In this document: piece by piece, positions 1 to 56,208 of the stretch
How positions within the stretch are numbered: the stretch's first letter is position 1
Layout: each line of letters opens with the position of its first letter
Source of the DNA: a virus
Taxonomy: Duplodnaviria; Caudoviricetes
Virus record (IMG/VR): IMGVR_UViG_3300042465_002123
Span: 1 to 56,208 of that record
Strand: one strand, 5' to 3'
Length of the DNA: 56,208 nucleotides
Program-made: the position numbers and the translations under genes
Notes under the pieces: generated by a model
Told to the model about the DNA's origin: nothing
Seen by the model: the letters and a program-made list of their open reading frames with translations, nothing else
Database searches by the model: none

Positions 1-189
1 CGTCAAAGACTTGAACGTACAGCGGGTTGCCGTCCTTGTCAGATTCTTCGCGGTCTTCCAACTCTTTTGGAACACCTGTGTACGAGCCGTCTGAGTTTTG
101 AGTGACCCAGTAATACTGGTCGTCTGGGCGTACTTCGTCTTGTCTGGTGAATGTCATGTTCTTTCCTTATCGTGCGTTAGCGTATTTGA
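1..189. repeat. Terminal direct repeat / circular overlap, copy 1 (matches 56020-56208)
   Basis: Positions 1-189 align with 56020-56208 with two mismatches (50 G vs 56069 A; 62 C vs 56081 T). The repeat lies in coding sequence. Confidence 0.97.
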
Positions 190-1225
190 AAGGGTTTTCT
201 GCGAAGGTCATGTAAATGTATGTTCCACCTGATGCGTTGTAACCAACCCAAGTATTGCGAACTTTAAATCCGTTTGATAACGAGTCAATTTGCACATTAC
301 CGGGAGCCGCTTCAGAATTTGAAAGATTGGCAATTAAATAATCTGGCATTGTGTTGTAAGGGTCACGGGAGGTATCCCACATTCCCCAAACTTCTGTTGA
401 GTCTGTTCTTTTAATCATAATGAACCTCGGCCTAAACCCAAGGTACACAAACGGCCCATCAGTACTGCCGTTGCCTGTGTAAGAACCAAAGGCTGAATAG
501 CCTGCTACTGGGGCAAAGCAGTAGGCAACATAATTTTTGCCAGAGCCATTCGTTGCGGCATCCCCAACAGTAAACACTGTTGAAGTCGGGGCAACAGGAA
601 ACACTGTTCCACCCCCATCCGTGGCTTTTGCGGCTGTTGAATTTAGTCTTAAATAATCACTAGAATAATTCCAGCCGGGTAAAAATCCAGCCGCCGTGTA
701 CCAATCAGTTGCTGAGTCAGTTCTGTTTTTGCTGATGATAAATACTGGTGCAACACCAAGGCCATGCCCAACAGTTTGTTGCCCACCAGCAATGCCTGTC
801 CAAGCCACCACGCTAAAGCCAGCCGTGGTATTGGCGCTCACCGAGGATGTGATGCTCCCTGCGGTGTTAGAGACAGCAGTGCCGCCTGCTTTCCATTGCC
901 ATGCAACATATGACTGACCGCTGACATTGCTGTATCCCGCAGCGTCAGCGCCTAGACTAAAACCGTTAGAGTTAAAAGATGTAAGCTGGTCTGTCCTTGT
1001 CGCCTCTGCGTCTGTAAGGTTTGAGAACAATCCTTTTGTCGAGCCGCGAACAGAGTCTGTTAGCCAGTGGTTTTCTACTGCGCCTCTGCGCTTGAACCAA
1101 ACCCAATCTGGTTGCATTGATACGCCGTTGACAGCGTTGCTGATGCTTTGAACCGCACCCGTACCCGTGTAAGTCGTAGCCGCCATCACCGTGCGACCAT
1201 CAGGAATTGCGTATGTTGTTGGCAT
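167..1225 (-). CDS. Tail fibre / receptor-binding-associated beta-rich protein
   Basis: 352 aa. YTGxG...PDWVWFKRR and GSYTGNGSTDGPFVYLGFRPRFIMIK motifs are typical of phage tail-fibre distal domains. AGGAG RBS present. Confidence 0.7.
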   Translation of the reverse strand: MPTTYAIPDGRTVMAATTYTGTGAVQSISNAVNGVSMQPDWVWFKRRGAVENHWLTDSVRGSTKGLFSNLTDAEATRTDQLTSFNSNGFSLGADAAGYSNVSGQSYVAWQWKAGGTAVSNTAGSITSSVSANTTAGFSVVAWTGIAGGQQTVGHGLGVAPVFIISKNRTDSATDWYTAAGFLPGWNYSSDYLRLNSTAAKATDGGGTVFPVAPTSTVFTVGDAATNGSGKNYVAYCFAPVAGYSAFGSYTGNGSTDGPFVYLGFRPRFIMIKRTDSTEVWGMWDTSRDPYNTMPDYLIANLSNSEAAPGNVQIDSLSNGFKVRNTWVGYNASGGTYIYMTFAENPFKYANAR

Positions 1226-1234
1226 TGTTGCTCC

Positions 1235-4114
1235 TTATAGGTTGTAGGTGTTTAGCGCAACGAAGCCGCTTGGGGGTGTGTAGGTGAAGGGACGCTGACC
1301 GAAATTAACAGCAAGATTCGCAGGGGTATTGATATCTTGAAAAGCTGTTATGTCTGTAGTAGATGGTAGGCCAATTGAACCTTGAGAAGTATTGTTTTTA
1401 TAGAAAGTTACAGAGCTTCCAGTAAGGTCAAGGGCCACACCAATAACATCATTGGTTGTAAATGAAGCCCCATATGCCGTAGACGAACCGCCCACGGTTT
1501 TACTGCCTGATGACAAATACTGAACAGTGTTTGTCAGTGTTGTATTTTGCACAAGGCTATCACCAACGCCAATACCAATAGCCGTTGTTCCTATTGCGAC
1601 TACAGTTACTTCCCAATAATACTTACCAGTTGATTGTGAAATAGTTCCCAGCGAGTATGCGGAGTTTGCAGAAGTTGTAGAAACTTTTAAGTTTCCGTCT
1701 GCATACGCCGTGTTTGGTTGACTCCAGCGCTGAACAAGCGGATTCATCACGCAGTAGTTCGCCGCAGTCGCACTGGTCAGCGTAGGCACATCTGTCATGC
1801 TGTCGTAGGTCGAACCCGCAGTCAAGCTGATGTTGTTGGTCGTCCAGTTGTTCCCCTGTGGGCTGAAGTCGTACCCAAGCGTTGTCGTGCTTGTCGTATT
1901 GGTGAACGGCAGATAGAAGCCGTTGTTGCCGTATGAGCCACCGTAGGTGATGGGTTGCCATACACCGTAGCTGTTGATTGTTCCAAAGCTGGATGGTGTC
2001 AGGGCTTGACCGTCAATGAAGTTGACTTCTGCCATGTAGCCGTCAAAGCCCTCATCAGCAGCATAAGTGCGCGAACTGATGCGCTGTAAAACACCACTTG
2101 CATTGATGTTGGTAGATTGGTTTAGCGTTGGATATGTAGCTGAACTAAAAGACTGCGACACCCCGTTTACATAAATAAACAAACGATTAGTAGATGTTGC
2201 TTGGGCAGAGTCGTATACCAAAACAATATGATACCAAGCGGCAGGGTCACGGAAAACCGCATTGGTAGCAATTATTGTTGTTGTGGCATTTCCTTGATAA
2301 AAAGAAAGTTTATCTGACCCTAAAAAATGCAAGTAGTCTTCAGACGCAGATGTTCCTGTTCCACCATTCAGTAGATGTTGCCCAACACTGAGAACGCCAC
2401 GTTTAAGCCAAACACTATATGTCCACTTTAAGTTATTAGTTGGCGTACCAGCAGTGCGAGATAAGTATGAGGGTGCTGTAGGGTATGCGCCACGGAACCG
2501 CAAGCTGCGGGTAAGCAGCGTAATAGGTGTCAGGTATCCGCTAGATGTGAATGTGTGGATGACATTGCCACCAACGATAGTCACAGTGCCACCAGCCATG
2601 AGTTGGGTTGCACCAGCGTAAGAGATGATGACTACGCCAGAGCCGCCTGTTCCACTTGAGCCACTCGTACCGCCACCGCCACCGCCACCGCCAAGATTTG
2701 CAGTCCCTGCTGTTCCACTTCCCGCGCCATTACCAGCGCCGCCGCCACCTGTACCGCCTGTTGATGTCCCAGAATTACGACCTGAACCGCCACCGCCGCC
2801 TGCGTAAGTGACGCTAGAACCTGAAATTGAGGACGCTGTACCGTTGCCGCCGTTGCCTGCTGTGCCTCCACTTGCCGCACTGCCTACAGCACCAGCACCG
2901 CCACCGCCACCGCCGGGGTAATTGCTGCCATCGTTATTTCCCGCGCCGCCGTTGTTACCTTGACCAGATATACCAGTTCCACCCGCACCGCCGTAAAAAC
3001 CGCCGCCGCCAGAACCACCATTTTTATCTACAGTGCCGCCGTGTTCGCCTCCGCCTCCTCCAGTTGAGGTAATTGAATTAAAAACAGAAGCCGAACCCTT
3101 ACCGCCTGAGTTTGGATATGTGCTTGAAATACCACCAGCACCGACAGTGACAAGGTAGGTAGAGTTGGGGTCGATGATTAACCCAGAGCCTGTTAAAAGG
3201 CCACCAGCGCCACCACCACCGCCACCACTACCGCCGCCACCGCCACCAGCCACTACCAAATAAGACGCAGACAGCGTTGTGATTGGGCCAAGAGTGCCAG
3301 AAGTCGTGAATGTGTGAATGGTGTTGCCGCCAGACGAAGTGACAACACCACCAGAAAATTGTTGTGCGCCAACATAGGAGATGATGACGATGCCTGAGCC
3401 GCCAAAACCAGCAGTAACAGTGCCTGTAGAGCCGCCGCCACCAGAGCCTGTGCTTGCTGTTGCGCTGGTCGGGTTAACCGCAGGAGTAAATTTAGCCCCG
3501 CTACCGCCAATACTAGAGCCACCAGCACCAACCGCGCCGTCATATGATGAGCCGCCACCGCCGCCAGCATAAGTAACAGATGCGCCTGAAATGCTTGATG
3601 CAGTTCCTGCTCCCCCCGTGCCGCCGCCAGCGCCTGTTCCCGTTCCAGTGCTTCCGCCTACTGCACCCGCACCGCCACCGCCACCGCCAGCCCAGTTGCC
3701 TGATGTTGAACCTGTGCCGCCGTTGTTGCCTTGGCCTGAAGTTGCTGTGCCTATTGCACCTGATGTTCCACCGCCGCCACCGCCTGAACCACCAGAACCT
3801 GCGGCAATAGAGTCATATCCACCTTTTCCGCCACCTACTGCGGATGTGGCATACCCACTGAATGTTGAGTTTGCGCCATTGGTGTTATTAGAGCCGCCTG
3901 CACCAACAGTAACCGTGTAAGACAAAGTTGGGTTTAAAGACACCGTGCCTGTTAAAAGACCACCTGCGCCACCACCGCCACCGCCGTTTGTGCTACTTCC
4001 ACCACCTCCGCCACCGCCACCCGCTACGATTAGGTAACTAGCACTGACGGACGCTCCCCCTGTCCAGCCAAAGGCGGCAAGAGCGGCAGCTCCAATTTTT
4101 GATAGACGGGGCAT
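1235..4114 (-). CDS. Tail fibre with two tandem glycine-rich domains, a ConA/LamG-like lectin domain and a SPRY-like domain
   Basis: 959 aa. Two copies of YLxVAGGGGGG...GGSGxVIISY...GGNxIHTFTxSG. LamG signature WYHIVLVYD...FDGYMAEVNFIDG. SPRY-like GKYYWEV...DVIGVALDL...FYKN. Confidence 0.8.
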   Translation of the reverse strand: MPRLSKIGAAALAAFGWTGGASVSASYLIVAGGGGGGGGSSTNGGGGGGAGGLLTGTVSLNPTLSYTVTVGAGGSNNTNGANSTFSGYATSAVGGGKGGYDSIAAGSGGSGGGGGGTSGAIGTATSGQGNNGGTGSTSGNWAGGGGGGAGAVGGSTGTGTGAGGGTGGAGTASSISGASVTYAGGGGGSSYDGAVGAGGSSIGGSGAKFTPAVNPTSATASTGSGGGGSTGTVTAGFGGSGIVIISYVGAQQFSGGVVTSSGGNTIHTFTTSGTLGPITTLSASYLVVAGGGGGGSGGGGGGAGGLLTGSGLIIDPNSTYLVTVGAGGISSTYPNSGGKGSASVFNSITSTGGGGGEHGGTVDKNGGSGGGGFYGGAGGTGISGQGNNGGAGNNDGSNYPGGGGGGAGAVGSAASGGTAGNGGNGTASSISGSSVTYAGGGGGSGRNSGTSTGGTGGGGAGNGAGSGTAGTANLGGGGGGGGTSGSSGTGGSGVVIISYAGATQLMAGGTVTIVGGNVIHTFTSSGYLTPITLLTRSLRFRGAYPTAPSYLSRTAGTPTNNLKWTYSVWLKRGVLSVGQHLLNGGTGTSASEDYLHFLGSDKLSFYQGNATTTIIATNAVFRDPAAWYHIVLVYDSAQATSTNRLFIYVNGVSQSFSSATYPTLNQSTNINASGVLQRISSRTYAADEGFDGYMAEVNFIDGQALTPSSFGTINSYGVWQPITYGGSYGNNGFYLPFTNTTSTTTLGYDFSPQGNNWTTNNISLTAGSTYDSMTDVPTLTSATAANYCVMNPLVQRWSQPNTAYADGNLKVSTTSANSAYSLGTISQSTGKYYWEVTVVAIGTTAIGIGVGDSLVQNTTLTNTVQYLSSGSKTVGGSSTAYGASFTTNDVIGVALDLTGSSVTFYKNNTSQGSIGLPSTTDITAFQDINTPANLAVNFGQRPFTYTPPSGFVALNTYNL

Positions 4115-4122
4115 TTATAACC

Positions 4123-5346
4123 TCAAGCGAATTTTGTCTGTGATGCCAACACAACGTATGTGGCACTGCCTGTCTTTTGAATCACATAGGTGTAACTATC
4201 AATCGAACTTGCGTTGCCTGATGTCGGTGCAGTTCCACCCTGCCACTTAGGGGTCACCGAAGTGCCGTCAATCGTTACCGCGCTGTTGTAGTAGGCCGTA
4301 GCACCATTGGTGACAAGGAACGTAGCAGAGATGGATTCACCAGTCTGCATCATGGTGTTCAGAGATGTGCCGCTTGAACCACGGAAGTTGACCGTAAAGT
4401 TGCCAGATGCGTTGCTGGTGTAGTACAGCACAGACTGAGTCGTGACGTCGTAGTTGATAGTGCCAGTCGCCGCAGTTGCAGATATGGTGTCCACCTCAGC
4501 AATGTTTGGAGTCTTAAATGCAGACTTTGCAGATGTACCTGCGGTCTGTAGCAAAGATGTTGGAGTGGTTGTGCCAATGCCTACGTCACCGTCGGAGTCG
4601 ATACGCATGCGCTCTAGTGCTGTGCCACCCGGAGCAGTGCCAAACCGAAGTGCGTCAGTAGTGTGGTCATAGCTGATTCGACCAGACCTGTCTCCGTTGC
4701 TATCGACCCAGCTCAAAAACCCCGTTGAGTTCGTTGCGTTTTGTCGGATGTCAATATTTCCGTTGTCAGCAAGAACAACATCCAATTTTCCGCTAGGCGA
4801 AGTAGTACCAATCCCCACATTACCGCTGGAGTCGATGCGCATAGACTCCGCACCGCCTTCAGAAAAAGCAATAGTGTCAGCGGCAGGGAAGAAAATGCCG
4901 GTGTTGGTGTCGCCTGTAGTGGTGATGGCAGGCAGTAGCGCTGTGCCAGCGGAGAAGGTTGCAACGCCTGTGGCAGACAGCGTAGTAAACGCACCTGTGT
5001 TGGCTGTTGTAGCCCCTACAGTGCCGTTCAGTGGGCCAGCAAAGCCAGTAGCCGTCAAAATTCCAGTAGTAATGGTTACGCCAGAATTGTTTTGAATCAG
5101 CTTACCAGTTGTTCCGTCAAAAGTGGCAATTGCTTTGTCTGTTGCCGACGCTGGGCCAACCACATCACCAGAAGAACCTGCCGTTGACGCCAACAGAGTT
5201 ACCGTGCCAGCGCTGTTCTTGTAGTACAGCTTGCCATCAACAATGTTTATTGCCAACTCGCCGTTTGCAAGGTTTCCAGCAATAGGGACAGCCGCCGCAG
5301 TTGTCGAAAAGTACAACTGGATAGGGGTGAAATTTGTTTGAGCCAT
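4123..5346 (-). CDS. Tail fibre protein
   Basis: 407 aa. N-terminal IQL...GELAIN...GKLYYKN attachment-type domain and repeated MRIDSxGxVGIGTTxP units. Confidence 0.75.
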   Translation of the reverse strand: MAQTNFTPIQLYFSTTAAAVPIAGNLANGELAINIVDGKLYYKNSAGTVTLLASTAGSSGDVVGPASATDKAIATFDGTTGKLIQNNSGVTITTGILTATGFAGPLNGTVGATTANTGAFTTLSATGVATFSAGTALLPAITTTGDTNTGIFFPAADTIAFSEGGAESMRIDSSGNVGIGTTSPSGKLDVVLADNGNIDIRQNATNSTGFLSWVDSNGDRSGRISYDHTTDALRFGTAPGGTALERMRIDSDGDVGIGTTTPTSLLQTAGTSAKSAFKTPNIAEVDTISATAATGTINYDVTTQSVLYYTSNASGNFTVNFRGSSGTSLNTMMQTGESISATFLVTNGATAYYNSAVTIDGTSVTPKWQGGTAPTSGNASSIDSYTYVIQKTGSATYVVLASQTKFA

Positions 5347-5347
5347 T

Positions 5348-7459
5348 TTAGAAAGTTCCTCCAGAGATGCCAGACGTTGCCGTTACTGTTGTAAAGTTTC
5401 CAGTCGTAGGCGTTGTAGCACCAACAGTTCCGTTAATGTTAATTGATGCAGTACCAGTCAGGTTGGTGACCGTGCCGCTACTCGGTGTACCCAAAGCCCC
5501 GTCAAACGTCACAAAAGCGCCAGCAGAGCCTACGTTGACCGCCAAGGCGGTCGCAACCCCAGTACCCAGCCCAGTGATGGAGCCAACCGCTGGAGTCACC
5601 GTAGTGTTGCCTGCAAGAGTCAATTGACCCTGCGCATTGACCGTGAACGTACCCACCTGAGTTGCAGAGCCATAAGCGCCAGCAGTTACCGCCGTGTTGG
5701 TGATGCTGAACTGCGTACCCGTAAGGGTCAGGCCAGTTCCTGCTGTGTACGCGCCTGCGCCAGAGAACTGTATCCACGTCACAGGGCTTGTGCCAACAAC
5801 CGTCACTGGGTCAGTCTGCACCCATCCTGTGTTGGCGTACAAAGTGCCGTTTGTGATGAATGTGAAGTCACCGCTTGCCATCTCGGCGGCAGTGTCAAAG
5901 TCAGTTGCACGAGTTAGAACCGTGCCACCAGTAGCCCATGTGTAAATGCCATTGTTGGCCTGCGTCGCTTCGTTTTTGACCAAGACACGATTGCCGTTGA
6001 GCAGTGTGTAGCCGTCCAAAACAGTCAAAGCCACCGACAAGGTCAAGGTAGCGCCAACACCAGCCGTGCCGTTGTTGTAAGTGACCGTGCCGCCAGTAAT
6101 CGAAGCAAGCGTAGCTGGCGTTGCCGCCGCGCAAGACTCATGGATGTGAAGACCCTCAGCCACCGCATCAACGTACTGCTTTGTTGCCAACTGCAATGCA
6201 GATGTTGGGTCTTGCGTGACGGCGACAGAAGTCAGGCCACCCAAAGTAAGACTCGAAGCGCCCAGAGCAATTGCAGTCGTTCCAACAGTCACAGACGAGT
6301 TGGTCAGCGATGCGTTGGCAATGTTGGTCAGCGTGTTGCTTGCGCCGCTGATGGTCTTGTTGGTCAGCGTCTGCGTTGCGGTGTTGGTTGTGACAGTGTC
6401 TGCCCCAACGGTTGCCGAAGTCATGTTGAACGCGCCACCAGTGACAGTCTTACCCGTGAAGGTCAAGGCCGAAGGCAAAGACAACGTGACAGTCGTTGTA
6501 CCTGTCGAGGTTATTTCGTTTGCCGTACCGTTGACGGTAGTCACCGCGCCAATTGAGGCAGCGCTGATAGCCACGTTAGCGGCGGTAGTCAGTTGACCTT
6601 GAGCGTTGACCGTAAAGGTTCCAACCTGAGTTGCGGAGCCGTAAGCGCCAGCAGTCACGGCCGTGTCGGCAATTGAGATGGTTCCCGTCGAGGTAATTGG
6701 GCCCCCCGTCAGACCAGTCCCGGTTGCAACAGAGGTCACGCCAGTGCCTGTCGTAATTGCCCCCCATACGCCGTTTGCGTAGCCTTCAAAGACGGCGGTG
6801 GTGGTGTTGTAGCGCAACATACCATTTACCGCAGAAACTGGACGCGAACCCGTAGCACCAATAGGCACGGTAACGCTTTCCGAACCCGGCAGCACCGGGT
6901 TGCTGGCAATCCCGATGGTTGGGTTACCTGCGCCGTTGCCGTCGGTCACGGCAATCTGGTTAGCCACGCCCACGATAGATCTGTTGGCAATGGTCGTGCC
7001 GCCGACGATAGCCAGCATACCGGTGCCCGACGAGGCTGCAATAGCGGCGGCAATGCCGGTGAGGGTGAATACGGGGTCACCAGCAACGCCGTCAGGGTTG
7101 GTGACGGCTAAGCCGTTGCCGGTTTGAAAAGAGCGCCCTGCAAGCGTATTTGTGGCCGTCTTGACCTGAAAGCCAAGGGGCGAAGAGTTCAACGCCAACG
7201 GCGCGCCGGTCAAATTGACACTGAACGAACCCAGCGAGCCCCCATCTACAGCTGCCAGCCCCGGTCCAACCGTAAAGTAGCGGCTGTTACCTAGCGTTGG
7301 CTGCGAGCCAACGGTCAGGAAAGTCTGAGTTAGGACGGGCGAGTTGGCAATAGCCGCCGTGGTCGTTTGTACCGTAGCGCCATTTTGGACAATCGGGACC
7401 GCTTCCGTGCCCGTGAGGGTAGTTGCGGTCGGGAGCTGGGTAATAGTGATGTTTGCCAT
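5348..7459 (-). CDS. Long tail fibre / proximal fibre protein
   Basis: 703 aa, Thr/Gly/Ala-rich. Contains MANITITQLP start, GMLRYNTT..FEGY, ATKQYVD, RVLVKNE...NGIY, a duplicated TAVTAGAYGSATQVGTFTVNAQGQLT, and ends ISGGTF. Confidence 0.8.
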   Translation of the reverse strand: MANITITQLPTATTLTGTEAVPIVQNGATVQTTTAAIANSPVLTQTFLTVGSQPTLGNSRYFTVGPGLAAVDGGSLGSFSVNLTGAPLALNSSPLGFQVKTATNTLAGRSFQTGNGLAVTNPDGVAGDPVFTLTGIAAAIAASSGTGMLAIVGGTTIANRSIVGVANQIAVTDGNGAGNPTIGIASNPVLPGSESVTVPIGATGSRPVSAVNGMLRYNTTTAVFEGYANGVWGAITTGTGVTSVATGTGLTGGPITSTGTISIADTAVTAGAYGSATQVGTFTVNAQGQLTTAANVAISAASIGAVTTVNGTANEITSTGTTTVTLSLPSALTFTGKTVTGGAFNMTSATVGADTVTTNTATQTLTNKTISGASNTLTNIANASLTNSSVTVGTTAIALGASSLTLGGLTSVAVTQDPTSALQLATKQYVDAVAEGLHIHESCAAATPATLASITGGTVTYNNGTAGVGATLTLSVALTVLDGYTLLNGNRVLVKNEATQANNGIYTWATGGTVLTRATDFDTAAEMASGDFTFITNGTLYANTGWVQTDPVTVVGTSPVTWIQFSGAGAYTAGTGLTLTGTQFSITNTAVTAGAYGSATQVGTFTVNAQGQLTLAGNTTVTPAVGSITGLGTGVATALAVNVGSAGAFVTFDGALGTPSSGTVTNLTGTASININGTVGATTPTTGNFTTVTATSGISGGTF

Positions 7460-7461
7460 AA

Positions 7462-7803
7462 TTAAGGTTGGGTCGACAGCCCATCAAGATTACCGTTGTT
7501 TTCGGGGGTTTGTACGTTTTGCTCGGGGCTTATAACCGCACCCCCGAATGGTACCGTAACAAGGTTGCTATCGTCCACCGCAACACTCAAATCAGGACGC
7601 GGAAAACGAATTGTAATGCGCTCGGTTTGTCGAGCGGCCAGCCGGTACGGGTCCATCTCGTCAGCGCACCCCTCAGAGCACACGCGCAACCCCGGGAAGT
7701 TGGGGTCGCTCATCGCCGTGGAATGGGCGCGCTTCATCTTGCACCGATCACATACAAAGATCGCTATGTCTGAATTGCCGATGGTGTCAAGGAACAACGG
7801 CAT
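7462..7803 (-). CDS. Small Cys-motif (CDRC...CxxxC) virion-region protein
   Basis: 113 aa ORF tightly packed between the adaptor and fibre genes. Confidence 0.7.
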   Translation of the reverse strand: MPLFLDTIGNSDIAIFVCDRCKMKRAHSTAMSDPNFPGLRVCSEGCADEMDPYRLAARQTERITIRFPRPDLSVAVDDSNLVTVPFGGAVISPEQNVQTPENNGNLDGLSTQP

Positions 7804-7808
7804 TTGGC

Positions 7809-8867
7809 TTACCGGGTGTAGACGGAGACGTTCGGAGCAAGGTAGATTGGCGACTTGTCGCGCTCTTCACTTTCGGCCATTTGGAAGTACTTCTCGGCTT
7901 GGCCTTCAAGGTATTGGATGCGCGCCACGTCCACACCGGGTAGCTCTTGCGACATCTGGTGGGCCAGCATGCACTGGATCGCCATGTACCAGCGGTCAGG
8001 AATAGCCAGCTGGCCGCTAAGCGCGCCAACATCCTCGACATAGGCCGAGTACCAAATCGTCATCTGCACAAACGGATCGGACGGCGCCGGCCACAGCGTG
8101 ATAGTGGCCTGCGGTATCGTCCGGTTGAACCAGTACTGAAAGGGCTGGTTGGCCGTGAAATTCTTGTTGGGCAGGTTGGTGTAGTCGTCGCGATTTAAGC
8201 GCGACATTGGGATTTCGGTGGAGTTGTTGCCCACGTAAAACTCGGCCACGTTCAGCGTGCCGCCGCCGGTCTCGCGCATGCGGTAATACTGTGCCGACGC
8301 GCCCGGGTCGACGTCGTACCAAAGCCACTGGCCGCTTTGCCACGTGGTCACGCCGGTGTCGTACAGAGTGTTCCACGTGGAACCATTGTTTGACCACTCC
8401 AACAGGATGTGGAACGAGCCAGACGTCGCCGGCAAGATGCCGATAGAGCCAGCATAAACTGGATTGTCCGTGCCGTAGTTGATGCCAATGTTACCGTTGG
8501 GCGCGGTCTGTACATCCGCTGTAGCGATGTTGTTGTCAAAGGCCAGCGCCGCCGAACCGGAAGACGCAAACGGGTTGCCTGTTGGACGACTCATCGTGCG
8601 GTACAGCGCGTTCAGTACATCGTTGCCACCCACGGGCAGCAAATACTCGTACTGTTCAGCATTCAGGCCGTAGACCTTCTTTTTGATGGCAAAGTATTGG
8701 ATGCCCTGATTGATCAGGTTGCTCAGCAAATAAAACAGGGATTCCTTGGCCGACTGGACCTGCTCGATGGTCAGCTCTTCCGCGAGCTTACCCGCCCGTC
8801 GAGCACCGTGGTCGATGAGCGTTTGGACCGTTATGACGGTCTGACCAACGGTTCCGCTGTAAGCCAT
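7809..8867 (-). CDS. Putative head-tail adaptor / tail tubular protein with inserted beta-sandwich domain
   Basis: 352 aa. N-terminal helical part (SAKESLFYLL..LINQG), C-terminal YTNLPNK...ITLWPAP...IPDRW typical of adaptor proteins; genomic position. Confidence 0.6.
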   Translation of the reverse strand: MAYSGTVGQTVITVQTLIDHGARRAGKLAEELTIEQVQSAKESLFYLLSNLINQGIQYFAIKKKVYGLNAEQYEYLLPVGGNDVLNALYRTMSRPTGNPFASSGSAALAFDNNIATADVQTAPNGNIGINYGTDNPVYAGSIGILPATSGSFHILLEWSNNGSTWNTLYDTGVTTWQSGQWLWYDVDPGASAQYYRMRETGGGTLNVAEFYVGNNSTEIPMSRLNRDDYTNLPNKNFTANQPFQYWFNRTIPQATITLWPAPSDPFVQMTIWYSAYVEDVGALSGQLAIPDRWYMAIQCMLAHQMSQELPGVDVARIQYLEGQAEKYFQMAESEERDKSPIYLAPNVSVYTR

Positions 8868-8877
8868 GTTTTTTCCT

Positions 8878-9129
8878 TTACCAGCCGGGGCAATTCCACC
8901 GCTTTAGCGATGCCTTGGCGCGTGGTGCCTCGCCCTTTGAATGTTCAACCACGCCCGACATACGGGCGCAAAACGAGTCCTTGCGGGCGCCGCCTTGAGG
9001 CTGTGGCGCCTTCAGGTCGCTGCCCGTCTCACGGTTGTATTTTGCCCGACCTTTGGCTGTTAAGCCAGCGCCTTTTGACTCTGGAAGTTTTTCACCCCGG
9101 CCGACCGCTAAAGATGGGTTTTTTGCCAT
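8878..9129 (-). CDS. Small basic conserved phage protein (GLTAKGRAKYN...SFCARM...WNC)
   Basis: 83 aa, Lys/Arg-rich; a motif pattern recurrent in aquatic phage head regions. Confidence 0.7.
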   Translation of the reverse strand: MAKNPSLAVGRGEKLPESKGAGLTAKGRAKYNRETGSDLKAPQPQGGARKDSFCARMSGVVEHSKGEAPRAKASLKRWNCPGW

Positions 9130-9132
9130 GAT

Positions 9133-9879
9133 TTACCAGCAAGACTTTTTAACTTTTCCACCAAATGCTTTTTTCTCGATCATGCCTTCCGGTAACTTGT
9201 TACCCGGCTTGTAAGCGTAGTCGCGGTCGCCCCTGCCAATAGCTTCGCGTTCCGACGCAATAGATTGGCGAAGTAGCTCCCCTTTGGACTCGTACTCTTT
9301 TGGCCCGGGGGATGTATCGCCGGGGCGCCTTAAAAAAGGAGTTAAGTTTAGCGCGCCTGAAACATAAGACTTCACTTTTGTTGAAGTTTTGCCGTGTTCT
9401 TTTTGGTCTTCTTCCAGTCTACGAAGACGACTCATATCAGTAGCCGAAGAGACTGCGCCGCCTTCTTGTTTCTTTACGGTTTTGGCTGATTGCTTGAAGG
9501 CTTCAGCCGTTGGTGCACCTTTGCTGCCAGCTCGACGCATTTTTTCGCCAGAGCCTTCAGAAATTCTTTGACGTTTTGCATGAATATTTTCATAAAGTCC
9601 GCCGCCTTTCATTTTCTTAGACGAAAACAATTTATCAACCATTTCTAACCTCTGAGGTTTAGTTGTTACATCGTTGATGATGTCTATGCGCTCTGCTTTA
9701 TTTTTGCCTGCTTCATAGAACCCGGCTTTTTTTAAAGACTTAACTACACCGCCGGTTTTCATCTTCTTGTCCGCAGCCACAAATTCCTTGCCCACCTTCT
9801 GTGGGACGCCACCAAAGCCGCCTTTGGTATGGGCGGCAGCTTCCATCAGACGGTGCTGGGCAGGTGATTTACTGGGCAC
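9133..9879 (-). CDS. Basic modular protein with four xxGG motifs (putative internal head protein / polyprotein)
   Basis: 248 aa. MKTGGVV, MKGGGLY, KQEGGAV and KAFGGKV separate Lys-rich segments. Confidence 0.7.
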   Translation of the reverse strand: MPSKSPAQHRLMEAAAHTKGGFGGVPQKVGKEFVAADKKMKTGGVVKSLKKAGFYEAGKNKAERIDIINDVTTKPQRLEMVDKLFSSKKMKGGGLYENIHAKRQRISEGSGEKMRRAGSKGAPTAEAFKQSAKTVKKQEGGAVSSATDMSRLRRLEEDQKEHGKTSTKVKSYVSGALNLTPFLRRPGDTSPGPKEYESKGELLRQSIASEREAIGRGDRDYAYKPGNKLPEGMIEKKAFGGKVKKSCW

Positions 9880-10114
9880 TTTTCATCTCCATCATGCGGT
9901 CGAGCTTCTCGCCCAGCTTGTCAATCCGGTCGAGCACGCGGTTGATGTCCGCATGCACCTCAGCCTTGGTGACGTACTCCTTGGCGACTTCTTCGCGGGT
10001 ACGGTTCAACAGGATCGTGACGCGCTGAAGCTCAGCGGCCTTTTCCCGCAAGATCCAACCCAGCACCGAAGTTGCCATGGTCAAGCCCGCGATCCATATC
10101 GAACTTAGTTCCAT
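9869..10114 (-). CDS. Small protein with N-terminal hydrophobic helix and coiled coil
   Basis: 81 aa; hydrophobic residues 5-21, then EEVAKEYVTK..RIDKL..KLDR. Confidence 0.65.
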   Translation of the reverse strand: MELSSIWIAGLTMATSVLGWILREKAAELQRVTILLNRTREEVAKEYVTKAEVHADINRVLDRIDKLGEKLDRMMEMKSAQ

Positions 10115-10117
10115 GGT

Positions 10118-10897
10118 TTAGTCCGGGTTTTTTATGTAAATACCTTCAAACTCAGCGGACACGTTTGAAGCCCCCGCCGAAGCAATCGCCCTAATTTCAA
10201 TGTCTGTCTTTTCAGTAAAAGCAAGGGGGGTGTGTAGGTCAACCACAAAGTCTCCGTTACCGGGGGTGCGCGCTGAACTTTGTATTCTAAAAACACCACC
10301 AAGTGGGCGTTGAATCAATTGAAAGTTGGTCGATGCGTTTGCGGTTGAGTTTGCGGATGTGAAGAAAACTCCCATCAAATACAAGGTGTACCCTGCTGGC
10401 ACTGTCCAGAATGCCATTTGTGTTTGGTTTGCGGTAAGTGTAATCATGCCGTACACGGTTGCAGGCACGCCAGAAGTAACAGTGCCAGTGCCAGCGTAAA
10501 TAGTTCCTGCGGCAGTTGCACCAGAACCTGCTGTGGTCACATACATACGCGAAATACGCAAGTAACTGTTGCCAGTGTTGACTGCTGTTTGCCCATTTAA
10601 AAGGACAGATTCGCTAATTTCGTTGTAATCAGCGTCAAGACCAAAAATAGCAATTGTTCTTGCGCCAGTTCCAGCAGAAGTATCGTCTGCGCTTGAACTG
10701 GAAATTTTCATCACAGTGGCAGCGGCTGGGTATACGTACGTCCCACCTTGCGCCCAAACTGTTTCAACAGATGTGCCAACATCGCCGTTGATGCCAAATT
10801 TAAATAAGGTTTTGTGACCGTCAACTTGCCCACGGGCTACTTGCAGTTCAAACGGCTCATATGCGCCTTGGCGCGTTGCGGAAGAATAGGTACCCAT
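10118..10897 (-). CDS. Virion structural protein (beta-rich)
   Basis: 259 aa. LQVARGQVDGH..FKFG.N.DV..ETVW pattern; AGGA RBS; lies in the head gene block. Confidence 0.6.
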   Translation of the reverse strand: MGTYSSATRQGAYEPFELQVARGQVDGHKTLFKFGINGDVGTSVETVWAQGGTYVYPAAATVMKISSSSADDTSAGTGARTIAIFGLDADYNEISESVLLNGQTAVNTGNSYLRISRMYVTTAGSGATAAGTIYAGTGTVTSGVPATVYGMITLTANQTQMAFWTVPAGYTLYLMGVFFTSANSTANASTNFQLIQRPLGGVFRIQSSARTPGNGDFVVDLHTPLAFTEKTDIEIRAIASAGASNVSAEFEGIYIKNPD

Positions 10898-10908
10898 GAT
10901 GTTTCCTT

Positions 10909-10934
10909 AAAAAAGTGGGGGCCGGAGCCCCCAC
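10909..10934 (-). terminator. Intrinsic terminator
   Basis: GTGGGGGC-CGGA-GCCCCCAC hairpin with an A6 run on the + strand (U-tract on -), right after the stop at 10937. Confidence 0.8.
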
Positions 10935-10936
10935 CA

Positions 10937-12070
10937 TTATCGCTTAGCGCTACCGCCCCGTTTACGGGCCATAGGAGGGTTGATAAACCCCCTGCCGGCT
11001 CCCGCTTCGGGTTTGATGCCAAGTAGCTTCTTGATCGCGGAGTACGCTGTGCTTGGGGCGTTACGAATTGTGTTCGCCACGTCCATGTCATCAGCATACT
11101 TATCGCGAGTAGTTGCGTCATAGGCACCTTTGGTCATGTCCCTTGTCATCGAAGAAGCACTTTGAGGCATTGCATCTTCTAACCCACCGCCGGCAAATTT
11201 CCCTACCTTGCCACCCTTTTTAAAGGTGCCAGATTGGGCAGTGTTGCTGACAGGCTTGGAGACAGGGTGCTCAGGCATTGCTACGGCGCGGCCAGCGTTA
11301 TTAACACTGCCCCCCGTAGCGAAATGCTTTTTTGCAGCACCGCCTTTTTTGTAGCCGCCGCCGTTGCCCAGCTTCACATCACCAGTTGGTGCAGAGTTGG
11401 TGTCCGCCTTGGCCGTGCTCATCTTGGTGCTGCCCTTTTTGGACATGATGATGCCGCCTTCTTTGAAGCCGCCCTGACCGTTCACAACGCCACCAGTGGC
11501 GTAGTTACCGGGCTTTGCGGACTTCATGATGCCGCCGGTCTTCAACTTCAACGAAGTACCTTTGCCACCCATGTGCTCTTGCGCGTCATGCTGCTTGAAG
11601 GCCTTTTTGATCATGGCCTTGTCTTCAGCTGTGTCGCTGGCTTTGCCGCCTTTTTTCATGGCAGACATGCCACCCATAGCCGGAGCTGCGGGAAGGGCAC
11701 CAGCAATCGCTGGACGAGTGCCACGGGCTTTCATTGCGCGAAGCATTGCGGCCTTGCGCGGGTCCATCATGCCACCCATAGGAGCACCCATCATGCCGCC
11801 CATGGCCTTCTTGTCTACTTTGCCGCCCTTTTTGGAGTTCAGCATAGCGCCCGACATAGCCTTGCGGCGTTCAGACATTGAAGGTTTTTGGGGAGCGCAA
11901 CCGTCTTCAGCAGCATCTTCGGCCTTGGATGACATGAAGGCTTTACCCTTCATGTTCATGTGACCGTCAGCGTCCTTGTGCTCGGAAGCAACGTGACCAC
12001 CTTTTTTGAGCTTCAGAATAACTGAAGGCTCAGTGGTCTCCATCTTCACCATTGGTTTGAATTGACCCAT
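10937..12070 (-). CDS. Lys/Met/Gly-rich protein with about 12 xxGG repeats (putative internal capsid protein)
   Basis: Start moved to MGQFKPM (12070), which has an AGGAG RBS. Motifs: LKKGGHV, SKKGGKV, KAMGGMM, MKKGGKA, LKTGGIM, YATGGVV, FKEGGII, YKKGGAA, FATGGSV, FKKGGKV, FAGGGLE, RKRGGSA. Confidence 0.75.
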   Translation of the reverse strand: MGQFKPMVKMETTEPSVILKLKKGGHVASEHKDADGHMNMKGKAFMSSKAEDAAEDGCAPQKPSMSERRKAMSGAMLNSKKGGKVDKKAMGGMMGAPMGGMMDPRKAAMLRAMKARGTRPAIAGALPAAPAMGGMSAMKKGGKASDTAEDKAMIKKAFKQHDAQEHMGGKGTSLKLKTGGIMKSAKPGNYATGGVVNGQGGFKEGGIIMSKKGSTKMSTAKADTNSAPTGDVKLGNGGGYKKGGAAKKHFATGGSVNNAGRAVAMPEHPVSKPVSNTAQSGTFKKGGKVGKFAGGGLEDAMPQSASSMTRDMTKGAYDATTRDKYADDMDVANTIRNAPSTAYSAIKKLLGIKPEAGAGRGFINPPMARKRGGSAKR

Positions 12071-12080
12071 GTCGCTCTCC

Positions 12081-13058
12081 TTATGCTTGTGTGACGCCAA
12101 GAGCGCCAATACGGGTTGCATTCGGGCCTGCCGCAATTGCTGGCAGGGCTATTCCCATCACAAGGCGCTTGATGCCGTCCGCCGCCGAAGATGGCAAATA
12201 AGTACCTCGCACATCACCTGTGGTCGTAGTGGCCGTCAACGTAGCGGCAACAGTCATAGTGCCAGCATCTTCAGCCAAGGTGTTATCCCAGCCAGCTCGA
12301 GTAACGTAACCCCTATCAGTAATACGCAATGGCGCACCCAAGATGTCGGTTGTACCTACCGCAACAGTTACCACGCTTGCGCCAGAAGAGACAACACTGG
12401 CAATTTGGTAAAAGGCTTTTTTACCACTGACAGTTGTTGATGCCACTGTTCCTGTTGCAATTACCTCGCTCATGGCTTGACCGTAGTAGTCGTAACCAGA
12501 AACAGTAATGTTGACAGAAGTTGGAGAACCAGCACCAGTGGTTGTAGACACAGCACGAGGGCAGTCAAGTTGCAAGCCTGTTGCACCGCCTGTAATCGTG
12601 GCGGATGTAACACCAGCACCTGCGGCAAGCGTGAGCGTGGTAGCAGTTGTGATGACAGCCGCAACAATGTTGGTTGTCAGTTTTGCTTGTGGTACAGCGT
12701 CCCAAATATAGACACGACCCAACGGGCCAACACCTACGCTCATTGGGGATGGGTTTTGCAACAAAGCATTACCAGAACCAATGATGGTGGCGCTTGCTAC
12801 AGTTTGCGAAGCGCTTACCGTGTAAGTGCCTGTGCCGCCAGAGCCCGTACCGAAAGCGGTAATGTAGGTTCCATTGGTGAGTGACGTTGAACTGTCAATA
12901 AACATACCAACAATAATTGGGTCACCAGAAAGCATTGCGGTGACGGTCAATGTAGTGGTAGCAATTGAGCCAGTAAAGGTTGAAACAGCAGGGTAGGCGT
13001 CCATACCTTGAACGGTAATAGCGGAACCCAAAAACAGGTCGTCAGAAAACTGGGGCAT
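12081..13058 (-). CDS. Putative capsid decoration / minor head protein
   Basis: Start at MPQFSDDL with an AAGGAG RBS; Thr/Ala/Gly-rich beta protein immediately after the major capsid gene. Confidence 0.6.
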
Positions 13059-13090
13059 GGTCTGCTCCTTGAAAAGTTTGACCAAACATT

Positions 13091-13122
13091 AAAAAAAAGG
13101 GGCTGGCTTTTACACCAGCCCT
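13091..13122 (-). terminator. Intrinsic terminator after the major capsid gene
   Basis: GGGCTGG...CCAGCCC stem next to an A8 run on the + strand. Confidence 0.8.
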
Positions 13123-13128
13123 GTTGCT

Positions 13129-14043
13129 TTAGATACCCGGCGTGCCGTAAGCGGCGCGTGGGTCTGTAAAGCCAACGTCGTAACGCTCAGTGGCCTTGTA
13201 GCGCATAGAGTCGGTCTCGAAATCACCTTCCATGGTTTTCTCGAGGCGACGACGCATGAGCAGCTTAAAGCCTTCTGGTGCATCAGTCTGAACCCAAAAC
13301 GCAGTAGGGCTGGTCAGACGGCTCAGAACAGCAGCGCCCTCGTCCAACAAACCAATGGATTTCACTGGGTTGATGTCGTTGTTGGCGTTGCCGGTGCGCA
13401 GAACCGATTTCAGCAGAACTTCAGCTTGGAAGATGTTGCCCGGGGCGACGATCAGCTGGCGTGGCACCAGACGGATCTTCTTGCCGTTGTTGTCAACGGC
13501 TTGACGCACTTGGATCAGCATCTGCTCGAGCGAGGTCTGCGACAGGTTGGCAGCAGTAGCCAACTGGTTGCTGAACACGCCGTTCACAATTGGGTGCGAA
13601 GTGCTGATCAGCGGCACGCCATCACCACTGTTCGTGGTGTTGGTGAACGCTGTGTTCAACACGTTAGCCGACAGCAGTTCTTTGGTTTCCACCAGAGACT
13701 GTGCCAGATGGCGTGCATACACTTGGCCCAAACGGATGTGATCGCCGTCTTCCACCAGCACTTTGGTCAGGGCAAAAGCCAGACCGTAGACGCGGTAGAC
13801 GTAGCGCTTGAGGAACAACACACCACCTTGTTGGTACGTGACCGGAGTGCCGTCAGGCAGCTGAGGTGCAGCACCGAAACCGTACAGGACGGGTTCTTCG
13901 TGGTAGTTGCGTGGGATGCCGTCTTCTTGGCGGAACACACGGCTCCACTCATCGGCGCGTTGGTCGTAAACACCATCGAAACATTCGTTCAGGATTGGTT
14001 CAACAATCGAACGAAAGTCCGTACTTCTCATTGGAGCAGCCAT
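13129..14043 (-). CDS. Major capsid protein (HK97 fold, Mu gpT-like family)
   Basis: 304 aa. GFGAAP..PDGT.V.Y, YGLAF.LT...VEDG, GDGVPL.S.SHP, P.QLIV.P, DFETD.MRYKA.ERY..G..DPR..YG. Followed by a terminator. Confidence 0.85.
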   Translation of the reverse strand: MAAPMRSTDFRSIVEPILNECFDGVYDQRADEWSRVFRQEDGIPRNYHEEPVLYGFGAAPQLPDGTPVTYQQGGVLFLKRYVYRVYGLAFALTKVLVEDGDHIRLGQVYARHLAQSLVETKELLSANVLNTAFTNTTNSGDGVPLISTSHPIVNGVFSNQLATAANLSQTSLEQMLIQVRQAVDNNGKKIRLVPRQLIVAPGNIFQAEVLLKSVLRTGNANNDINPVKSIGLLDEGAAVLSRLTSPTAFWVQTDAPEGFKLLMRRRLEKTMEGDFETDSMRYKATERYDVGFTDPRAAYGTPGI

Positions 14044-14059
14044 TTTTTAGACTCCCGTA

Positions 14060-14656
14060 TTAAGCAATTGCGGTGAAAGCACCGAAGAATTGCGATTGTG
14101 AAACAACAACGCGAACGATTGGGAACGCATCGCCCCAGTCATTGCCCGGATACGGTGCGATGTCCACAACGCGCATCTGACCTTGGTTACCGTTACCAAC
14201 AGCGCCGCCTGCATTCAAAGTGCATTGCGACAAGCCAGTAGTAGTAGAGCCAGCAGTGATGTTGCTGAAGGGGAACTCGTTACCGATAGACGTCTGAGCC
14301 ATTGTGGCATCAGCTTGGATTTCATAAACAATATTGCTATCGTTGTAGAAATAAGCGATGCAAGAACCCGCTTGGAATGCCGTGTTGGCAGGCCAGTAGT
14401 TCGACACACGGCGACGGCCGGTGGTATCCGTAAACTCGACACCAGCAAAGGCGCCAGCAATGGCACCAGAAGTAGTGGCGGGGATGATAGTACCTAAAGT
14501 ACCGCTATTAGCAGTCGTGCCGTACTGAACGGGTTGACCTTTCAAAATTGAGCTGGCGTAGCCAGACACAATACCGTTTGCGAGCGCCTGAGCGCGGTCC
14601 AGACCGGAAGGGTGGAACGCAGGACGCAAGCCAAACGGAGCAGAGGTTGCACTCAT
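14060..14656 (-). CDS. Head-associated (cement/decoration-like) protein
   Basis: 198 aa, starts APFGLRP; directly upstream of the major capsid gene. Confidence 0.6.
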   Translation of the reverse strand: MSATSAPFGLRPAFHPSGLDRAQALANGIVSGYASSILKGQPVQYGTTANSGTLGTIIPATTSGAIAGAFAGVEFTDTTGRRRVSNYWPANTAFQAGSCIAYFYNDSNIVYEIQADATMAQTSIGNEFPFSNITAGSTTTGLSQCTLNAGGAVGNGNQGQMRVVDIAPYPGNDWGDAFPIVRVVVSQSQFFGAFTAIA

Positions 14657-14669
14657 GATAACTCCTTAG

Positions 14670-15215
14670 TTAGCCGGCAAATACCGGCGGGCGATTGGAT
14701 TGCTGATCTACAAAATTACCCATTCCCTCGCCTTCAACTGCTACCAGCGACTTGCCATTGCTGTCCCTTGCACCTTGGAGTTGCTCAACTTGGACGCGGA
14801 TTTTGTCCGATTCCTCGCGGGGCTTGTCGTAGTGCATGTGCGTCATGAGTTCTTGGAAAACATCCATCGGCAATTTGAACAGCAACATTTCGTTGCAGGA
14901 GATGTAGCCAACATGCTCACCGGCCTTCACTCGATAGTCTTCATAGCCGGGTAACTCTTCCGATTTAACGGGTACGTACCCTAGCCGAATCCGCTTATCA
15001 ATGGAGTCGTAGCTGTTGGTTGTTGAAAGCCAGCAGAGATGCCACCCATTTAGGCTGGGCAGTTTAGGCAATGCTGATTGCGTCCACTCTTCGCTCCACA
15101 TTTTCTTACGTTCCTGCGTCGAGATGAACTTATCTTCGGGGGCTGCACGGCTAGCGTCCTCATTACGAGTTTCGCGATTGCCGGCGTTCAAAGATTTCTT
15201 GAGGCGTGATTCCAT
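14670..15215 (-). CDS. Conserved head-module hypothetical protein
   Basis: 181 aa. LP..P...GWHLCW...R.RLGY.PV...EMLLFKLP pattern; lies between scaffold and capsid genes. Confidence 0.7.
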   Translation of the reverse strand: MESRLKKSLNAGNRETRNEDASRAAPEDKFISTQERKKMWSEEWTQSALPKLPSLNGWHLCWLSTTNSYDSIDKRIRLGYVPVKSEELPGYEDYRVKAGEHVGYISCNEMLLFKLPMDVFQELMTHMHYDKPREESDKIRVQVEQLQGARDSNGKSLVAVEGEGMGNFVDQQSNRPPVFAG

Positions 15216-15217
15216 GA

Positions 15218-16174
15218 TTATCGTCCTTGGTTGGTGCGGTCATATTTAATAAAGTTCGCGATCATTGCTTTCTTGCGCTCAGGGTTGTCCCACGCACCAG
15301 CATCCTTCATGGCCCGCACCCTTTCAGGTGAAAGCGTATAAGTTGTCCGGTTCGTGCCCCCGTATGCGGCTGAAGCCTCGCGTCCTGAACTGCCCACAGT
15401 ATTCCTCGGTGATCTAACGGAATCATTCCTGTCAGATGACTTATTATAGTGATGTGGCAAGCGTTTCTGCAAGCGGTTGTCAAGTTCGTCCCAATAATCC
15501 TCTGTACCGGGGTTCCAACCCTCCGCCACCAAGCCCTCGTCGATCAGCTTGGCGATCTTGCTGTCGGTGTCGGAAAGGTCGGGTTTGTACCAGTTATTGC
15601 GCTCAATCCATGTAGCCGCGTTGCGCTGCACGCTGGGGTCAATACGGGGCGCTTCTGCCCGTGGTTGGCCGCTTTGCTTCTTCATGTTTGTCAACTGCTG
15701 GAGCTGCTGACGGGTGTCAAACATCAACTCTTGCGCGCTAACCGCAGCTTCGCCGTCGCCTGCGTTTGTAGCCTCGGCCAACTTCATGCGCGCATACTCC
15801 AGCGCGACTTGTTTGTCCTCGATGGCTTTGTTTAACTGACCCATGTCTTGGGCTTGGGTGCGCTGCTCAACGCTGGACAGCCGGCGTTTGAACTCGTCGT
15901 TCTCGCGGCGAAGCATTTGCAGTTGAACGTCTTTTTCTTCGTTGGTTTTGCGAATGAAGTCCTTTTTCGACCTGCGGCGAGCGCGTCGGGCTGCGCGCAC
16001 TGCCTCGGTGTCATCGGGATGGTCGTCGTCGCCTTCTGGCTCATCCGCCTTGGCCGCAGGGGTTTGATCCTCGTCGTCGTCCGGCGGGACCATGCCCTCG
16101 GGCATGTTGATGGTTGCGGTGCCGTCTTGGCCCTCTTCGACGTGCATTTCGTCGTCTTTTGGTGCTGTTGCCAT
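15218..16174 (-). CDS. Putative scaffolding protein
   Basis: 318 aa. Acidic N-terminus, coiled coil, W..RN.W and YWDELD.RL, basic C-terminal helix; position upstream of the capsid genes. Confidence 0.7.
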   Translation of the reverse strand: MATAPKDDEMHVEEGQDGTATINMPEGMVPPDDDEDQTPAAKADEPEGDDDHPDDTEAVRAARRARRRSKKDFIRKTNEEKDVQLQMLRRENDEFKRRLSSVEQRTQAQDMGQLNKAIEDKQVALEYARMKLAEATNAGDGEAAVSAQELMFDTRQQLQQLTNMKKQSGQPRAEAPRIDPSVQRNAATWIERNNWYKPDLSDTDSKIAKLIDEGLVAEGWNPGTEDYWDELDNRLQKRLPHHYNKSSDRNDSVRSPRNTVGSSGREASAAYGGTNRTTYTLSPERVRAMKDAGAWDNPERKKAMIANFIKYDRTNQGR

Positions 16175-16183
16175 GGTATTTCC

Positions 16184-16645
16184 TTAAACGTAGGCTTTGA
16201 ACGACAGCGGGTCATCGGTGACTCGCGCAATCAGTTCGTGGTCATTGATAGTCATGAACAGCACAGGATCTTCCATGCCGTCCTCCCCCGGAACCGGGCG
16301 TTCCCAGCGGTCGCCACCCCAGCGGGGTACGCGGACATAGTCACCTTCGTTAGCCCAGCTACCTTCAGGCCATGAGGCCATCGTGTCGCGGTTCTTGAAT
16401 GCCAAGGGGCCAACTGCAATAACTTTGCCGATCATGTTGTTCCACTTCTCCGCTTCTTTGGTCTCGGAAACCAAAATAATCCGACTGCCGGAGGCAGTCT
16501 TCTTAATGCGTCGAAGCTGGACAATGATGCGGCCACCAAAGGGTGCTTGACCCGGGTTTACGTCTGGAAATGCCCATGCCAATTCGGCAGGATCAGACGC
16601 GCCTTGACTACCCTCGACGAGGGTAATTTTATGCTCTTCACTCAT
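16184..16645 (-). CDS. GroES/Cpn10-like co-chaperonin
   Basis: Start MSEEHK with an AGGAG RBS. PFGGRIIVQ..KKTASGSRIIL..GKVIAVGPLA..GDYV...INDHELIARV matches the Cpn10 pattern. Confidence 0.85.
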   Translation of the reverse strand: MSEEHKITLVEGSQGASDPAELAWAFPDVNPGQAPFGGRIIVQLRRIKKTASGSRIILVSETKEAEKWNNMIGKVIAVGPLAFKNRDTMASWPEGSWANEGDYVRVPRWGGDRWERPVPGEDGMEDPVLFMTINDHELIARVTDDPLSFKAYV

Positions 16646-16663
16646 ACTAACTCTCCTAACTAA

Positions 16664-16702
16664 AAACCATATTTCAGGTTTGACGTGCGCATATTTCAGC
16701 GC
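16664..16702 (-). promoter_or_regulatory. Twin stem-loops with an identical UGAAAUAU loop in the groES-like leader
   Basis: Minus strand reads GCGC-TGAAATAT-GCGC (16702-16687) and AAACC-TGAAATAT-GGTTT (16681-16664). Confidence 0.6.
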
Positions 16703-16721
16703 GGCTTGGGGCCTTGCGGCC

Positions 16722-16892
16722 TTATTCGTTCTCGGCGAGTTTTGCGTTGAGGGTGTCCAAGGTCCATTGCAGACCCTGATACTCACCCACAACGCGCATG
16801 TAAATCTCGTAATCGCTTACGGGATTTTCCACCAACGACATGCGGATTTCCGCCTGCCGATGTTTAAGCTGATGAATCAGCTCTACGATCAT
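16722..16892 (-). CDS. Small 56-aa protein (not in the ORF track)
   Basis: MIVELIHQLKHRQAEIRMSLVENPVSDYEIYMRVVGEYQGLQWTLDTLNAKLAENE; ATGA overlap with the upstream gene. Confidence 0.75.
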   Translation of the reverse strand: MIVELIHQLKHRQAEIRMSLVENPVSDYEIYMRVVGEYQGLQWTLDTLNAKLAENE

Positions 16893-17056
16893 TTATTCTT
16901 CTTGGCAACTTGGCTCAGGCCACCGACCGGCTTGGAGCCAGAGGTCTTGCCTTCGCCCTTGGCTTGCAAGCTGGTGCCGTCCAGCTTTGCGCCCATCGCA
17001 AGGCGTTTGTGCATGGGCACGTTAATGCCCTTTTGTTCTTGATCAGACGTTGCCAT
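16889..17056 (-). CDS. Small basic 55-aa protein
   Basis: MATSDQEQKG start with an AGGAG RBS directly after the portal stop. Confidence 0.65.
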   Translation of the reverse strand: MATSDQEQKGINVPMHKRLAMGAKLDGTSLQAKGEGKTSGSKPVGGLSQVAKKNK

Positions 17057-17057
17057 A

Positions 17058-19541
17058 TTAAACTCCTTCAGGTGGCATAAATGCCGGTTGGTTAAGCGAT
17101 TCGTGCGCCATTCTAGCTTGCTCAATCTGTAACTTGGCTTGATTGTTTATCTCAGCAATCTGTAACTGCAAATCGTTGTCGGCTTGCGTTTCCTGAGCCT
17201 TGGCCTGCATTTGGGCTTGAGCGCGCTGCTGGCCGTCTTGCAGCTTGGCTTGGGCAATCTGCCCGTCCTGCTGGTCCTTGGCGGCTTTGCGCTGGGTCTC
17301 GGCCATGGCGGTGTCTTTGACAACCTGAGCGTCGGGCGGCAGCTGGGGCTGGGGCTTGTTCTGCTGCATGATCTGCGTGAGCTGCTGGAGCTGGGGCATG
17401 ATCTGCGCAAATACCTGCTCGCTGTCCAGCGCAACGTGCTGGCCGACGGTGGCGTACAGCTTGTCAATGGTCGCCGTCAGGGCTGGGTTCTCGTAGTCGT
17501 CCACCGGCTTGCCGCGCAAGTTTTCCACGTAGCCGTTCATGCGGTTCAGATACCACAGCGTCATGTGCTGCTTGATGTGCTCCACCGCGTTGGGCAGGAA
17601 CTGGGGCGCGATAAACGGGTTGGCACCAAAGGACGGGTCCATGCCGAACATCAAGTGGCCTTGGATGTGCGCGATGTGGTCCTGCTGCATGTAGGCATAC
17701 GCAGTGTGCCCGATAGCCATGGCCGCGTTCTCGTCGGCCAGCGTGCGCTGCTCGGGGGCTGGCACGTTCTTGAGCAGCTCGTCGACATTGGGTATCTTGA
17801 GCTGCTTGAGGAAGCGCTCCTCGACAGCCTTGGCCTCGTACAGGTCAGGTTTGGAGTCCGCACGGGACAGCACGGCCTGCATCTGCGCCATGCGCTGGGT
17901 CTCGCTGAAGATGTGCGGGTCGCTGACCGGGATGACATCAGTGTTTTTCAGGAAGTCATCGCGCTCGATTTCAAGGTCCGCGACCATGTCGCCCTTGCGC
18001 ATCTCGTCAAAGTGCCAGCGGTTCAGGCGGCAGAGCACTTTAATCAAGCGGGCTTGCGACTGGTGCAGGCGCGCATGGATGGCCGAGTAGACAGCAGCGC
18101 CTTGCTCGATCAGGGCCTGCGTGGTGCCCACAGGGGCGTTGGCGTTGACATCGGCGATCTTCTCTTCACTGGTAGTGACCACGCCCTTGGCCGCGCTGTC
18201 CAGCCAGCCAAGCAGCTGGAACAGAACCTGCGACGGTGGGTTGAACGGCATCGGCATGGCAATCTTGCGGATGTCGTCCACGCCGGGTGCGCCCTCGATC
18301 TCGGCCACCTGAGTGACCTCGATCTGCTGGGTCTGGCCGCTGATCTTCGCGCCCTTGAGCTTGAGCATGGTAGCGGCGTTGTTGATGTGCGCAGAGTCCA
18401 GCAGGGCCCGCAGGGAACCCGTCAGGGCCGCGCTCAGGCCACCAATGAGGTGAGGTAGCCCGATGGCAAACACGCCGCGCCACGGGATGAACTTGAATTC
18501 AATGATCCAGTCCAGCTTGTCCATGGTCTCGTCGCCCTCTTCCCAGTTACGGTAGAGGCCGATGACTTCATTGCTTTGCTCGTCCACCATCATGATGTAC
18601 GGAGCCATCTCGCCCTTGGAAAACTTGTCTTCGTTAAATTCCAAATGGGTGTAGATGTGGAAGACCTTGCGCAGGCCGTCCTCGTTGTCTTGGAACTTGC
18701 GGCCCTCGATCTTGTCGTTGGCCTTCTGGGCGCGGCTTTGCTCGGGTTCCATGGAGGTGGCAAACGAGCCGCCTTCCTTGTACATGCCGTTGGTCACGCG
18801 CCGGTTGTATTCCCACTCGGTAATCTCGTGGACCTCGGCCATGCGCTGGGCCGTGTAGAAGTTCGATGCCGCAAACGGCAAGATCACGCGGTCAATGGGC
18901 AAAAACTCGATGACCGGGCGCTTCTTCTGCTCGTCGTACCAGAGCTTGAGATACTGCGAGCCGCCCAGCGGCAGCTGAGTCAGCATCTGCTCTTGCTCGT
19001 CGCGGAACTCTTCGATCTGCTCGGTAATCTGCCAGTTTAGGAAGTCCCGCTTGCGCTCAGCGCGCTGGGTTTTCAACTCGTCAACAGCGCCAAGGATCTT
19101 GGTGCGGACGGGGCCGTCTGGTGGATACAGCTCTTTGATGGCACGGGACGCAAAGTCCACGCAGCCCTCGGCCATGACCGGGTGGACGGCGCGGCTGGCG
19201 CCCATGAAGTTCGCGCCGCCGGGGGCGTCCTTGCCCAATCCGGTGCGCTTGAGGCCTTCCTCGTACTGTTTGTCGCGCTCCTCACGGGCGTTCTTGTCCT
19301 TGTCTAACAGCTCGATGTAGCGCATCGCCAGCGTGTCAAGGTCGTGGCTGTCCGTGTTTTCGGCCATGTTCGCGTAGAAGTCGGGAGACTGCTCGGGGCC
19401 TTTGGTTTCCATGTCCACAATGACCGAGCCGTCCGGCATCTCGGTCAGCTCAGTAAATTCCTCGTCCAGATCAACTTCGGCCGAGCCGTCCTCGTTGAGG
19501 GACTCGTCGGGCAGGTTCTCGTCGTCTTGGGGGTTCATCAT
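17058..19541 (-). CDS. Portal protein
   Basis: 827 aa. GASRAVHPVMAE..VDF.SRA.KEL.P..GPVRT.I.G, L..LPL.GS.Y.K.WYD, Gln-rich C-terminal barrel; position after the terminase. Confidence 0.88.
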   Translation of the reverse strand: MMNPQDDENLPDESLNEDGSAEVDLDEEFTELTEMPDGSVIVDMETKGPEQSPDFYANMAENTDSHDLDTLAMRYIELLDKDKNAREERDKQYEEGLKRTGLGKDAPGGANFMGASRAVHPVMAEGCVDFASRAIKELYPPDGPVRTKILGAVDELKTQRAERKRDFLNWQITEQIEEFRDEQEQMLTQLPLGGSQYLKLWYDEQKKRPVIEFLPIDRVILPFAASNFYTAQRMAEVHEITEWEYNRRVTNGMYKEGGSFATSMEPEQSRAQKANDKIEGRKFQDNEDGLRKVFHIYTHLEFNEDKFSKGEMAPYIMMVDEQSNEVIGLYRNWEEGDETMDKLDWIIEFKFIPWRGVFAIGLPHLIGGLSAALTGSLRALLDSAHINNAATMLKLKGAKISGQTQQIEVTQVAEIEGAPGVDDIRKIAMPMPFNPPSQVLFQLLGWLDSAAKGVVTTSEEKIADVNANAPVGTTQALIEQGAAVYSAIHARLHQSQARLIKVLCRLNRWHFDEMRKGDMVADLEIERDDFLKNTDVIPVSDPHIFSETQRMAQMQAVLSRADSKPDLYEAKAVEERFLKQLKIPNVDELLKNVPAPEQRTLADENAAMAIGHTAYAYMQQDHIAHIQGHLMFGMDPSFGANPFIAPQFLPNAVEHIKQHMTLWYLNRMNGYVENLRGKPVDDYENPALTATIDKLYATVGQHVALDSEQVFAQIMPQLQQLTQIMQQNKPQPQLPPDAQVVKDTAMAETQRKAAKDQQDGQIAQAKLQDGQQRAQAQMQAKAQETQADNDLQLQIAEINNQAKLQIEQARMAHESLNQPAFMPPEGV

Positions 19542-22390
19542 TTGACCTTTTTGGTGAAGTGCTTGGCACTCATCAGCTCGTACATCATCACGTCCTTGTC
19601 GGGGGATACTGTAACTCGTTCTTTAATTATGCCACGCGAGATGGGCTTGATTGTTTCACGTGAAACCATGCCGCCATGGGCCAATACCTTGCGGGCCACG
19701 ATGCCGTGCCCAACATCGCGTTCCTGTTCATACCGCACAGGATCAGATAGGGGGTACAAGTGCTTGGTGTTGCCGCCAATATCAAACGCTGATCCTTCGG
19801 GCACGTGGTGCTTGTCTTCCAGCGCCCGAAACTTTTGCTTGTTGACCACCGTGGGTTCACCGATAGTTACCTCGCCAATTGCTTTGGCCTTGCCCTCGCC
19901 CGTTCTGACAATAGCCACTCGCTTGCCCACGTAAGGCCGCAAAGTGTCACTGTTACGGGACTCAAAAGTCTTGTGGCCGTCCACAATCATGTCAGCATAC
20001 TTGCGGTCTGACTTACGGTCTGAAGCCACATTAATGCCCATTACAGAGCCGCCATCAGCGTAGGTCTCGCGCTTGCCGTAGGTGGGCTTGTGGGCCAGCA
20101 CCAGCGGGCCGATCTGCACAACGTGGGCCGAGTGTGTGACCGGTTTCAGGGTCTTGCGGTCGTAGAAAAAACCATGGCGCCGGGGGTCCATGCCCACCTG
20201 AGCGTAGTCCGGGTTGTTCAGGTGCTCTTTCATGTGCTCCACCGCCTCGTCCTCGGTCATGTGGTGCAGCTCGCCCTTAATACGGGCAAAAGGTGACTTG
20301 TTTTGCTCGCCAGTGGCAACTTTGATTGCTTTTTCGGGGCCGGCGTCAAAGGTGGCGTTTTTTACGGACGAAACAGGGGCGTAAGAGGTCTTGAGCTTGT
20401 CGCCCTCGCGGCCTTCCTCGTCGTGGATTGAATTAACCCACACGCCGTGCTGCTCGTAAGCTGGAATGTCCAGCCGCAGGCCCACTTTTCGGCCGGCAGG
20501 CCACTTTGAGTGACCACGCCACTGCGGCTTTTTGTTCTCCATCAGCGCCCGGTCAGCATCTTCGTCCGATGCAGGCTGCGGGACAAAGTCGTATGGCTTG
20601 ACCGGCTTGTGCTTTTTGACCACGCGGTCGTATTCCTTGCGGTCGATGGCGCCAGCTTGCAGCGCCTTGGCTGCGGCCTCCATCTCAGGGATCTTGCGCT
20701 GGATCGTTTCGTCCTTTGTCGTGGGTCGAACTTCAACCTCGCCACCGCTTTTGTACAGCGGGATGCCGTTCTTCGTCACGTCCTCGCGCATCTCAGGGGT
20801 GATTGGGAAGCTGTGCAAGCGCTTTGCGTTGATGTCGTCCAGCTTGGCGTGAAAGACATCTTTTTCCTCCCGCGACATTGCAGCGTAGTCTTGCGGGCTG
20901 ACTCCCAACTTCATGGCGGTATCGCTGCGCCCGTTTGGGTCACCCGGTATCTGGACCTGCCCAACCTGCGCGCCGTACTTCTTGCCGAACTGGTTCAAGA
21001 ACTTGGGCACCATCTTGTCGTAGAAGCCCTTCATGCCCTCGCCACCCACGTCAAGGTTTGCGTTGTCAAGGTAACGCTCGCCTTTCTTGTCTGGCTCCGT
21101 GCTTAGCAATTTGTTTGCAAGCTCTTTACCAATGTGGCTTTCCAATTTCTCTGGAGTCACTGTGTCATCAACCACCCTTCGTTGATTTTTATCATAGGCA
21201 ACATAGTAATAAGGGTGGGTGTCTTTGTTTGGAAATTCGTTTGGATATAGCTCAATGCGGTCAATATGCTTTGCCAAACTGTACCGCTTGGCCTGCTCCT
21301 CGCCCGGTGTGATGGCGATGGAGTCGTAGCCCTTCTCGGCGGCGTGCTGGATCATGCGCTTGAGCGCCAGCTCGTGCCAGTTCTTCTTGTACGGGGCGTC
21401 GGGCACTCCGCTTTGACTGAACATTCGCTGGTAATCAGCTTCCGCTTCATGCCGCGCTTGATCGGCCTTCATGACTTGCGGCATAAGTTCCATGATCTTG
21501 TTGTTGTGGAACCGCAGTTGCGATTCGTATTCAGCTCGTCGCGGCGTAGTTACGCTACTATTTTCCGGGTCAATTGCTCCAAGCCGGTCGCTCAAAGTGT
21601 TTGACCAACTCTTAGACTCTTGCAAATCGTTTTTTACCCGTATGTGCGCAAACTTGGCTTGCTGTGCTCGGCCATACGCGGCATCTATCAGCTCTTGGTG
21701 GTTCTTAGGAAGGTAGCCCTTCTCGCGGCCGGTCTGGTGCCAGTCCGACTGAATCTCCTCAAGGTGCAGAATCTTCTCGCCGTTGGGGCCGGTGCGATCC
21801 TTGACGCGGATGCTGGCAAGAATGTCAGGCTCATCGCCAAAGTGCCCGCCCAAGCCCTCAAAGCCGCCGTTTTGGGGGTTGGGGTGCTTGAGCAAAATCT
21901 CGCGGTAGTTGCTGCCACCGGGCAACGTCCACTCCTCGTGATGCGTTGGCCCTGCTTTAAAGCCAGACTTTTGCTCGACCTCACGCCTAAAACTCTCAAA
22001 ATGCTCCGGGCGGGATGCGCGCATCCGTCTCATGGTTTCATTTCGTATTGCGCGAGCTTCGCTGCTGCTTTCGGCATTTTCGGCTTGAGTTGAGGCGGTC
22101 TGCCTGATGTATTGATTAACTTGCTTGTTTACTGCTTTAAGGGAAAAAGGTTTCCGCTCGCCCAATACCACCTCATCCGGTTTTGTAACGCGCTTGGCCC
22201 TGAGCGCCTTGAGAAAGTCCTCACGCGCCATCTTGGGCAGGGCCGTGAGCGTCTGCAAGTCGCGGTCCTCCACCTCGGCCTGCTTGTAGCCGGGTTTCTT
22301 GCTCAGCTCGGTCATGAACTCAGCGCCCGTGCCCTTGGGCCGGGTCAGCTCACTGGCAAGCCGGTCGATGGGGGAGTATGCGTTTCTCAC
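19538..22390 (-). CDS. Large modular (polyvalent-type) protein: EEIQSDW domain + unknown domain + ASCH/PUA-like domain
   Basis: 950 aa. Domains are delimited by YKSGGEV, YADGGSV and LAHGGMV. ASCH signature YADMIVDGHKTFESR...VGKRVAIV...AIGEVTI. Confidence 0.7.
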   Translation of the reverse strand: MRNAYSPIDRLASELTRPKGTGAEFMTELSKKPGYKQAEVEDRDLQTLTALPKMAREDFLKALRAKRVTKPDEVVLGERKPFSLKAVNKQVNQYIRQTASTQAENAESSSEARAIRNETMRRMRASRPEHFESFRREVEQKSGFKAGPTHHEEWTLPGGSNYREILLKHPNPQNGGFEGLGGHFGDEPDILASIRVKDRTGPNGEKILHLEEIQSDWHQTGREKGYLPKNHQELIDAAYGRAQQAKFAHIRVKNDLQESKSWSNTLSDRLGAIDPENSSVTTPRRAEYESQLRFHNNKIMELMPQVMKADQARHEAEADYQRMFSQSGVPDAPYKKNWHELALKRMIQHAAEKGYDSIAITPGEEQAKRYSLAKHIDRIELYPNEFPNKDTHPYYYVAYDKNQRRVVDDTVTPEKLESHIGKELANKLLSTEPDKKGERYLDNANLDVGGEGMKGFYDKMVPKFLNQFGKKYGAQVGQVQIPGDPNGRSDTAMKLGVSPQDYAAMSREEKDVFHAKLDDINAKRLHSFPITPEMREDVTKNGIPLYKSGGEVEVRPTTKDETIQRKIPEMEAAAKALQAGAIDRKEYDRVVKKHKPVKPYDFVPQPASDEDADRALMENKKPQWRGHSKWPAGRKVGLRLDIPAYEQHGVWVNSIHDEEGREGDKLKTSYAPVSSVKNATFDAGPEKAIKVATGEQNKSPFARIKGELHHMTEDEAVEHMKEHLNNPDYAQVGMDPRRHGFFYDRKTLKPVTHSAHVVQIGPLVLAHKPTYGKRETYADGGSVMGINVASDRKSDRKYADMIVDGHKTFESRNSDTLRPYVGKRVAIVRTGEGKAKAIGEVTIGEPTVVNKQKFRALEDKHHVPEGSAFDIGGNTKHLYPLSDPVRYEQERDVGHGIVARKVLAHGGMVSRETIKPISRGIIKERVTVSPDKDVMMYELMSAKHFTKKVK

Positions 22391-25300
22391 AGTGGCCGCT
22401 CCTCAAGGCTGATGTCACCGACCCGTCCGCCCCGGGCCATCACGCGGCCCTTGATAGCCGACTCGGGGATATGGAACTCGGACGAATCGTCGCCCTGCTG
22501 GTACCGGACGTGGTAACCCGGCTCATACGGCGTGCGCATGGTCTTGCCGGTCTGCGGGTCCTTGCGGGCCTTGAGCGTTTTTTCATCCACCACCGGTTGA
22601 TTGCCGTAGGCTACGCGCCGGATGATGGTATACGGGGGCTTGTTCTTCTTGGCACTGTCGTCGGTAAACACGCGATGACCCGCGTCGTACTTGAACGGCA
22701 TTGACTCAATTAAATCCTGCATATTTGCTGCGCCTTCGCGGACTCGATCACCCAGCGAGGTGTGGAAGTCCTGCATGTTGGTCAGCTGCTTGTTGGCGAC
22801 CACGGGCTCCTTCATGCCGGACGACTTGGCTGCGCCGGCGATGGCCCTGCGCATCTCCTCCACCGACGGGTTGGTCGAGCCACCGCCGGCCATGCGCGGC
22901 ATGCCGGGTGGGGTGGCGCGCATGGCCGACATGGCCTGACCTTGTGGCGTCAGCTGGAGGATGTTGCTCTGCGGGCCTTGGGGCATGCCCTGCGGGGGCT
23001 GGCCGAATGTACCTTGGGGTGGCATGCCTTGAGGGGCTTGCGCGTCCTGTGGGGGCTGTCCAAGCTGCCCTTGGGGCATGGCCGGCAGCATCTGGTGGCC
23101 GGGGTTCTCGGGCTGGAAGTCCACGCCGCCGACGGGCATGCCGCCGGCGCCGGGTGGCATGTACAGCTTGACCGGCATGGCTGGGGCCTCCTCGACGCCC
23201 ACGTTGGACGGCTTGACGCCGCCGCCATCGGCAAGGTACTGCATTGGGTCGGTCCCGGGCATGTCCGATGGGCCTCCTTCGTAGTCGCCGAAGTCGGTGG
23301 AAATGCCGTTGGCCGCGTCGGGTGCAACTGGACCGCCTGCTGCCTTGTGCAGCATGACATGGGCCAGCATCTCGTCGGGGTTGGTGGACATGCGAACTTT
23401 GGTGCGGGGGCGTTGACGGTGGTGTGCCCGACCGCCTCGCTCCTCCATGTCAGCGCGCAGGGCAAGGTGCCGCTGGGAATGGTAGTTGCGCTCGGGGAAT
23501 GCGTGGAAGTCGTCGTCGCCCAGCCCGCTGTCGTCGCGGTCGTTGTACACGCGCCCGCCCTCAGCGTAGAACTTGACGGGCTGCGGTGGCACGTACTCTT
23601 TGCCTGCGCTCTTGATCTGCTCGCTCGGTGCGTCGATCTCGTACTCGCCCTTGTTCTTGAGCGCGTGCTCGACGTGCTTGGCGTTGACGTGGTGGGTGAA
23701 CGATGTCTGGTGCCCAAGGTTGCTGGTTGACTCGGTCGGCGTGGTCATCAAGAGGTGGCCGGCCTTCTTGCCGTTCTTGGTCATAAAGCGGTTCTTTGGC
23801 AAGAACTCCTCGTCCTTGAACCGGGAGTCGGTCGGGATCATGTGCGGCGTGCCATCGTCGTTCTTGCCCACTTGCACCAGACGCGGGTGCAGGATGTGCT
23901 GCTTCTGGTAGTCAAAGCGCATGTCCTTGAGCGTGGTGTGGCCGAAGTGCGCCTTCTCCGGCGTGGTGGGCTTGCCGTTTGGCCCAAAATGACCCTCTGG
24001 GCCTTCAGCCTTCTCATCCTCGGTCAACTCGCTTTGCGGCCGGCCGGTGGACCAGTACTTGCCGTGGGTGATGGCCTTTTCCATGTTCTTTGCCAGCGGC
24101 GATCCGCGCTTGACATCAGTGACCATGTACGAGCCCTTGGGCGGTGTCAGGTTGCCCTGCTCGTTCTTGAAGTCGCCCTTGTTGTCAGCGGCCATCACGG
24201 TGTTGCGCACGCGGGATTTGTCGCGGGCGATGTTCTCGGCGATGGATGCGCCCTTCTTGGTCTTGGGGCCGACGTTGGAGTGCGTGACGTAGTAGCCGTT
24301 CTCGGGGTCGTGCAGCTCGTTGGTCTTGCCGTATGAGTTGGCAATGATGTCCGGCTTGTCCTCCATCCTGCGCTGCTCGTTCAAGTGCCGGATGGCATGC
24401 CGTGAGGTGACGTCGGTCTCGTCCACCACGTTGGGGCGGAACAGCAGACGCTCGTTGTTCTTGTCGGCCATGCGCGCTGCGTTGCGCAACGACCCGGTGT
24501 GTGCCAGTATCCAGTCCTTGGTCATGGCCGGGTCGTGCTTGGCCTGCTCGTGGCTGGCCCGACGCACGGCAGCGTTGACGTACTGCGCCTCCGCGTTGGG
24601 TGCGAAGCATGTGCCCTTGCTGGTGTCCACGATGCCGTTGGTATCAGTGCCGCCGCCGCAGCCCACGGTCTGACCGGGGCAGGTGTTGACCACGTGGTGC
24701 TTCTCGTTCTCACCTTGGCCCGATGTGTACAGGGAGTGGCCCGCCACGCCTTTGGACGCAAAGCCCACATGGGTGCGGCCCTGCTCGTCGTGCTCGTGGC
24801 GCACGGTGTCGAGCTTCTCGGACTTGTCCAGCGTGTTGGCGTTCTTGCCGATGTGCTTGGCTGCGCGCAGCCGTTCCAGCGCGCTTTCCTCATCGGCATG
24901 CTGCTGGTCCAGTGGCTTGGCAAAGTGCTCGGCCAGTGTGGCCCGGTGGATCTTGCCGATCTGGCCGAGGGTCAATGGGTCGCGGTTCTCGGCGCCGTAC
25001 ACCTTGGCCCGTGCCGCGTTGACGTCCTGCATGCCCTCGACCTTGCGACCGCCTTCACCCTTGTAGGTCTTGCCTTCCCACATGTGGCGGGGGACGACGA
25101 TGCCCTTGACACCGCCCGGTCCCTCGGCGTCAATCTTGACGCGGGTTGACGGGGTGCTCGCCTTTGCGGCCAGTTCGGCACGCATCTGGTCGGGGGTTGG
25201 GGTATCGGCCATGGTTTGGTCCTTTGAGGTTGTCTTGTCATTATCGACAGCACCGCCGTCTTTGTACGGCACTTTTTTACGCTGAGCGGTCCTGTTGTCG

Positions 25301-26100
25301 CTGTATTGACTCATCAACGGGAACCCGTGTTTGCGGCCATCGTCCACGCCACGTTGTATCAGCGCAGTCAGCTCCTTGTTACGCTCGTGTTGTGCTGCGC
25401 GTAAATGATTTTGCCAGTCTTCAGCGTATTGCTTGCCGGTCTTGCCTACAGAATTTTTGCCCGTGCCATTCCACGCCTCGGCAAACGATATGCCCAGCTT
25501 GTCGGCAACGCGCCGTTTGGCCGCTATGGCAGCTAAGAAATTAGCATCGTGCGGCGTGATGTCGTATTGATTACGCAGCTCTGTTTGGTACGCTTTATCT
25601 TTTGGACTGCCGTTTAACCCACCCATGCCAAGATCGGTGCGCCCTTCCTTGAGCGCAAAGGCGGCGATCTCTTCAGGCGTCATAGCTGGGGAACCATATT
25701 TTGCCGCCGCGCCATTGAGCCGCGCATAGCGGTACAGCTCCTGAATGGCTTTGCCGGAGTTGCTGTACGTATCGCTTGTTGCTGGGTCTGGGTTGGTTTT
25801 AAAGTTTAAATCGCCGCCTCTTACTAAGCGGGATATGGGTTGTGTTTCCAGCCCATCTTTGCCGCCAAACCTGCCGGTGGGGTCGGCCCGGTACGCCGTT
25901 AAAGAGGTGGGCAGATCCGTCGGGAGGGTAGATCGAGGAATATAACTAAGAGGCTCTTTGTCTCGATTTGAGTCGATTCTGCCTTGGTGTACGTCAAAAC
26001 CCGGCAACTCAGCCGGCTGCATAACTTCTTTCTGCATGCCAAGGGTGTTGGCGATGTACGCCAACCCGGGGTATTTGCTGATGATGTCGTCCCAAGCCAT
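22387..26100 (-). CDS. Large modular protein with a Gp88-like Cys domain and several xxGG-delimited modules
   Basis: 1237 aa. Motifs YKDGGAV, YAEGGRV, KAAGGPV, LADGGGV, MAGGGST, MARGGRV; central CPGQTVGC...CFA...RPNVVDE...YGKT. Confidence 0.7.
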   Translation of the reverse strand: MAWDDIISKYPGLAYIANTLGMQKEVMQPAELPGFDVHQGRIDSNRDKEPLSYIPRSTLPTDLPTSLTAYRADPTGRFGGKDGLETQPISRLVRGGDLNFKTNPDPATSDTYSNSGKAIQELYRYARLNGAAAKYGSPAMTPEEIAAFALKEGRTDLGMGGLNGSPKDKAYQTELRNQYDITPHDANFLAAIAAKRRVADKLGISFAEAWNGTGKNSVGKTGKQYAEDWQNHLRAAQHERNKELTALIQRGVDDGRKHGFPLMSQYSDNRTAQRKKVPYKDGGAVDNDKTTSKDQTMADTPTPDQMRAELAAKASTPSTRVKIDAEGPGGVKGIVVPRHMWEGKTYKGEGGRKVEGMQDVNAARAKVYGAENRDPLTLGQIGKIHRATLAEHFAKPLDQQHADEESALERLRAAKHIGKNANTLDKSEKLDTVRHEHDEQGRTHVGFASKGVAGHSLYTSGQGENEKHHVVNTCPGQTVGCGGGTDTNGIVDTSKGTCFAPNAEAQYVNAAVRRASHEQAKHDPAMTKDWILAHTGSLRNAARMADKNNERLLFRPNVVDETDVTSRHAIRHLNEQRRMEDKPDIIANSYGKTNELHDPENGYYVTHSNVGPKTKKGASIAENIARDKSRVRNTVMAADNKGDFKNEQGNLTPPKGSYMVTDVKRGSPLAKNMEKAITHGKYWSTGRPQSELTEDEKAEGPEGHFGPNGKPTTPEKAHFGHTTLKDMRFDYQKQHILHPRLVQVGKNDDGTPHMIPTDSRFKDEEFLPKNRFMTKNGKKAGHLLMTTPTESTSNLGHQTSFTHHVNAKHVEHALKNKGEYEIDAPSEQIKSAGKEYVPPQPVKFYAEGGRVYNDRDDSGLGDDDFHAFPERNYHSQRHLALRADMEERGGRAHHRQRPRTKVRMSTNPDEMLAHVMLHKAAGGPVAPDAANGISTDFGDYEGGPSDMPGTDPMQYLADGGGVKPSNVGVEEAPAMPVKLYMPPGAGGMPVGGVDFQPENPGHQMLPAMPQGQLGQPPQDAQAPQGMPPQGTFGQPPQGMPQGPQSNILQLTPQGQAMSAMRATPPGMPRMAGGGSTNPSVEEMRRAIAGAAKSSGMKEPVVANKQLTNMQDFHTSLGDRVREGAANMQDLIESMPFKYDAGHRVFTDDSAKKNKPPYTIIRRVAYGNQPVVDEKTLKARKDPQTGKTMRTPYEPGYHVRYQQGDDSSEFHIPESAIKGRVMARGGRVGDISLEERPL

Positions 26101-26146
26101 AGTTGCGTCTTTCAGGGGGTTTGGCCCTGATTATGCCAAGAAAGCG

Positions 26147-27565
26147 TTATGTGTCATAGGGGTTGGTGTGGTGCCGCTTGTCGGCGTCTGCGTAGTCCGA
26201 CTCGTCCACCCACTCGGTCGGGAAGTCGATGGTCAGCCAGCCGGCGTCGCGCAGGTAACGCAGCGCCTGACTCATGGCGTCCACGAAGTCGTCGTGGGTC
26301 GTGCCCTCCGGGAAGCTGCACACCTGACTGACCATGCCCTCGGCCCAGTCGCGCACGAAGCCCTTGCGGTTGCTCGACTCGGGTATCCAGACGCGGCCGG
26401 CCTTGATCACGTTGGCGACGATGGACAGCCGCTGTATCTTGTCGGCCCTGCCCGGGTTGTACGCCTGCACCGGCACGCCTGCGCGCTGCAAGTCTTGGAT
26501 CAGGCTGATGCCGGCGGACTTGTCCTCAATCAGCAGCAGGTCCACGCGCTTCTTCTCCCGGCCGTCGCCGTAGACCGTCTCGAACTCGTCGAGGATCTTG
26601 GGCCGCAGGTCGGGGTACTGCAAGTGGTCCTGCCAGCAGTCGATGACCATGGCGCACATGCCGCCGTCCTCTGGCTTGAACACGCCGAAGGTGATGTGGG
26701 CCGTCGGGTCGTTGTGCGTCTTCTCGCTGGCTGCGCAGTCCACGCTCTGCACGATGTACTCGAACTTGGGGAACGCCCGCGCTGCCGGCCACAGCTTGAA
26801 CCAGTCGCGCTTGACAATGCCCGACTCTTCGGGGTCAATGATCTCCGCGTGGATCTCCTGCCGGCCGAGCTTGGTGCCCTCGTACTGGAGGATCTGCTTC
26901 TGGAAGCTGGGCGCCAAGTTGGCGATGTTCACGTAGGTGCTGGCCGTGGTCACCACCACGTCGGTGCCGTCGCGCTCAATCAGGTCCATGATCACCGGCT
27001 TTGGCTTGGGTGTGGTGGAGCAGATGATGCGGGTGCGCTGGCCCAGCCGGACCGCGAACTGGATCATGTCCCACGCCTCTTGCAGGTACTCCCACGCGGC
27101 CAGCTCGTCAAGCCACGCACCGTGCCACTGACCGCCCCGGAAGCGCTCAGGCTCGGATGCGGGTATACCCTTGATCAGCGAGCCGTTGGCCAGCGTGATC
27201 TCGTGCAGGCTGCTGTTGTACTTTCCGATTAGCTCGGGCGGTATGACGGCGATCAGGCCGGACTCGCCCTCAAAGCATGTGCCGCGCAAGTCGGCACTGG
27301 TTGGCGCGCTAACCAGCCAGCGGGTGTTGGGCGCCTCCCATGCCCACCAGCCGATGGTCTCCGCCGATGTGCGGGTCTTGCCGGAGCCCCGGCCACCGAG
27401 CATGAGCCAGATGGCCCAATCCTCGCCGACGGGCTCGAGCTGGAACTTATGAGCGCGCATGAGCCAGCGCGCACGCCAGTCAAAGGCGGTGCGCAGGTTG
27501 ACGGGTAGCTGGGCATATTGCTCCCTGATCTCGGGGGCTTCCAGCAGCGCTTCGAGGTTACTCAC
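26147..27565 (-). CDS. terL: Terminase large subunit
   Basis: 472 aa. Walker A LGGRGSGKT, Walker B WLDE, coupling motif STTPK, nuclease domain SVD...IEDKSAG...HDDFVDA. Confidence 0.95.
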   Translation of the reverse strand: MSNLEALLEAPEIREQYAQLPVNLRTAFDWRARWLMRAHKFQLEPVGEDWAIWLMLGGRGSGKTRTSAETIGWWAWEAPNTRWLVSAPTSADLRGTCFEGESGLIAVIPPELIGKYNSSLHEITLANGSLIKGIPASEPERFRGGQWHGAWLDELAAWEYLQEAWDMIQFAVRLGQRTRIICSTTPKPKPVIMDLIERDGTDVVVTTASTYVNIANLAPSFQKQILQYEGTKLGRQEIHAEIIDPEESGIVKRDWFKLWPAARAFPKFEYIVQSVDCAASEKTHNDPTAHITFGVFKPEDGGMCAMVIDCWQDHLQYPDLRPKILDEFETVYGDGREKKRVDLLLIEDKSAGISLIQDLQRAGVPVQAYNPGRADKIQRLSIVANVIKAGRVWIPESSNRKGFVRDWAEGMVSQVCSFPEGTTHDDFVDAMSQALRYLRDAGWLTIDFPTEWVDESDYADADKRHHTNPYDT

Positions 27566-28082
27566 CTGTGAGGCGTTTCAGTGCGATGTTTTTGAGCAGC
27601 TCGCCGAAGATGTCGAAGCTGGCCTCGACCACCATAGGCGCTTCGTCGTCGCCGGCCATGATGGTTCGGTCGCCGTACTTCTTGGGGTGCCACGCTCTAA
27701 GCAGGCGCATGCGCGTGTCGATCTGCAACTTGCGGTGGCCGAGCATGTCCTCTTCGGTGACCGTCATGGCGTCGTCGTCCTCATCACCGCCACTGTGCGT
27801 GACGACTTTGCGGCCCATGTGCATGTTGTCAGCGATGTGCAAAGTCTGCTCTGCAAGTATCTCAAAACCGACGTCGCGGGCGCGCGCGTAGTCTATCGCA
27901 AACTGCTTGTCTTCGTCGAGCCAACGGTAGACTGTCGGGTAACTTGGCGCCTGCTCTTGGCGACAGAAGTCCCGCAGTGTTTTGCCATCGGACAGCCATG
28001 CCACGATGCGATCTTTGATGTCCTGCTTGTTCGGGTACAACGTGTCGCCCAACGGGCGACCTGTCTTCTTGCCTGTTGCCAT
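27558..28082 (-). CDS. terS: Terminase small subunit
   Basis: Start MATGKKTGRP with an AGGAG RBS. HTH G.TLR..C....PS..TVYRWL, YARAR, KLQIDTR..LL....PKKYGDR. Confidence 0.9.
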   Translation of the reverse strand: MATGKKTGRPLGDTLYPNKQDIKDRIVAWLSDGKTLRDFCRQEQAPSYPTVYRWLDEDKQFAIDYARARDVGFEILAEQTLHIADNMHMGRKVVTHSGGDEDDDAMTVTEEDMLGHRKLQIDTRMRLLRAWHPKKYGDRTIMAGDDEAPMVVEASFDIFGELLKNIALKRLTGE

Positions 28083-28131
28083 AAAAACTCCTGTAGCGCA
28101 TCTTGCAGCGCGTTGGCCGGAGTTTAACTTA

Positions 28132-28302
28132 TTACGCCAGTTCCTCACCAATCTGGTCCAGCAACGCCTCAATAGCGGCCTGCTCTGTGCGGCCATGGCC
28201 GATGGGGTCACCCGGCTCGTAATCGGGCTCTGTGGCCTCCCAGTCGAAGTCCCGCACGGGTATGGGCGGGTAGACGAAGTTTGTGCGGACGGTACGGTTC
28301 AT
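28132..28302 (-). CDS. Small 56-aa phage protein (not in the ORF track)
   Basis: MNRTVRTNFVYPPIPVRDFDWEATEPDYEPGDPIGHGRTEQAAIEALLDQIGEELA; ATGA overlap with the upstream gene, GAGG RBS. Confidence 0.7.
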   Translation of the reverse strand: MNRTVRTNFVYPPIPVRDFDWEATEPDYEPGDPIGHGRTEQAAIEALLDQIGEELA

Positions 28303-28502
28303 ACGATCACCTCAAGGTTGTTGCAGCTTAGCACGCGCACTGGGCGCTCGGTAGCCATGTACGCCATGTCGATGGCGTGGTTCTCGCTTGCAGCCATGAC
28401 CTCGACCTCCTCGCGGTAGTCGAGCGTCACGACGAACAGACGCAGGGTTGGCGCCATCAAGCGCTGGATGTCAGCGTTGACCTGCTGGGCAGTGGTGGTC
28501 AT
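28299..28502 (-). CDS. Hypothetical early protein
   Basis: 67 aa; AGGAG RBS; overlapping start/stop chain. Confidence 0.65.
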   Translation of the reverse strand: MTTTAQQVNADIQRLMAPTLRLFVVTLDYREEVEVMAASENHAIDMAYMATERPVRVLSCNNLEVIV

Positions 28503-28753
28503 GCGGTCTCCTTCTTCATCAATTTTGCGCGCAGCTTCAGGACCTCCGCAACCCCGGCAGTGGCCTCGGCCTCTGTGCAGACGCCAAAGCGAACCAGAGC
28601 GCGGTAGGCAGCCGGGACCATGCTCTTCGCGTAGCGGTGTGGCATGTCGCAGATGTGCTGGGCGGTGTCCAGCGCCTTGTCAGCGGTCACCCCTGCGAAC
28701 TGGGCGTCTGGTGACACCGTGCGAGCCCGAGGGCCGTTCGGGTCGTAGCTCAT
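28499..28753 (-). CDS. Hypothetical early protein
   Basis: 84 aa; ATGA-coupled. Confidence 0.65.
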   Translation of the reverse strand: MSYDPNGPRARTVSPDAQFAGVTADKALDTAQHICDMPHRYAKSMVPAAYRALVRFGVCTEAEATAGVAEVLKLRAKLMKKETA

Positions 28754-28992
28754 GCTGCTTCCTTAGAAAAACGAACTGCGCGGTTGGCGCAACCTAATGC
28801 GCGTTCGCGGCACACTTTAGCCATGCGCTCGTTGCCAGCGGCTTGATACTCGTCGCCTTTTTTGTCAAGTGCAGCAACCATCTTCCAGTCACGATTTGCT
28901 TTTTGAGCGTTGGTCAACTCTGCGAAACCCATACCCCAACCGAGAGCCATAACGTGTGCTGCGCCGGGTGTAACTGCTTGAAATGTTGTCAT
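28750..28992 (-). CDS. Hypothetical early protein
   Basis: 80 aa; AAGGA RBS downstream of a promoter. Confidence 0.7.
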   Translation of the reverse strand: MTTFQAVTPGAAHVMALGWGMGFAELTNAQKANRDWKMVAALDKKGDEYQAAGNERMAKVCRERALGCANRAVRFSKEAA

Positions 28993-29022
28993 GTCGTTTC
29001 CTTCGTGTTTGTGTGTTGAAGA

Positions 29023-29080
29023 GCCTCTACTGTAACATCAAATTACAGTAGAGGCAATTTAAATCGTAGGGACTTACCCT
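29023..29080 (-). promoter_or_regulatory. Sigma70-type early promoter embedded in a 13-bp perfect inverted repeat
   Basis: TTGCCT-N17-TACAGT with an extended-10 TG; GCCTCTACTGTAA-N7-TTACAGTAGAGGC; upstream AGGG-N5-CCCT. Confidence 0.7.
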
Positions 29081-29316
29081 CGGTCGTACCGCTCTTCAAA
29101 GTCGCTGGGCTCCCGGCCTGCCTTAGTCAACCGCAGTTGCTGCTCACGCAGGGCATCGATCTCGGCCCACAGCTTGACGCCATACGGGTCGCTGGGGGGT
29201 AGGTCCTTGCGCAGGGCCAGCGTGTCGTGGCAGTCGAACAAGGCACGCCGGCAGGTGTACCAGTCGTAGTCCTTGACCTTGATCTCGAAGACCTCGTGCC
29301 AGTCGTTGTAAGTCAT
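29074..29316 (-). CDS. Hypothetical early protein
   Basis: Likely start MTYNDW (ATGA overlap with 29313). Confidence 0.6.
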   Translation of the reverse strand: MTYNDWHEVFEIKVKDYDWYTCRRALFDCHDTLALRKDLPPSDPYGVKLWAEIDALREQQLRLTKAGREPSDFEERYDRG

Positions 29317-29582
29317 GCTGCAAACTTCTTGATAAGTGCTTTGAGCTTGCGCACTTGACCTTTTGCCCAAACCTTTTGCGTTGGCCCGTTCTCACCGCGC
29401 AAATCTTCAGCGTTCCAATGCGATTCGTTCGGATCAACAAACAGGCTTAAAACATATTCAGCTTCTTTCACGATTTCAGCATCGGTGTAGTCCTCAATTT
29501 CTTTTTTGTCATCAGCAGAAATGTTCTCAAGGTCGTAGGCCAATTCGTCAATTGCCAAGGCCGCTTTAATGATTGCTCTCAT
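29313..29582 (-). CDS. Hypothetical acidic early protein
   Basis: Likely start MRAIIK with an AAGGA RBS. Confidence 0.65.
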   Translation of the reverse strand: MRAIIKAALAIDELAYDLENISADDKKEIEDYTDAEIVKEAEYVLSLFVDPNESHWNAEDLRGENGPTQKVWAKGQVRKLKALIKKFAA

Positions 29583-29626
29583 GGTGATTTCCTTCGTGTG
29601 TGTATGTTGATCGGAATTAATCAACA

Positions 29627-29685
29627 CCTCTACTGTAACACGAAGTTTGAGTAGTCAACATTTAAATCGTAGGTGTTTTCCCTAA
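29627..29685 (-). promoter_or_regulatory. Second copy of the early promoter
   Basis: CCTCTACTGTAACA-N19-ATTTAAATCGTAGG is identical in both blocks and spacing to 29024-29070. Confidence 0.7.
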
Positions 29686-29930
29686 TGCTTCTGAACCAAG
29701 GCCCTTGCCCGGATGGCGTCGCCCAGCTTCTCAATGTCCACGCACTCGTCGGCCATCTGCGCGCAGGCTTCGCGCTCCTCGCTGATGGCGTACTTGGTAG
29801 CCTCGATGGCGATGGTGATGATCTCGGCCTTGGCCTCGGCCAGCGCCTTGTCAAACTCGTGTTGGGTGAACAGGGTCTCACCCCGGTTGCCAAAGAGGAT
29901 TTGTTTTTGAAAGTTGCTCAGTTCTGCCAT
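29682..29930 (-). CDS. Hypothetical protein (EREACA...AIRAR family)
   Basis: 82 aa; AGGAG RBS; the C-terminal motif is common in proteobacterial phage early genes. Confidence 0.7.
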   Translation of the reverse strand: MAELSNFQKQILFGNRGETLFTQHEFDKALAEAKAEIITIAIEATKYAISEEREACAQMADECVDIEKLGDAIRARALVQKH

Positions 29931-29933
29931 GTC

Positions 29934-30176
29934 TTACTCCTGTGATTGGCCCATGACACGGGCCTCCATTAGTTTGTTGCTCTTTCGCAACAGCGTGTTC
30001 TCGTCTTTCAGCTCGGCCACCCTAGTCGTCAAGTAGCTAATGCGGCTCTCAGCCTGTTTAATCCAGTCGGCGACCTCTACGGGCATGCGGTACTCCACGG
30101 CGGGCTCAGCGGCCCGTTTTGGGGCCTTAGCGGGCGTTTTGGACAATTTTTCGTTGATCTTGGCTGTTGGGCTCAT
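29934..30176 (-). CDS. Hypothetical coiled-coil protein
   Basis: 80 aa; AGGAGG RBS. Confidence 0.65.
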   Translation of the reverse strand: MSPTAKINEKLSKTPAKAPKRAAEPAVEYRMPVEVADWIKQAESRISYLTTRVAELKDENTLLRKSNKLMEARVMGQSQE

Positions 30177-30409
30177 GGCTGGCCCTCCTTAGCGATGCGC
30201 AGCTCGTCCTCCAACTGAGCGATTTGCTCCTTGAGCGCGTCGATCTCGCTGTTCGCTGCCTCTAGGTCCTCTTGCGCAGAGTCCAGCTCGTTCTCGTACT
30301 TGGTCTGGTTGACCTGCTCGTCGATGGCGTGGCCCAGCGTCTTTGCCATCTGGGTGTGGCCGGTGATGTAGGCCTCGCGCTCTTGTTCCTGCATGGTCTT
30401 GAAAGTCAT
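30173..30409 (-). CDS. Hypothetical acidic coiled-coil protein
   Basis: 78 aa; AGGAG RBS. Confidence 0.65.
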   Translation of the reverse strand: MTFKTMQEQEREAYITGHTQMAKTLGHAIDEQVNQTKYENELDSAQEDLEAANSEIDALKEQIAQLEDELRIAKEGQP

Positions 30410-30427
30410 CTCGATCTCCTTGGGTTG

Positions 30428-30445
30428 TGGCCCCCGAGGGGGCCA
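30428..30445. terminator. GC-rich intergenic hairpin (possible terminator or processing site)
   Basis: TGGCCCC-CGAG-GGGGCCA after the DUF932 gene; no clear U-tract. Confidence 0.4.
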
Positions 30446-30451
30446 TTTGGT

Positions 30452-31318
30452 TTACAGGTATGCGTGCTCGTAACGGGCTGCGAACTCGTCGACCGCCTTG
30501 TCGATCTTCAGCGCCGCCATGCTATCAGCCAGCGTCCACAGGGCCTTGTTGAGCTTGACGTTCTCGGTGACGCCGCCCACAGCGCGGGTGGTGGTGCGAC
30601 GGCCGGTGGCAGCACGACCTGCCACGCCGCCCTTGATCAGGTTCTCCTGCACGCGGTTGAACACGGTCCACAGGTCGGACTTCTGGTCAGCGTAACGGGA
30701 CACTTGCAACAAGCTGGTGGGCTTGACCGGGGACACATCACCCCAGCGCATCTGCATCGCGGCCGTGGCGAAGGCCATGCTCTCAGACTGGCTCAGCTCG
30801 ATGCCCTTGTACTCACCGATGCGCGCCACGACTTCTTCGGTCTCGTGCAGGATGCGGGTGGCGCCCTCGATCACGTTGTCCACCACGTTGCCGGTGTGAC
30901 GAACGCGCACGTTCTCGGTGATGTCGCCGGCGATCAAGCCGTTGGAGCACACGAAGCGAAACACCCCTGCCATCAGCTGGTAGCTGCTGCTGCCGTCGTG
31001 GCTGTTGAGCAGGATGATCTCGGGCACCTCGGCCGCTGTGTCGATATGGCTGACATGACGCATGCGGACCATGTGCTTGGTGTGCTCACGCTTGTCGATG
31101 CTGCGCACCTTGGTCTGACGGACCTCGTAAGGAGCAAAGCCTTCAGCGCGCAGGCCGTCGATCACTTGGATCGTCGGGATGAAGCTGTACTTGTCGCCAC
31201 GGCTGTGGTGTGCCCCCTCTGCCATCACGCTCGGGGCGTAGTGGCCGATCTGGGCGTTGCTCAGAGCCGTGGTGGAGCGGAAGGTGGACTGGGCGGAAGA
31301 GGAAGCGTAGCGGATCAT
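30452..31318 (-). CDS. DUF932-family protein
   Basis: 288 aa. APSV.A...H.SR.DKY.FIPT..V.D.L..EGF.P, H.KHM.R.R, LNSHDGSSSYQL.AG.FRFVC.NGL, DLWTVFNRVQEN, N.KLN.ALW.LA. Confidence 0.85.
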   Translation of the reverse strand: MIRYASSSAQSTFRSTTALSNAQIGHYAPSVMAEGAHHSRGDKYSFIPTIQVIDGLRAEGFAPYEVRQTKVRSIDKREHTKHMVRMRHVSHIDTAAEVPEIILLNSHDGSSSYQLMAGVFRFVCSNGLIAGDITENVRVRHTGNVVDNVIEGATRILHETEEVVARIGEYKGIELSQSESMAFATAAMQMRWGDVSPVKPTSLLQVSRYADQKSDLWTVFNRVQENLIKGGVAGRAATGRRTTTRAVGGVTENVKLNKALWTLADSMAALKIDKAVDEFAARYEHAYL

Positions 31319-31352
31319 TTGGAACTCCTTGGGTTTGGTTAGGCTGGGCGGA

Positions 31353-31631
31353 TTAACGTGATGTCACTTTGACAGAGAAAACTGCGGTGGTCTTCTGGAA
31401 GCTATCGTAGGCTTCCTGACCATGGGCCTTGACGAACGCGACCTTGTCGAACACCGAGCGGTTGCACTCGACATAAGCCGCCTTGAAGAGCGCGCCTTCG
31501 ACAGACACGCCGCCGTCTTTGATCTGATCCTTGATCTTGTCGGCCTGCTTGGTCAGGTCAGCGATCTGGGCGAGCAGCACGCCGAGCTTGTCAACCGAAG
31601 CGCCGTCGATGGTGGTGGTGAAAGTTGTCAT
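31353..31631 (-). CDS. Small early protein
   Basis: 92 aa; GGAG RBS; first gene after the promoter at 31688-31717. Confidence 0.7.
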   Translation of the reverse strand: MTTFTTTIDGASVDKLGVLLAQIADLTKQADKIKDQIKDGGVSVEGALFKAAYVECNRSVFDKVAFVKAHGQEAYDSFQKTTAVFSVKVTSR

Positions 31632-31687
31632 TTGAAATCTCCGTATGTGTGTGTTGAGAAGGTATCGCGTTTTGTTGCGATGATTGA

Positions 31688-31717
31688 ATTCTACAACCCT
31701 TTTATTGTGGATTTCAA
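31688..31717 (-). promoter_or_regulatory. Sigma70-type promoter
   Basis: TTGAAA-N18-TAGAAT with AT-rich UP-like sequence upstream. Confidence 0.55.
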
Positions 31718-31754
31718 CCGTTTTAAATTTATTTTCAATTTATTTTGAATCTGT

Positions 31755-31895
31755 TGTTTTTTACACAATTGAGCTTCAAACGCTGCTTCATGCTTCACCC
31801 TCTAAAGAGGGGTGAAGCAGCTGAAGCATGAAGCATGTTTCTGAAGCGCTTCAGAAGCAACTTGAAGCAGATGAAGCAAGCTATTTTTTACAAAC
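31755..31895. repeat. Iteron-like array / putative replication origin
   Basis: About ten TGAAGC/GCTTCA copies in both orientations around a near-palindrome (31791-31819), with AT-rich flanks, directly downstream of the primase-helicase gene. Confidence 0.7.
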
Positions 31896-31902
31896 ATGCA
31901 AA

Positions 31903-34038
31903 TTATTGCGCGCTGGCCTGAACGCTCGCCGACACAGGCAAGGTGATCATTCCGGTCTTACTTTCGACAAAATAGCCCGCCGAAATCATGTCCCCGATGT
32001 CCCGATTGACGTTCGTCATGCGCTGATCCCGAACGCCGTCGCCCCTTGGCCGCTCCGCTGCTGCCGCCGTGACCAGCTCATTACGCGACAGGACTCCGTC
32101 CCCCAGCAGCAGCATGTTGACCGCCATGGTCATGATGGCCTTGCGCCCAGCCCCCTTGGGCTCCTGTTGGACCACGACCGTCTGCCGCGTGCTATCGGTG
32201 AACTCCACCACGCACGTGGTCTCATCGTCGCCGTCATCGTCCTTGCCCACCACCAGTGTCTGGAGCCTGAAGCCAAACTCGCCACCATCGGCGCCGCCCT
32301 TCATCTTCGTGATGCTCGCCACGCGGTCCTCGCCGGCCCTGATAATCTCGTACTCAAAGTCACACGCTGCGCGCAAGCCTGACCATCCCCGGGCCCCTCT
32401 GGACTCGTCCTTGCCGCTGTGGTGTACAGGGGCCACCATGGCGCCTGTGAGGCGCGTGATCTGCTTGCAGTGGCCCATGACCTTGCCCATGTCCTCGCCG
32501 CTGTTCTCGTTGCCACCGGGCATGACCTGAGCCAGCGTGTCGATGATGATTAGGTCGAACTCGCCCTGCTCGCGGATCTTCTTGATCAGGGCCTTGACAT
32601 CCTCGACCGCCATCAGGTTGGGCGCGTTGGCAATGAACTTCATGGGCAGATCGTCTGGGCTGATGCCAGCAGCCATGCAGTAGCCCGCCACGCGCTTTCT
32701 CATGTCCTCCTGACCCTCAGCTGCGATCCAGAGCACGCGCCCCTTGGTGGTCTTGTGGCCGCGCCACTCGATGCCCCGTGAGATGGCCGCAGCCATGTCG
32801 AACACGAAGAACGACTTGCCGGAGCCTGACGCACCGTAGAACACGCCGAAGTTGGCGTAGGGCAGCACATCCTTGATCAGCCATGTTGCCTTCGTGCGCA
32901 CCACGAACTCAGCTGCCGTGTAGAGCTTGAAGCGCTCCTCCTTGACCGCTGCGTCCGCAGCAGCCACCGCAGCTGCCTCGACCACCTCGGGGTTGCCTGA
33001 GACATCCTCGAAGTCGTCGATGGTGTTGACCAGCCCGAGCTTGTGCATGAACTCCATGCGCGGGCGCTCGGTGCAGTGGGCGTGCAGGCAGATGAACTGG
33101 CCCAGTGCGTGGCCGTTGGTGTAGGGCAGTCGGTACTGGGTCGAGGTCTCGGCGCTGGGGCCGCTGTGGTCCTCGTCGAACGGGCACTCGATGTTAAAAC
33201 CGTCCCGTGTCTTGCTCTTGATCAGGCCCAGATCGTCAAGCCGGTTGGCGATGGGGTCCTCGTGGGCGATGTCCAGCAGGCGCTGGCCGGAGCCACCGGC
33301 GGACGCCACGGCCACCGAGGGGATCTCGCCGGTCAGGTGGACCGACGGGTGACCGGGCTCAAAGCCTGAGCGCTGGAGCACGGGGTCCACGACACCGGGC
33401 TCGAACACTGGGTTGGCCGTGAAGTGGGCCTGCACCGGGTTGAACAGAGCCAGATCGGCCTCTAGGCTGGTGGCCTTGGCGAAGGCCTTGAGCTGCGCGC
33501 TGGTGAGCGGGCTGTCCAGCCAGAACCACAGGTGTGCGCGCAGACCGTCAGGCTTGCTGGGGTGGCCGGCTGAGCTGGACAGCTGCCAGTGGTAAGCAGC
33601 GTTGTGCCAGTCAGCGGACAGGCGCAGCTGCACGAACTCAGCGATGGCCTTCTCGGGGTGTGTCATCGCGTCCCACGCGAACGGCTCGTAGCCGTCCACA
33701 TCGATCATGACGCTGTGCAGGGGCTGGTCTTGGAAGTAGTCCAGCGCCTTGCGCACGTACCCCGGCTTCCATTGGTCACCGTCGCGCACCAAGGCGATGT
33801 GGTTGCCCACGTAGTCGCCGCGTATCAGGCAGGAGCTGGGCTGGCCCTCTAGCTCGGTGAGCAGCTTGGACAAGGACTCGATGCCGTCAACAGCGCGGCG
33901 CTCGAGGCGGTAGTACTTGGCGTCGTCGAAGGCAGCGATAGTACCGTCTGCCTTCCATGTCTTGGTGACCCTGTTGCGTGGGTGTGTCAGGACGGAAAGC
34001 GTATCTGAGGGTGTCGAACCCTCGTTGTCTATGGTCAT
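31903..34038 (-). CDS. Primase-helicase (N-terminal primase-like region, Zn motif, RepA/AAA_25-type helicase)
   Basis: 711 aa. IDVD and SSSAG..LRAHLWFWL; CPF..H..C.H.HC; Walker A YGASGSGKSF, Walker B IIIDTL, GNENS..DM, VHHSGKD..RGARG.S. Confidence 0.85.
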   Translation of the reverse strand: MTIDNEGSTPSDTLSVLTHPRNRVTKTWKADGTIAAFDDAKYYRLERRAVDGIESLSKLLTELEGQPSSCLIRGDYVGNHIALVRDGDQWKPGYVRKALDYFQDQPLHSVMIDVDGYEPFAWDAMTHPEKAIAEFVQLRLSADWHNAAYHWQLSSSAGHPSKPDGLRAHLWFWLDSPLTSAQLKAFAKATSLEADLALFNPVQAHFTANPVFEPGVVDPVLQRSGFEPGHPSVHLTGEIPSVAVASAGGSGQRLLDIAHEDPIANRLDDLGLIKSKTRDGFNIECPFDEDHSGPSAETSTQYRLPYTNGHALGQFICLHAHCTERPRMEFMHKLGLVNTIDDFEDVSGNPEVVEAAAVAAADAAVKEERFKLYTAAEFVVRTKATWLIKDVLPYANFGVFYGASGSGKSFFVFDMAAAISRGIEWRGHKTTKGRVLWIAAEGQEDMRKRVAGYCMAAGISPDDLPMKFIANAPNLMAVEDVKALIKKIREQGEFDLIIIDTLAQVMPGGNENSGEDMGKVMGHCKQITRLTGAMVAPVHHSGKDESRGARGWSGLRAACDFEYEIIRAGEDRVASITKMKGGADGGEFGFRLQTLVVGKDDDGDDETTCVVEFTDSTRQTVVVQQEPKGAGRKAIMTMAVNMLLLGDGVLSRNELVTAAAAERPRGDGVRDQRMTNVNRDIGDMISAGYFVESKTGMITLPVSASVQASAQ

Positions 34039-34067
34039 TGTTGTTTTCTACCCGGCAACGCACCCCT

Positions 34068-34138
34068 AAAAAAGAACGACGGCAAGTGGGGGTAGTTCAC
34101 TGTTCAGGTGTGGGATCAGCACACCCTAGCCGGGTTCG
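34068..34138 (-). ncRNA. c4-antisense-like three-way-junction RNA / attenuator upstream of the primase-helicase
   Basis: Minus strand: GAAC-C-CGGC...GCCG-UC-GUUC closing stem, AGGGUGUG/CACACCU and AGUG/CACU hairpins, then U6. Confidence 0.5.
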
Positions 34139-34150
34139 ACGAGCAGTATA

Positions 34151-34363
34151 TCAAAGGCTCGTCGGGGCGAGCAGGTCCACCAGTTTAGGGTTGACAAGCA
34201 GCGAGCGACTGACGCCCGTGACCTGCTCGACCTCCACCACACGCTCGGGAGGGCAGTAGCCTTGGCGCAGCCAGAAGCCCACGTTCTGCTGGGAGCACCC
34301 CAGCAGCTTGGCGAGCTTGGTCTGCGAGCCCGCAGCGTAGATGGCCTGTTCAATTCCTGTCAT
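34151..34363 (-). CDS. Cro/YdaS-like HTH transcriptional regulator
   Basis: 70 aa. AI..AGSQTKLAKLLGCSQQNV..W...G..P......VEQVTGVSR..L. Confidence 0.85.
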   Translation of the reverse strand: MTGIEQAIYAAGSQTKLAKLLGCSQQNVGFWLRQGYCPPERVVEVEQVTGVSRSLLVNPKLVDLLAPTSL

Positions 34364-34483
34364 TTCTTTTCCTTGCTGGGCCACTCTGCCCAAAAAACTG
34401 GTTCACCTACTATCTCTTCTCGACCCTCCACCCGCGCTATAAACTCAAGCATCGTGGACATTGATGTGGCTTAAATAAGTCGT

Positions 34484-34759
34484 TCATATCAGCAAGCTCC
34501 ATATCCAAAGGCCAGTAAAAAACGCCATAGCAAAGAACACCATCAGCACTGCCATTACAGCGCCGATCATTAACCGCCCAACCGTGTGCCATGAGTCTGG
34601 CACTGGGTCGATGTCGGCGGGTATCGCCGGATACGGGGCAATCTTGCGAATGGTTGTCTCCCCCGTGTTAATAGTCGCAATTGTGAAGTCGCAACCCCAC
34701 ATGCACTTAGGCTTATGCGGGCACTCGAGCCGCCCTGTGTCGCAACCTGTGTTACTCAT
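34484..34759 (-). CDS. Small membrane protein with a Cys-rich N-terminus
   Basis: 91 aa; GCDTGR..CPH...C..C; C-terminal transmembrane helix. Confidence 0.6.
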   Translation of the reverse strand: MSNTGCDTGRLECPHKPKCMWGCDFTIATINTGETTIRKIAPYPAIPADIDPVPDSWHTVGRLMIGAVMAVLMVFFAMAFFTGLWIWSLLI

Positions 34760-34920
34760 GATTTCCTCGCTTCCAGCATTGCGTCTGCTATTGCGTAAGC
34801 CCTTATTGCAAATACCTTCAATGGCGCGTTGACTTCAGAAGCCAATAAGCCTTGAACGGCTTGAGCGGCGAAGTAGTCTCGCAGGGTCATGCCTTTGAAA
34901 AGACGGCTCCAGATGTTCAT
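34756..34920 (-). CDS. 54-aa GMTLRDYFAA-family phage protein (not in the ORF track)
   Basis: MNIWSRLFKGMTLRDYFAAQAVQGLLASEVNAPLKVFAIRAYAIADAMLEARKS; ATGA overlaps at both ends. Confidence 0.75.
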   Translation of the reverse strand: MNIWSRLFKGMTLRDYFAAQAVQGLLASEVNAPLKVFAIRAYAIADAMLEARKS

Positions 34921-35192
34921 GATGTTTTCTCCGAATAAAATTTAACTTTACGGCGGGCGCCGGGTACCTTGCGCAGCTCGAAGGTGATCCAGCCGTTGCG
35001 CACACCGTTGCCCACAATGGCGCTCACGCTGGTCTGTGGCACCGCAGGCAGGCCCGCCAGCATGCTGGCAAGGGTGCAGGGCTGGTTGGCCCGCAAGTAA
35101 GCCACGACGGCCTTCTGGTTACCTGCACGGGGGACCGGGTCTTCCTTCTTGACCATGGGCGCGCCCTTGAAAAGACGGTTCCAGATGTTCAT
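34917..35192 (-). CDS. Small basic protein, possible winged HTH
   Basis: 91 aa; AVVAYLRAN..CT...M...L......SVSA.V....RNG.I. Confidence 0.55.
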   Translation of the reverse strand: MNIWNRLFKGAPMVKKEDPVPRAGNQKAVVAYLRANQPCTLASMLAGLPAVPQTSVSAIVGNGVRNGWITFELRKVPGARRKVKFYSEKTS

Positions 35193-35398
35193 GTCGTAGT
35201 GTCCGTTTGCTGGGCGATGCGCGCCTCAAGGCGCTTGATGCAGGCCGCGTTGTAATCAACGACGCTCTTGGCAAAATCAACACCAGCCTCGGCTTCGAGC
35301 TTGTCCCTGCGAGCTTCGTTGAGCTTGTACAGGATGACCTCTTCAAGAGTCGGCCGGCGGATCAGGTTGTGCAGATAAGGGAGAGGATTCCAGTTCAT
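35189..35398 (-). CDS. Hypothetical protein
   Basis: 69 aa; AGGA RBS; L.EA.R..LEA....DFA.S.V.YN...I.RL pattern. Confidence 0.65.
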   Translation of the reverse strand: MNWNPLPYLHNLIRRPTLEEVILYKLNEARRDKLEAEAGVDFAKSVVDYNAACIKRLEARIAQQTDTTT

Positions 35399-35440
35399 GT
35401 ATGTATCCTAAGTTACGCAGCAAAAGCACTGCTGGACCGG

Positions 35441-35469
35441 ATCATACAACAAGATTTTGTGGATCACAA
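35441..35469 (-). promoter_or_regulatory. Leftward sigma70-type promoter in the divergent control region
   Basis: TTGTGA-N17-TATGAT. A TACAGT -10-like hexamer on the + strand at 35514-35519 may drive the rightward operon. Confidence 0.55.
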
Positions 35470-35565
35470 CAAATTATTTTTAAAAAGTTACAGCACAGGC
35501 TTAAAAAGTGATGTACAGTATGGTTTCGACAATGATTTTGTTGTCGTTTTACTGGAGATACACAC

Positions 35566-35913
35566 ATGAGCCTTGAACAAGAACTGGCACGGAACACAGA
35601 GGCAATGATCGCCCTGACCGCTGCCCTTACTGCGCACGCAGCGCCAGCCCCGGCCGAGAAGGTGAAGCCCCCAAAGCCAGTGGCGGTGGCTACGCCCACC
35701 TCACCGGCGGCAGATCCTATCGCTACATCGACGCCTACGGAACCATCGTCACCGTCGGCTATTGAGTACGCTGATGTCGCCAAGGCCATCACAAGCACTT
35801 TCAAGGTGAACCGTGCGAAGACCATCGAGACGCTGGCTATGTTTGGCGCCACCAAAGGTCCCCAGCTCAAGCCCGAAGACTACGCGCTCTTCTTGAAGGT
35901 GTTGGCAGAATGA
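35566..35913 (+). CDS. Replication-module hypothetical protein
   Basis: 115 aa. MSLEQ.L..NT.A...L, Pro/Ala linker, C-terminal L..FGA.K...LKPE.Y; typical first gene before DUF2800. Confidence 0.7.
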   Translation: MSLEQELARNTEAMIALTAALTAHAAPAPAEKVKPPKPVAVATPTSPAADPIATSTPTEPSSPSAIEYADVAKAITSTFKVNRAKTIETLAMFGATKGPQLKPEDYALFLKVLAE

Positions 35914-37064
35914 GCACACACGCCAAGCTGTCGCCCAGCAGCGCCATCCGTTGGATGACCTGCCCGGGCTCGGTGGCGCTGTCTGAGGGGATCGAGGACA
36001 CCAGCTCCGACGCGGCCAACGAGGGCACGATGATGCACACCATTGCGTCCAAGTGCCTTGAGACCGGGCGGGATGCGCACAGCTACGTGGACATCCGCGA
36101 CGAAGAGACCGGCCTGACGTTGGACATCGATCAGGCGGTGGCCGTGCAGACCTACTTGAACACCGTGCGCGACATCGTTGAGGCCACCGGCGGTGAGCTG
36201 CTGGTCGAGCAGCGCCTGCCCATCGGCTGGATGACCGGCGAGAAGGGCGCAGCCGGCACCGCCGACGCCGTGATCCTGACCATGGACGAGTTGATCGTCG
36301 TTGACGCCAAGTTCGGTCGTGGGGTTGTGGTGGAGGCCGACAGCAACCCCCAGCTGCTGATGTACGCCGCTGCTGCCTACGACGAGCACAAGGTCGCCTA
36401 CGACTTCAGGACCGTGCGTCTGGTGATCAGCCAACCCCGTCTTGGCGCAAGCCCTGAGTGGACGACGATCCCCGACGAGCTGCTCAAGTTCGCGGCCGAG
36501 GTGGCGCGCTCAGCTGATGGGATTCGTCAAGGCAGCGACCGGCTGGTGCCCACCGAGAAGGGTTGCCGCTGGTGCAGGGCCAAGGCCACTTGCCCAGCCA
36601 TCCGCTCCAAGGTGATGGACGACTTTGACACCGTGGTGCCCGAGACGGCCGACGAGCAGGATCTGGCCCGGGTGATGGCGAACGCCAACATGATCGAGGC
36701 GTGGGTCAAGGCCGTGCGCGCAGAGGTCGAGCGGCGCTTGCTGGCCGGCGAGCCAGTCACCGGTTACAAGCTGGTGCAGGGCAAGCGTGGCAACCGCCAG
36801 TGGGCCAACCCCGAGACCGCTGAGGAAGCGCTCAAGGCCATGCGCATAAAGCATGCGCAGATGTATGACTACAAGTTGGCAAGCCCAACGAGTATCGAGA
36901 AGTTGGTCAAGGCCGAAGAGATTGGACCGCGTCAGTGGGCCAAGATCCAAGCCCTGATCACCCAGAGCGAGGGCACACCATCGGTGGCGCCTGAGTCCGA
37001 CAAACGTGTGGCACTGGTCCCGTCAGCCTCCGTTTCTGATTTTGACGACGTGACATCCCTGTAA
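35910..37064 (+). CDS. DUF2800 Cas4-like PD-(D/E)XK nuclease
   Basis: 384 aa. HAKLSPSS..RW..CPGS, EGT..H, GTADA, D.KFG.G, N.QL..YA, CRWCRA...CP, GYKLV.G..GNR.W. Confidence 0.88.
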   Translation: MSTHAKLSPSSAIRWMTCPGSVALSEGIEDTSSDAANEGTMMHTIASKCLETGRDAHSYVDIRDEETGLTLDIDQAVAVQTYLNTVRDIVEATGGELLVEQRLPIGWMTGEKGAAGTADAVILTMDELIVVDAKFGRGVVVEADSNPQLLMYAAAAYDEHKVAYDFRTVRLVISQPRLGASPEWTTIPDELLKFAAEVARSADGIRQGSDRLVPTEKGCRWCRAKATCPAIRSKVMDDFDTVVPETADEQDLARVMANANMIEAWVKAVRAEVERRLLAGEPVTGYKLVQGKRGNRQWANPETAEEALKAMRIKHAQMYDYKLASPTSIEKLVKAEEIGPRQWAKIQALITQSEGTPSVAPESDKRVALVPSASVSDFDDVTSL

Positions 37065-37079
37065 CTTTTGGAGAAATCT

Positions 37080-37616
37080 ATGAAAATCAAACTGAGCAAT
37101 GTACGCCTCTCCTTCCCCCAACTCTTTGAGGCCAAGACCGTCAACGGTGAGGGCAAGCCTGCCTTTAGCGCGTCGTTCCTGATCAACCCCAAGGACCCGC
37201 AGATCAAGGCGATCAACGACGCCATTGACGCTGTGGCAAAGGACAAGTGGGGCGCCAAGGCCGACGCCAACCTGAAGGTCATGCGCACCGCCGACAAGAC
37301 CTGCCTGCACAGCGGCGACATGAAGGCCAACTACGAAGGCTTTGAGGGCATGCTGTTCGTCAGCGCCCGCAACCCTATGCGTCCGTTGGTGATAGACGCC
37401 GACAAGAGCCCACTGGTGGCCGAGAACGGCAAGCCCTACGCCGGCTGCTATGTCAACGCCAGCATCGAGCTGTGGGCGCAGGACAACAACTACGGCAAGC
37501 GTGTCAACGCTACGCTGATGGGTGTGCAGTTCTACAAGGACGGCGAGAGCTTCACCGGCGGCGGCGTAGCCGATGTCGATGACTTCGACGACCTGACCAT
37601 TGACGATCTGGTCTGA
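37080..37616 (+). CDS. DUF2815 single-stranded DNA-binding protein
   Basis: VRLSFP.LFE, YAGCYVNA...WAQ.N..GKR.NA.L..VQF..DGE.F, acidic tail; GGAG RBS before ATG 37080. Confidence 0.88.
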   Translation: MKIKLSNVRLSFPQLFEAKTVNGEGKPAFSASFLINPKDPQIKAINDAIDAVAKDKWGAKADANLKVMRTADKTCLHSGDMKANYEGFEGMLFVSARNPMRPLVIDADKSPLVAENGKPYAGCYVNASIELWAQDNNYGKRVNATLMGVQFYKDGESFTGGGVADVDDFDDLTIDDLV

Positions 37617-37623
37617 TGAAACA

Positions 37624-37655
37624 GGGGTGTGAGTTGAACTTGCACCCCGCTTTTT
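37624..37655 (+). terminator. Intrinsic terminator after the SSB gene
   Basis: GGGGTGTGAGT-TGA-ACTTGCACCCC stem followed by GC and T5. Confidence 0.65.
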
Positions 37656-37678
37656 ACACACACAAACGAAAGACACAT

Positions 37679-37876
37679 ATGAGCGGCATGAAAGAACACA
37701 TCGCGGCCATGGCCGAAGCAATTGACTTTACCCTCGGCGAAGGCTATGCGCGCAAGAACCCCGAGCTTATCGGGCGAATGATGCAGGCTGAGTGCATGGT
37801 CATGGCAGCTACCATTATTCAGGACGGCTTGTACTCGATAAGCCTCGACGAAGAAGCCTTCAACAACGCGCACTGA
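37679..37876 (+). CDS. Small protein (AID..LGEGYARKNPEL family)
   Basis: Likely start MSG after a CA-rich leader. Confidence 0.6.
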   Translation: MSGMKEHIAAMAEAIDFTLGEGYARKNPELIGRMMQAECMVMAATIIQDGLYSISLDEEAFNNAH

Positions 37877-37877
37877 A

Positions 37878-39968
37878 ATGCGCAAGTTGTACCTCGACTT
37901 GGAGACATACTCCGAGACGCCGATCACCCATGGCACGCATGCCTACGCTGAGTCAGCGGAAATCATGCTGTGCGCGTGGGCGCTCGACGACGGCCCGGTG
38001 GAGGTTGTTGACCTAACGGCGGGCAAGCAGGACTCGCTACTCACCGACTACTTGGACATGCCCGACACTACGGTGGTAATCCACAACAGCCACTTCGACC
38101 GCACGATCATCCGGCATGCGTGGGGCCTCGACATCCCGACTGAGCGGATTCACGACACCATGGTCCAAGCCATGGCGCACAGCCTACCCGGCTCGCTGGG
38201 CACGCTCTGCGACATCCTCGGCCTGCCTACGGACAAGGCGAAGGACAAGGACGGCAAGAAGCTGATTAACCTGTTCTGCAAGCCGCTGGGCAAGAACCGC
38301 AAGCTGCGCCGCGCCGACCGCACGACGCACCCAGCTGAGTGGGAGCGCTTCAAGGACTACGCGGCATCAGACATCGAGGCCATGCGCGAGGTCATGAAGC
38401 GCATGCCCATGGTCAACATGACATCAGCTGAAAGAAATCTGTGGCAACTCGATCAGAAGATCAACGACCGGGGGGTCGCCATCGACATGGATCTGGTGGA
38501 TGCCGCCATCGACGCTGTGAACGAGGCTCAGGTGGGCTTGGCAGCGCAGACCGTGGAGATGACCGGCGGGGCCGTGGCGAGCACCACAAAGGCCGCTGCA
38601 CTGCGCTTGCAGATATTCGAGATGTTTGGCATTGACATGCCCGACCTGAAGATGTCTACCGTCGAGAAGGTCATCGCGGACCCCAGCACCCCACCGGCCA
38701 TGGTGGAGCTGCTGAACGTGCGCTTGCAGGCCAGCTCGACGAGCACCAGCAAGTACAAGGTGCTGCGCAGGGGCACCAGCGTGGACGGCCGGCTGCGGGG
38801 CACCCTACAGTTCGACGGCGCAACCCGCACCGGCCGCTGGGCGGGCAGGCTGTTCCAGCCGCAGAACCTGCCACGGCCGTCGCTCAAGCAGCCGGTGATC
38901 GACGCCGGCATCAACGCCCTGAAGGCGGGCTGCGCGCACCTGACCACCGACAACGTCATGGAGCTGACCAGCTCGGCCATCCGCAGCTGCATCGTTGCCC
39001 CACCGGGCAAGAAGCTGGTGGTGGCCGACTTGGCGAACATCGAGGGCCGGGTGCAGGCGTGGCTGGCGAACGAGGAGTGGAAGCTGCAAGCCTTCCGTGA
39101 CTTCGACACCATCACCGGCGTGGATGCCAAGGGCAAGGCCATCCGGCTCGGCCACGACTTGTACAAGTTGGCGTACAGCAAGTCCTTTGGTATCTCGCCG
39201 AACGATGTCACCGACGACCAGCGGCAGATTGGCAAGGTGCAGGAGCTGGCGTTGGCCTACGAGGGCGGCGTAGGGGCCTTCGCGACCTTCGCAGGCGCGT
39301 ACAGCATCGACCTTGCGGACTTGGCCTTCAAGGTGCTGGCGGACGCCCCAGAGGAGATCATCGCGAAGGCGGACAACTTCCTTGAGTGGGCCAACAAAGA
39401 GAAGCGCCCAAGGTACGGCCTGTCCGACGATGTGTTCGTAGCCTGCGACGTGCTCAAGCGCGTCTGGCGCGAGGCGCACCCCAGCATCTCAGGGTACTGG
39501 GGCCGGCTCAAGAACGCGGTGGTGCAGGCGCTGAACACACGCGGCGAGACCTACGCCACGCTGGGCTTGAAGATCAAGGCCACCAAGGGCTGGCTGCTGA
39601 TCACGCTGCCGTCTGGACGCACGCTGTGCTACCCGGCGCCCAAGATCGTCGACGACGCGATCACGTACATGGGCATCGACCAGTTCACCCGCAAGTGGAC
39701 GCGCCAGCACACCCACGGCGGCAAGCTGTTCGAGAACTTGTGCCAAGCGATTGCCCGCGATGTCATGGCCGCGAACATGCCGGGGGTTGAAGCGGCCGGC
39801 TACGAGATCACGCTGACGGTTCACGACGAGATCATCTCCGAGACACCGGACCGACCGGAGTTCAACGCTGATCACTTGGCGTCGCTGCTGTCGGCGAACC
39901 CGAGCTGGGCACCCGACATGCCGCTGGCTGCGGCTGGATTTGAAACATACCGATACAGAAAAGGATAA
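37878..39968 (+). CDS. DNA polymerase, family A (APSE/BPP-1-like)
   Basis: 696 aa. Exo DLET, HNSHFD, Y...D; RTGRWAG; motif A DLANIEGR; motif B RQIGKVQELALAYEG; motif C VHDE. Confidence 0.95.
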   Translation: MRKLYLDLETYSETPITHGTHAYAESAEIMLCAWALDDGPVEVVDLTAGKQDSLLTDYLDMPDTTVVIHNSHFDRTIIRHAWGLDIPTERIHDTMVQAMAHSLPGSLGTLCDILGLPTDKAKDKDGKKLINLFCKPLGKNRKLRRADRTTHPAEWERFKDYAASDIEAMREVMKRMPMVNMTSAERNLWQLDQKINDRGVAIDMDLVDAAIDAVNEAQVGLAAQTVEMTGGAVASTTKAAALRLQIFEMFGIDMPDLKMSTVEKVIADPSTPPAMVELLNVRLQASSTSTSKYKVLRRGTSVDGRLRGTLQFDGATRTGRWAGRLFQPQNLPRPSLKQPVIDAGINALKAGCAHLTTDNVMELTSSAIRSCIVAPPGKKLVVADLANIEGRVQAWLANEEWKLQAFRDFDTITGVDAKGKAIRLGHDLYKLAYSKSFGISPNDVTDDQRQIGKVQELALAYEGGVGAFATFAGAYSIDLADLAFKVLADAPEEIIAKADNFLEWANKEKRPRYGLSDDVFVACDVLKRVWREAHPSISGYWGRLKNAVVQALNTRGETYATLGLKIKATKGWLLITLPSGRTLCYPAPKIVDDAITYMGIDQFTRKWTRQHTHGGKLFENLCQAIARDVMAANMPGVEAAGYEITLTVHDEIISETPDRPEFNADHLASLLSANPSWAPDMPLAAAGFETYRYRKG

Positions 39969-39970
39969 AA

Positions 39971-40264
39971 ATGCGCGAGTCTGAAATTGAGAATTACCTT
40001 GTCACCAAAGTGCGTGAGAAGGGCGGCGAGGTCCGTAAGGTCAAGTGGCTCGGCCGCAACGGCGCGCCGGACCGTCTGGTCATGCTCAAGGGCATCCACA
40101 ACCACACTGTCTGGGTTGAGCTGAAGGCCGAAGGTCTGGCCGCACTGTTCCCCCACACGCCGCATGAGCGCCAGCAGCACCGCGAGCACGAGCGCATGCG
40201 CGCCATGGGCCAGCGCGTGGTGGTGATCGACAGCTACGCCGGGGTGGACGGGCTGCTGCCATGA
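39971..40264 (+). CDS. VRR-NUC domain nuclease
   Basis: 97 aa. ESEIE..L, G.PDR, WVELK, Q...H..M...G..V.VIDS. Confidence 0.88.
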   Translation: MRESEIENYLVTKVREKGGEVRKVKWLGRNGAPDRLVMLKGIHNHTVWVELKAEGLAALFPHTPHERQQHREHERMRAMGQRVVVIDSYAGVDGLLP

Positions 40265-41643
40265 GGAAAGACTTCACGCCCCGGGCCTATCAGGGCCTGA
40301 TCATTGACCACATTCTGAACACGCCGCGCTGCGCGGTGTGGGCGGGTATGGGCACCGGCAAGACCGTGGCGACCCTGACCGCGTTGGAGATACTCCAGAT
40401 GGTCGAGGACGGCCCCGTGCTGGTGGTGGCGCCCCTGCGGGTTGCCAGCAGCACATGGCCTGACGAGGTGCTCAAGTGGAAGCACTTGCAGGCCACCAAC
40501 ATCTCCGTCATCACCGGCACCGAGAAGGAGCGCGTAGCGGCCGTCAAGCGCCCCGCGCACATCTACACGACCAACTACGAGCAGCTGGTCTGGCTGGTGT
40601 CCTACTGGGGCGACCAGTGGCCCTACGCGACCGTGGTGCTGGACGAGTCCACCAAGGTCAAGTCGTTCCGGCTCAGGCAAGGCGGCAAGCGGGCGCAGGC
40701 GCTGGGCAGCATCGCCCACACCCGCATCAAGCGGATCATCGAGCTAACCGGCACACCGGCCAGCAACGGCCTCAAGGACCTGTGGGGGCAGGCGTGGTTT
40801 ATTGACGCCGGCAACCGGCTGGGCCGCACCTACAGCGCCTTCACCCAGCGGTGGTTTGCCAAAGGCTACGACGGCTTTAGCCTTCAGCCAATGAAGGGTG
40901 CGCAGGCCGAGATACAGAACAAGCTGCGCGATGTGTGCCTGACGATTGATGCCAAGGACTGGTTTGACTTGAGGGAGCCCATCGTCGCCGACATCGAGGT
41001 GACGCTGCCGGTGAAAGCGCGCAAGCACTACAAGGACATGGAAAAGGAGATGTTCACCTCGCTGGACTCGGGCCACGAGGTCGAGGCCTTCAACGCCGCC
41101 GCCAAGACCCAGAAGTGCCTCCAGATCGCCAACGGCGCAATGTACGTGGGCGAGGGCGCCATTGAGTGGAAGGAGCTGCACAAGGCCAAGCTGGAGGCGC
41201 TGGACTCGATCATTGAGGAGGCGTCGGGGATGCCCGTGCTGGTGGCCTACCACTTCAAGAGCGATCTGGCGCGGCTGCTGAAGACCTTCCCGCAGGGCCG
41301 GCAGCTGGACAAGGACCCGCAGACCTTGCGCGATTGGAACGCCGGCAAGATACCCGTCCTGTTCGCCCACCCGGCCAGCGCAGGCCACGGCCTGAACTTG
41401 CAGGACGGTGGCAACATCATCGTGTTCTTTGGCTTGAACTGGAACTTGGAGGAGCACCTCCAGATCATCGAGCGGATCGGGCCTACGCGGCAGATGCAGG
41501 CCGGCTACGACCGCCCGGTGTTCATCTACCGGATCATCGCCCGCGACACGGTGGACGAGCTGGTCCTAGAGCGTTTGGAGACCAAGCGCGAGGTACAGGA
41601 TATTCTGATGGAAGCAATGAAGCGGAGAAAGACCAATGGCTGA
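40261..41643 (+). CDS. SNF2-family helicase
   Basis: 460 aa. MGTGKT, VLDES, LTGTP, HPASAGHGLNLQ, Q.IERI. Confidence 0.92.
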   Translation: MRKDFTPRAYQGLIIDHILNTPRCAVWAGMGTGKTVATLTALEILQMVEDGPVLVVAPLRVASSTWPDEVLKWKHLQATNISVITGTEKERVAAVKRPAHIYTTNYEQLVWLVSYWGDQWPYATVVLDESTKVKSFRLRQGGKRAQALGSIAHTRIKRIIELTGTPASNGLKDLWGQAWFIDAGNRLGRTYSAFTQRWFAKGYDGFSLQPMKGAQAEIQNKLRDVCLTIDAKDWFDLREPIVADIEVTLPVKARKHYKDMEKEMFTSLDSGHEVEAFNAAAKTQKCLQIANGAMYVGEGAIEWKELHKAKLEALDSIIEEASGMPVLVAYHFKSDLARLLKTFPQGRQLDKDPQTLRDWNAGKIPVLFAHPASAGHGLNLQDGGNIIVFFGLNWNLEEHLQIIERIGPTRQMQAGYDRPVFIYRIIARDTVDELVLERLETKREVQDILMEAMKRRKTNG

Positions 41644-41821
41644 TTTTGCTAGCTGGAAGCGGGAAAATTTAGTGAACATTGCCCACGACCTGCACGAAGA
41701 GAACAAGAAGTTGAGGGCGGACAATGAGATGCTCCTTAAAGCGTGGCGAGCGGAAATTACCGAAAAATATCTGGGCGAAGCTCCTGCTTCGTCACCAGAC
41801 CGCCCGTCGCATCCTCAATAG
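41636..41821 (+). CDS. Small coiled-coil hypothetical protein
   Basis: 61 aa; starts within the helicase stop region; GGAG RBS. Confidence 0.55.
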   Translation: MADFASWKRENLVNIAHDLHEENKKLRADNEMLLKAWRAEITEKYLGEAPASSPDRPSHPQ

Positions 41822-41957
41822 CGAGCGCGAGCACCGGCGAGGCCTTGCGCCGCCCAGCGATGAGCAGCGACATCCACGTCGGGGTGATCTTGAGGTGCGA
41901 GGCCATCTCGGCTTTGGCGCCCCGCACATCGGTTTTAAAGTATTCGGTGAGGGTCAT
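41757..41957 (-). CDS. Cro/CI-like HTH regulator, probably leaderless
   Basis: MTLTEYF...KAEMA..L.IT..W.S....GRR..SP.LA.AIE.AT.G.VT..ELRPD; TATAAT lies 7 nt upstream of the ATG. Confidence 0.8.
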   Translation of the reverse strand: MTLTEYFKTDVRGAKAEMASHLKITPTWMSLLIAGRRKASPVLALAIEDATGGLVTKQELRPDIFR

Positions 41958-42004
41958 GCGTTGCATTATACTCAAACCACAAGTTACATCATTAAAAGGA
42001 AGAT

Positions 42005-42244
42005 ATGACAGAGCAAGACATTAAGCAGGTACTGTTCAGCTGCAAGAGCCAAGAGCCTGACGCGGCGGTGGACCCCGAGGGGCTGTACTGCGACAACCTC
42101 GACGTGCTCGAGTTTGCGGCCAAGCTGGAGGAAAAGATCCTGCTGGCAGCGGCGCGCAAAGAGCGCACCGAGTGCGTCAAGTTCGTGCGCTCGCTAAACC
42201 ATCTGGTGGCCGACGCGCTGGTGAAAAAGCGCGGGCTGATGTAA
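42005..42244 (+). CDS. Hypothetical protein
   Basis: 79 aa; AAGGA RBS. Confidence 0.65.
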   Translation: MTEQDIKQVLFSCKSQEPDAAVDPEGLYCDNLDVLEFAAKLEEKILLAAARKERTECVKFVRSLNHLVADALVKKRGLM

Positions 42245-42270
42245 AAAAAAAGCCCCCATTACTGGGGGCT
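42243..42270 (-). terminator. Terminator between convergent transcription units
   Basis: A9 run followed by AGCCCCCA-TTAC-TGGGGGCT. Confidence 0.75.
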
Positions 42271-42388
42271 AAGATCTTTGCAGATCAAGGAGACAACAAA
42301 TGGGGTTTCTAAAATTTATTGTTTACTGTGTACTCGCGTGGCATGCGATGCTGCTTCTTACTGCCCTGTTTCTGGTTCATTAGGAGCA

Positions 42389-43579
42389 TCACCGAAAGCC
42401 GCTGGGACCAGAGCCAAAGGGCGCCATGATTGGCTGATTGAGTTGAGCTGCCTTTTCGGGGTTAGCTTTCAGCCATTCACGTATAGCCAAAATCATCTGT
42501 GGGGTTTGCATAACGCCCCCGACGACAGGGTTACGAGGCATCACCGCTAAGCCAGCGCCGCCTATCATCTTGGCCGTATTCTCCGGCGTCACCCCGGTGT
42601 CGTACATGCTTTTGCCGGCTTGCGTCATTGCCGCGCCACCGGCCACGGGCAGACCTACCGAGGGGTTACGCATAGCGGCTAGCAAACCGGCCCCTTCAAC
42701 AGTCTGGCCCACGTTGCCAACATTGGCGCCTTGCTTTTGAATATCCGCTATGCCTTGGTAGCCGTGTAGCCCTCCGAGAACTCCGGTGCCAACATTAAAT
42801 CCAGTCCGCAAACCCCGCTGAAGCATTGCAGAAGTACCACCGGCGCGCTCAATGTTTTTTGCCATCCTTGTGAGAGTTGATTCACGCGCAGCCTCGGCAA
42901 CACGGGCGGCTTCCGCTTGAGCAGTTTCAGCAAGCAGCCTTTGCGCAGCCGCAGCTTCTGCGCTTGTCGAACGCTCAAGCATGCGCTGAGCCAATTGAGC
43001 GCTCTCACCGGGCGTGGCAGGGCCGTAGAGCTTGTCCAAACGCGAGGTTATCTTGCCCTTGCCCAAGCGCCGTTGATAGGCCGAGCTAGATTCTTGAACT
43101 GTTCCGGGTCCCGCGCCATAGCCCGTTTTTGCGGCCCATTTCTCACCGGGTGTCAGCTCAGGTGCCGCTACAGCAGTGGGCGCTGAAGGGGCGTACGCGC
43201 CCGCAGCGCGACGAGCAACGGCCCTTGGGCTCTCTGGGTTGGCAAGCTCCCTAACAGTATTCAATGAACCGACGGGGGCGCCATGCAATTGTTCTGCAAA
43301 TTGAGCAGCGGCTCCAGTACTTTGGAGGACAGGAGGTTTGCCAAAAAGACCACCGCCTACACCACCAACGAGCATTGCAATTTGTTCAGGGGAGAGACCT
43401 TTTTTCTCAGCTTTTATCCGAGCTTCCGCGTCGTCAAGCGCAGCGTAGGGGTTGGGTGTTACCGTTGTTGCTGGCGCACTTGCTGCTGGCGCACTTGCTG
43501 CTGGCGCGGCATCCGCAACGCCCCCCGACTCGGCCGCTAAGCGCTTGTTAACTTCCGCTTCGATTTCTGCGTCGGTCAT
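42389..43579 (-). CDS. Putative ejection / internal virion protein with hydrophobic C-terminal helices
   Basis: 396 aa, Ala/Gly-rich; last of four Ala/Gln/Gly-rich genes after the tail genes. Confidence 0.55.
   Translation of the reverse strand: MTDAEIEAEVNKRLAAESGGVADAAPAASAPAASAPATTVTPNPYAALDDAEARIKAEKKGLSPEQIAMLVGGVGGGLFGKPPVLQSTGAAAQFAEQLHGAPVGSLNTVRELANPESPRAVARRAAGAYAPSAPTAVAAPELTPGEKWAAKTGYGAGPGTVQESSSAYQRRLGKGKITSRLDKLYGPATPGESAQLAQRMLERSTSAEAAAAQRLLAETAQAEAARVAEAARESTLTRMAKNIERAGGTSAMLQRGLRTGFNVGTGVLGGLHGYQGIADIQKQGANVGNVGQTVEGAGLLAAMRNPSVGLPVAGGAAMTQAGKSMYDTGVTPENTAKMIGGAGLAVMPRNPVVGGVMQTPQMILAIREWLKANPEKAAQLNQPIMAPFGSGPSGFR
43469..43507. repeat. 15-bp tandem repeat encoding an APAAS linker
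   Basis: TGCTGCTGGCGCACT, about 2.6 copies. Confidence 0.8.
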
Positions 43580-45201
43580 GGTTTGGCCTTGTTAGGTTTG
43601 GTCGAGTACGCATCGTTTGCATCCCGGATTTTCTTCTCGTACATCTTCTCTACGATTTTAAACTCTGGGTGCTGCTTGTAGGCGTCGTAGTGGGGTGTCG
43701 CAGAACCTGCGGCTATGGCATCTTTAAGCCCGATTGCGTAGGCTTTGTTCAGATCACGGGCTTGCTCCAAACGCAATTGATTTAGCACGATGGCGTGCCG
43801 GATTGCTTTGGGGCCTTGTTCCATGCTCATTTCTCGCATCACCGCCTGCCCAAACTTCTCTGCGCCCATCGCGTCGGGGTCTTGCCCTTTAGCCCGCAGA
43901 TCGTTGTACACGCTTTGGGCAATGCCATTGGCTAATTTGTCGTAAAAGGCCAGTTGTTCTGGGTTAAGGTTTGCAACCAACCCAGCTCTCACATCCACGT
44001 TCAAGCCCGCGCCGCTACCAAAGAGGTTGATACCAAGACCCTTTTGCATCATAGCGGCAAGGGGTCCCGCCCCGCGCAGCAAGTTGGTTGTCTCTGCCAT
44101 TAAGCGGGGGTTATTGTCAATCTCGTTCAATATAAATTTGTTGTTTTCAGCAGCGGAGGTATACGCCACCGGCTCGGTTATTTTTTCTAAATTTGTTCGT
44201 TGTTTTGCAAGTACTTCTTCCATCGAAAGAGCAGCTTTCTCCGCGCCAAGCAAACTCATTTTTTCTGGGTTGGTCAGTGCCTGAGCGTTTTGTACCGTTA
44301 TCGTCGGCTTGATCTTGAAGTCGCCGTAAGGGGATGGCGCGTCAACCCGGTTAGCCGCAGCCACCGCACCGCCTTTAACGACAGGACCGTTGGCAGTTGA
44401 ACCGCCAAGCAGGTCAACCAGCTTGCCCAAGTCGCCGGGAGGCAATTCGGTTGGGCCAGCACCAGCAACGGGCTCAGCAGCAGCAGGCGCAGCAGCAGGC
44501 GCAGCAGCAGCAGGCGCAGCAGCAGCAGCAGGGGCAACCACCGCTGCGGGAAAAGCTGTACCGGGTCCGCCAGCAGGACGAGTTGGGGTAACCGGTTGTT
44601 TTGGACCGTAGGCTTTTTCCGCATCGGCAACCCGTGCTCTGTAGGTGTTTTCGTCGATGATGCCTGCTTCGCGCTGACGTTTCAAAATATCCATTGTCTG
44701 GGTGTACTGTGTAGAAGCCAGTTGCTGCTGGCTTACCATCAGCGCTTGGTTCTTCTGCTCGCCTTCATATGCAGCCTGAGCGGCTTTTGCCACGGAGGAG
44801 TTCGGGGACAAGCCGACGATATGGCTGTAGGTGGCCTCGTCCATTGGCTTGTTGGATGCTTTCCATGTGGAGAACGCCGTGGCCGCATCTTTCTCCTTGC
44901 CCATGTTGATCCTCGACAGCGCCAACTCGGCGCGCATCTTGGCAATAGGCAGCTGGCTTTCGCGCTCCTTCTCGACGTTCTCACCCAAGGCCTGTGCAGC
45001 GCTGCCCAAAGACGCGGCAAAGCCGCCCAGCTGGGGCTTGAAGAAGCCTGCGGCCACGTTGAAATAGTTCGGGCTAGCGTAGCGCTGCTCAAGGGCCTTG
45101 ATGGAGTCCTCCAAGGCCTTGTCGTAGTCGCTTAGCTTTTCCGGTTGAACGCCGTAAGCGCCAATGGTGCTGGCGGGGGTAAGGGGGCTTTGCGTTGCCA
45201 T
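43576..45201 (-). CDS. Putative ejection / DNA-transfer protein
   Basis: 541 aa, helical. PNYF.VAAGF.KP..GGF..SLG.AA motif; Ala/Pro linker at about 44440-44550. Confidence 0.55.
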   Translation of the reverse strand: MATQSPLTPASTIGAYGVQPEKLSDYDKALEDSIKALEQRYASPNYFNVAAGFFKPQLGGFAASLGSAAQALGENVEKERESQLPIAKMRAELALSRINMGKEKDAATAFSTWKASNKPMDEATYSHIVGLSPNSSVAKAAQAAYEGEQKNQALMVSQQQLASTQYTQTMDILKRQREAGIIDENTYRARVADAEKAYGPKQPVTPTRPAGGPGTAFPAAVVAPAAAAAPAAAAPAAAPAAAEPVAGAGPTELPPGDLGKLVDLLGGSTANGPVVKGGAVAAANRVDAPSPYGDFKIKPTITVQNAQALTNPEKMSLLGAEKAALSMEEVLAKQRTNLEKITEPVAYTSAAENNKFILNEIDNNPRLMAETTNLLRGAGPLAAMMQKGLGINLFGSGAGLNVDVRAGLVANLNPEQLAFYDKLANGIAQSVYNDLRAKGQDPDAMGAEKFGQAVMREMSMEQGPKAIRHAIVLNQLRLEQARDLNKAYAIGLKDAIAAGSATPHYDAYKQHPEFKIVEKMYEKKIRDANDAYSTKPNKAKP

Positions 45202-45211
45202 GATTTATTCC

Positions 45212-46426
45212 TTAAGAGCCGTCGGCTAGATCCCAATTGATATCTGGCATACCGCCGCCGCTGTAGTCGTAATCCCACCAATTGCCGTTAAGATCAGGGT
45301 CGCTATCAGAATTAGGATTTGCGGGATTTGTGCTAGGGTTGTACGGGTACGGAAGGATGGTGCCCGTATTAATATTGCCGCCTGACCCAGACCCAAAACC
45401 TTTAAGAAAGGCTGCAAGGTTGTCAACAGGCGACTTACCGTCTTTTGAGGCAAACGCGCCCAAGCCCAGCGAACCGAGACCGGCGATCATGGACAGCGGC
45501 GAGCCCGTCATGGTTTGAGTCGTGGTCATCGGCAGCTGCGCGCCGGACATAATGCTGGCCTGCTTGCCGAGCACATCCAGCGGCATGAGCTGCCGGTTCT
45601 GCGCAAGGGTTTGCTGCTGCGCACCGACGTTCGCCAAGGCTTCCACATCGGCCAAGCCCTGCTTCTGTTCCTGAGCGGCTAAGCCGGCCTCGGCGGTGCC
45701 CACATCGCGGTACAGCTGGCCCTGTTGGGTAGCCATATTGCCGGCCACTTGACCAGCGGTAACTTGGTTGGCGTTTGCAGTGTTCTGCAAAGTGCCGGCG
45801 GTTTTAGCAGCCTCGAGTTGGTTCAAGCGCTGCTGCGCAGCCTGCTTCATGGCGTCGGCATAGCCGGTCTGCAAGGCCGTGGCCTGCTGGCCCAGCGCGC
45901 CAAGGTTGGCGTTTGAGATGCCCAGTGCAAGGGCATCGGCCCCGCGCTTGGAGCCAAACTGCCCGCCACCCACCGCACCGGCTGTAATGCCGGGTGACAG
46001 GTTCTGCGCAATGTTCTGCTGGTTTGCCATCCGAATCTGGTCCACCACGTTCTGGGTGTACGGATTCATGTAGTTGCCCACCAGATCGGCCGAGCTGGAG
46101 GTGCCGCTTGTCAGGTACGGATCAGCAACGGAAAGGCCGCTGGTGGTTGTACCGGCGGTCAGGTAGGGTTGAGCCGTACCGGAGATGTCCGTGGCCCCTG
46201 CTCGTCCAAATGTTTCGCCCGCTTTGGCAAGACCGGGCTGGTAGTTGCCGACGTTCGCACCTACGTTGGTGAAGGCTGCGGTTTGATTGGCATTGGGGTT
46301 CCACGCACTAGGGTCCACCGCAGCGCCTGCCGCCGTGCCTTTGGTGGCGAGGTTCGTCAGGTAGTCGGTGTAAAACGAAGGTGCTGTCGTCGCCGTTCTT
46401 GCGGACGACTGGGTTAAATCAGCCAT
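45212..46426 (-). CDS. Putative DNA-pilot / ejection protein
   Basis: 404 aa, Gln/Ala-rich. YMNPY.Q.V, A...G.FGS.R, SPLS.IAGLG...LG motifs. Confidence 0.6.
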   Translation of the reverse strand: MADLTQSSARTATTAPSFYTDYLTNLATKGTAAGAAVDPSAWNPNANQTAAFTNVGANVGNYQPGLAKAGETFGRAGATDISGTAQPYLTAGTTTSGLSVADPYLTSGTSSSADLVGNYMNPYTQNVVDQIRMANQQNIAQNLSPGITAGAVGGGQFGSKRGADALALGISNANLGALGQQATALQTGYADAMKQAAQQRLNQLEAAKTAGTLQNTANANQVTAGQVAGNMATQQGQLYRDVGTAEAGLAAQEQKQGLADVEALANVGAQQQTLAQNRQLMPLDVLGKQASIMSGAQLPMTTTQTMTGSPLSMIAGLGSLGLGAFASKDGKSPVDNLAAFLKGFGSGSGGNINTGTILPYPYNPSTNPANPNSDSDPDLNGNWWDYDYSGGGMPDINWDLADGS

Positions 46427-48542
46427 ATTTCTTGCCTTTCGGGGACTTCAGATATTCTAACGGGGACTTGGCGTCCGGGGGTAACTTATCTGGCGGCGCT
46501 GAGCGGGCGCGCTCACGGATGGCCTTTACCATCTCGCCCAAACGATCCGCGCCGGCTTTGTTGGAGCCGTTGCCCAGTGCCGACACCACATCGGCGCTGA
46601 AAACATATTCACCGTTCGCCAGCATGGCCGAGATATCGTCGCTGGTGCCGTCGCCCTTGCCCTCGACATACCGTCCGCCCAAGCCTTCCAGCCCGCCAGT
46701 GCGGAACACAGGGGTGCCGTCGTAGTTAGGGTGGTGGGAATCCGACGGCTGTCCACCTTCGGCAAGGGTCATCCCACGGGCTTGCAGCAGGGCTGCGAGG
46801 CGCGGCAGGACCTTGGGTGAGTACGGCATGCCGGCGTCCCTTACGGCCCGCATATTGTGCTGCGGAGGCTTGATATCGGCGCCGATAGCGCCAAGCTCCT
46901 TGAGCGCTTTTGCCATATCGGCCGTCGCGTACTGGCTCTCCAGCTTCTTGACGGATTCTGCGACCGCGTCCCCCTCGGCAAAATGTTGCACAAGGCCACC
47001 TTTTGCTGCATACAGCGACGGGTACTCTGTGGGCGCATACACCGGTGGGTACTCGGTAGGCAGGCCCATGCCGGCAAGCATGGCTTTGTTGACATCGACC
47101 GTTGAGGGCGCCGTGTCGGCCACGTACTTGTATTCCGGGTCCAAACCCTCATCGAGGTTGAGTGCTTGTAGTGATTTTTGCATTGGATCAGTTTCCATTT
47201 TTCCGGTCGTCTTATAGCCGCCTCTGGGCGTAGTGGCGGTAGATCCTCCGGTCAAGCCGGAACCCCCTCCTCCGCCGCTTCCCATCAGCGCGGCCAAGGC
47301 AGCAAGACTCAGCCCACCTAAGTTAGAGCCGCCCGTGCCGCCCCCGGTGGTGCTTGACACATTACCAAAATCGCCGGACTGCACGCCCCCGCCGTCTCCG
47401 CTGCTGCCGCTGCTTGGGGTAGAGCTACTGGGCGAGGTTGCGGCGCCGCCGGTGGGCACACCCATGCCAGATAGCACCGAATCGAGAAAACCGGAAAGTG
47501 AGCCTAAGTTTGACGAGGTAGGGGTTCCCGTAACGGAATTGACCGCGCCGGCGATCTCACTGCCAAGGCCCTTACCAACGCCGCTCACATTCATGCCCAA
47601 TCCGACAAGCCCCGGATTCACCCCGGTAGCGCTTGCAATAGCGCTGGTCAACGCTGAATTTGCCGTATTGGCGGCAATTTGCCCGTAGTCCCCGTTGATC
47701 ATTCCCGAAATAACACCTACCGGAACGCCTAATTGATTTGCCGCTACGGCCAGCCCAGCGCTAACGGCTGTCTGTCCTACCGTTGATTTTCCAGAAAGTA
47801 AACCGCCAGCAATATTTGTAAGTGTGTTAAGTGTGCTAAACCCCGGGACCATGAGGCCTACAACAGTCGGGGCGTACTCGTTCATGTAGCCGTGAAAAGC
47901 CTGCGCGGCAAGAGCTTGATCTACGGTTTGGTCAAAACCGGGAACATCCATTGCCCCAAGGCCCAAGTCTGCTAGCCCCTGCAATTCAGCGTAAGACATA
48001 TTTGGGCTGTGCATCCCCGATAGCATTGACCCACCCACCTGCCCAGCGGGGGTTTGCGCTGTTTGAGGCGACATACCAATCATGGCCGCGTCTATCTGAG
48101 CGGGGGTCATCGTGGACGCAAGCGGGGACGCGTTGGCGGCAACCTGAGCATTTAAGTTCGCTGCATCAGTAATTTCAGCATTTTGAGCGGCTACGGTTTG
48201 GTTGTCATTGGAAACAGCAAGACCAGCGGCTTCATTGTTAGCATTAATAGCATTTTGAGCGGCAACGGCTTGGTTGTCATTAGAAACAGCAACGCCGGGA
48301 TCAGCCGCGCTTAGCCCCGAAGTAGGTCCCGTGGTGCCGTCGCCTACAGCAGCCCCTTGAGCCGCGTCGGCAGCAGCAGCGGCAGCAGCATCAGCGGCGT
48401 TGGAAGCGGTTTCACCGGGGTCGCTAACACCGTTGGAGTCAGTAGCTGAGCCGCCGCCGTCAAAATACATGGCAGGCCAATTGATTTTGCGTTTTTTACG
48501 GGACTTGACGCGCTCAAGTCTTGAGATGATGTCGTTCTTCAT
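46419..48542 (-). CDS. Putative ejection protein with xxGG motifs and a C-terminal GDGTSDDI...GEYV domain
   Basis: Start MKNDII (ATGA overlap with the queC-like stop). Motifs YFDGGGS, AAKGGLV, FAEGDAV, LAEGGQP, FRTGGLE; C-terminal VEGKGDGTSDDISAMLANGEYVFSADVV. Confidence 0.65.
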   Translation of the reverse strand: MKNDIISRLERVKSRKKRKINWPAMYFDGGGSATDSNGVSDPGETASNAADAAAAAAADAAQGAAVGDGTTGPTSGLSAADPGVAVSNDNQAVAAQNAINANNEAAGLAVSNDNQTVAAQNAEITDAANLNAQVAANASPLASTMTPAQIDAAMIGMSPQTAQTPAGQVGGSMLSGMHSPNMSYAELQGLADLGLGAMDVPGFDQTVDQALAAQAFHGYMNEYAPTVVGLMVPGFSTLNTLTNIAGGLLSGKSTVGQTAVSAGLAVAANQLGVPVGVISGMINGDYGQIAANTANSALTSAIASATGVNPGLVGLGMNVSGVGKGLGSEIAGAVNSVTGTPTSSNLGSLSGFLDSVLSGMGVPTGGAATSPSSSTPSSGSSGDGGGVQSGDFGNVSSTTGGGTGGSNLGGLSLAALAALMGSGGGGGSGLTGGSTATTPRGGYKTTGKMETDPMQKSLQALNLDEGLDPEYKYVADTAPSTVDVNKAMLAGMGLPTEYPPVYAPTEYPSLYAAKGGLVQHFAEGDAVAESVKKLESQYATADMAKALKELGAIGADIKPPQHNMRAVRDAGMPYSPKVLPRLAALLQARGMTLAEGGQPSDSHHPNYDGTPVFRTGGLEGLGGRYVEGKGDGTSDDISAMLANGEYVFSADVVSALGNGSNKAGADRLGEMVKAIRERARSAPPDKLPPDAKSPLEYLKSPKGKKYG

Positions 48543-49186
48543 TTGAGCGGTATTCCTGCTTTTGATCGTTCTTGGCACTTAAAGCATGTGCCGCATACTT
48601 TGTTAAAACAAGTAAGAACCAAGGGTTTTACATCGTCGGGGATCAGTGCCCACTGCTCAGCTTTTTTCATGTGTGACAAAGGTGTTTTTAACCGGCTGTC
48701 TCCAGTCATAAGACCTATGAACGCCTCCATGGCCCCTCTCATTTGGGGGTTTACGGCTGTGGTGTCTTCGTCGTTCAAGCCATAGTACAAGTTTTGGATT
48801 TGTGGGTTGTAAACGGTCAGCATCCCCAAAAAGAACGAAATGTACCAGCGTTGAAACGAGTATTTGTACTCAGGCTTTTCGTGCCTTAGCGTCCCCAAGT
48901 TGGTCATAAGAAGATCAATTTCCATCAATGGAACATCAAGTTTCTTTGCAATTTTTCTGGCGTTGATTCTTTGCGTGGCAAGCCACTCTTCTATTGGCCC
49001 ATAAGGCGGCGCAGGCAACGACAGAGCAAAATTAAAGGCAACTATTTTTTCACCGCGTTCTTTGGCCCATGCCATTACGGCCGTGGACTCAACGCCCCCC
49101 GAAAACGCAACAACGCCGGTGTACTCATCCAACGGAATTTTTGCAACCTCGGGCGGAAGGGGGAAATAGTTCATTTTTGTCATCAA
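48539..49186 (-). CDS. QueC-like PP-loop ATPase (7-cyano-7-deazaguanine synthase family)
   Basis: 215 aa. VAFSGGVES PP-loop, YYG...ED, TPL..M.K, C-terminal C...CGTCFKC.ER zinc motif. Confidence 0.7.
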   Translation of the reverse strand: MMTKMNYFPLPPEVAKIPLDEYTGVVAFSGGVESTAVMAWAKERGEKIVAFNFALSLPAPPYGPIEEWLATQRINARKIAKKLDVPLMEIDLLMTNLGTLRHEKPEYKYSFQRWYISFFLGMLTVYNPQIQNLYYGLNDEDTTAVNPQMRGAMEAFIGLMTGDSRLKTPLSHMKKAEQWALIPDDVKPLVLTCFNKVCGTCFKCQERSKAGIPLK

Positions 49187-49205
49187 ATTTTGTTGAGGCT
49201 ATGTT

Positions 49206-49430
49206 TTATAGTCGCATCGTATTGTTAAGAGCAAAAGCCCAGTCCTGCCAGTTATCAAAGTCTCTGCCGTCCGGCACACCGGGGAATCGGCCAATACCGG
49301 CCAGTCCGTTGGCCCACTGCAACCAGTTCTCTTCCGGCACGGTGCCCAGCTGATTTGCCGCAAACAGCTCGGCCATCAGCGAGCACCAGTAGCCCCATTC
49401 CATGCCCCTTGGGTCGTAGATTTGCGCCAT
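49206..49430 (-). CDS. Small Trp-rich tail-region protein
   Basis: 74 aa, coupled to the upstream gene. Confidence 0.7.
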   Translation of the reverse strand: MAQIYDPRGMEWGYWCSLMAELFAANQLGTVPEENWLQWANGLAGIGRFPGVPDGRDFDNWQDWAFALNNTMRL

Positions 49431-51193
49431 TACGGATTACCCGTCCCGCGCACATCGCCGGTTGTCAGGGATAGCAAGACCTTGCCGGTTTGGTAGTCGC
49501 CATTGTAGGTGTTGGACTCAAAGCGCAAGCGCATCTCACGGCGCTGTTCACGCATGTCAACCTTGAGCGTGCCCGGGCTAAACGGGAAGGCGTCGGACTC
49601 CACGTCCACATCATCCGCGTACCCCCGACCGGTCACTGTCACGGTCATCTCGCCGTTCTGGATAAAGTCAGGCTCGACGCGCTCAATGCGCGTCCACAAG
49701 TTGTCGCCGGGTTGCTCGGCCGAGCCCACAAGCCCGCCAAGGGTGCCCAGATTGGCCGTCTCAAAATAGCTCTGGATGGCGTTCACGTTGGTCAAATAAA
49801 CCTGATCCACGCCGGACTCGTGCTGCCACAGGGTGTACTTGCCCTCGCTGTTGGCCTCGTTGCCGGCCCAGACGGGCTTGGGGAAGATTTCCGAGAACAC
49901 GCCAGCGGAGCGGCGCGCACCAGCGGCCTGACCGGCGTCGTACCATGTCTTCTCACGCACGTTGTAGATGATGGCGTCGGTGCATTCAGTGGCATCGCCC
50001 TTGGGGTAGAACCACCAGATTTCGCCGTAGCGCGGCACCTTCGTAGCCCACACCTTTTGGCGTTGATGCAAATTGATGTTGTCAAAGAAGTAGTTCTGGT
50101 TGACGGTGTTGGGTATCTCTTGCACCACGCCGTTGTAAGACAAGAAGCGGTCCACGCCACACCAGTAAAAAATGCCGTCGTACTCAATGATGCCGCTCGA
50201 TGACATCACCGATGTCTGGCTGCTCACAAGGTCGTAGGACCAGTAGTAGTTGATACCGCCAGCCGTGGATGGCGCAAAGCTCACACGGATCAGGGCATCC
50301 GCAGCCCAAAACAGACCCGAGGGCGAAGTAGAGCCGCCCCTGATGGGTAGGCCCTTCAAAATCTTGCCGGTGGCTACGTTGTTGGCGTTGGCGTCAGCGG
50401 CGACCCAGTTGTCAAAGTCGCCTGCGCTGGAGTTTTGAATCAGGCCGTTGTTGCCGTACACAAACAGGTACGGGTGGATCACCACGCACCCGCCCGAGAC
50501 GGCGATGTTGTTGTCGAAGGTCGCCGTGATGCTGGCCGTGGCTGTGGCGGCGGCGGACATCGTGACGGCCGTGCCAAGCACGGACACCACCGTGGTGCCC
50601 ACGGGAATGCCGGTGCCTGTGATGGTCTGCCCCGCGCCGACGCGCACGTTGGCCGCAGCCAGCGTGAAGGTAGTGTTGCTGGCCGTAGAGCCAGCTGCGG
50701 TGAACACGCCCACCTTGGACATGGTCAGGCTACTGGAGTTACCCGGGAACACGCCCCTGAGTACAGGCGTATCGGTGGTAGAAGTTATGTGCGTCAAATT
50801 CTGACCGGGGTGCGCTATCAAATTGTTGGTGTTGCCGCCCGTAGCGTCGTAAGCCACATCAAACTGCCAGAGGTTATTTGAACTTGCGGTGAAGTTAGAC
50901 AAAGAGTACGGATACGGGCCGGAGCCAATTCCGTCATCGTCGTCAGTGATCCATTGCTCGAGGCCGTTGTTGTAGCCTGAAACCACGTAGTTAAAGCCCC
51001 CAACGGAGGTCATCGCCATGCCGCGAGAGACGCCTGTGGCGTCCAAGAAAATTCCCTTGTAGCCGCCGATCTTGCGGGGCCGGCCGCGCTGAAAGCGCAC
51101 CCATTTCCCATCGACGTGAAGCAACGAGTCGAACTGGGTACCATCCCGCTGGATACCCGGCGGGATACGTAGGGCTATGACTTTTTGGGTCAT
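49430..51193 (-). CDS. Putative tail nozzle / DNA-stabilisation protein (P22 gp10 / T7 gp12-like beta-propeller)
   Basis: 587 aa. PGI.RDGT, W.RF.RG.P.KIGG, EIWWFYP....E....IIYN..E..W; position after the adaptor. Confidence 0.6.
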   Translation of the reverse strand: MTQKVIALRIPPGIQRDGTQFDSLLHVDGKWVRFQRGRPRKIGGYKGIFLDATGVSRGMAMTSVGGFNYVVSGYNNGLEQWITDDDDGIGSGPYPYSLSNFTASSNNLWQFDVAYDATGGNTNNLIAHPGQNLTHITSTTDTPVLRGVFPGNSSSLTMSKVGVFTAAGSTASNTTFTLAAANVRVGAGQTITGTGIPVGTTVVSVLGTAVTMSAAATATASITATFDNNIAVSGGCVVIHPYLFVYGNNGLIQNSSAGDFDNWVAADANANNVATGKILKGLPIRGGSTSPSGLFWAADALIRVSFAPSTAGGINYYWSYDLVSSQTSVMSSSGIIEYDGIFYWCGVDRFLSYNGVVQEIPNTVNQNYFFDNINLHQRQKVWATKVPRYGEIWWFYPKGDATECTDAIIYNVREKTWYDAGQAAGARRSAGVFSEIFPKPVWAGNEANSEGKYTLWQHESGVDQVYLTNVNAIQSYFETANLGTLGGLVGSAEQPGDNLWTRIERVEPDFIQNGEMTVTVTGRGYADDVDVESDAFPFSPGTLKVDMREQRREMRLRFESNTYNGDYQTGKVLLSLTTGDVRGTGNP

Positions 51194-52437
51194 TAGAAGG
51201 TACCGCCGTCAATGCCGCCAAGTGCAACAACTTTGCCTGCCATGGTCAAACCTGCGGCGGCGTAGTAGCCTACTTGGGTATTGGCAACAACAAACCCGAC
51301 CGTGCTACTGCTTGGCAGGTACAGGCCAGAATTTAAGTCGCCAGAGAACTTTAGCGAGGGCACGGCAAGAGAGCCGTTGCCCAAGGTCAGCGAGGTCACG
51401 GAGCTGGCGGAGCCCGAAGCGGCGTTGTAGACGTTTGTGCCGTCGCAGATCAGCACCAGCGAGGTGCCCTGATCTACCGTCACCGTGGCGCCGCCTACAA
51501 CCGCCGTTTTGACGGTCAGCGTGAACGAGCCCAATGTGTTGTTGGTAACGGTATACAGCTGCACCGTGGACGGCACTACGATGATCTGATTGCTTGTCAG
51601 CGTGCCGGCGTACCCTTGGATGGTGTTTGCGGCTTGCGTGGCGCTGAGGGTTAGGGTGCCGCCGGTCACGCTCAAGGCCAACTGGGTATAGGCAAACTGG
51701 TTGGACCGGCCGTAGGCATATGTGCTAAAGCCGGTGATGCCGTTAGACACAATTACCAGCGACTCGGTCAGCTGGAGCTGCTGACTGACGTTCCCGTCAA
51801 TGGTATCGGTGCCGACAGGGGAAAGCGTCAAGATGCCGGTGCCGCCGTTGCGGATGATGGCAAACCAGTTGTTGCCAACCACAGCAGCGGACGGCAGTGT
51901 AAAGGTGCCCACACCGCCAGCCCACACGGCAAACTGCGCCCGGTTTGCAGCGGAAAGGGTGGAGTTAGAAAAGTAGCTGGTTACGTTGTAGGCCTGCTCA
52001 AGGGTCAGGCCGCTGGCCTGAAGGCCGTAGCCCGCCAATGCCGAGGCGTTGGCCGAGGAGGTGCCCGCGCCGAACACCACCGAGGCCCACACGCCGTTGA
52101 CTGTCGTGTTGTCAGTCAAGAAGATGAATTGCGAAATACCAGAGGCTACCGTGACGATGGTGCCGCCCGAGTCGTTGGCGACCGTGAAGGAGTTGGTGCC
52201 GATGTTGCGCACCAGCACGGACTGACCAGTCGAGACCTGCGTGGCGGGTGGCAGCTCCAGCAGCAAGCCACCGACCGTGGCGGTGACATCCAAGATGCTG
52301 CTGACCGGCGTGCTGGTCGTCGAGTTGCCGTTGATCGGCCATGACAATTGCGTGTTAACGCTCATTGTCAAAGACTCGTAGCTGATCGAGGAGGGGCTGA
52401 TTGTCTGGCCCGTGAAAGGATTTACATAGGTGGTCAT
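51193..52437 (-). CDS. Tail structural / fibre-anchoring protein
   Basis: 414 aa, beta-rich repeats; ends IDGGTF. Confidence 0.6.
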   Translation of the reverse strand: MTTYVNPFTGQTISPSSISYESLTMSVNTQLSWPINGNSTTSTPVSSILDVTATVGGLLLELPPATQVSTGQSVLVRNIGTNSFTVANDSGGTIVTVASGISQFIFLTDNTTVNGVWASVVFGAGTSSANASALAGYGLQASGLTLEQAYNVTSYFSNSTLSAANRAQFAVWAGGVGTFTLPSAAVVGNNWFAIIRNGGTGILTLSPVGTDTIDGNVSQQLQLTESLVIVSNGITGFSTYAYGRSNQFAYTQLALSVTGGTLTLSATQAANTIQGYAGTLTSNQIIVVPSTVQLYTVTNNTLGSFTLTVKTAVVGGATVTVDQGTSLVLICDGTNVYNAASGSASSVTSLTLGNGSLAVPSLKFSGDLNSGLYLPSSSTVGFVVANTQVGYYAAAGLTMAGKVVALGGIDGGTF

Positions 52438-52439
52438 GA

Positions 52440-53078
52440 TTAGGAGTCCTGTGCGATAGCTTGACGATCACCGATGCGCAGCTGGTCCTCGGTCTTGAGA
52501 GCGGCCACGGCGGCGCTAAACAGCCCCGACCAGACGGCTAACCGGGCGTCGTCTTTTAGGAACGGCGCGGTCTGCTTGAGCGTGCCAAAAAGCATAGCGT
52601 TGGGCGCGTTCTGCGTCAGCCAGTTGGTCTGCGTGGCCGAGTCTAGCGGCTGCAAGCGGGTGTAGCAGAGTGCCTCAAAGGCATAAGCTGAATTGGGCGT
52701 AGGCGCGACGAACCAGTTGTCGTAGTCATAGTCGGCGTAGAACAGCGGCGTGTCGGTGGCCGTTACGGTAGGCCAGTAGTTGTTCAAATACTCCAGCTTG
52801 CGCAGAAGCACCGGCTGCTTGCCGGTGGGCGTCGTAACGGTCATGGAGACCGTCTTGCGCCAGCGCGCCGGTTTTTGGATCACGGGGTTGCCGATCTCCA
52901 TGTTCGCGGTCACCACCTCCATCTGGCCCAGCGTCTTGATGTCCTGCGCGATCTCAAACTCGGCCAGCGTAATGGCCGTTGGAATAAAGGCGACGACCGC
53001 AGGGTCACTGCGCTCCAAATACTGGAGCACTAGGTTTGTTAGCGAGTCGTATGTGAGGACAAAGGAAGGCGTTGTCAT
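52440..53078 (-). CDS. Head-tail adaptor-like protein
   Basis: 212 aa. TYDSL...V..YLER.D, I.LAE..I, APTP, TNWLT.NAP..MLFG.L....PFLK.D.R...W. Confidence 0.65.
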   Translation of the reverse strand: MTTPSFVLTYDSLTNLVLQYLERSDPAVVAFIPTAITLAEFEIAQDIKTLGQMEVVTANMEIGNPVIQKPARWRKTVSMTVTTPTGKQPVLLRKLEYLNNYWPTVTATDTPLFYADYDYDNWFVAPTPNSAYAFEALCYTRLQPLDSATQTNWLTQNAPNAMLFGTLKQTAPFLKDDARLAVWSGLFSAAVAALKTEDQLRIGDRQAIAQDS

Positions 53079-53117
53079 TCTGCTACCTTATGGTGATGGC
53101 GTGCATTTTCCCACGAA

Positions 53118-53546
53118 TCAGACAAATGGTCGAGTACCGGCCCTATCGATTATCAACGCCTGCCGCCGGGGGGCACTTTCGGGGGTATTTGGAATGCTGG
53201 CGTGGGTCCAAGCGTCGAACTCGCGTATGACCTGATCAAAAGGCAGGTCTGAGGCCACCAGCGCCCTCACCACGGCGTCGGGCGCCATCCCGGGTACCCT
53301 GATGTCAGCTGCGCAGCCCAAACGGTGCTGGGACGTGTCCTTGGACCCTACGCTGTCATTGACTTGCTTGGACCGGAAGGCACTGTTGACCATGATTGGC
53401 TTGCCGCCAAGCAATTCTTTGACCTGCTCCAAGAACTCGGCCAGCCGCCGCAGGTTCTCAAGCTCTTGGTCATTCGGGGTATTGTCAAACTGACGGTGGC
53501 TGGTGGCGGTCAGCTCTTCCAGCGTGAAGTGTTCGGTGAGATTCAT
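53118..53546 (-). CDS. Endolysin, peptidase M15A family
   Basis: 142 aa. HFTLEE, NSAFRS..VN..VG....SQH..G.AAD, W.H.S zinc ligands. Confidence 0.9.
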   Translation of the reverse strand: MNLTEHFTLEELTATSHRQFDNTPNDQELENLRRLAEFLEQVKELLGGKPIMVNSAFRSKQVNDSVGSKDTSQHRLGCAADIRVPGMAPDAVVRALVASDLPFDQVIREFDAWTHASIPNTPESAPRRQALIIDRAGTRPFV

Positions 53547-54007
53547 TTCATGTCCTTCAGTTTTTGGATTTCATTACCTTTGTCTTTGGAGCCTTGCGAA
53601 CTGCCACGATGGAAGTTCAACACCGTCCCGCACATGGTAATTAACGAGCCAAGCGCCATGTACACCAGTTCTTTGTTGGACTCTGGAACGCCTTTTATAA
53701 ACGCAAACCAAGCCAAAAAGATTGTGGCGGAGACGATGCCAATATCCAGAATGTAGGCCGTGTTCTTAGCCAACCACGCGGCGCTGGGGGACTCCTGAAT
53801 CTTGGAGTTCATGTCTCGTGCGCTGTCAGTGTTGGCGTTATTTAACTCAATCACCTTGGTTTCGTTTGCCATTTGAGCCAACTCGCCGTTTTGCTGCATC
53901 TGGGCTAGTTCAGCTTTAGCCTTGTCGGCGGCAACGGGGTCAGGCAAAAAACGATCAATTAATTTGCCCCCAATAGCGGCAAGAGGGTTCAGGTCACTTA
54001 GGTTCAT
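53543..54007 (-). CDS. Putative holin (3TM type)
   Basis: 154 aa. GKLIDR..PDP...KA, SAR, two C-terminal TM helices, F..GSS.GS..K; adjacent to the endolysin. Confidence 0.7.
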   Translation of the reverse strand: MNLSDLNPLAAIGGKLIDRFLPDPVAADKAKAELAQMQQNGELAQMANETKVIELNNANTDSARDMNSKIQESPSAAWLAKNTAYILDIGIVSATIFLAWFAFIKGVPESNKELVYMALGSLITMCGTVLNFHRGSSQGSKDKGNEIQKLKDMK

Positions 54008-54612
54008 TGTTTACTCCTTGCGAGCATCGAAGCCGCTATCTGCAACATTGCTCTCGTCTTTTCTAAATTATCGGGAGGTGATGCCCACCCGACCGTGATT
54101 TGCCCAATGAACCTACCCGGTTCCGGTGGGACACTGATACGGCATGTGTAGCCTACGCCCTTTTCGATATACCAAATCCCCATCTCTGACTGTGCGCTGG
54201 TGTACTCGCCGCAGGGGATCTCGTTTGCCATGAGCTTCACCACGTCACTGTTGTTACTTGAGTTCTGGGTGAACAGGCCCACGTCAAGTCCATCCATGGC
54301 CTTTTCCCGACCCTCTCTGGTGTACGCCCTGTGCAGAATGCGCGTGCCAAACATGCTATTGACTTTGAACACCGCCACAACAACAGCGCCTGTCTGCTTG
54401 AACAGATGCGCAGCAGCGTCCTCTACACGGTCCTCGGCGATGGACGGAATCTTTTTGGACTCCTTGTACGCGCCTATCAAAAGTTCTTGGTTTTGATAGA
54501 CGAAGTACCCCGCGAACGTCAGGACTGCCATAAGTACAAGAGCGAACAACCGAAACGGCGAACTGACGTACGCCAGCACCTTGTCAACTAGGTTTAAACG
54601 CTCGTCGCTCAT
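54004..54612 (-). CDS. Membrane-anchored protein with a GAF-like soluble domain (lysis region)
   Basis: 202 aa; N-terminal TM helix; C...C.ISVPP...FIG.I.VG. Confidence 0.5.
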   Translation of the reverse strand: MSDERLNLVDKVLAYVSSPFRLFALVLMAVLTFAGYFVYQNQELLIGAYKESKKIPSIAEDRVEDAAAHLFKQTGAVVVAVFKVNSMFGTRILHRAYTREGREKAMDGLDVGLFTQNSSNNSDVVKLMANEIPCGEYTSAQSEMGIWYIEKGVGYTCRISVPPEPGRFIGQITVGWASPPDNLEKTRAMLQIAASMLARSKQ

Positions 54613-55079
54613 CTCTGCTGCTCAAGAATGCCAATGGTGAAATACAAGATTACCCCGACCAAGCTAAAGAAGATGACCGCCAGCAAGGCCAACTCAACAA
54701 CCTCGTCCATCTCTTGTTTGCGCTTGGCCGCTGCTTCTTTTTCACGCCGCGCATCATGGGCAGACTCTACGTCCATCGCTGCTGCACGAGACTTGATGCG
54801 GTTCCAGACGTCTACCTTCCCCGCCTGCATAAACAAGAGCTGCAACTCATCCTCAAATCGTCTGGCTTGGTCGAGCGCCATCTCAATTTGAATGGCAGTG
54901 CCCATGGACGACTTAGATTTTTTGGCCTGAACAACAGCCTTGGTGGCCGTGGACTTTGCGTCAAAGTACTTGCCAAGGACAGGGCCAAGAGACGATACAT
55001 CATCAACGGTTTTGCTGACCTTCTTGATCAGCGCAACTGCTGCCTGTATACCTGCTAGCGCTGTTATGGGGTCAATCAC
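54609..55079 (-). CDS. Membrane-associated protein (MIDPIT family)
   Basis: 156 aa; C-terminal TM helix. Confidence 0.65.
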   Translation of the reverse strand: MIDPITALAGIQAAVALIKKVSKTVDDVSSLGPVLGKYFDAKSTATKAVVQAKKSKSSMGTAIQIEMALDQARRFEDELQLLFMQAGKVDVWNRIKSRAAAMDVESAHDARREKEAAAKRKQEMDEVVELALLAVIFFSLVGVILYFTIGILEQQR

Positions 55080-55221
55080 TTTCCGCTACTTTCTTAGGTT
55101 CAGGTTTGCCTTTTTCCCGCCACTTTAAGCACCACACAGCAATGCGGTCAGAAGACCATGACCACCTTACGCACTCATACACCACAGGGGGCGGCGGAGG
55201 CGGAGGTGGCGCTTCAAGCAT
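55072..55221 (-). CDS. 49-aa poly-Pro / Cys-Trp protein (not in the ORF track)
   Basis: MLEAPPPPPPPPVVYECVRWSWSSDRIAVWCLKWREKGKPEPKKVAESD; TAATG coupling. Confidence 0.6.
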   Translation of the reverse strand: MLEAPPPPPPPPVVYECVRWSWSSDRIAVWCLKWREKGKPEPKKVAESD

Positions 55222-55364
55222 TATTCCTCGTCAGTCGGAGGCACTTGGTTCTTGGCTTCTTTTTGCAGACCATCAATCAGTTGAAAGACTTCCTGATATG
55301 GGCGCGTACCGAGGTAGCCCATCACAGCGTTAATGAGTTGAGTTGAAAGCGTAATCTTGTCCAT
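55221..55364 (-). CDS. 47-aa tail-fibre-associated small protein (not in the ORF track)
   Basis: MDKITLSTQLINAVMGYLGTRPYQEVFQLIDGLQKEAKNQVPPTDEE; AAGGA RBS. Confidence 0.7.
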   Translation of the reverse strand: MDKITLSTQLINAVMGYLGTRPYQEVFQLIDGLQKEAKNQVPPTDEE

Positions 55365-55367
55365 TTT

Positions 55368-55736
55368 TTATCCTTGAACGGTTGTGACGACCCATGCTTG
55401 GGTTTCTTCATTCCAAGCAAACGGGCCACCTTCTGTGGGCATCGGGGTTGGGGCATTCCACAGGCAAGTGTCTTCTGACAATGTCCAGCTTGGGAACGGC
55501 TTGGGTGGAATGAAGGCATCACGCGCCTCATCGTAGGTAAAGCCAACGCCAGCGTAGTTCATACGCAGTTGCTCACGACCACTAGGTTGACCGTCCTGCC
55601 CGTAGTGAACGCCGCCACGGGTGTTGTACGAGGTCTGAACCCAGCCGTGACCTACAGCGCCAGTGTCAATGAAGTCTTGTTCTGCAACGATGACCTGAGC
55701 AACAACGCCGTTTTCAATTTTTGCAAAGTGTGCCAT
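55368..55736 (-). CDS. Tail-fibre-associated protein (MAHFA...WVQTSYN family)
   Basis: Start MAHFAK (TAATG coupling); LR.NYAG.G.TYD..RDAFIPPKPFPSW. Confidence 0.75.
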   Translation of the reverse strand: MAHFAKIENGVVAQVIVAEQDFIDTGAVGHGWVQTSYNTRGGVHYGQDGQPSGREQLRMNYAGVGFTYDEARDAFIPPKPFPSWTLSEDTCLWNAPTPMPTEGGPFAWNEETQAWVVTTVQG

Positions 55737-56176
55737 TAGACCGATACTCCCATGTTGATTTGTTTTAGCTGTTCCACAGTAGTCACTGCGGTGATTGATG
55801 CCTCTGTCGCAGTTGCCCACGCAATGACATCTGCACGGTATTTTGCAACATCAGCAGGGATGTCTACATTGCGCTCTGCCTTGCGGATGACATGCCAATC
55901 AGTCTGTGCAAGCGTCACGTTCGCATTGTGCTTGACTTGGGTAATCCACCGTGACTTTAAGCCCCTGTAGACGAGGCGCTCTGCGGTGTTGACCATAGCG
56001 CCATGCTCACCTACTGTTGCGTCAAAGACTTGAACGTACAGCGGGTTGCCGTCCTTGTCAGATTCTTCACGGTCTTCCAATTCTTTTGGAACACCTGTGT
56101 ACGAGCCGTCTGAGTTTTGAGTGACCCAGTAATACTGGTCGTCTGGGCGTACTTCGTCTTGTCTGGTGAATGTCAT
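55736..56176 (-). CDS. Tail fibre assembly chaperone-like protein
   Basis: 146 aa. LA.TDW.VIRK.E....IP..V..YR..V; follows the fibre gene across the genome junction (5' end duplicated at 1-157). Confidence 0.6.
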   Translation of the reverse strand: MTFTRQDEVRPDDQYYWVTQNSDGSYTGVPKELEDREESDKDGNPLYVQVFDATVGEHGAMVNTAERLVYRGLKSRWITQVKHNANVTLAQTDWHVIRKAERNVDIPADVAKYRADVIAWATATEASITAVTTVEQLKQINMGVSV

Positions 56177-56208
56177 GTTCTTTCCTTATCGTGCGTTAGC
56201 GTATTTGA
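56020..56208. repeat. Terminal direct repeat / circular overlap, copy 2
   Basis: 187/189 identical to positions 1-189. Confidence 0.97.

Follow-up and report, generated by a model that had tools for sequence, protein, structure and literature searches.

The window analysed here is the whole of a 56-kb viral record (56,208 nucleotides), estimated to be 94% complete, and all features given with coordinates below are on its minus strand. Its head module includes the large terminase (26147..27565; Pfam Terminase_6N/6C), the portal protein (17058..19541; phrog_1216), a scaffold-like protein with an acidic N-terminus and a predicted coiled coil (15218..16174), a conserved protein of 181 aa (14670..15215) and the major capsid protein of 304 aa (13129..14043; Pfam Phage_capsid_4, 1.6e-11), whose match to the capsid profile begins at residue 6 and which lacks a propeptide-sized extension. 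A GroES-like protein is also encoded there (phrog_3188, 2.8e-05; a sub-threshold Pfam Cpn10 match, E=0.0019). Two genes for large polyvalent proteins, 22387..26100 and 19538..22390, lie between those for the large terminase and the portal.

A double-glycine motif had been predicted to occur about 30 times in five virion-region proteins of the window that are otherwise dissimilar. We counted a strict form, [YFML][AK].GG.[VI], and a relaxed form, [YFML][AK].GG. As the pattern had been derived from these same five proteins, independent sets were needed as well, and these are described below. The five proteins, which total 3,553 aa, contain 13 strict sites versus 0.10 expected from per-protein shuffles, and none of 2000 composition-preserving shuffles reached this number. 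The sites are distributed as 1, 5, 3, 4 and 0 over the genes starting at 9133, 10937, 19538, 22387 and 46419. The remaining 52 ORFs (14,206 aa) contain no strict site, with 0.34 expected. The relaxed form gave 20 sites in the five proteins (2, 9, 3, 5 and 1; 1.33 expected) versus 3 in the 52 other ORFs (3.16 expected), and a rule requiring two of three features gave 21 (2, 9, 3, 5 and 2). Thus, the predicted excess over chance was borne out by the shuffles, but the copy number had been overestimated. Seventeen of the 63 GG dipeptides in the five proteins are preceded by Y/F/M/L at -3 and A/K at -2, compared with a single one of the 157 in the other ORFs (p=1.5e-9 by Fisher's test). The five proteins indeed lack other similarity: their best pairwise BLASTP match has an E value of 0.083, and the motif is at the centre of several weak alignments. 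The isolated YKEGGSF match in the portal, noted earlier, is a chance one, since 56 distinct portal homologues have no relaxed site.

The 950-aa polyvalent protein (19538..22390; Pfam ASCH, 1.2e-06) comprises an N-domain (residues ~160-545), a conserved middle domain (553-776), the ASCH domain (796-867) and a C-terminal tail of 41 aa, and each of the three junctions carries a motif. YKSGGEV (residues 546-552; 20735..20755) joins the N-domain to the middle domain, YADGGSV (777-783; 20042..20062) joins the latter to ASCH, and LAHGGMV (903-909; 19664..19684) joins ASCH to the tail. Fifty-eight of 80 tblastn matches from related loci stop at one of these motifs, 46 of them at query residues 550-562, 9 at 778-786 and 3 at residue 909; the pieces of this protein found in phages by tblastn stop at 766-784. 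The AF2 model is confident in the N-domain (pLDDT 70-95), whereas values are under 50 over residues 546-567 and again from residue 774 to the end, so that the motifs are predicted to lie in flexible, low-confidence linkers. The conserved tail, SRETIKP..VTVSP.D.M.YELMS.KHFTKKVK (19541..19663), has the invariant residues K923, V926, T927, S929, P930, D933, M935, Y937, E938 and K950, and it always comes after the last motif, regardless of the module that precedes it. We collected 967 homologues of this protein, among which modules are swapped.

The 1237-aa polyvalent protein (22387..26100), with a weak Pfam GP88 match, contains five to six motifs. It consists of an N-terminal region, a GP88-like core (residues ~304-844), a stretch rich in P, Q, G and M, and a C-terminal domain; residues 304-917 are 70% identical to an 890-aa protein of MW202545. 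YKDGGAV (279-285; 25246..25266) is directly upstream of the conserved core, and YAEGGRV (845-851; 23548..23568) is at its end, where relatives keep FYAEGG. The relaxed copy KAAGGPV (919-925; 23326..23346) is preceded by an internal copy of a tail-like segment, KVRMSTNPDEMLAHVMLHK, and is followed by LADGGGV (956-962; 23215..23235). Another relaxed copy, MAGGGST (1070-1076; 22873..22893), separates the P/Q-rich stretch from the C-terminal domain. The last copy, MARGGRV (1221-1227; 22420..22440), is followed by a short tail, GDISLEERPL, and a stop codon that overlaps the start of the next gene. Relatives likewise terminate in the motif plus ..DYIxITERPL. The location of the motif between domains and near C-termini is therefore as originally predicted. 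Homologues of the two large proteins are fused in five cases (P0052, P0062, P0084, P0097 and P0104), and fission or fusion of the two genes occurs directly after a motif.

The product of 10937..12070 is a disordered-looking, Lys/Gly-rich head protein of 377 aa with 5 strict and 9 relaxed motifs (K 13.5% and G 14.5% in a 399-aa reading). Its gene start at 12070, as first assigned, is supported by the homologues, which open with MGQFKPMVKM. LKKGGHV (11990..12010) and the relaxed copy MKKGGKA (11639..11659) contain L-K-K-G-G and K-x-G-G, respectively, which are invariant in the family. A cluster of LKTGGIM, YATGGVV, FKEGGII, YKKGGAA, FATGGSV, FKKGGKV and FAGGGLE (11177..11545) belongs to a longer repeat, TGxVKxGNxGG[YF]KxGG, conserved in the family. 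Related loci encode 21 homologues, and every one of them has strict sites (1-7) and relaxed sites (3-16) at identities of only 33-57%, the motifs forming invariant columns or conserved islands amid indel-rich linkers.

The 248-aa protein (9133..9879) is a chain of small basic modules with motif-like GG joints, namely, MKTGGVV (9742-9762), MKGGGLY (9592-9612), QEGGAV and KAFGGKV (9151-9171). It matches PHROG families of 50 and 58 aa. Residues 1-51 correspond to an ORF of 52 aa in Stenotrophomonas phage BUCT555, and residues 94-138 match ORFs of 48-50 aa between the scaffold and capsid genes of marine Autographiviridae; such stand-alone versions lack the motif.

The fifth protein, of 719 aa and rich in Gly, Ala and Ser (46419..48578), is probably an ejection protein. 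It has the motif-like sequences YAAKGGLV (46989-47009) and LAEGGQP (46746-46766), and its C-terminal residues 634-712 are similar to Caulobacter phage proteins labelled "tape measure" as well as to proteins of MW202545. Its MW202545 counterpart has YASGGCV-like sites. With no strict site and 1 relaxed site versus 0.46 expected, a number equalled in 749 of 2000 shuffles, its membership in the set is doubtful; of the five genes proposed, four thus carry the signal.

Analyses of homologues and related loci confirmed that the signal is common to head-region proteins. We found 270 strict sites in 120 homologues (2.2 expected) and 295 in the 1,186 ORFs of 80 related loci (5.85 +/- 1.9 expected). In these loci, the strict sites are in polyvalent proteins, the Lys/Gly-rich protein, the small basic chain and some scaffold N-termini, with none in terminase, portal or capsid proteins, and the motif is absent from tail proteins. 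It does not occur in the window's own terminase, capsid, scaffold-like or 181-aa proteins, or in 23 distinct homologues of the major capsid protein and 72 of the large terminase; 37 distinct scaffold homologues have 9 relaxed sites in their N-terminal acidic region. Carrier phages of different groups have no BLAST-detectable capsid protein in common, and the portal is common to only one.

Both large proteins fall into a metagenomic family of "polyvalent" proteins that is very large and in which modules are shuffled; the modules, including ASCH, ART-PolyVal, LPD23, GNAT, GDSL and PcfJ, vary in order. Wherever a Pfam match in a homologue covers the whole domain, motifs flank it at a distance of 9-42 aa, and the joints are kept while domain order permutes between genomes. 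As anticipated, domain swaps break at the motif: 49.3% of 17,475 internal HSP ends fall within 5 aa of a motif versus 3.9% for random positions, these counts coming from non-independent pairs of related proteins. HSP starts cluster at motif positions -3/-2, and HSP ends at +1 to +5.

The hydrophobic residue of the motif, at P5 relative to the GG, is Y (43%), M (27%), L (17%) or F (13%), with A/K at P4. At the +2 position (P2'), unselected, V and I account for 56% and 9% of 615 distinct sites (1.82 bits), and conservation spans both sides of GG, from P5 to P2'. The residue directly after GG is mostly polar (S 23%, K 17%, A 12% and E 9%); Pro is scarce there (1.3% versus 6.6%), as are L/F/Y/W (4.2% versus 13.0%). 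Ten of 276 strict sites are at most 12 residues from the C-terminus, and none is within 12 of the N-terminus. Some copies are 3-12 residues from a C-terminus, and extreme C-terminal copies, with the sequences FKKGGKVNW, YHARGGVAK and YRTGGKVK, each directly followed by the stop codon, occur as well. Tandem arrangement, with 8-15 residues from one copy to the next, is common. Codons for Gly, Tyr/Phe and Ala differ between sites, which argues for conservation at the protein level. The motif is thus very probably a short linear hydrophobic-[A/K]-x-G-G-x-[V/I] sequence that is selected at the protein level and marks module junctions. No published description of such a junction motif was found in the literature searched.

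No prohead protease was recognised, in line with the original prediction. In a Pfam scan of 40 window ORFs, the only peptidase is an M15 endolysin adjoining the holin, and neither a clan CE cysteine protease family nor a C39 or ABC transporter domain was found. Among 20 window ORFs compared with PHROGs, the "protease" matches fall on the capsid protein itself. Window ORFs have no HExxH, and window proteins have no MuF or metallopeptidase Pfam match; some polyvalent homologues contain HExxH segments. A search for a recognisable fold or family for the 181-aa protein found none, leaving it as the only candidate enzyme or receptor without a family. The head module of CRP-207, a cultured Roseobacter phage carrying the motif, comprises only a portal, the polyvalent gp58, a scaffold-like gene and a coat gene, without a GroES-like protein.

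Several known systems resemble parts of this arrangement. Iyer, Burroughs, Anand, de Souza and Aravind (2017, PMC5512222) take polyvalent proteins to be packaged and to enter the host together with the DNA, and propose an embedded zincin-like metallopeptidase as the agent that processes them into units; the terms "glycine," "linker," "spacer," "disordered" and "boundar" do not occur in the main text of that paper. A 2811-aa polyvalent protein is reported to be abundant in phi24B virions (bioRxiv 10.64898/2026.04.10.717836). The window's large proteins are similar in that they are late-gene products that string together unrelated conflict-type domains, and their homologues contain ART-PolyVal and LPD23, two Pfam families whose names come from that study, besides ASCH, GNAT, GDSL and PcfJ. 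They combine at least two unrelated domains (ASCH plus two conserved domains, in architectures that vary among homologues) and are encoded among late/virion genes, in the terminase-portal interval, but no embedded MPTase/MuF-type domain was found in the window proteins. They also differ by a fixed 7-residue joint at every module, common to non-polyvalent head proteins. From the gene position and the precedent of phi24B gp47, we infer that they may be present in the virion and delivered to the host.

Prohead proteases recognise short motifs, L/I-x-E for T4 gp21 and S/A/G-x-E in phiKZ/SPN3US. In both cases the motif is common to the scaffold, internal or ejection proteins and small internal peptides, and lies at borders of propeptides and mature parts. 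The distribution described here, in unrelated head-interior proteins including scaffold N-termini, resembles theirs. In contrast, those systems have a protease gene, a processed capsid protein and a Glu-ending motif; here, no prohead-protease gene was found (Pfam for 40 window ORFs, PHROGs for 20), and the 304-aa capsid protein is motif-free, as are its 23 homologues. SPN3US is the subject of two papers (PMC5694885, PMC10052503).

The GG of the motif and a hydrophobic residue a few positions upstream also bring to mind clan CE proteases. The adenovirus protease and ASFV pS273R cut after Gly-Gly with a hydrophobic residue at P4, (M/L/I)-X-G-G|X, which frees core proteins, along with small basic peptides that associate with DNA, within the capsid. 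However, these are eukaryotic viruses that encode the protease; here, the hydrophobic residue is at P5, Val is conserved at P2', and no such enzyme was found in the 40 window ORFs scanned. The T4 CTS and the encapsulin cargo-loading peptides, the latter rich in small residues with hydrophobic anchors, are short portable peptides that load unrelated cargo into an HK97-fold shell. They are single and terminal, unlike the phage motif, which is internal and repeated up to 16 times; the conserved C-terminal tails are more like classical targeting tags than the motif is. Polymorphic toxins likewise have short conserved peptides, VENN for CdiA and PxxxxDPxGL (also a cleavage site) for Rhs, at borders where recombination exchanges variable modules, but these delimiters occur once, before a single C-terminal toxin, in secreted bacterial proteins, and not at every joint in a phage head. 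C39 double-glycine leaders are N-terminal, on exported peptides, and cut by an ABC-transporter domain. Their Gly-Gly signal is alike, but their upstream consensus differs, the sites here are internal or C-terminal, and no C39/ABC domain was found in the 40 window ORFs scanned.

A chance or compositional artefact of Gly/Lys-rich proteins, which might be suspected of a pattern picked after viewing the same proteins and given that 46419-48578 is no richer than shuffles, is refuted by the shuffles, the GG-context test and an excess repeated 50- to 120-fold in independent homologues and loci. In addition, a very Gly-rich fibre protein of 959 aa (24% G), in which GG occurs 46 times, contains no relaxed sites other than 2 with the sequence YAGGGGG. 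We deem it very unlikely that the motif recruits a universal host factor, e.g., chaperonin, or that a host protease recognises it following ejection. A conserved host partner is favoured by its presence in groups of phages whose head proteins are dissimilar, the phage head module encodes a GroES-like protein, and some copies read GGIV, GGIM, GGII or GGVV, the GroES mobile loop having a similar ..A-G-G-I-V-L.. turn. Nevertheless, the mostly polar residue after GG is unlike the hydrophobic triplet of that loop, the register differs, with A at -2 instead of -1, and CRP-207 lacks the GroES-like protein. The motif might instead be a passive joint, a hinge or tight turn that lets modules fold and traverse the tail independently and is kept because in-frame recombinants are viable. 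The low-confidence linkers, the breakpoints exactly at the motif, the joints retained while modules permute and the fission/fusion of the large genes directly after it all fit this idea. Yet it is improbable: a hinge does not require a specific Y/F-A-x-G-G-x-V, the variation of codons means that no long DNA identity guides recombination, and it would leave unexplained the 5-17 copies in a protein that has no folded modules and the scaffold N-terminal and C-terminal copies.

It is possible, with a larger share of probability, that each copy is a docking or cohesion motif. It would bind a head-interior component (the capsid inner surface, portal or scaffold core) or itself, as a "sticker" in a disordered DNA-associated condensate, holding carriers in the head without a need for cleavage; the Lys/Gly-rich protein, with its up to 16 copies, would serve as multivalent glue. 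This would account for the confinement to head-interior proteins, the conserved islands in variable disordered linkers, with 3-16 relaxed copies kept at 33-57% identity, and the longer conserved repeat of the Lys/Gly-rich family. Tandem and extreme C-terminal copies suit docking and disfavour a pure cleavage role, since cuts there would achieve little. Similarly, a motif conserved over its whole span, P5 to P2', and not just ahead of GG, suits a bound strand or hairpin and weakens the case for cleavage. Docking is disfavoured in turn by the lack of a recognised partner, by carrier groups without a BLAST-detectable common capsid protein and with a portal common to one only, by the stand-alone basic modules that have no motif, and by the tails of the polyvalent proteins, which are better address candidates.

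The explanation that we place first, with a confidence short of even, is that the motif is a processing (cleavage) site of packaged precursors. It is favoured by the enrichment and protein-level selection of the motif, its place in linkers and at the joints of permuted modules, its distribution, which is like that of a prohead-protease motif, the literature on polyvalent proteins cited above, the scarcity of Pro and L/F/Y/W after GG and the 248-aa protein, whose modules are separate ORFs of 48-52 aa elsewhere, as fits the small basic peptides and polyprotein proposed for it. It is weakened because no protease is recognisable and the capsid protein has neither motif nor propeptide, because only four genes are listed for the CRP-207 head module, and because the scaffold copy is single, near the N-terminus and missing from the window's own scaffold. 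The literature searched contained no proteomic data for any carrier phage. With the motif as a processing site, the polyvalent and other motif proteins would be precursors that are packed into the head and reach the host with the DNA. The motif would be the place of their recognition and cleavage, either within the head or once ejected. This would free enzyme-like modules, ASCH here and ART, GNAT, lipase or metallopeptidase-like ones in relatives, as well as many small basic peptides, and the conserved C-terminal tails behind the last motif may act as a packaging address. The presence of the motif at every joint of swappable modules in the large proteins, and its many copies in the Lys/Gly-rich head protein, suggest that this phage uses an undescribed cutting or loading signal.

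The strict form of the double-glycine motif, [YFML][AK].GG.[VI], occurs 13 times in the five window proteins in which it had been proposed: once in the 248-aa protein (9133-9879), five times in the Lys/Gly-rich 377-aa protein (10937-12070), three times in the 950-aa protein (19538-22390), four times in the 1237-aa protein (22387-26100) and not at all in the 719-aa protein (46419-48578). Composition-preserving shuffles gave a mean of 0.10 sites, and none of 2,000 reached 13, confirming enrichment over a composition-matched background; the other 52 window ORFs have no strict site. With the relaxed form, [YFML][AK].GG, there were 20 sites in the five proteins versus 1.33 expected, and 3 versus 3.16 expected in the other ORFs. 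A hydrophobic-A/K pair precedes 17 of the 63 GG dipeptides of the five proteins and 1 of 157 elsewhere. The original prediction of about 30 copies in five genes therefore stands as to an excess far above shuffles, but the count was generous, as a two-of-three-features rule yields 21 sites, and 46419-48578 shows no enrichment in the shuffle test when taken alone. The five proteins do lack other mutual similarity (best BLASTP E = 0.083), and the portal sequence YKEGGSF, flagged earlier as an isolated match, has no counterpart in any of the 56 distinct portal homologues. A useful internal control is provided by the 959-aa protein at 1235-4114 (minus strand), probably a fibre or spike, which contains 24% glycine, two Gly_rich_2 regions and a C-terminal SPRY domain, and in which 46 GG pairs yield only two relaxed matches.

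As the pattern had been defined on these five proteins, the tests were moved to sequences that had played no part in its definition. In 120 metagenomic homologues of the 950-aa protein we found 270 strict sites versus 2.2 expected, with at least one site in 113 of them. Eighty related viral loci (1.08 Mb, 1,186 ORFs), gathered with alignment A1 as the query, contain 295 strict sites in 139 ORFs, versus 5.85 +/- 1.9 expected; the 1237-aa protein as the lone query found no related loci. At 615 distinct sites chosen on [YFML][AK].GG alone, the unselected +2 position is V in 56%, A in 12%, I in 9% and T in 8% of cases (1.82 bits), and the flanks outside the seven motif residues hold less than 0.5 bit. 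The codons at the sites vary (GGC/GGT/GGG/GGA; TAC/TTC/TTT; GCC/GCT), which indicates conservation at the protein level and rules out a DNA-level signal.

The strict sites of the 80 loci are distributed over a restricted set of proteins: 165 in 111 polyvalent ORFs, 85 in 21 Lys/Gly-rich homologues, 31 in ORFs without a window homologue (18 of the 20 carriers being other ORFs of 850-1,370 aa), 7 in 42 scaffold-like ORFs, in every case within the acidic N-terminal part (e.g., ELLAEGGEVEPKK), 4 in five homologues of the 248-aa protein, and 3 in 33 homologues of the 14060 protein, where the three carrier ORFs represent two distinct sequences. Even the relaxed motif is absent from the distinct ORFs of the terminase (72), portal (56), capsid (23), GroES-like (33), 14670 (29) and small terminase (52) families. 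The motif was also found in other phage groups: in CRP-207, a cultured Roseobacter phage of the HMO-2011 type whose gp58 has YAEGGSV at 411, FAEGGTL at 426 and MKDGGLA at 930, in the post-portal giant protein of MW202701, and in MW202675, where three giant proteins and a Lys/Gly-rich protein of 382 aa carry it. It is missing from the N-domain homologue of a Pelagibacter phage.

Within the large proteins the motif marks the joints between modules. When the 120 homologues were compared all against all by BLASTP, 17,475 internal alignment ends were obtained, 49.3% of them within 5 residues of a motif, versus 3.9% for random positions, with a median distance of 6 aa versus 83 aa; the pairs being non-independent, the effect size outweighs the p-value. 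The homologue alignments thus bear out the idea that domain swaps break at the motif. Relative to its first Gly, alignment starts cluster at -3/-2 and ends at +1 to +5. Similarly, of the 80 tblastn matches of the related loci, 46 end at query residues 550-562, 9 at 778-786 and 3 at 909, at the three motifs of the 950-aa protein, and another 11 extend to the end of the query. Wherever a match covers a whole Pfam domain in a homologue, motifs flank that domain at 9-42 residues, as for ART-PolyVal at 741-891, between YADGGRV at 719 and KAKGGAV at 901. An AlphaFold model of the 950-aa protein (mean pLDDT of 58, informative solely for linkers versus N-domain) has a pLDDT of 70-95 in the N-domain and below 50 at residues 546-567 and from 774 on. 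This model had no Foldseek match in the PDB at E<=0.001, and the best-scoring entries, SMC/Rad50 heads (3e-3, TM <0.2), were dropped as fold relatives.

The 950-aa and 1237-aa proteins are polyvalent proteins as defined by Iyer et al. 2017 (PMC5512222), a paper from which two Pfam families found in their homologues take their names. Their family, of which the protein collection contains at least 967 members, has ASCH, ART-PolyVal, LPD23, GNAT, GDSL lipase, PcfJ-like and HExxH segments as partner modules whose order varies among genomes. The 1237-aa and 950-aa genes overlap in the window (22387-22390), the stop of the first sharing bases with the start of the second. In some genomes the counterparts of both genes are fused, giving proteins of 1,500-1,650 aa; since several metagenomic relatives have a single fused ORF with permuted modules, gene fission and fusion occur at a motif joint. 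Whichever module precedes, conserved tails come after the last motif: ..RETIKP..VTVSP.D.M.YELMS.KHFTKKVK before the stop in the 950-aa family (19541-19663, minus strand) and ..DYIxITERPL in the upstream, 1237-aa protein, whose window copy reads GDISLEERPL (22390-22419, minus strand). These tails are candidate packaging addresses. Within the 1237-aa protein, a tail-like segment also recurs internally, near residues 900-921. A PDB sequence search with the two large proteins gave no match at E<=1, and a segment-wise Pfam scan at E<=5 nothing but ASCH and a weak GP88.

The other carriers are built differently. The Lys/Gly-rich family is 33-57% identical, and all 21 homologues have 3 to 16 relaxed motifs, which form invariant columns of the alignment separated by indel-rich linkers. 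The motif lies there within a longer repeat, T-G-x-V-K-x-G-N-x-G-G-[YF]-K-x-G-G (window 11177-11545, minus strand; alignment A3), whose copy number differs among genomes. Searches of the ESM Atlas with this protein returned unnamed clusters only (best score, 0.89), and an NCBIfam scan of ten head proteins returned no family. Small basic modules are strung together in the 248-aa protein: a 52-aa ORF of Stenotrophomonas phage BUCT555 corresponds to residues 1-51, and residues 94-138 match 48-50-aa ORFs located between the scaffold and capsid genes of marine Autographiviridae. Very basic small proteins or modules like those at 8878-9129 and 9133-9879 (minus strand), several of which end in ..C..W or ..NW, are shared with marine T7-like phages, which encode them as tiny ORFs in the scaffold-capsid interval; they may be DNA-associated internal peptides. 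In the 719-aa protein of 46419-48578 (minus strand), residues 634-712 (..DGTSDDISAMLANGEYVFSADVVSALGNGSNKAG..) resemble Caulobacter phage proteins annotated as tape measure, and this C-terminal segment is present twice in the counterpart of MW202545. The adjacent genes at 42389-46426 match a block of MW202545 that ends in an SLT transglycosylase, and hence they appear to form an ejection-protein block.

The window comprises an entire virus record (56,208 bases; estimated completeness, 94%), with most genes on the minus strand and a replication block on the plus strand; MW202545 is the sole syntenic record in the phage collection. Landmarks of the window are an Sf6-type small terminase (27558-28211), the large terminase (26147-27565), the portal (17058-19541), a scaffold-like gene (15218-16174), the major capsid protein (13129-14043, minus strand), an SU10-type adaptor (52440-53078) and an M15 endolysin (53118-53546) adjoining a holin. 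Of 8,000 scored candidates, at least 6,909 are relatives of the capsid gene, the best 120 being 92-97% identical, which makes these uncultured freshwater phages a very abundant group. Conservation of the capsid protein is extreme, with 86-97% identity over loci and metagenome proteins, versus 33-57% for the neighboring Lys/Gly-rich protein. A GroES-like gene (16184-16792, minus strand; phrog_3188, 2.8e-05; Pfam Cpn10, E = 0.0019, below the cutoff) lies inside the head module and is present in 37 of the 80 related loci and in MW202675; its true start is probably an internal Met about 50 codons into the ORF. Amid the structural genes is a QueC-like gene (48539-49186, minus strand; Pfam QueC, 1.5e-11), which may point to modification of the DNA with 7-deazaguanine.

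Between the scaffold-like and capsid genes lies the 14670 gene (14670-15215, minus strand), coding for a 181-aa protein with 434 representative relatives at E<=0.001, all of about 180-220 aa, and with near-invariant residues G57, H59, W62, D70, R75, G79, Y80, E109, M110 and H128. Its profile had no match in the PDB with alignment A2 and one at E = 0.34 with alignment A4; Pfam offered DUF4816 only (E of 0.03 or worse), the ESM Atlas nothing beyond unnamed viral clusters, and PHROGs phrog_36003, of unknown function (40 of 107 members). Its structure model, with a pLDDT of 54, is unusable.

The motif is a protein-level signal of presumed head-interior proteins. That it is a cleavage site is plausible, at somewhat short of even chances. 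It sits at every module joint, it recurs in head-interior proteins that are otherwise unrelated, scaffolds among them, a pattern like that of T4- and phiKZ-type maturation, proline and bulky hydrophobic residues are depleted directly after GG, and modules with different targets must be separated, a functional need argued for by Iyer et al. (PMC5512222). The polyprotein idea of the original prediction gains partial support from this comparative evidence, and from the 248-aa chain consisting of peptides that are separate genes elsewhere, but no prohead protease was recognizable in the 40 ORFs scanned, in line with what had been noted before, nor was an HExxH found in any window ORF. The capsid protein looks unprocessed, residues are conserved on both sides of GG, and some copies are in tandem or lie 3-12 residues from C-termini, all of which argue against cleavage. 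Autoproteolysis of the SEA or other types was discarded, because the position following GG varies and mostly lacks a nucleophile. Terminal and tandem copies, multivalency and conserved islands in disordered sequence would all be accounted for by a docking or cohesion motif in the head interior, a more tentative possibility; a complex prediction pairing the capsid protein (A5) with the Lys/Gly-rich protein (A3, residues 229-300) gave no answer, at a score of 0.00 relative to a mark of 0.32 in a run without controls, and weighs neither for nor against it.

A passive hinge or recombination joint would explain the breakpoints but leaves the specific sequence, and the copies in proteins devoid of modules, unexplained, making it unlikely. 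Recognition by a host factor appears very improbable: its main basis is the resemblance of the motif to the GroES mobile loop, together with the phage's own GroES-like gene, and such mimicry ranks low owing to the register and the polar residue after GG. Rather doubtful, but combining cleavage with docking, is that the motif is a portable two-in-one delivery code, which would hold any module flanked by hydrophobic-[A/K]-x-G-G-x-V in the head interior until a Gly-Gly-specific protease of a so far unrecognized kind frees it. The protease could then be the 14670 family or a domain within the polyvalent proteins; the polyvalent proteins would be true bacteriophage polyproteins, and the Lys/Gly-rich protein would give rise to numerous small DNA-condensing peptides, in a bacterial-virus counterpart of the way adenovirus cores mature.

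In function, the nearest parallels are the prohead-protease motifs of T4 and phiKZ, the GG-X processing of adenovirus and ASFV, capsid-targeting or cargo-loading peptides, and the delimiter motifs of polymorphic toxins. The system does not qualify as any of these four, as it has no recognizable protease gene, its residue register differs and its signal is no terminal tag. No description of the motif was found in the main texts of the literature searched, whose supplementary alignments may show it; in that of Iyer et al. 2017 (PMC5512222), the terms glycine, linker, spacer, disordered and boundar have no occurrence. The motif is real, is strongly conserved and is, it seems, an undescribed feature of a known protein class. 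Its presence explains how modules are swapped freely in the carrier proteins, and if it does turn out to direct loading or release, it could offer a means of filling phage heads with proteins of choice. Polyvalent proteins are regarded as the earliest weapons that an infecting phage delivers, and because the motif predicts exact cut or contact sites, it provides a concrete handle on how they are packed, delivered and separated.

Follow-up and report, generated by a model that had tools for sequence, protein, structure and literature searches.

A modular protein of the polyvalent type, with repeated glycine-glycine junctions and a constant C-terminal tail, predicted from the pre-portal slot of an uncultured phage

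The interval between the large terminase and portal genes of an uncultured phage of ~56 kb raises the question of what the 950-residue protein encoded there is built from, and how such a protein might be loaded into the head. The window, i.e. the whole stretch of DNA analysed (56,208 nucleotides), places the protein, p950, among the head and packaging genes (Table 1), and its start is supported by homologues that begin at p950 residues 1–4. The original prediction described one cargo gene between terminase and portal; the position is correct, but the slot holds two genes, p1237 and p950. According to the ORF list, p950 has a 4-nt overlap with the p1237 stop and another 4-nt overlap with the start of the portal gene, the product of which is 65% identical to the MW202545 portal. 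p1237 ends in ...EERPL, in agreement with 28 first wagons (first genes of the locus), which share a conserved ...ER.L ending.

Table 1. Positions in the window of the pre-portal genes, the parts of p950 and other motif-bearing proteins.
Feature	Position	Strand	Description
Protein with three small modules	9133..9879	-	248 aa; each module closed by GGx[V]; PHROG modules aa 1-46, 93-138
Low-complexity K/G/A/M-rich basic virion-module protein	10937..12136	-	399 aa; 6 GGx[VI] and further GG variants
Portal gene, directly downstream of p950	17058..19541	-	phrog_1216, E 1.2e-18
p950, second wagon of the pre-portal cargo locus	19538..22390	-	ORF list; GTG start; 950 aa
C-terminal tail	19541..19663	-	aa 910-950; conserved helix D-x-M-x-x-E-L, then basic end
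Junction motif 3, LAHGGMV	19664-19684	-	Inside low-confidence segment aa 895-950
Module 3, ASCH domain	19685..20041	-	aa 784-902; Pfam PF04266
Junction motif 2, YADGGSV	20042-20062	-	Within aa 775-796; pLDDT <50
Module 2, mobile alpha/beta module	20063..20734	-	aa 553-776; block pLDDT 70-96, mostly 82-96 (AlphaFold)
Junction motif 1, YKSGGEV	20735-20755	-	aa 549-555; pLDDT <50
Module 1, constant N-terminal module of the family	20756..22390	-	aa 1-545; AlphaFold pLDDT 91.6, pTM 0.81
Long helical hairpin inserted in module 1	21416..21700	-	aa 231-325; modelled helices 231-272 and 275-325
p1237, first wagon of the same locus	22387..26100	-	ORF list; 1237 aa
Motifs in p1237	25246-25266, 23548-23568, 23326-23346, 23215-23235, 22420-22440
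Large terminase	26147..27565		Pfam Terminase_6N/6C

The translation of p950 contains all the strings on which the original prediction was founded (LPGGSNYREILL, EEIQSDWHQ, ALKRMIQHAAEKGYDSIAI, GLRLDIPAY and GMDPRRHGFFYDR), and the three xxGG motifs said to close its modules are exact. p950 has three copies of the pattern [YFLM]xxGGxV; 5000 shuffles that preserved its composition averaged 0.05, and none of them reached three. Two observations could have gone against a modular reading, namely GG motifs buried in continuous folds and modules that always keep one order. AlphaFold positions all three motifs in low-confidence linkers between folded modules, and homologues carry the modules singly or rearranged, with orders that include ASCH-M2-M1, ASCH-M2 and M2-M1; the modular reading therefore survives. 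The slot itself is hypervariable. In 80 loci with portals 68–87% identical it consists of one to three ORFs in which p950 and p1237 modules are shuffled or fused, parts of p1237 and modules of p950 occurring in single ORFs of relatives, and 39 of 57 module junctions bear the motif. Caulobacter phage RW, with a portal that is 46% identical, shares the head-gene set but has neither cargo nor motif.

The junction is exposed and conserved at the protein level in p950 and its relatives, with the consensus [YFMK]-A-x-G-G-x-[VI]. GGx[VI] is found 484 times across 150 homologues (121 ± 7 in shuffles). Nearly every mapped module-1 end in near-length homologues has GGx[VIL] (72/73); 37 of 41 module-2 copies end in a GG motif (29 GGx[VIL] and 8 [YFL]xxGG variants), and 11 of 13 ASCH copies are followed by GGx[VIL]. 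The residue after the glycines is not fixed and may be K, S, A, E or G. A helix motif, P-T-x-x-Q-M-R-x-A-L, often follows the junction: it occurs 134 times in place of the 22 ± 5 seen in shuffles, with 82 copies placed no more than 30 residues behind a GG motif. In phage MW202675 the junction motif separates the curated Pfam domains GNAT, M15 and ART-PolyVal, and also directly precedes InPase. The motif is missing from the module-1 homologues of HTVC028P and Dolichospermum phage Dfl-JY45, and is thus not required everywhere that module 1 occurs. Cultured phages that bear it include Roseobacter phage CRP-207, in which gp58 has both module 2 and the motif, and Puniceispirillum phage HMO-2011. 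Literature searches on the motif matched only primers and unrelated text, and nothing on the junctions in papers on polyvalent proteins, capsids or cleavage.

The junctions might be no more than passive linkers, i.e. inherited flexible hinges with no partner and no cut, the tail being kept for another purpose, for instance to couple translation to that of the portal gene. The flanks of the motif do merge into the modules (the residues PLY close module 1, and VEV, directly past motif 1, is a strand of module 2), each module family has its own extended version of the C-terminal motif, and the 4-nt overlaps extend across all three genes, p1237, p950 and portal. Against this, one seven-residue pattern is common to unrelated modules, Pfam-defined domains and low-complexity proteins of distant phages, and plain linkers are seldom conserved. 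Moreover, the codons of the motif differ from copy to copy, and no long direct DNA repeats were found at the junctions in the window and in three related loci (L087, L077 and L070), which argues that selection acts on the peptide. Nor do these two results support DNA microhomology as the driver of module shuffling. The tail, likewise, shows synonymous codon change at its invariant residues, and its conserved part stops ~15–35 codons ahead of the portal start. We therefore regard the passive-linker explanation as distinctly unlikely. The phage of this stretch has a GroES-like gene, and the mobile loop of GroES contains GG, which the junction motif matches in form only. A GroES-loop likeness was rejected, as GG is not followed by the hydrophobic triplet that such a loop would have, and CRP-207 bears the motif without an annotated GroES.

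Module 1 was originally taken as a single domain of possibly GNAT-like topology. Its boundary stands, but its unity does not: it is a composite of blocks at residues 4–72, 146–240 and 325–553 and of a coiled-coil hairpin (residues 231–325) that is variable or missing among homologues. The GNAT assignment fares worse. GNAT structures appear only among non-significant Foldseek matches (PDB, E 0.23–0.28, TM 0.24–0.28; BFVD, E 0.04–0.1), and neither Pfam nor a profile search of PDB sequences returned GNAT. SMC/Rad50 heads were also rejected as the module fold (Foldseek PDB, E at least 5e-3, TM at most 0.15); these matches probably reflect the helical hairpin. Module 1 has no Pfam family and no significant Foldseek match among PDB folds, and it matches 28 phage proteins in BFVD at E ≤ 0.001. 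The sole PHROG match in the search for names of modules 1 and 2 is a 2564-position profile labelled endolysin, which spans residues 316–481. Alignment reveals invariant residues at Y162 R163 E164, E212 Q214 S215 D216 W217 H218 and K336 W338 E340; so many invariant polar positions would be as much in keeping with an enzyme as with a carrier.

The placement of module 1 is N-terminal in 113 of 119 near-length homologues, and this constancy, together with the long hairpin, could point to a structural ejection or internal-core protein, in which module 1 and its hairpin would belong to the core or to a trans-envelope conduit like the T7/P22 ejection proteins and the other modules would be accessory. 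In Pelagibacter phage HTVC028P, a partial homologue of module 1 does sit among the genes for internal virion proteins. On the other side, the trains, or joined cargo genes, of several related phages have no module 1 (for example L041, L044, L048–L051 and L059–L069), which means that heads of this type can do without it; the large number of invariant charged and polar positions in module 1 looks catalytic; and the module is also found buried deep in giant polyvalent proteins and in two or three copies (P0081, P0092 and P0123). A structural role of this kind is, in our view, unlikely.

Module 2 has 53 invariant columns in an alignment of 23 sequences, and is found alone or in different orders among homologues. 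It has no match in Pfam or PDB sequences and no significant fold match. For modules 1 and 2 together, nothing significant was returned by Pfam, PHROGs, NCBIfam, PDB sequences (single and profile searches), Foldseek PDB or the ESM Atlas; the sortase and ASCH matches that Foldseek gave were rejected as identities for the modules, with probabilities of at most 0.4. Both modules are strongly conserved and probably enzymatic. The only named family among the p950 modules is ASCH. The prediction that module 3 is an ASCH domain holds, with a Pfam PF04266 match at residues 796–867 (E 1.2e-6; 29.6 bits, cut-off 21.2). As to the PUA-like beta-barrel fold of the family, ASCH/EVE structures are among its best Foldseek matches, although these are weak (E 0.4–0.9, TM 0.27–0.32) and the module-3 block of the model has a pLDDT of only 62–75. 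The string GHKTFESR near the start of the domain fits the N-terminal signature of the ASCH family, which we take to be G-x-K-x-x-E-x-R.

ASCH shares its place in the family with other payloads. Among the 120 best near-length homologues, the payload behind module 1 is ART-PolyVal in 22, ASCH in 19, GNAT in 4, PcfJ in 2, PF26151 in 2 and a GDSL lipase in 1, and 71 have no Pfam family. As read from the sequences, the family architecture is module 1, GG, a variable payload (ASCH, ART-PolyVal, GNAT, PcfJ and others), GG and the tail. With 12,125 cluster representatives matched at E ≤ 0.001, this is a very large family with practically no annotation; 'hypothetical protein' is the only name that the sources supply within the best 120 near-length homologues.

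Polyvalent proteins, as set out in the main text of Iyer, Burroughs, Anand, de Souza and Aravind (2017), are large multidomain proteins whose genes neighbour those for virion packaging, and they are predicted to enter the particle and to be injected (PMC5512222). In keeping with the original prediction of a polyvalent-type string of domains, p950 combines unrelated units, namely three separately folding and separately occurring modules plus the tail, and homologues of modules 1 and 2 share proteins with ART-PolyVal (4 of 18 giant homologues and 12 of 42 slot ORFs, in addition to the near-length set above), LPD22/23/37/38, PBECR5, RadC, PcfJ and InPase. Because of this co-occurrence with canonical polyvalent domains, p950 is assigned as a predicted polyvalent cargo protein in the hypervariable pre-portal slot. 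Common to p950 and the proteins of that main text are the joining of unrelated domains and the location next to packaging genes; p950 differs in that its gene stands before the portal rather than after it, and in that Pfam scans of p950 detect no polyvalent-protein domain, and Pfam and NCBIfam scans no MuF anchor, an element that is frequent but not general among phage members. The words 'glycine', 'linker' and 'ASCH' have no occurrence in the main text, so that the junction motif, the helix, the tail and ASCH as a polyvalent payload go beyond what is described there. Literature matches for ART-PolyVal were papers on a eukaryotic family.

Three modules each closed by GG, as first proposed, are indeed present, but the description was incomplete, since a fourth conserved element, the tail, follows motif 3. 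The tail is at the extreme C-terminus in all 23 homologues that have it in one set and in 109 of 119 near-length homologues. A tail HMM gave 78 significant C-terminal matches and a single significant internal one, and the 56 distinct tail versions collected from relatives are all on the last ORF before the portal, of which the ~35-residue tail is a constant feature. The M is present in every one of 50 tails, in which G, D, L and two K reach 90% conservation or more. By eye, the tail and the linker helices resemble the scaffold C-terminus; mimicry was rejected because the HMM, with filters off, gave no match on the scaffold ORFs of 62 loci.

The motif extends beyond p950, to four virion-module proteins of the phage in all (p950, p1237 and the 399- and 248-residue proteins). 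The strict form occurs four times in p1237 (0.09 expected), a count reached by none of 5000 shuffles, and the MW202545 homologue of the 399-residue protein retains its motifs. This distribution could be taken as a sign of polyprotein processing, in which the GG junctions of the train and of the 399- and 248-residue proteins would be cleavage sites, cut at G-G or beside it during head maturation or after ejection, with release of the modules and removal of the tail. The T4 capsid targeting sequences and the GG|X processing of adenovirus and ASFV core precursors provide the model for such a scheme. Fixed anchor residues flank the two glycines in exposed linkers, several virion proteins terminate a few basic residues past a GG motif, and cutting of the basic low-complexity protein would yield short basic peptides. 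Some relative ORFs open with the helix that elsewhere trails GG, and the natural unit therefore looks like helix, module, GG. Furthermore, the train of one relative (L022) has an HExxH segment between modules, and peptidase processing of polyvalent proteins is proposed in the main text of PMC5512222.

Several results weigh against cleavage. Pfam searches of the 34 predicted proteins of the window detected a single peptidase, an M15 cell-wall enzyme, although a remote or novel protease may escape such searches. No HExxH is present in p950, p1237 or the head proteins, the sole cargo match being an HxxEH string in module 2, and a zincin acting in cis was rejected on this basis. No module is common to all trains, and therefore there is no universal protease in cis. 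The head-gene set is that of the motif-free RW and leaves none over that could encode a dedicated protease, and the variable residue after GG also argues against a cleavage site. Processing is thus possible, though we lean against it. Doubtful, too, is an extended version in which junction, helix and tail would form a portable 'load and cut' code: whatever module has these cassettes at its flanks would enter the procapsid, and the polyprotein would then be cut at G-G by a phage or host protease of an unrecognised kind. If true, the basic 399-residue protein would be a source of DNA-associated core peptides, and the system would be a convergent counterpart of adenovirus and ASFV GG|X processing.

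We consider it moderately probable that p1237 and p950 together make up a polyvalent cargo train of two genes, with p950 as one wagon, the parts being joined by the junction and tagged by the tail. It would be built of the constant module 1, a swappable payload (module 2 and ASCH) and the constant ~35-residue tail. The tail, and probably also the repeated junction cassettes, would act as head-incorporation tags that hold the bead-on-a-string protein near the portal in the procapsid. The GG hinges would keep the modules as independent folding units, so that the chain could be threaded with the DNA via the portal and the tail channel. In the host, the payload modules would act separately, ASCH on nucleic acid or modified bases; the phage has a QueC-like gene. 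We infer packaging and co-injection from gene position and from the family interpretation published in the main text of PMC5512222; docking, ejection and an anti-defence activity of p950 are likewise putative. No docking receptor was identified for p950, and the cargo-free head-gene set of RW neither indicates nor rules out one; the literature search found no virion proteome of a motif-bearing relative. For the unrelated phage phiRIO-1, a proteomics paper reports no processing (PMC4819975).

A portable junction and a constant tail on any payload of the slot provide a testable hypothesis for the loading of injected proteins into heads, and address how polyvalent proteins without MuF might be loaded. 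The two elements could also serve as a means of bringing proteins of choice into capsids. The hypervariable slot is, in addition, a natural list of candidate early-acting effectors, which comprises ASCH, ART-PolyVal, GNAT, PcfJ, lipase and many unnamed modules; modules 1 and 2 are conserved and have neither a Pfam family nor a solved relative.

The arrangement can be compared with known systems. The internal proteins of T4 carry an N-terminal capsid targeting sequence that is removed by the gp21 prohead protease; they are injected, and some counter host defence. A short terminal peptide thus directs unrelated proteins to the procapsid in T4, and the constant tag of p950 is likewise terminal. 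It is, however, C-terminal, its junctions repeat internally, no protease was found, and the T4 site is of a different type. SPP1 gp7 and Mu gpF (MuF) are encoded next to the portal gene, travel in the head and leave it together with the DNA. In the main text of PMC5512222, MuF is the anchor of many polyvalent proteins. The p950 gene is also adjacent to the portal gene, but lies upstream of it; no MuF was detected, and the candidate anchor is the ~35-residue tail. The core precursors of adenovirus and African swine fever virus are processed at GG|X. Here, as in p950, exposed double glycines with a hydrophobic residue a few positions upstream are repeated in several core-type proteins, including basic DNA-associated ones, whereas in the p950-type motif one more residue separates the hydrophobic anchor from GG, and no cysteine protease of that clan, or other protease, was detected. 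Polymorphic toxins, to which PMC5512222 also refers, have a constant N-terminal part and swappable C-terminal domains that are rapidly exchanged as cassettes. p950 similarly joins a constant N-terminus to swappable parts and evolves fast by cassette exchange; unlike the toxins it has no immunity gene and no secretion domain, is encoded in a virion gene block, and ends, after its variable part, in a constant tail.

The 950-aa ORF (p950) lies in the head-gene block on the minus strand of the window, which is an entire IMG/VR virus record (56,208 bases, estimated completeness 94%). Together with the 1237-aa ORF p1237, it occupies the slot between the large terminase and the portal, and the p1237/p950 and p950/portal gene pairs each overlap by 4 nt. 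All strings quoted in the original prediction are present in the p950 translation, and its three GG motifs (YKSGGEV, YADGGSV and LAHGGMV) lie exactly where they had been placed. The protein holds three copies of [YFLM]xxGGxV against 0.05 expected, and three or more occurred in none of 5000 shuffles. In p1237, four copies match this strict pattern, a count likewise reached in 0 of 5000 shuffles, and an extra GGPV brings the GGxV total to five. Six GGx[VI] (five GGxV and one GGII) are found in a basic 399-aa protein and three GGxV in a 248-aa protein. The motif is thus phage-wide, occurring in four virion-module proteins, rather than a peculiarity of p950. Its codons vary among copies and no long DNA repeats were found at the junctions, indicating that conservation acts on the peptide.

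Features of the window (nucleotides) and modules of p950 (residues)
Feature	Position	Strand	Basis or remark
Large terminase	26147-27565	-	Pfam Terminase_6N/6C
p1237	22387-26100	-	ORF listing
p950	19538-22390	-	ORF listing
p950 module 1	aa ~4-555		Homologue mapping; three conserved pieces
p950 module 2	aa ~548-784		Homologue mapping
p950 ASCH module	aa ~778-908		Homologue mapping
p950 tail	aa ~905-950		Homologue mapping
Portal	17058-19541	-	phrog_1216
GroES-like gene	16184-16792	-	Cpn10 18.6 bits, below 21.1 cut-off; phrog_3188 co-chaperonin
Scaffold-like gene		-	In head-gene block
Major capsid protein	13129-14043	-	Phage_capsid_4
399-aa protein	10937-12136	-	Low complexity, K/G/A/M-rich
248-aa protein	9133-9879 (8878-9879 region)	-	phrog_16759 (aa 1-46), phrog_16028 (aa 93-138)
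SU10-adaptor-like genes (two)	52440-53078 and 7809-8867	-	One strong (E 3e-20), other below threshold (E 0.0023)
QueC-like protein	48539-49186	-	PF06508, E 1.5e-11
Tail-fibre-like protein, 959 aa	1235-4114	-	Gly_rich_2 (E 2.3e-29), C-terminal SPRY (E 7.4e-10)

The 399-aa protein directly follows the capsid genes and carries several K-x-G-G variants besides its GGx[VI] copies. Its 449-aa homologue in the related phage MW202545 begins at residues matching M23, which puts the probable true start near 12070; the protein could be an internal DNA-associated protein. In the 248-aa protein the small PHROG modules are each closed by GGxV, and the following gene encodes a free-standing DUF6321 (E 3.6e-17), a domain that forms the C-terminus of 372-928-aa proteins in several PHROG families. 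These proteins look like small-scale, bead-on-a-string versions of the p950 design. The tail-fibre-like protein has an eight-glycine run near its N-terminus. Both MW202545 and Caulobacter phage RW have the GroES-like gene at the same place in the head block, and phage MW202675 carries one too. The SU10-adaptor-like and other tail-type genes stand at the two termini of the linear record, which is therefore probably circularly permuted.

When 1.84 billion cluster representatives were scanned in full with HMMER, 12,125 proteins matched p950 at E<=0.001; the best 150 span 313-5508 aa. Mapping these 150 onto p950 delineated four blocks, namely module 1, module 2, the ASCH module and a C-terminal tail. 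The blocks occur separately and reordered rather than in a fixed order: one homologue (P0005) runs ASCH, module 2, module 1, ASCH precedes module 2 in four others (P0010-P0013), module 2 precedes module 1 in P0054, and module 1 is present in two or three copies within the giant proteins P0081, P0092 and P0123. The AlphaFold model of module 1 (42-sequence alignment) has a pLDDT of 91.6 and a pTM of 0.81, with residues 549-555 below 50. The model of residues 541-950 (23 sequences; mean pLDDT 70.8) shows low-confidence stretches at residues 541-545, 775-796 and 895-950, the latter two holding motif 2, motif 3 and the tail. The GG motifs therefore lie in low-confidence segments and not buried inside folds, and the modularity originally proposed stands on both counts.

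The proposed ASCH identity of module 3 was confirmed by Pfam. Neither module 1 nor module 2 has a relative in Pfam, NCBIfam or PDB sequences, and Foldseek gave no significant match to the PDB for either. Among predicted viral structures, 28 match module 1 at E<=0.001, all from uncultured-phage proteins, some of which bear names from GP88, ART-PolyVal, LPD and lytic transglycosylase domains. The GNAT-like topology suggested for module 1 was not borne out, as GNAT structures appeared only below significance in the PDB and predicted viral sets. Alignments of modules 1 and 2 display many invariant polar residues, which suggests that both are enzymes. Elsewhere in the window, the QueC-like protein points to a 7-deazaguanine pathway and perhaps to modification of the phage DNA; it may bear on the ASCH payload, as ASCH domains are linked to modified bases.

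Counted over the 150 homologues, GGx[VI] totals 484 copies where shuffled sequences give 121 +/- 7; its consensus is [Y/K/M/F]-A-[K/E/D]-G-G-x-[V/I]. Scoring a module end as motif-bearing when GGx[VIL] lies within 12 residues, the motif was found at 46 of 60 module-1, 29 of 41 module-2 and 11 of 13 ASCH copies. Eight of the remaining module-2 copies show [YFL]xxGG variants, and the last four, which lack a GG altogether, all come from giant proteins. The unrelated phage MW202675 has the motif between curated Pfam domains: a 739-aa protein reads GNAT (64-121), motif (214), Peptidase_M15_3 (294-378), motif (409) and ART-PolyVal (569-721), and an 898-aa protein has the motif at 722, directly ahead of InPase (734-865). 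The motif is not universal. Pelagibacter phage HTVC028P and Dolichospermum phage Dfl-JY45 have module-1 homologues that lack it, and Caulobacter phage RW, which has a head-gene set in common with the window and a 46% identical portal, has neither the motif nor a gene between terminase and portal.

Scanning IMG/VR with the window's portal yielded 574 relatives, and the analysis covered the 80 best loci, whose portals are 68-87% identical. These have one to three large ORFs between terminase and portal, with shuffled content; the slot is hypervariable and coupled to the portal gene. Some ORFs, up to 1998 aa long, combine modules of p950 with modules of p1237, and one locus (L087) runs ASCH, module 2, module 1 and two p1237 parts. 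Across 87 distinct ORFs, the motif is present in 39 of 57 junctions between mapped modules. In slot ORFs of relatives it is often followed by a helix, P-[TS]-x-[DEQ]-[EQ]-M-[RK]-x-[AE]-L (134 copies versus 22 +/- 5 in shuffles), which lies within 30 residues downstream of a GG motif in 82 of the 134 copies and stands at the start of some ORFs. Forty-four distinct ORFs stop where the last pre-portal ORF begins. Of these, 16 are terminases or genes of other kinds; the remaining 28, first genes of two-gene trains, all end in ...ER.L and overlap the following start by 4 nt. As printed, 22 of the 28 have this end about a dozen residues past a G-G pair (GG[ST]T or GGxV), and p1237 ends in the same type. 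This end was noted at window 22387-22440 and in loci L010-L084; in fused relatives the corresponding position reads as an ordinary junction cassette. A conserved ~55-aa element follows module 2 and two GG motifs in Roseobacter phage CRP-207 gp58 (L001, aa ~411-500); it occurs in 18 phage records of HMO-2011/CRP type and also in Rhizobium phages, all annotated hypothetical, and may be a longer relative of the cassette.

Pfam was run on 42 slot ORFs, chosen from 99 distinct ORFs mostly for having the most sequence unmapped to p950/p1237, and detected ART-PolyVal (12), ASCH (4), GDSL lipase (3), PcfJ (3), LPD23 (2), GP88 (2) and DUF3990 (1). The 18 giant homologues gave ART-PolyVal (4), LPD38 (3), LPD22 (3), Phage_L5_gp82 (2), and LPD37, DUF7178, PBECR5, RadC, GP88 and PcfJ (one each). 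A 924-aa pre-portal ORF (L022/L023) has an H-E-x-x-H segment between modules 1 and 2, which may represent a zincin-like peptidase module in some trains. Behind module 1, the best 120 near-length homologues carry ART-PolyVal (22), ASCH (19, the query's own cluster among them), GNAT (4), PcfJ (2), PF26151 (2) or GDSL lipase (1), and 71 have no Pfam family.

The last ~35 residues of p950 form the very C-terminus in all 23 homologues with the tail, and 56 distinct versions end the last pre-portal ORF of relatives. A 50-tail alignment shows the same M in every sequence and at least 90% conservation of G, D, L and two K; invariant residues use several synonymous codons. A tail HMM gave 78 significant C-terminal matches and one significant internal match; weak ones fell on linker helices inside cargo ORFs, and scaffold proteins gave none. 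Excluding the query's own cluster, module 1 is N-terminal in 113 of 119 near-length homologues, the motif stands at its C-end in 72 of the 73 that could be mapped, and the tail closes 109 of the 119. Given the varied payload, the family plan is module 1, GG, variable payload, GG, tail.

p950 is thus modular: its junctions are exposed and their peptide sequence is conserved, and a swappable payload sits between an N-terminal module and a C-terminal tail that both stay constant. The main alternative takes the junctions for cleavage sites. It accounts for these facts too, and also for the short basic stretches that follow terminal GG motifs, but no protease was found in the window and none of the modules is present in every train. 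We favor a mechanism in which the train would ride in the head and exit together with the DNA, incorporation would depend on the tail and probably also on the repeated cassettes as tags, and the hinges would let modules fold and unfold singly. This proposal draws on gene position, on the partial module-1 homologue that HTVC028P encodes among its internal virion protein genes, and on the published interpretation of polyvalent proteins (PMC5512222).

The words "glycine", "linker" and "ASCH" are absent from the main text of PMC5512222, the paper that defined these proteins. Searches of open-literature main texts turned up no account of the motif, its helix, the tail or the slot ahead of the portal, an absence that applies to that coverage only. 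Polyvalent proteins as a multidomain class are already known, and p950 is their kin.
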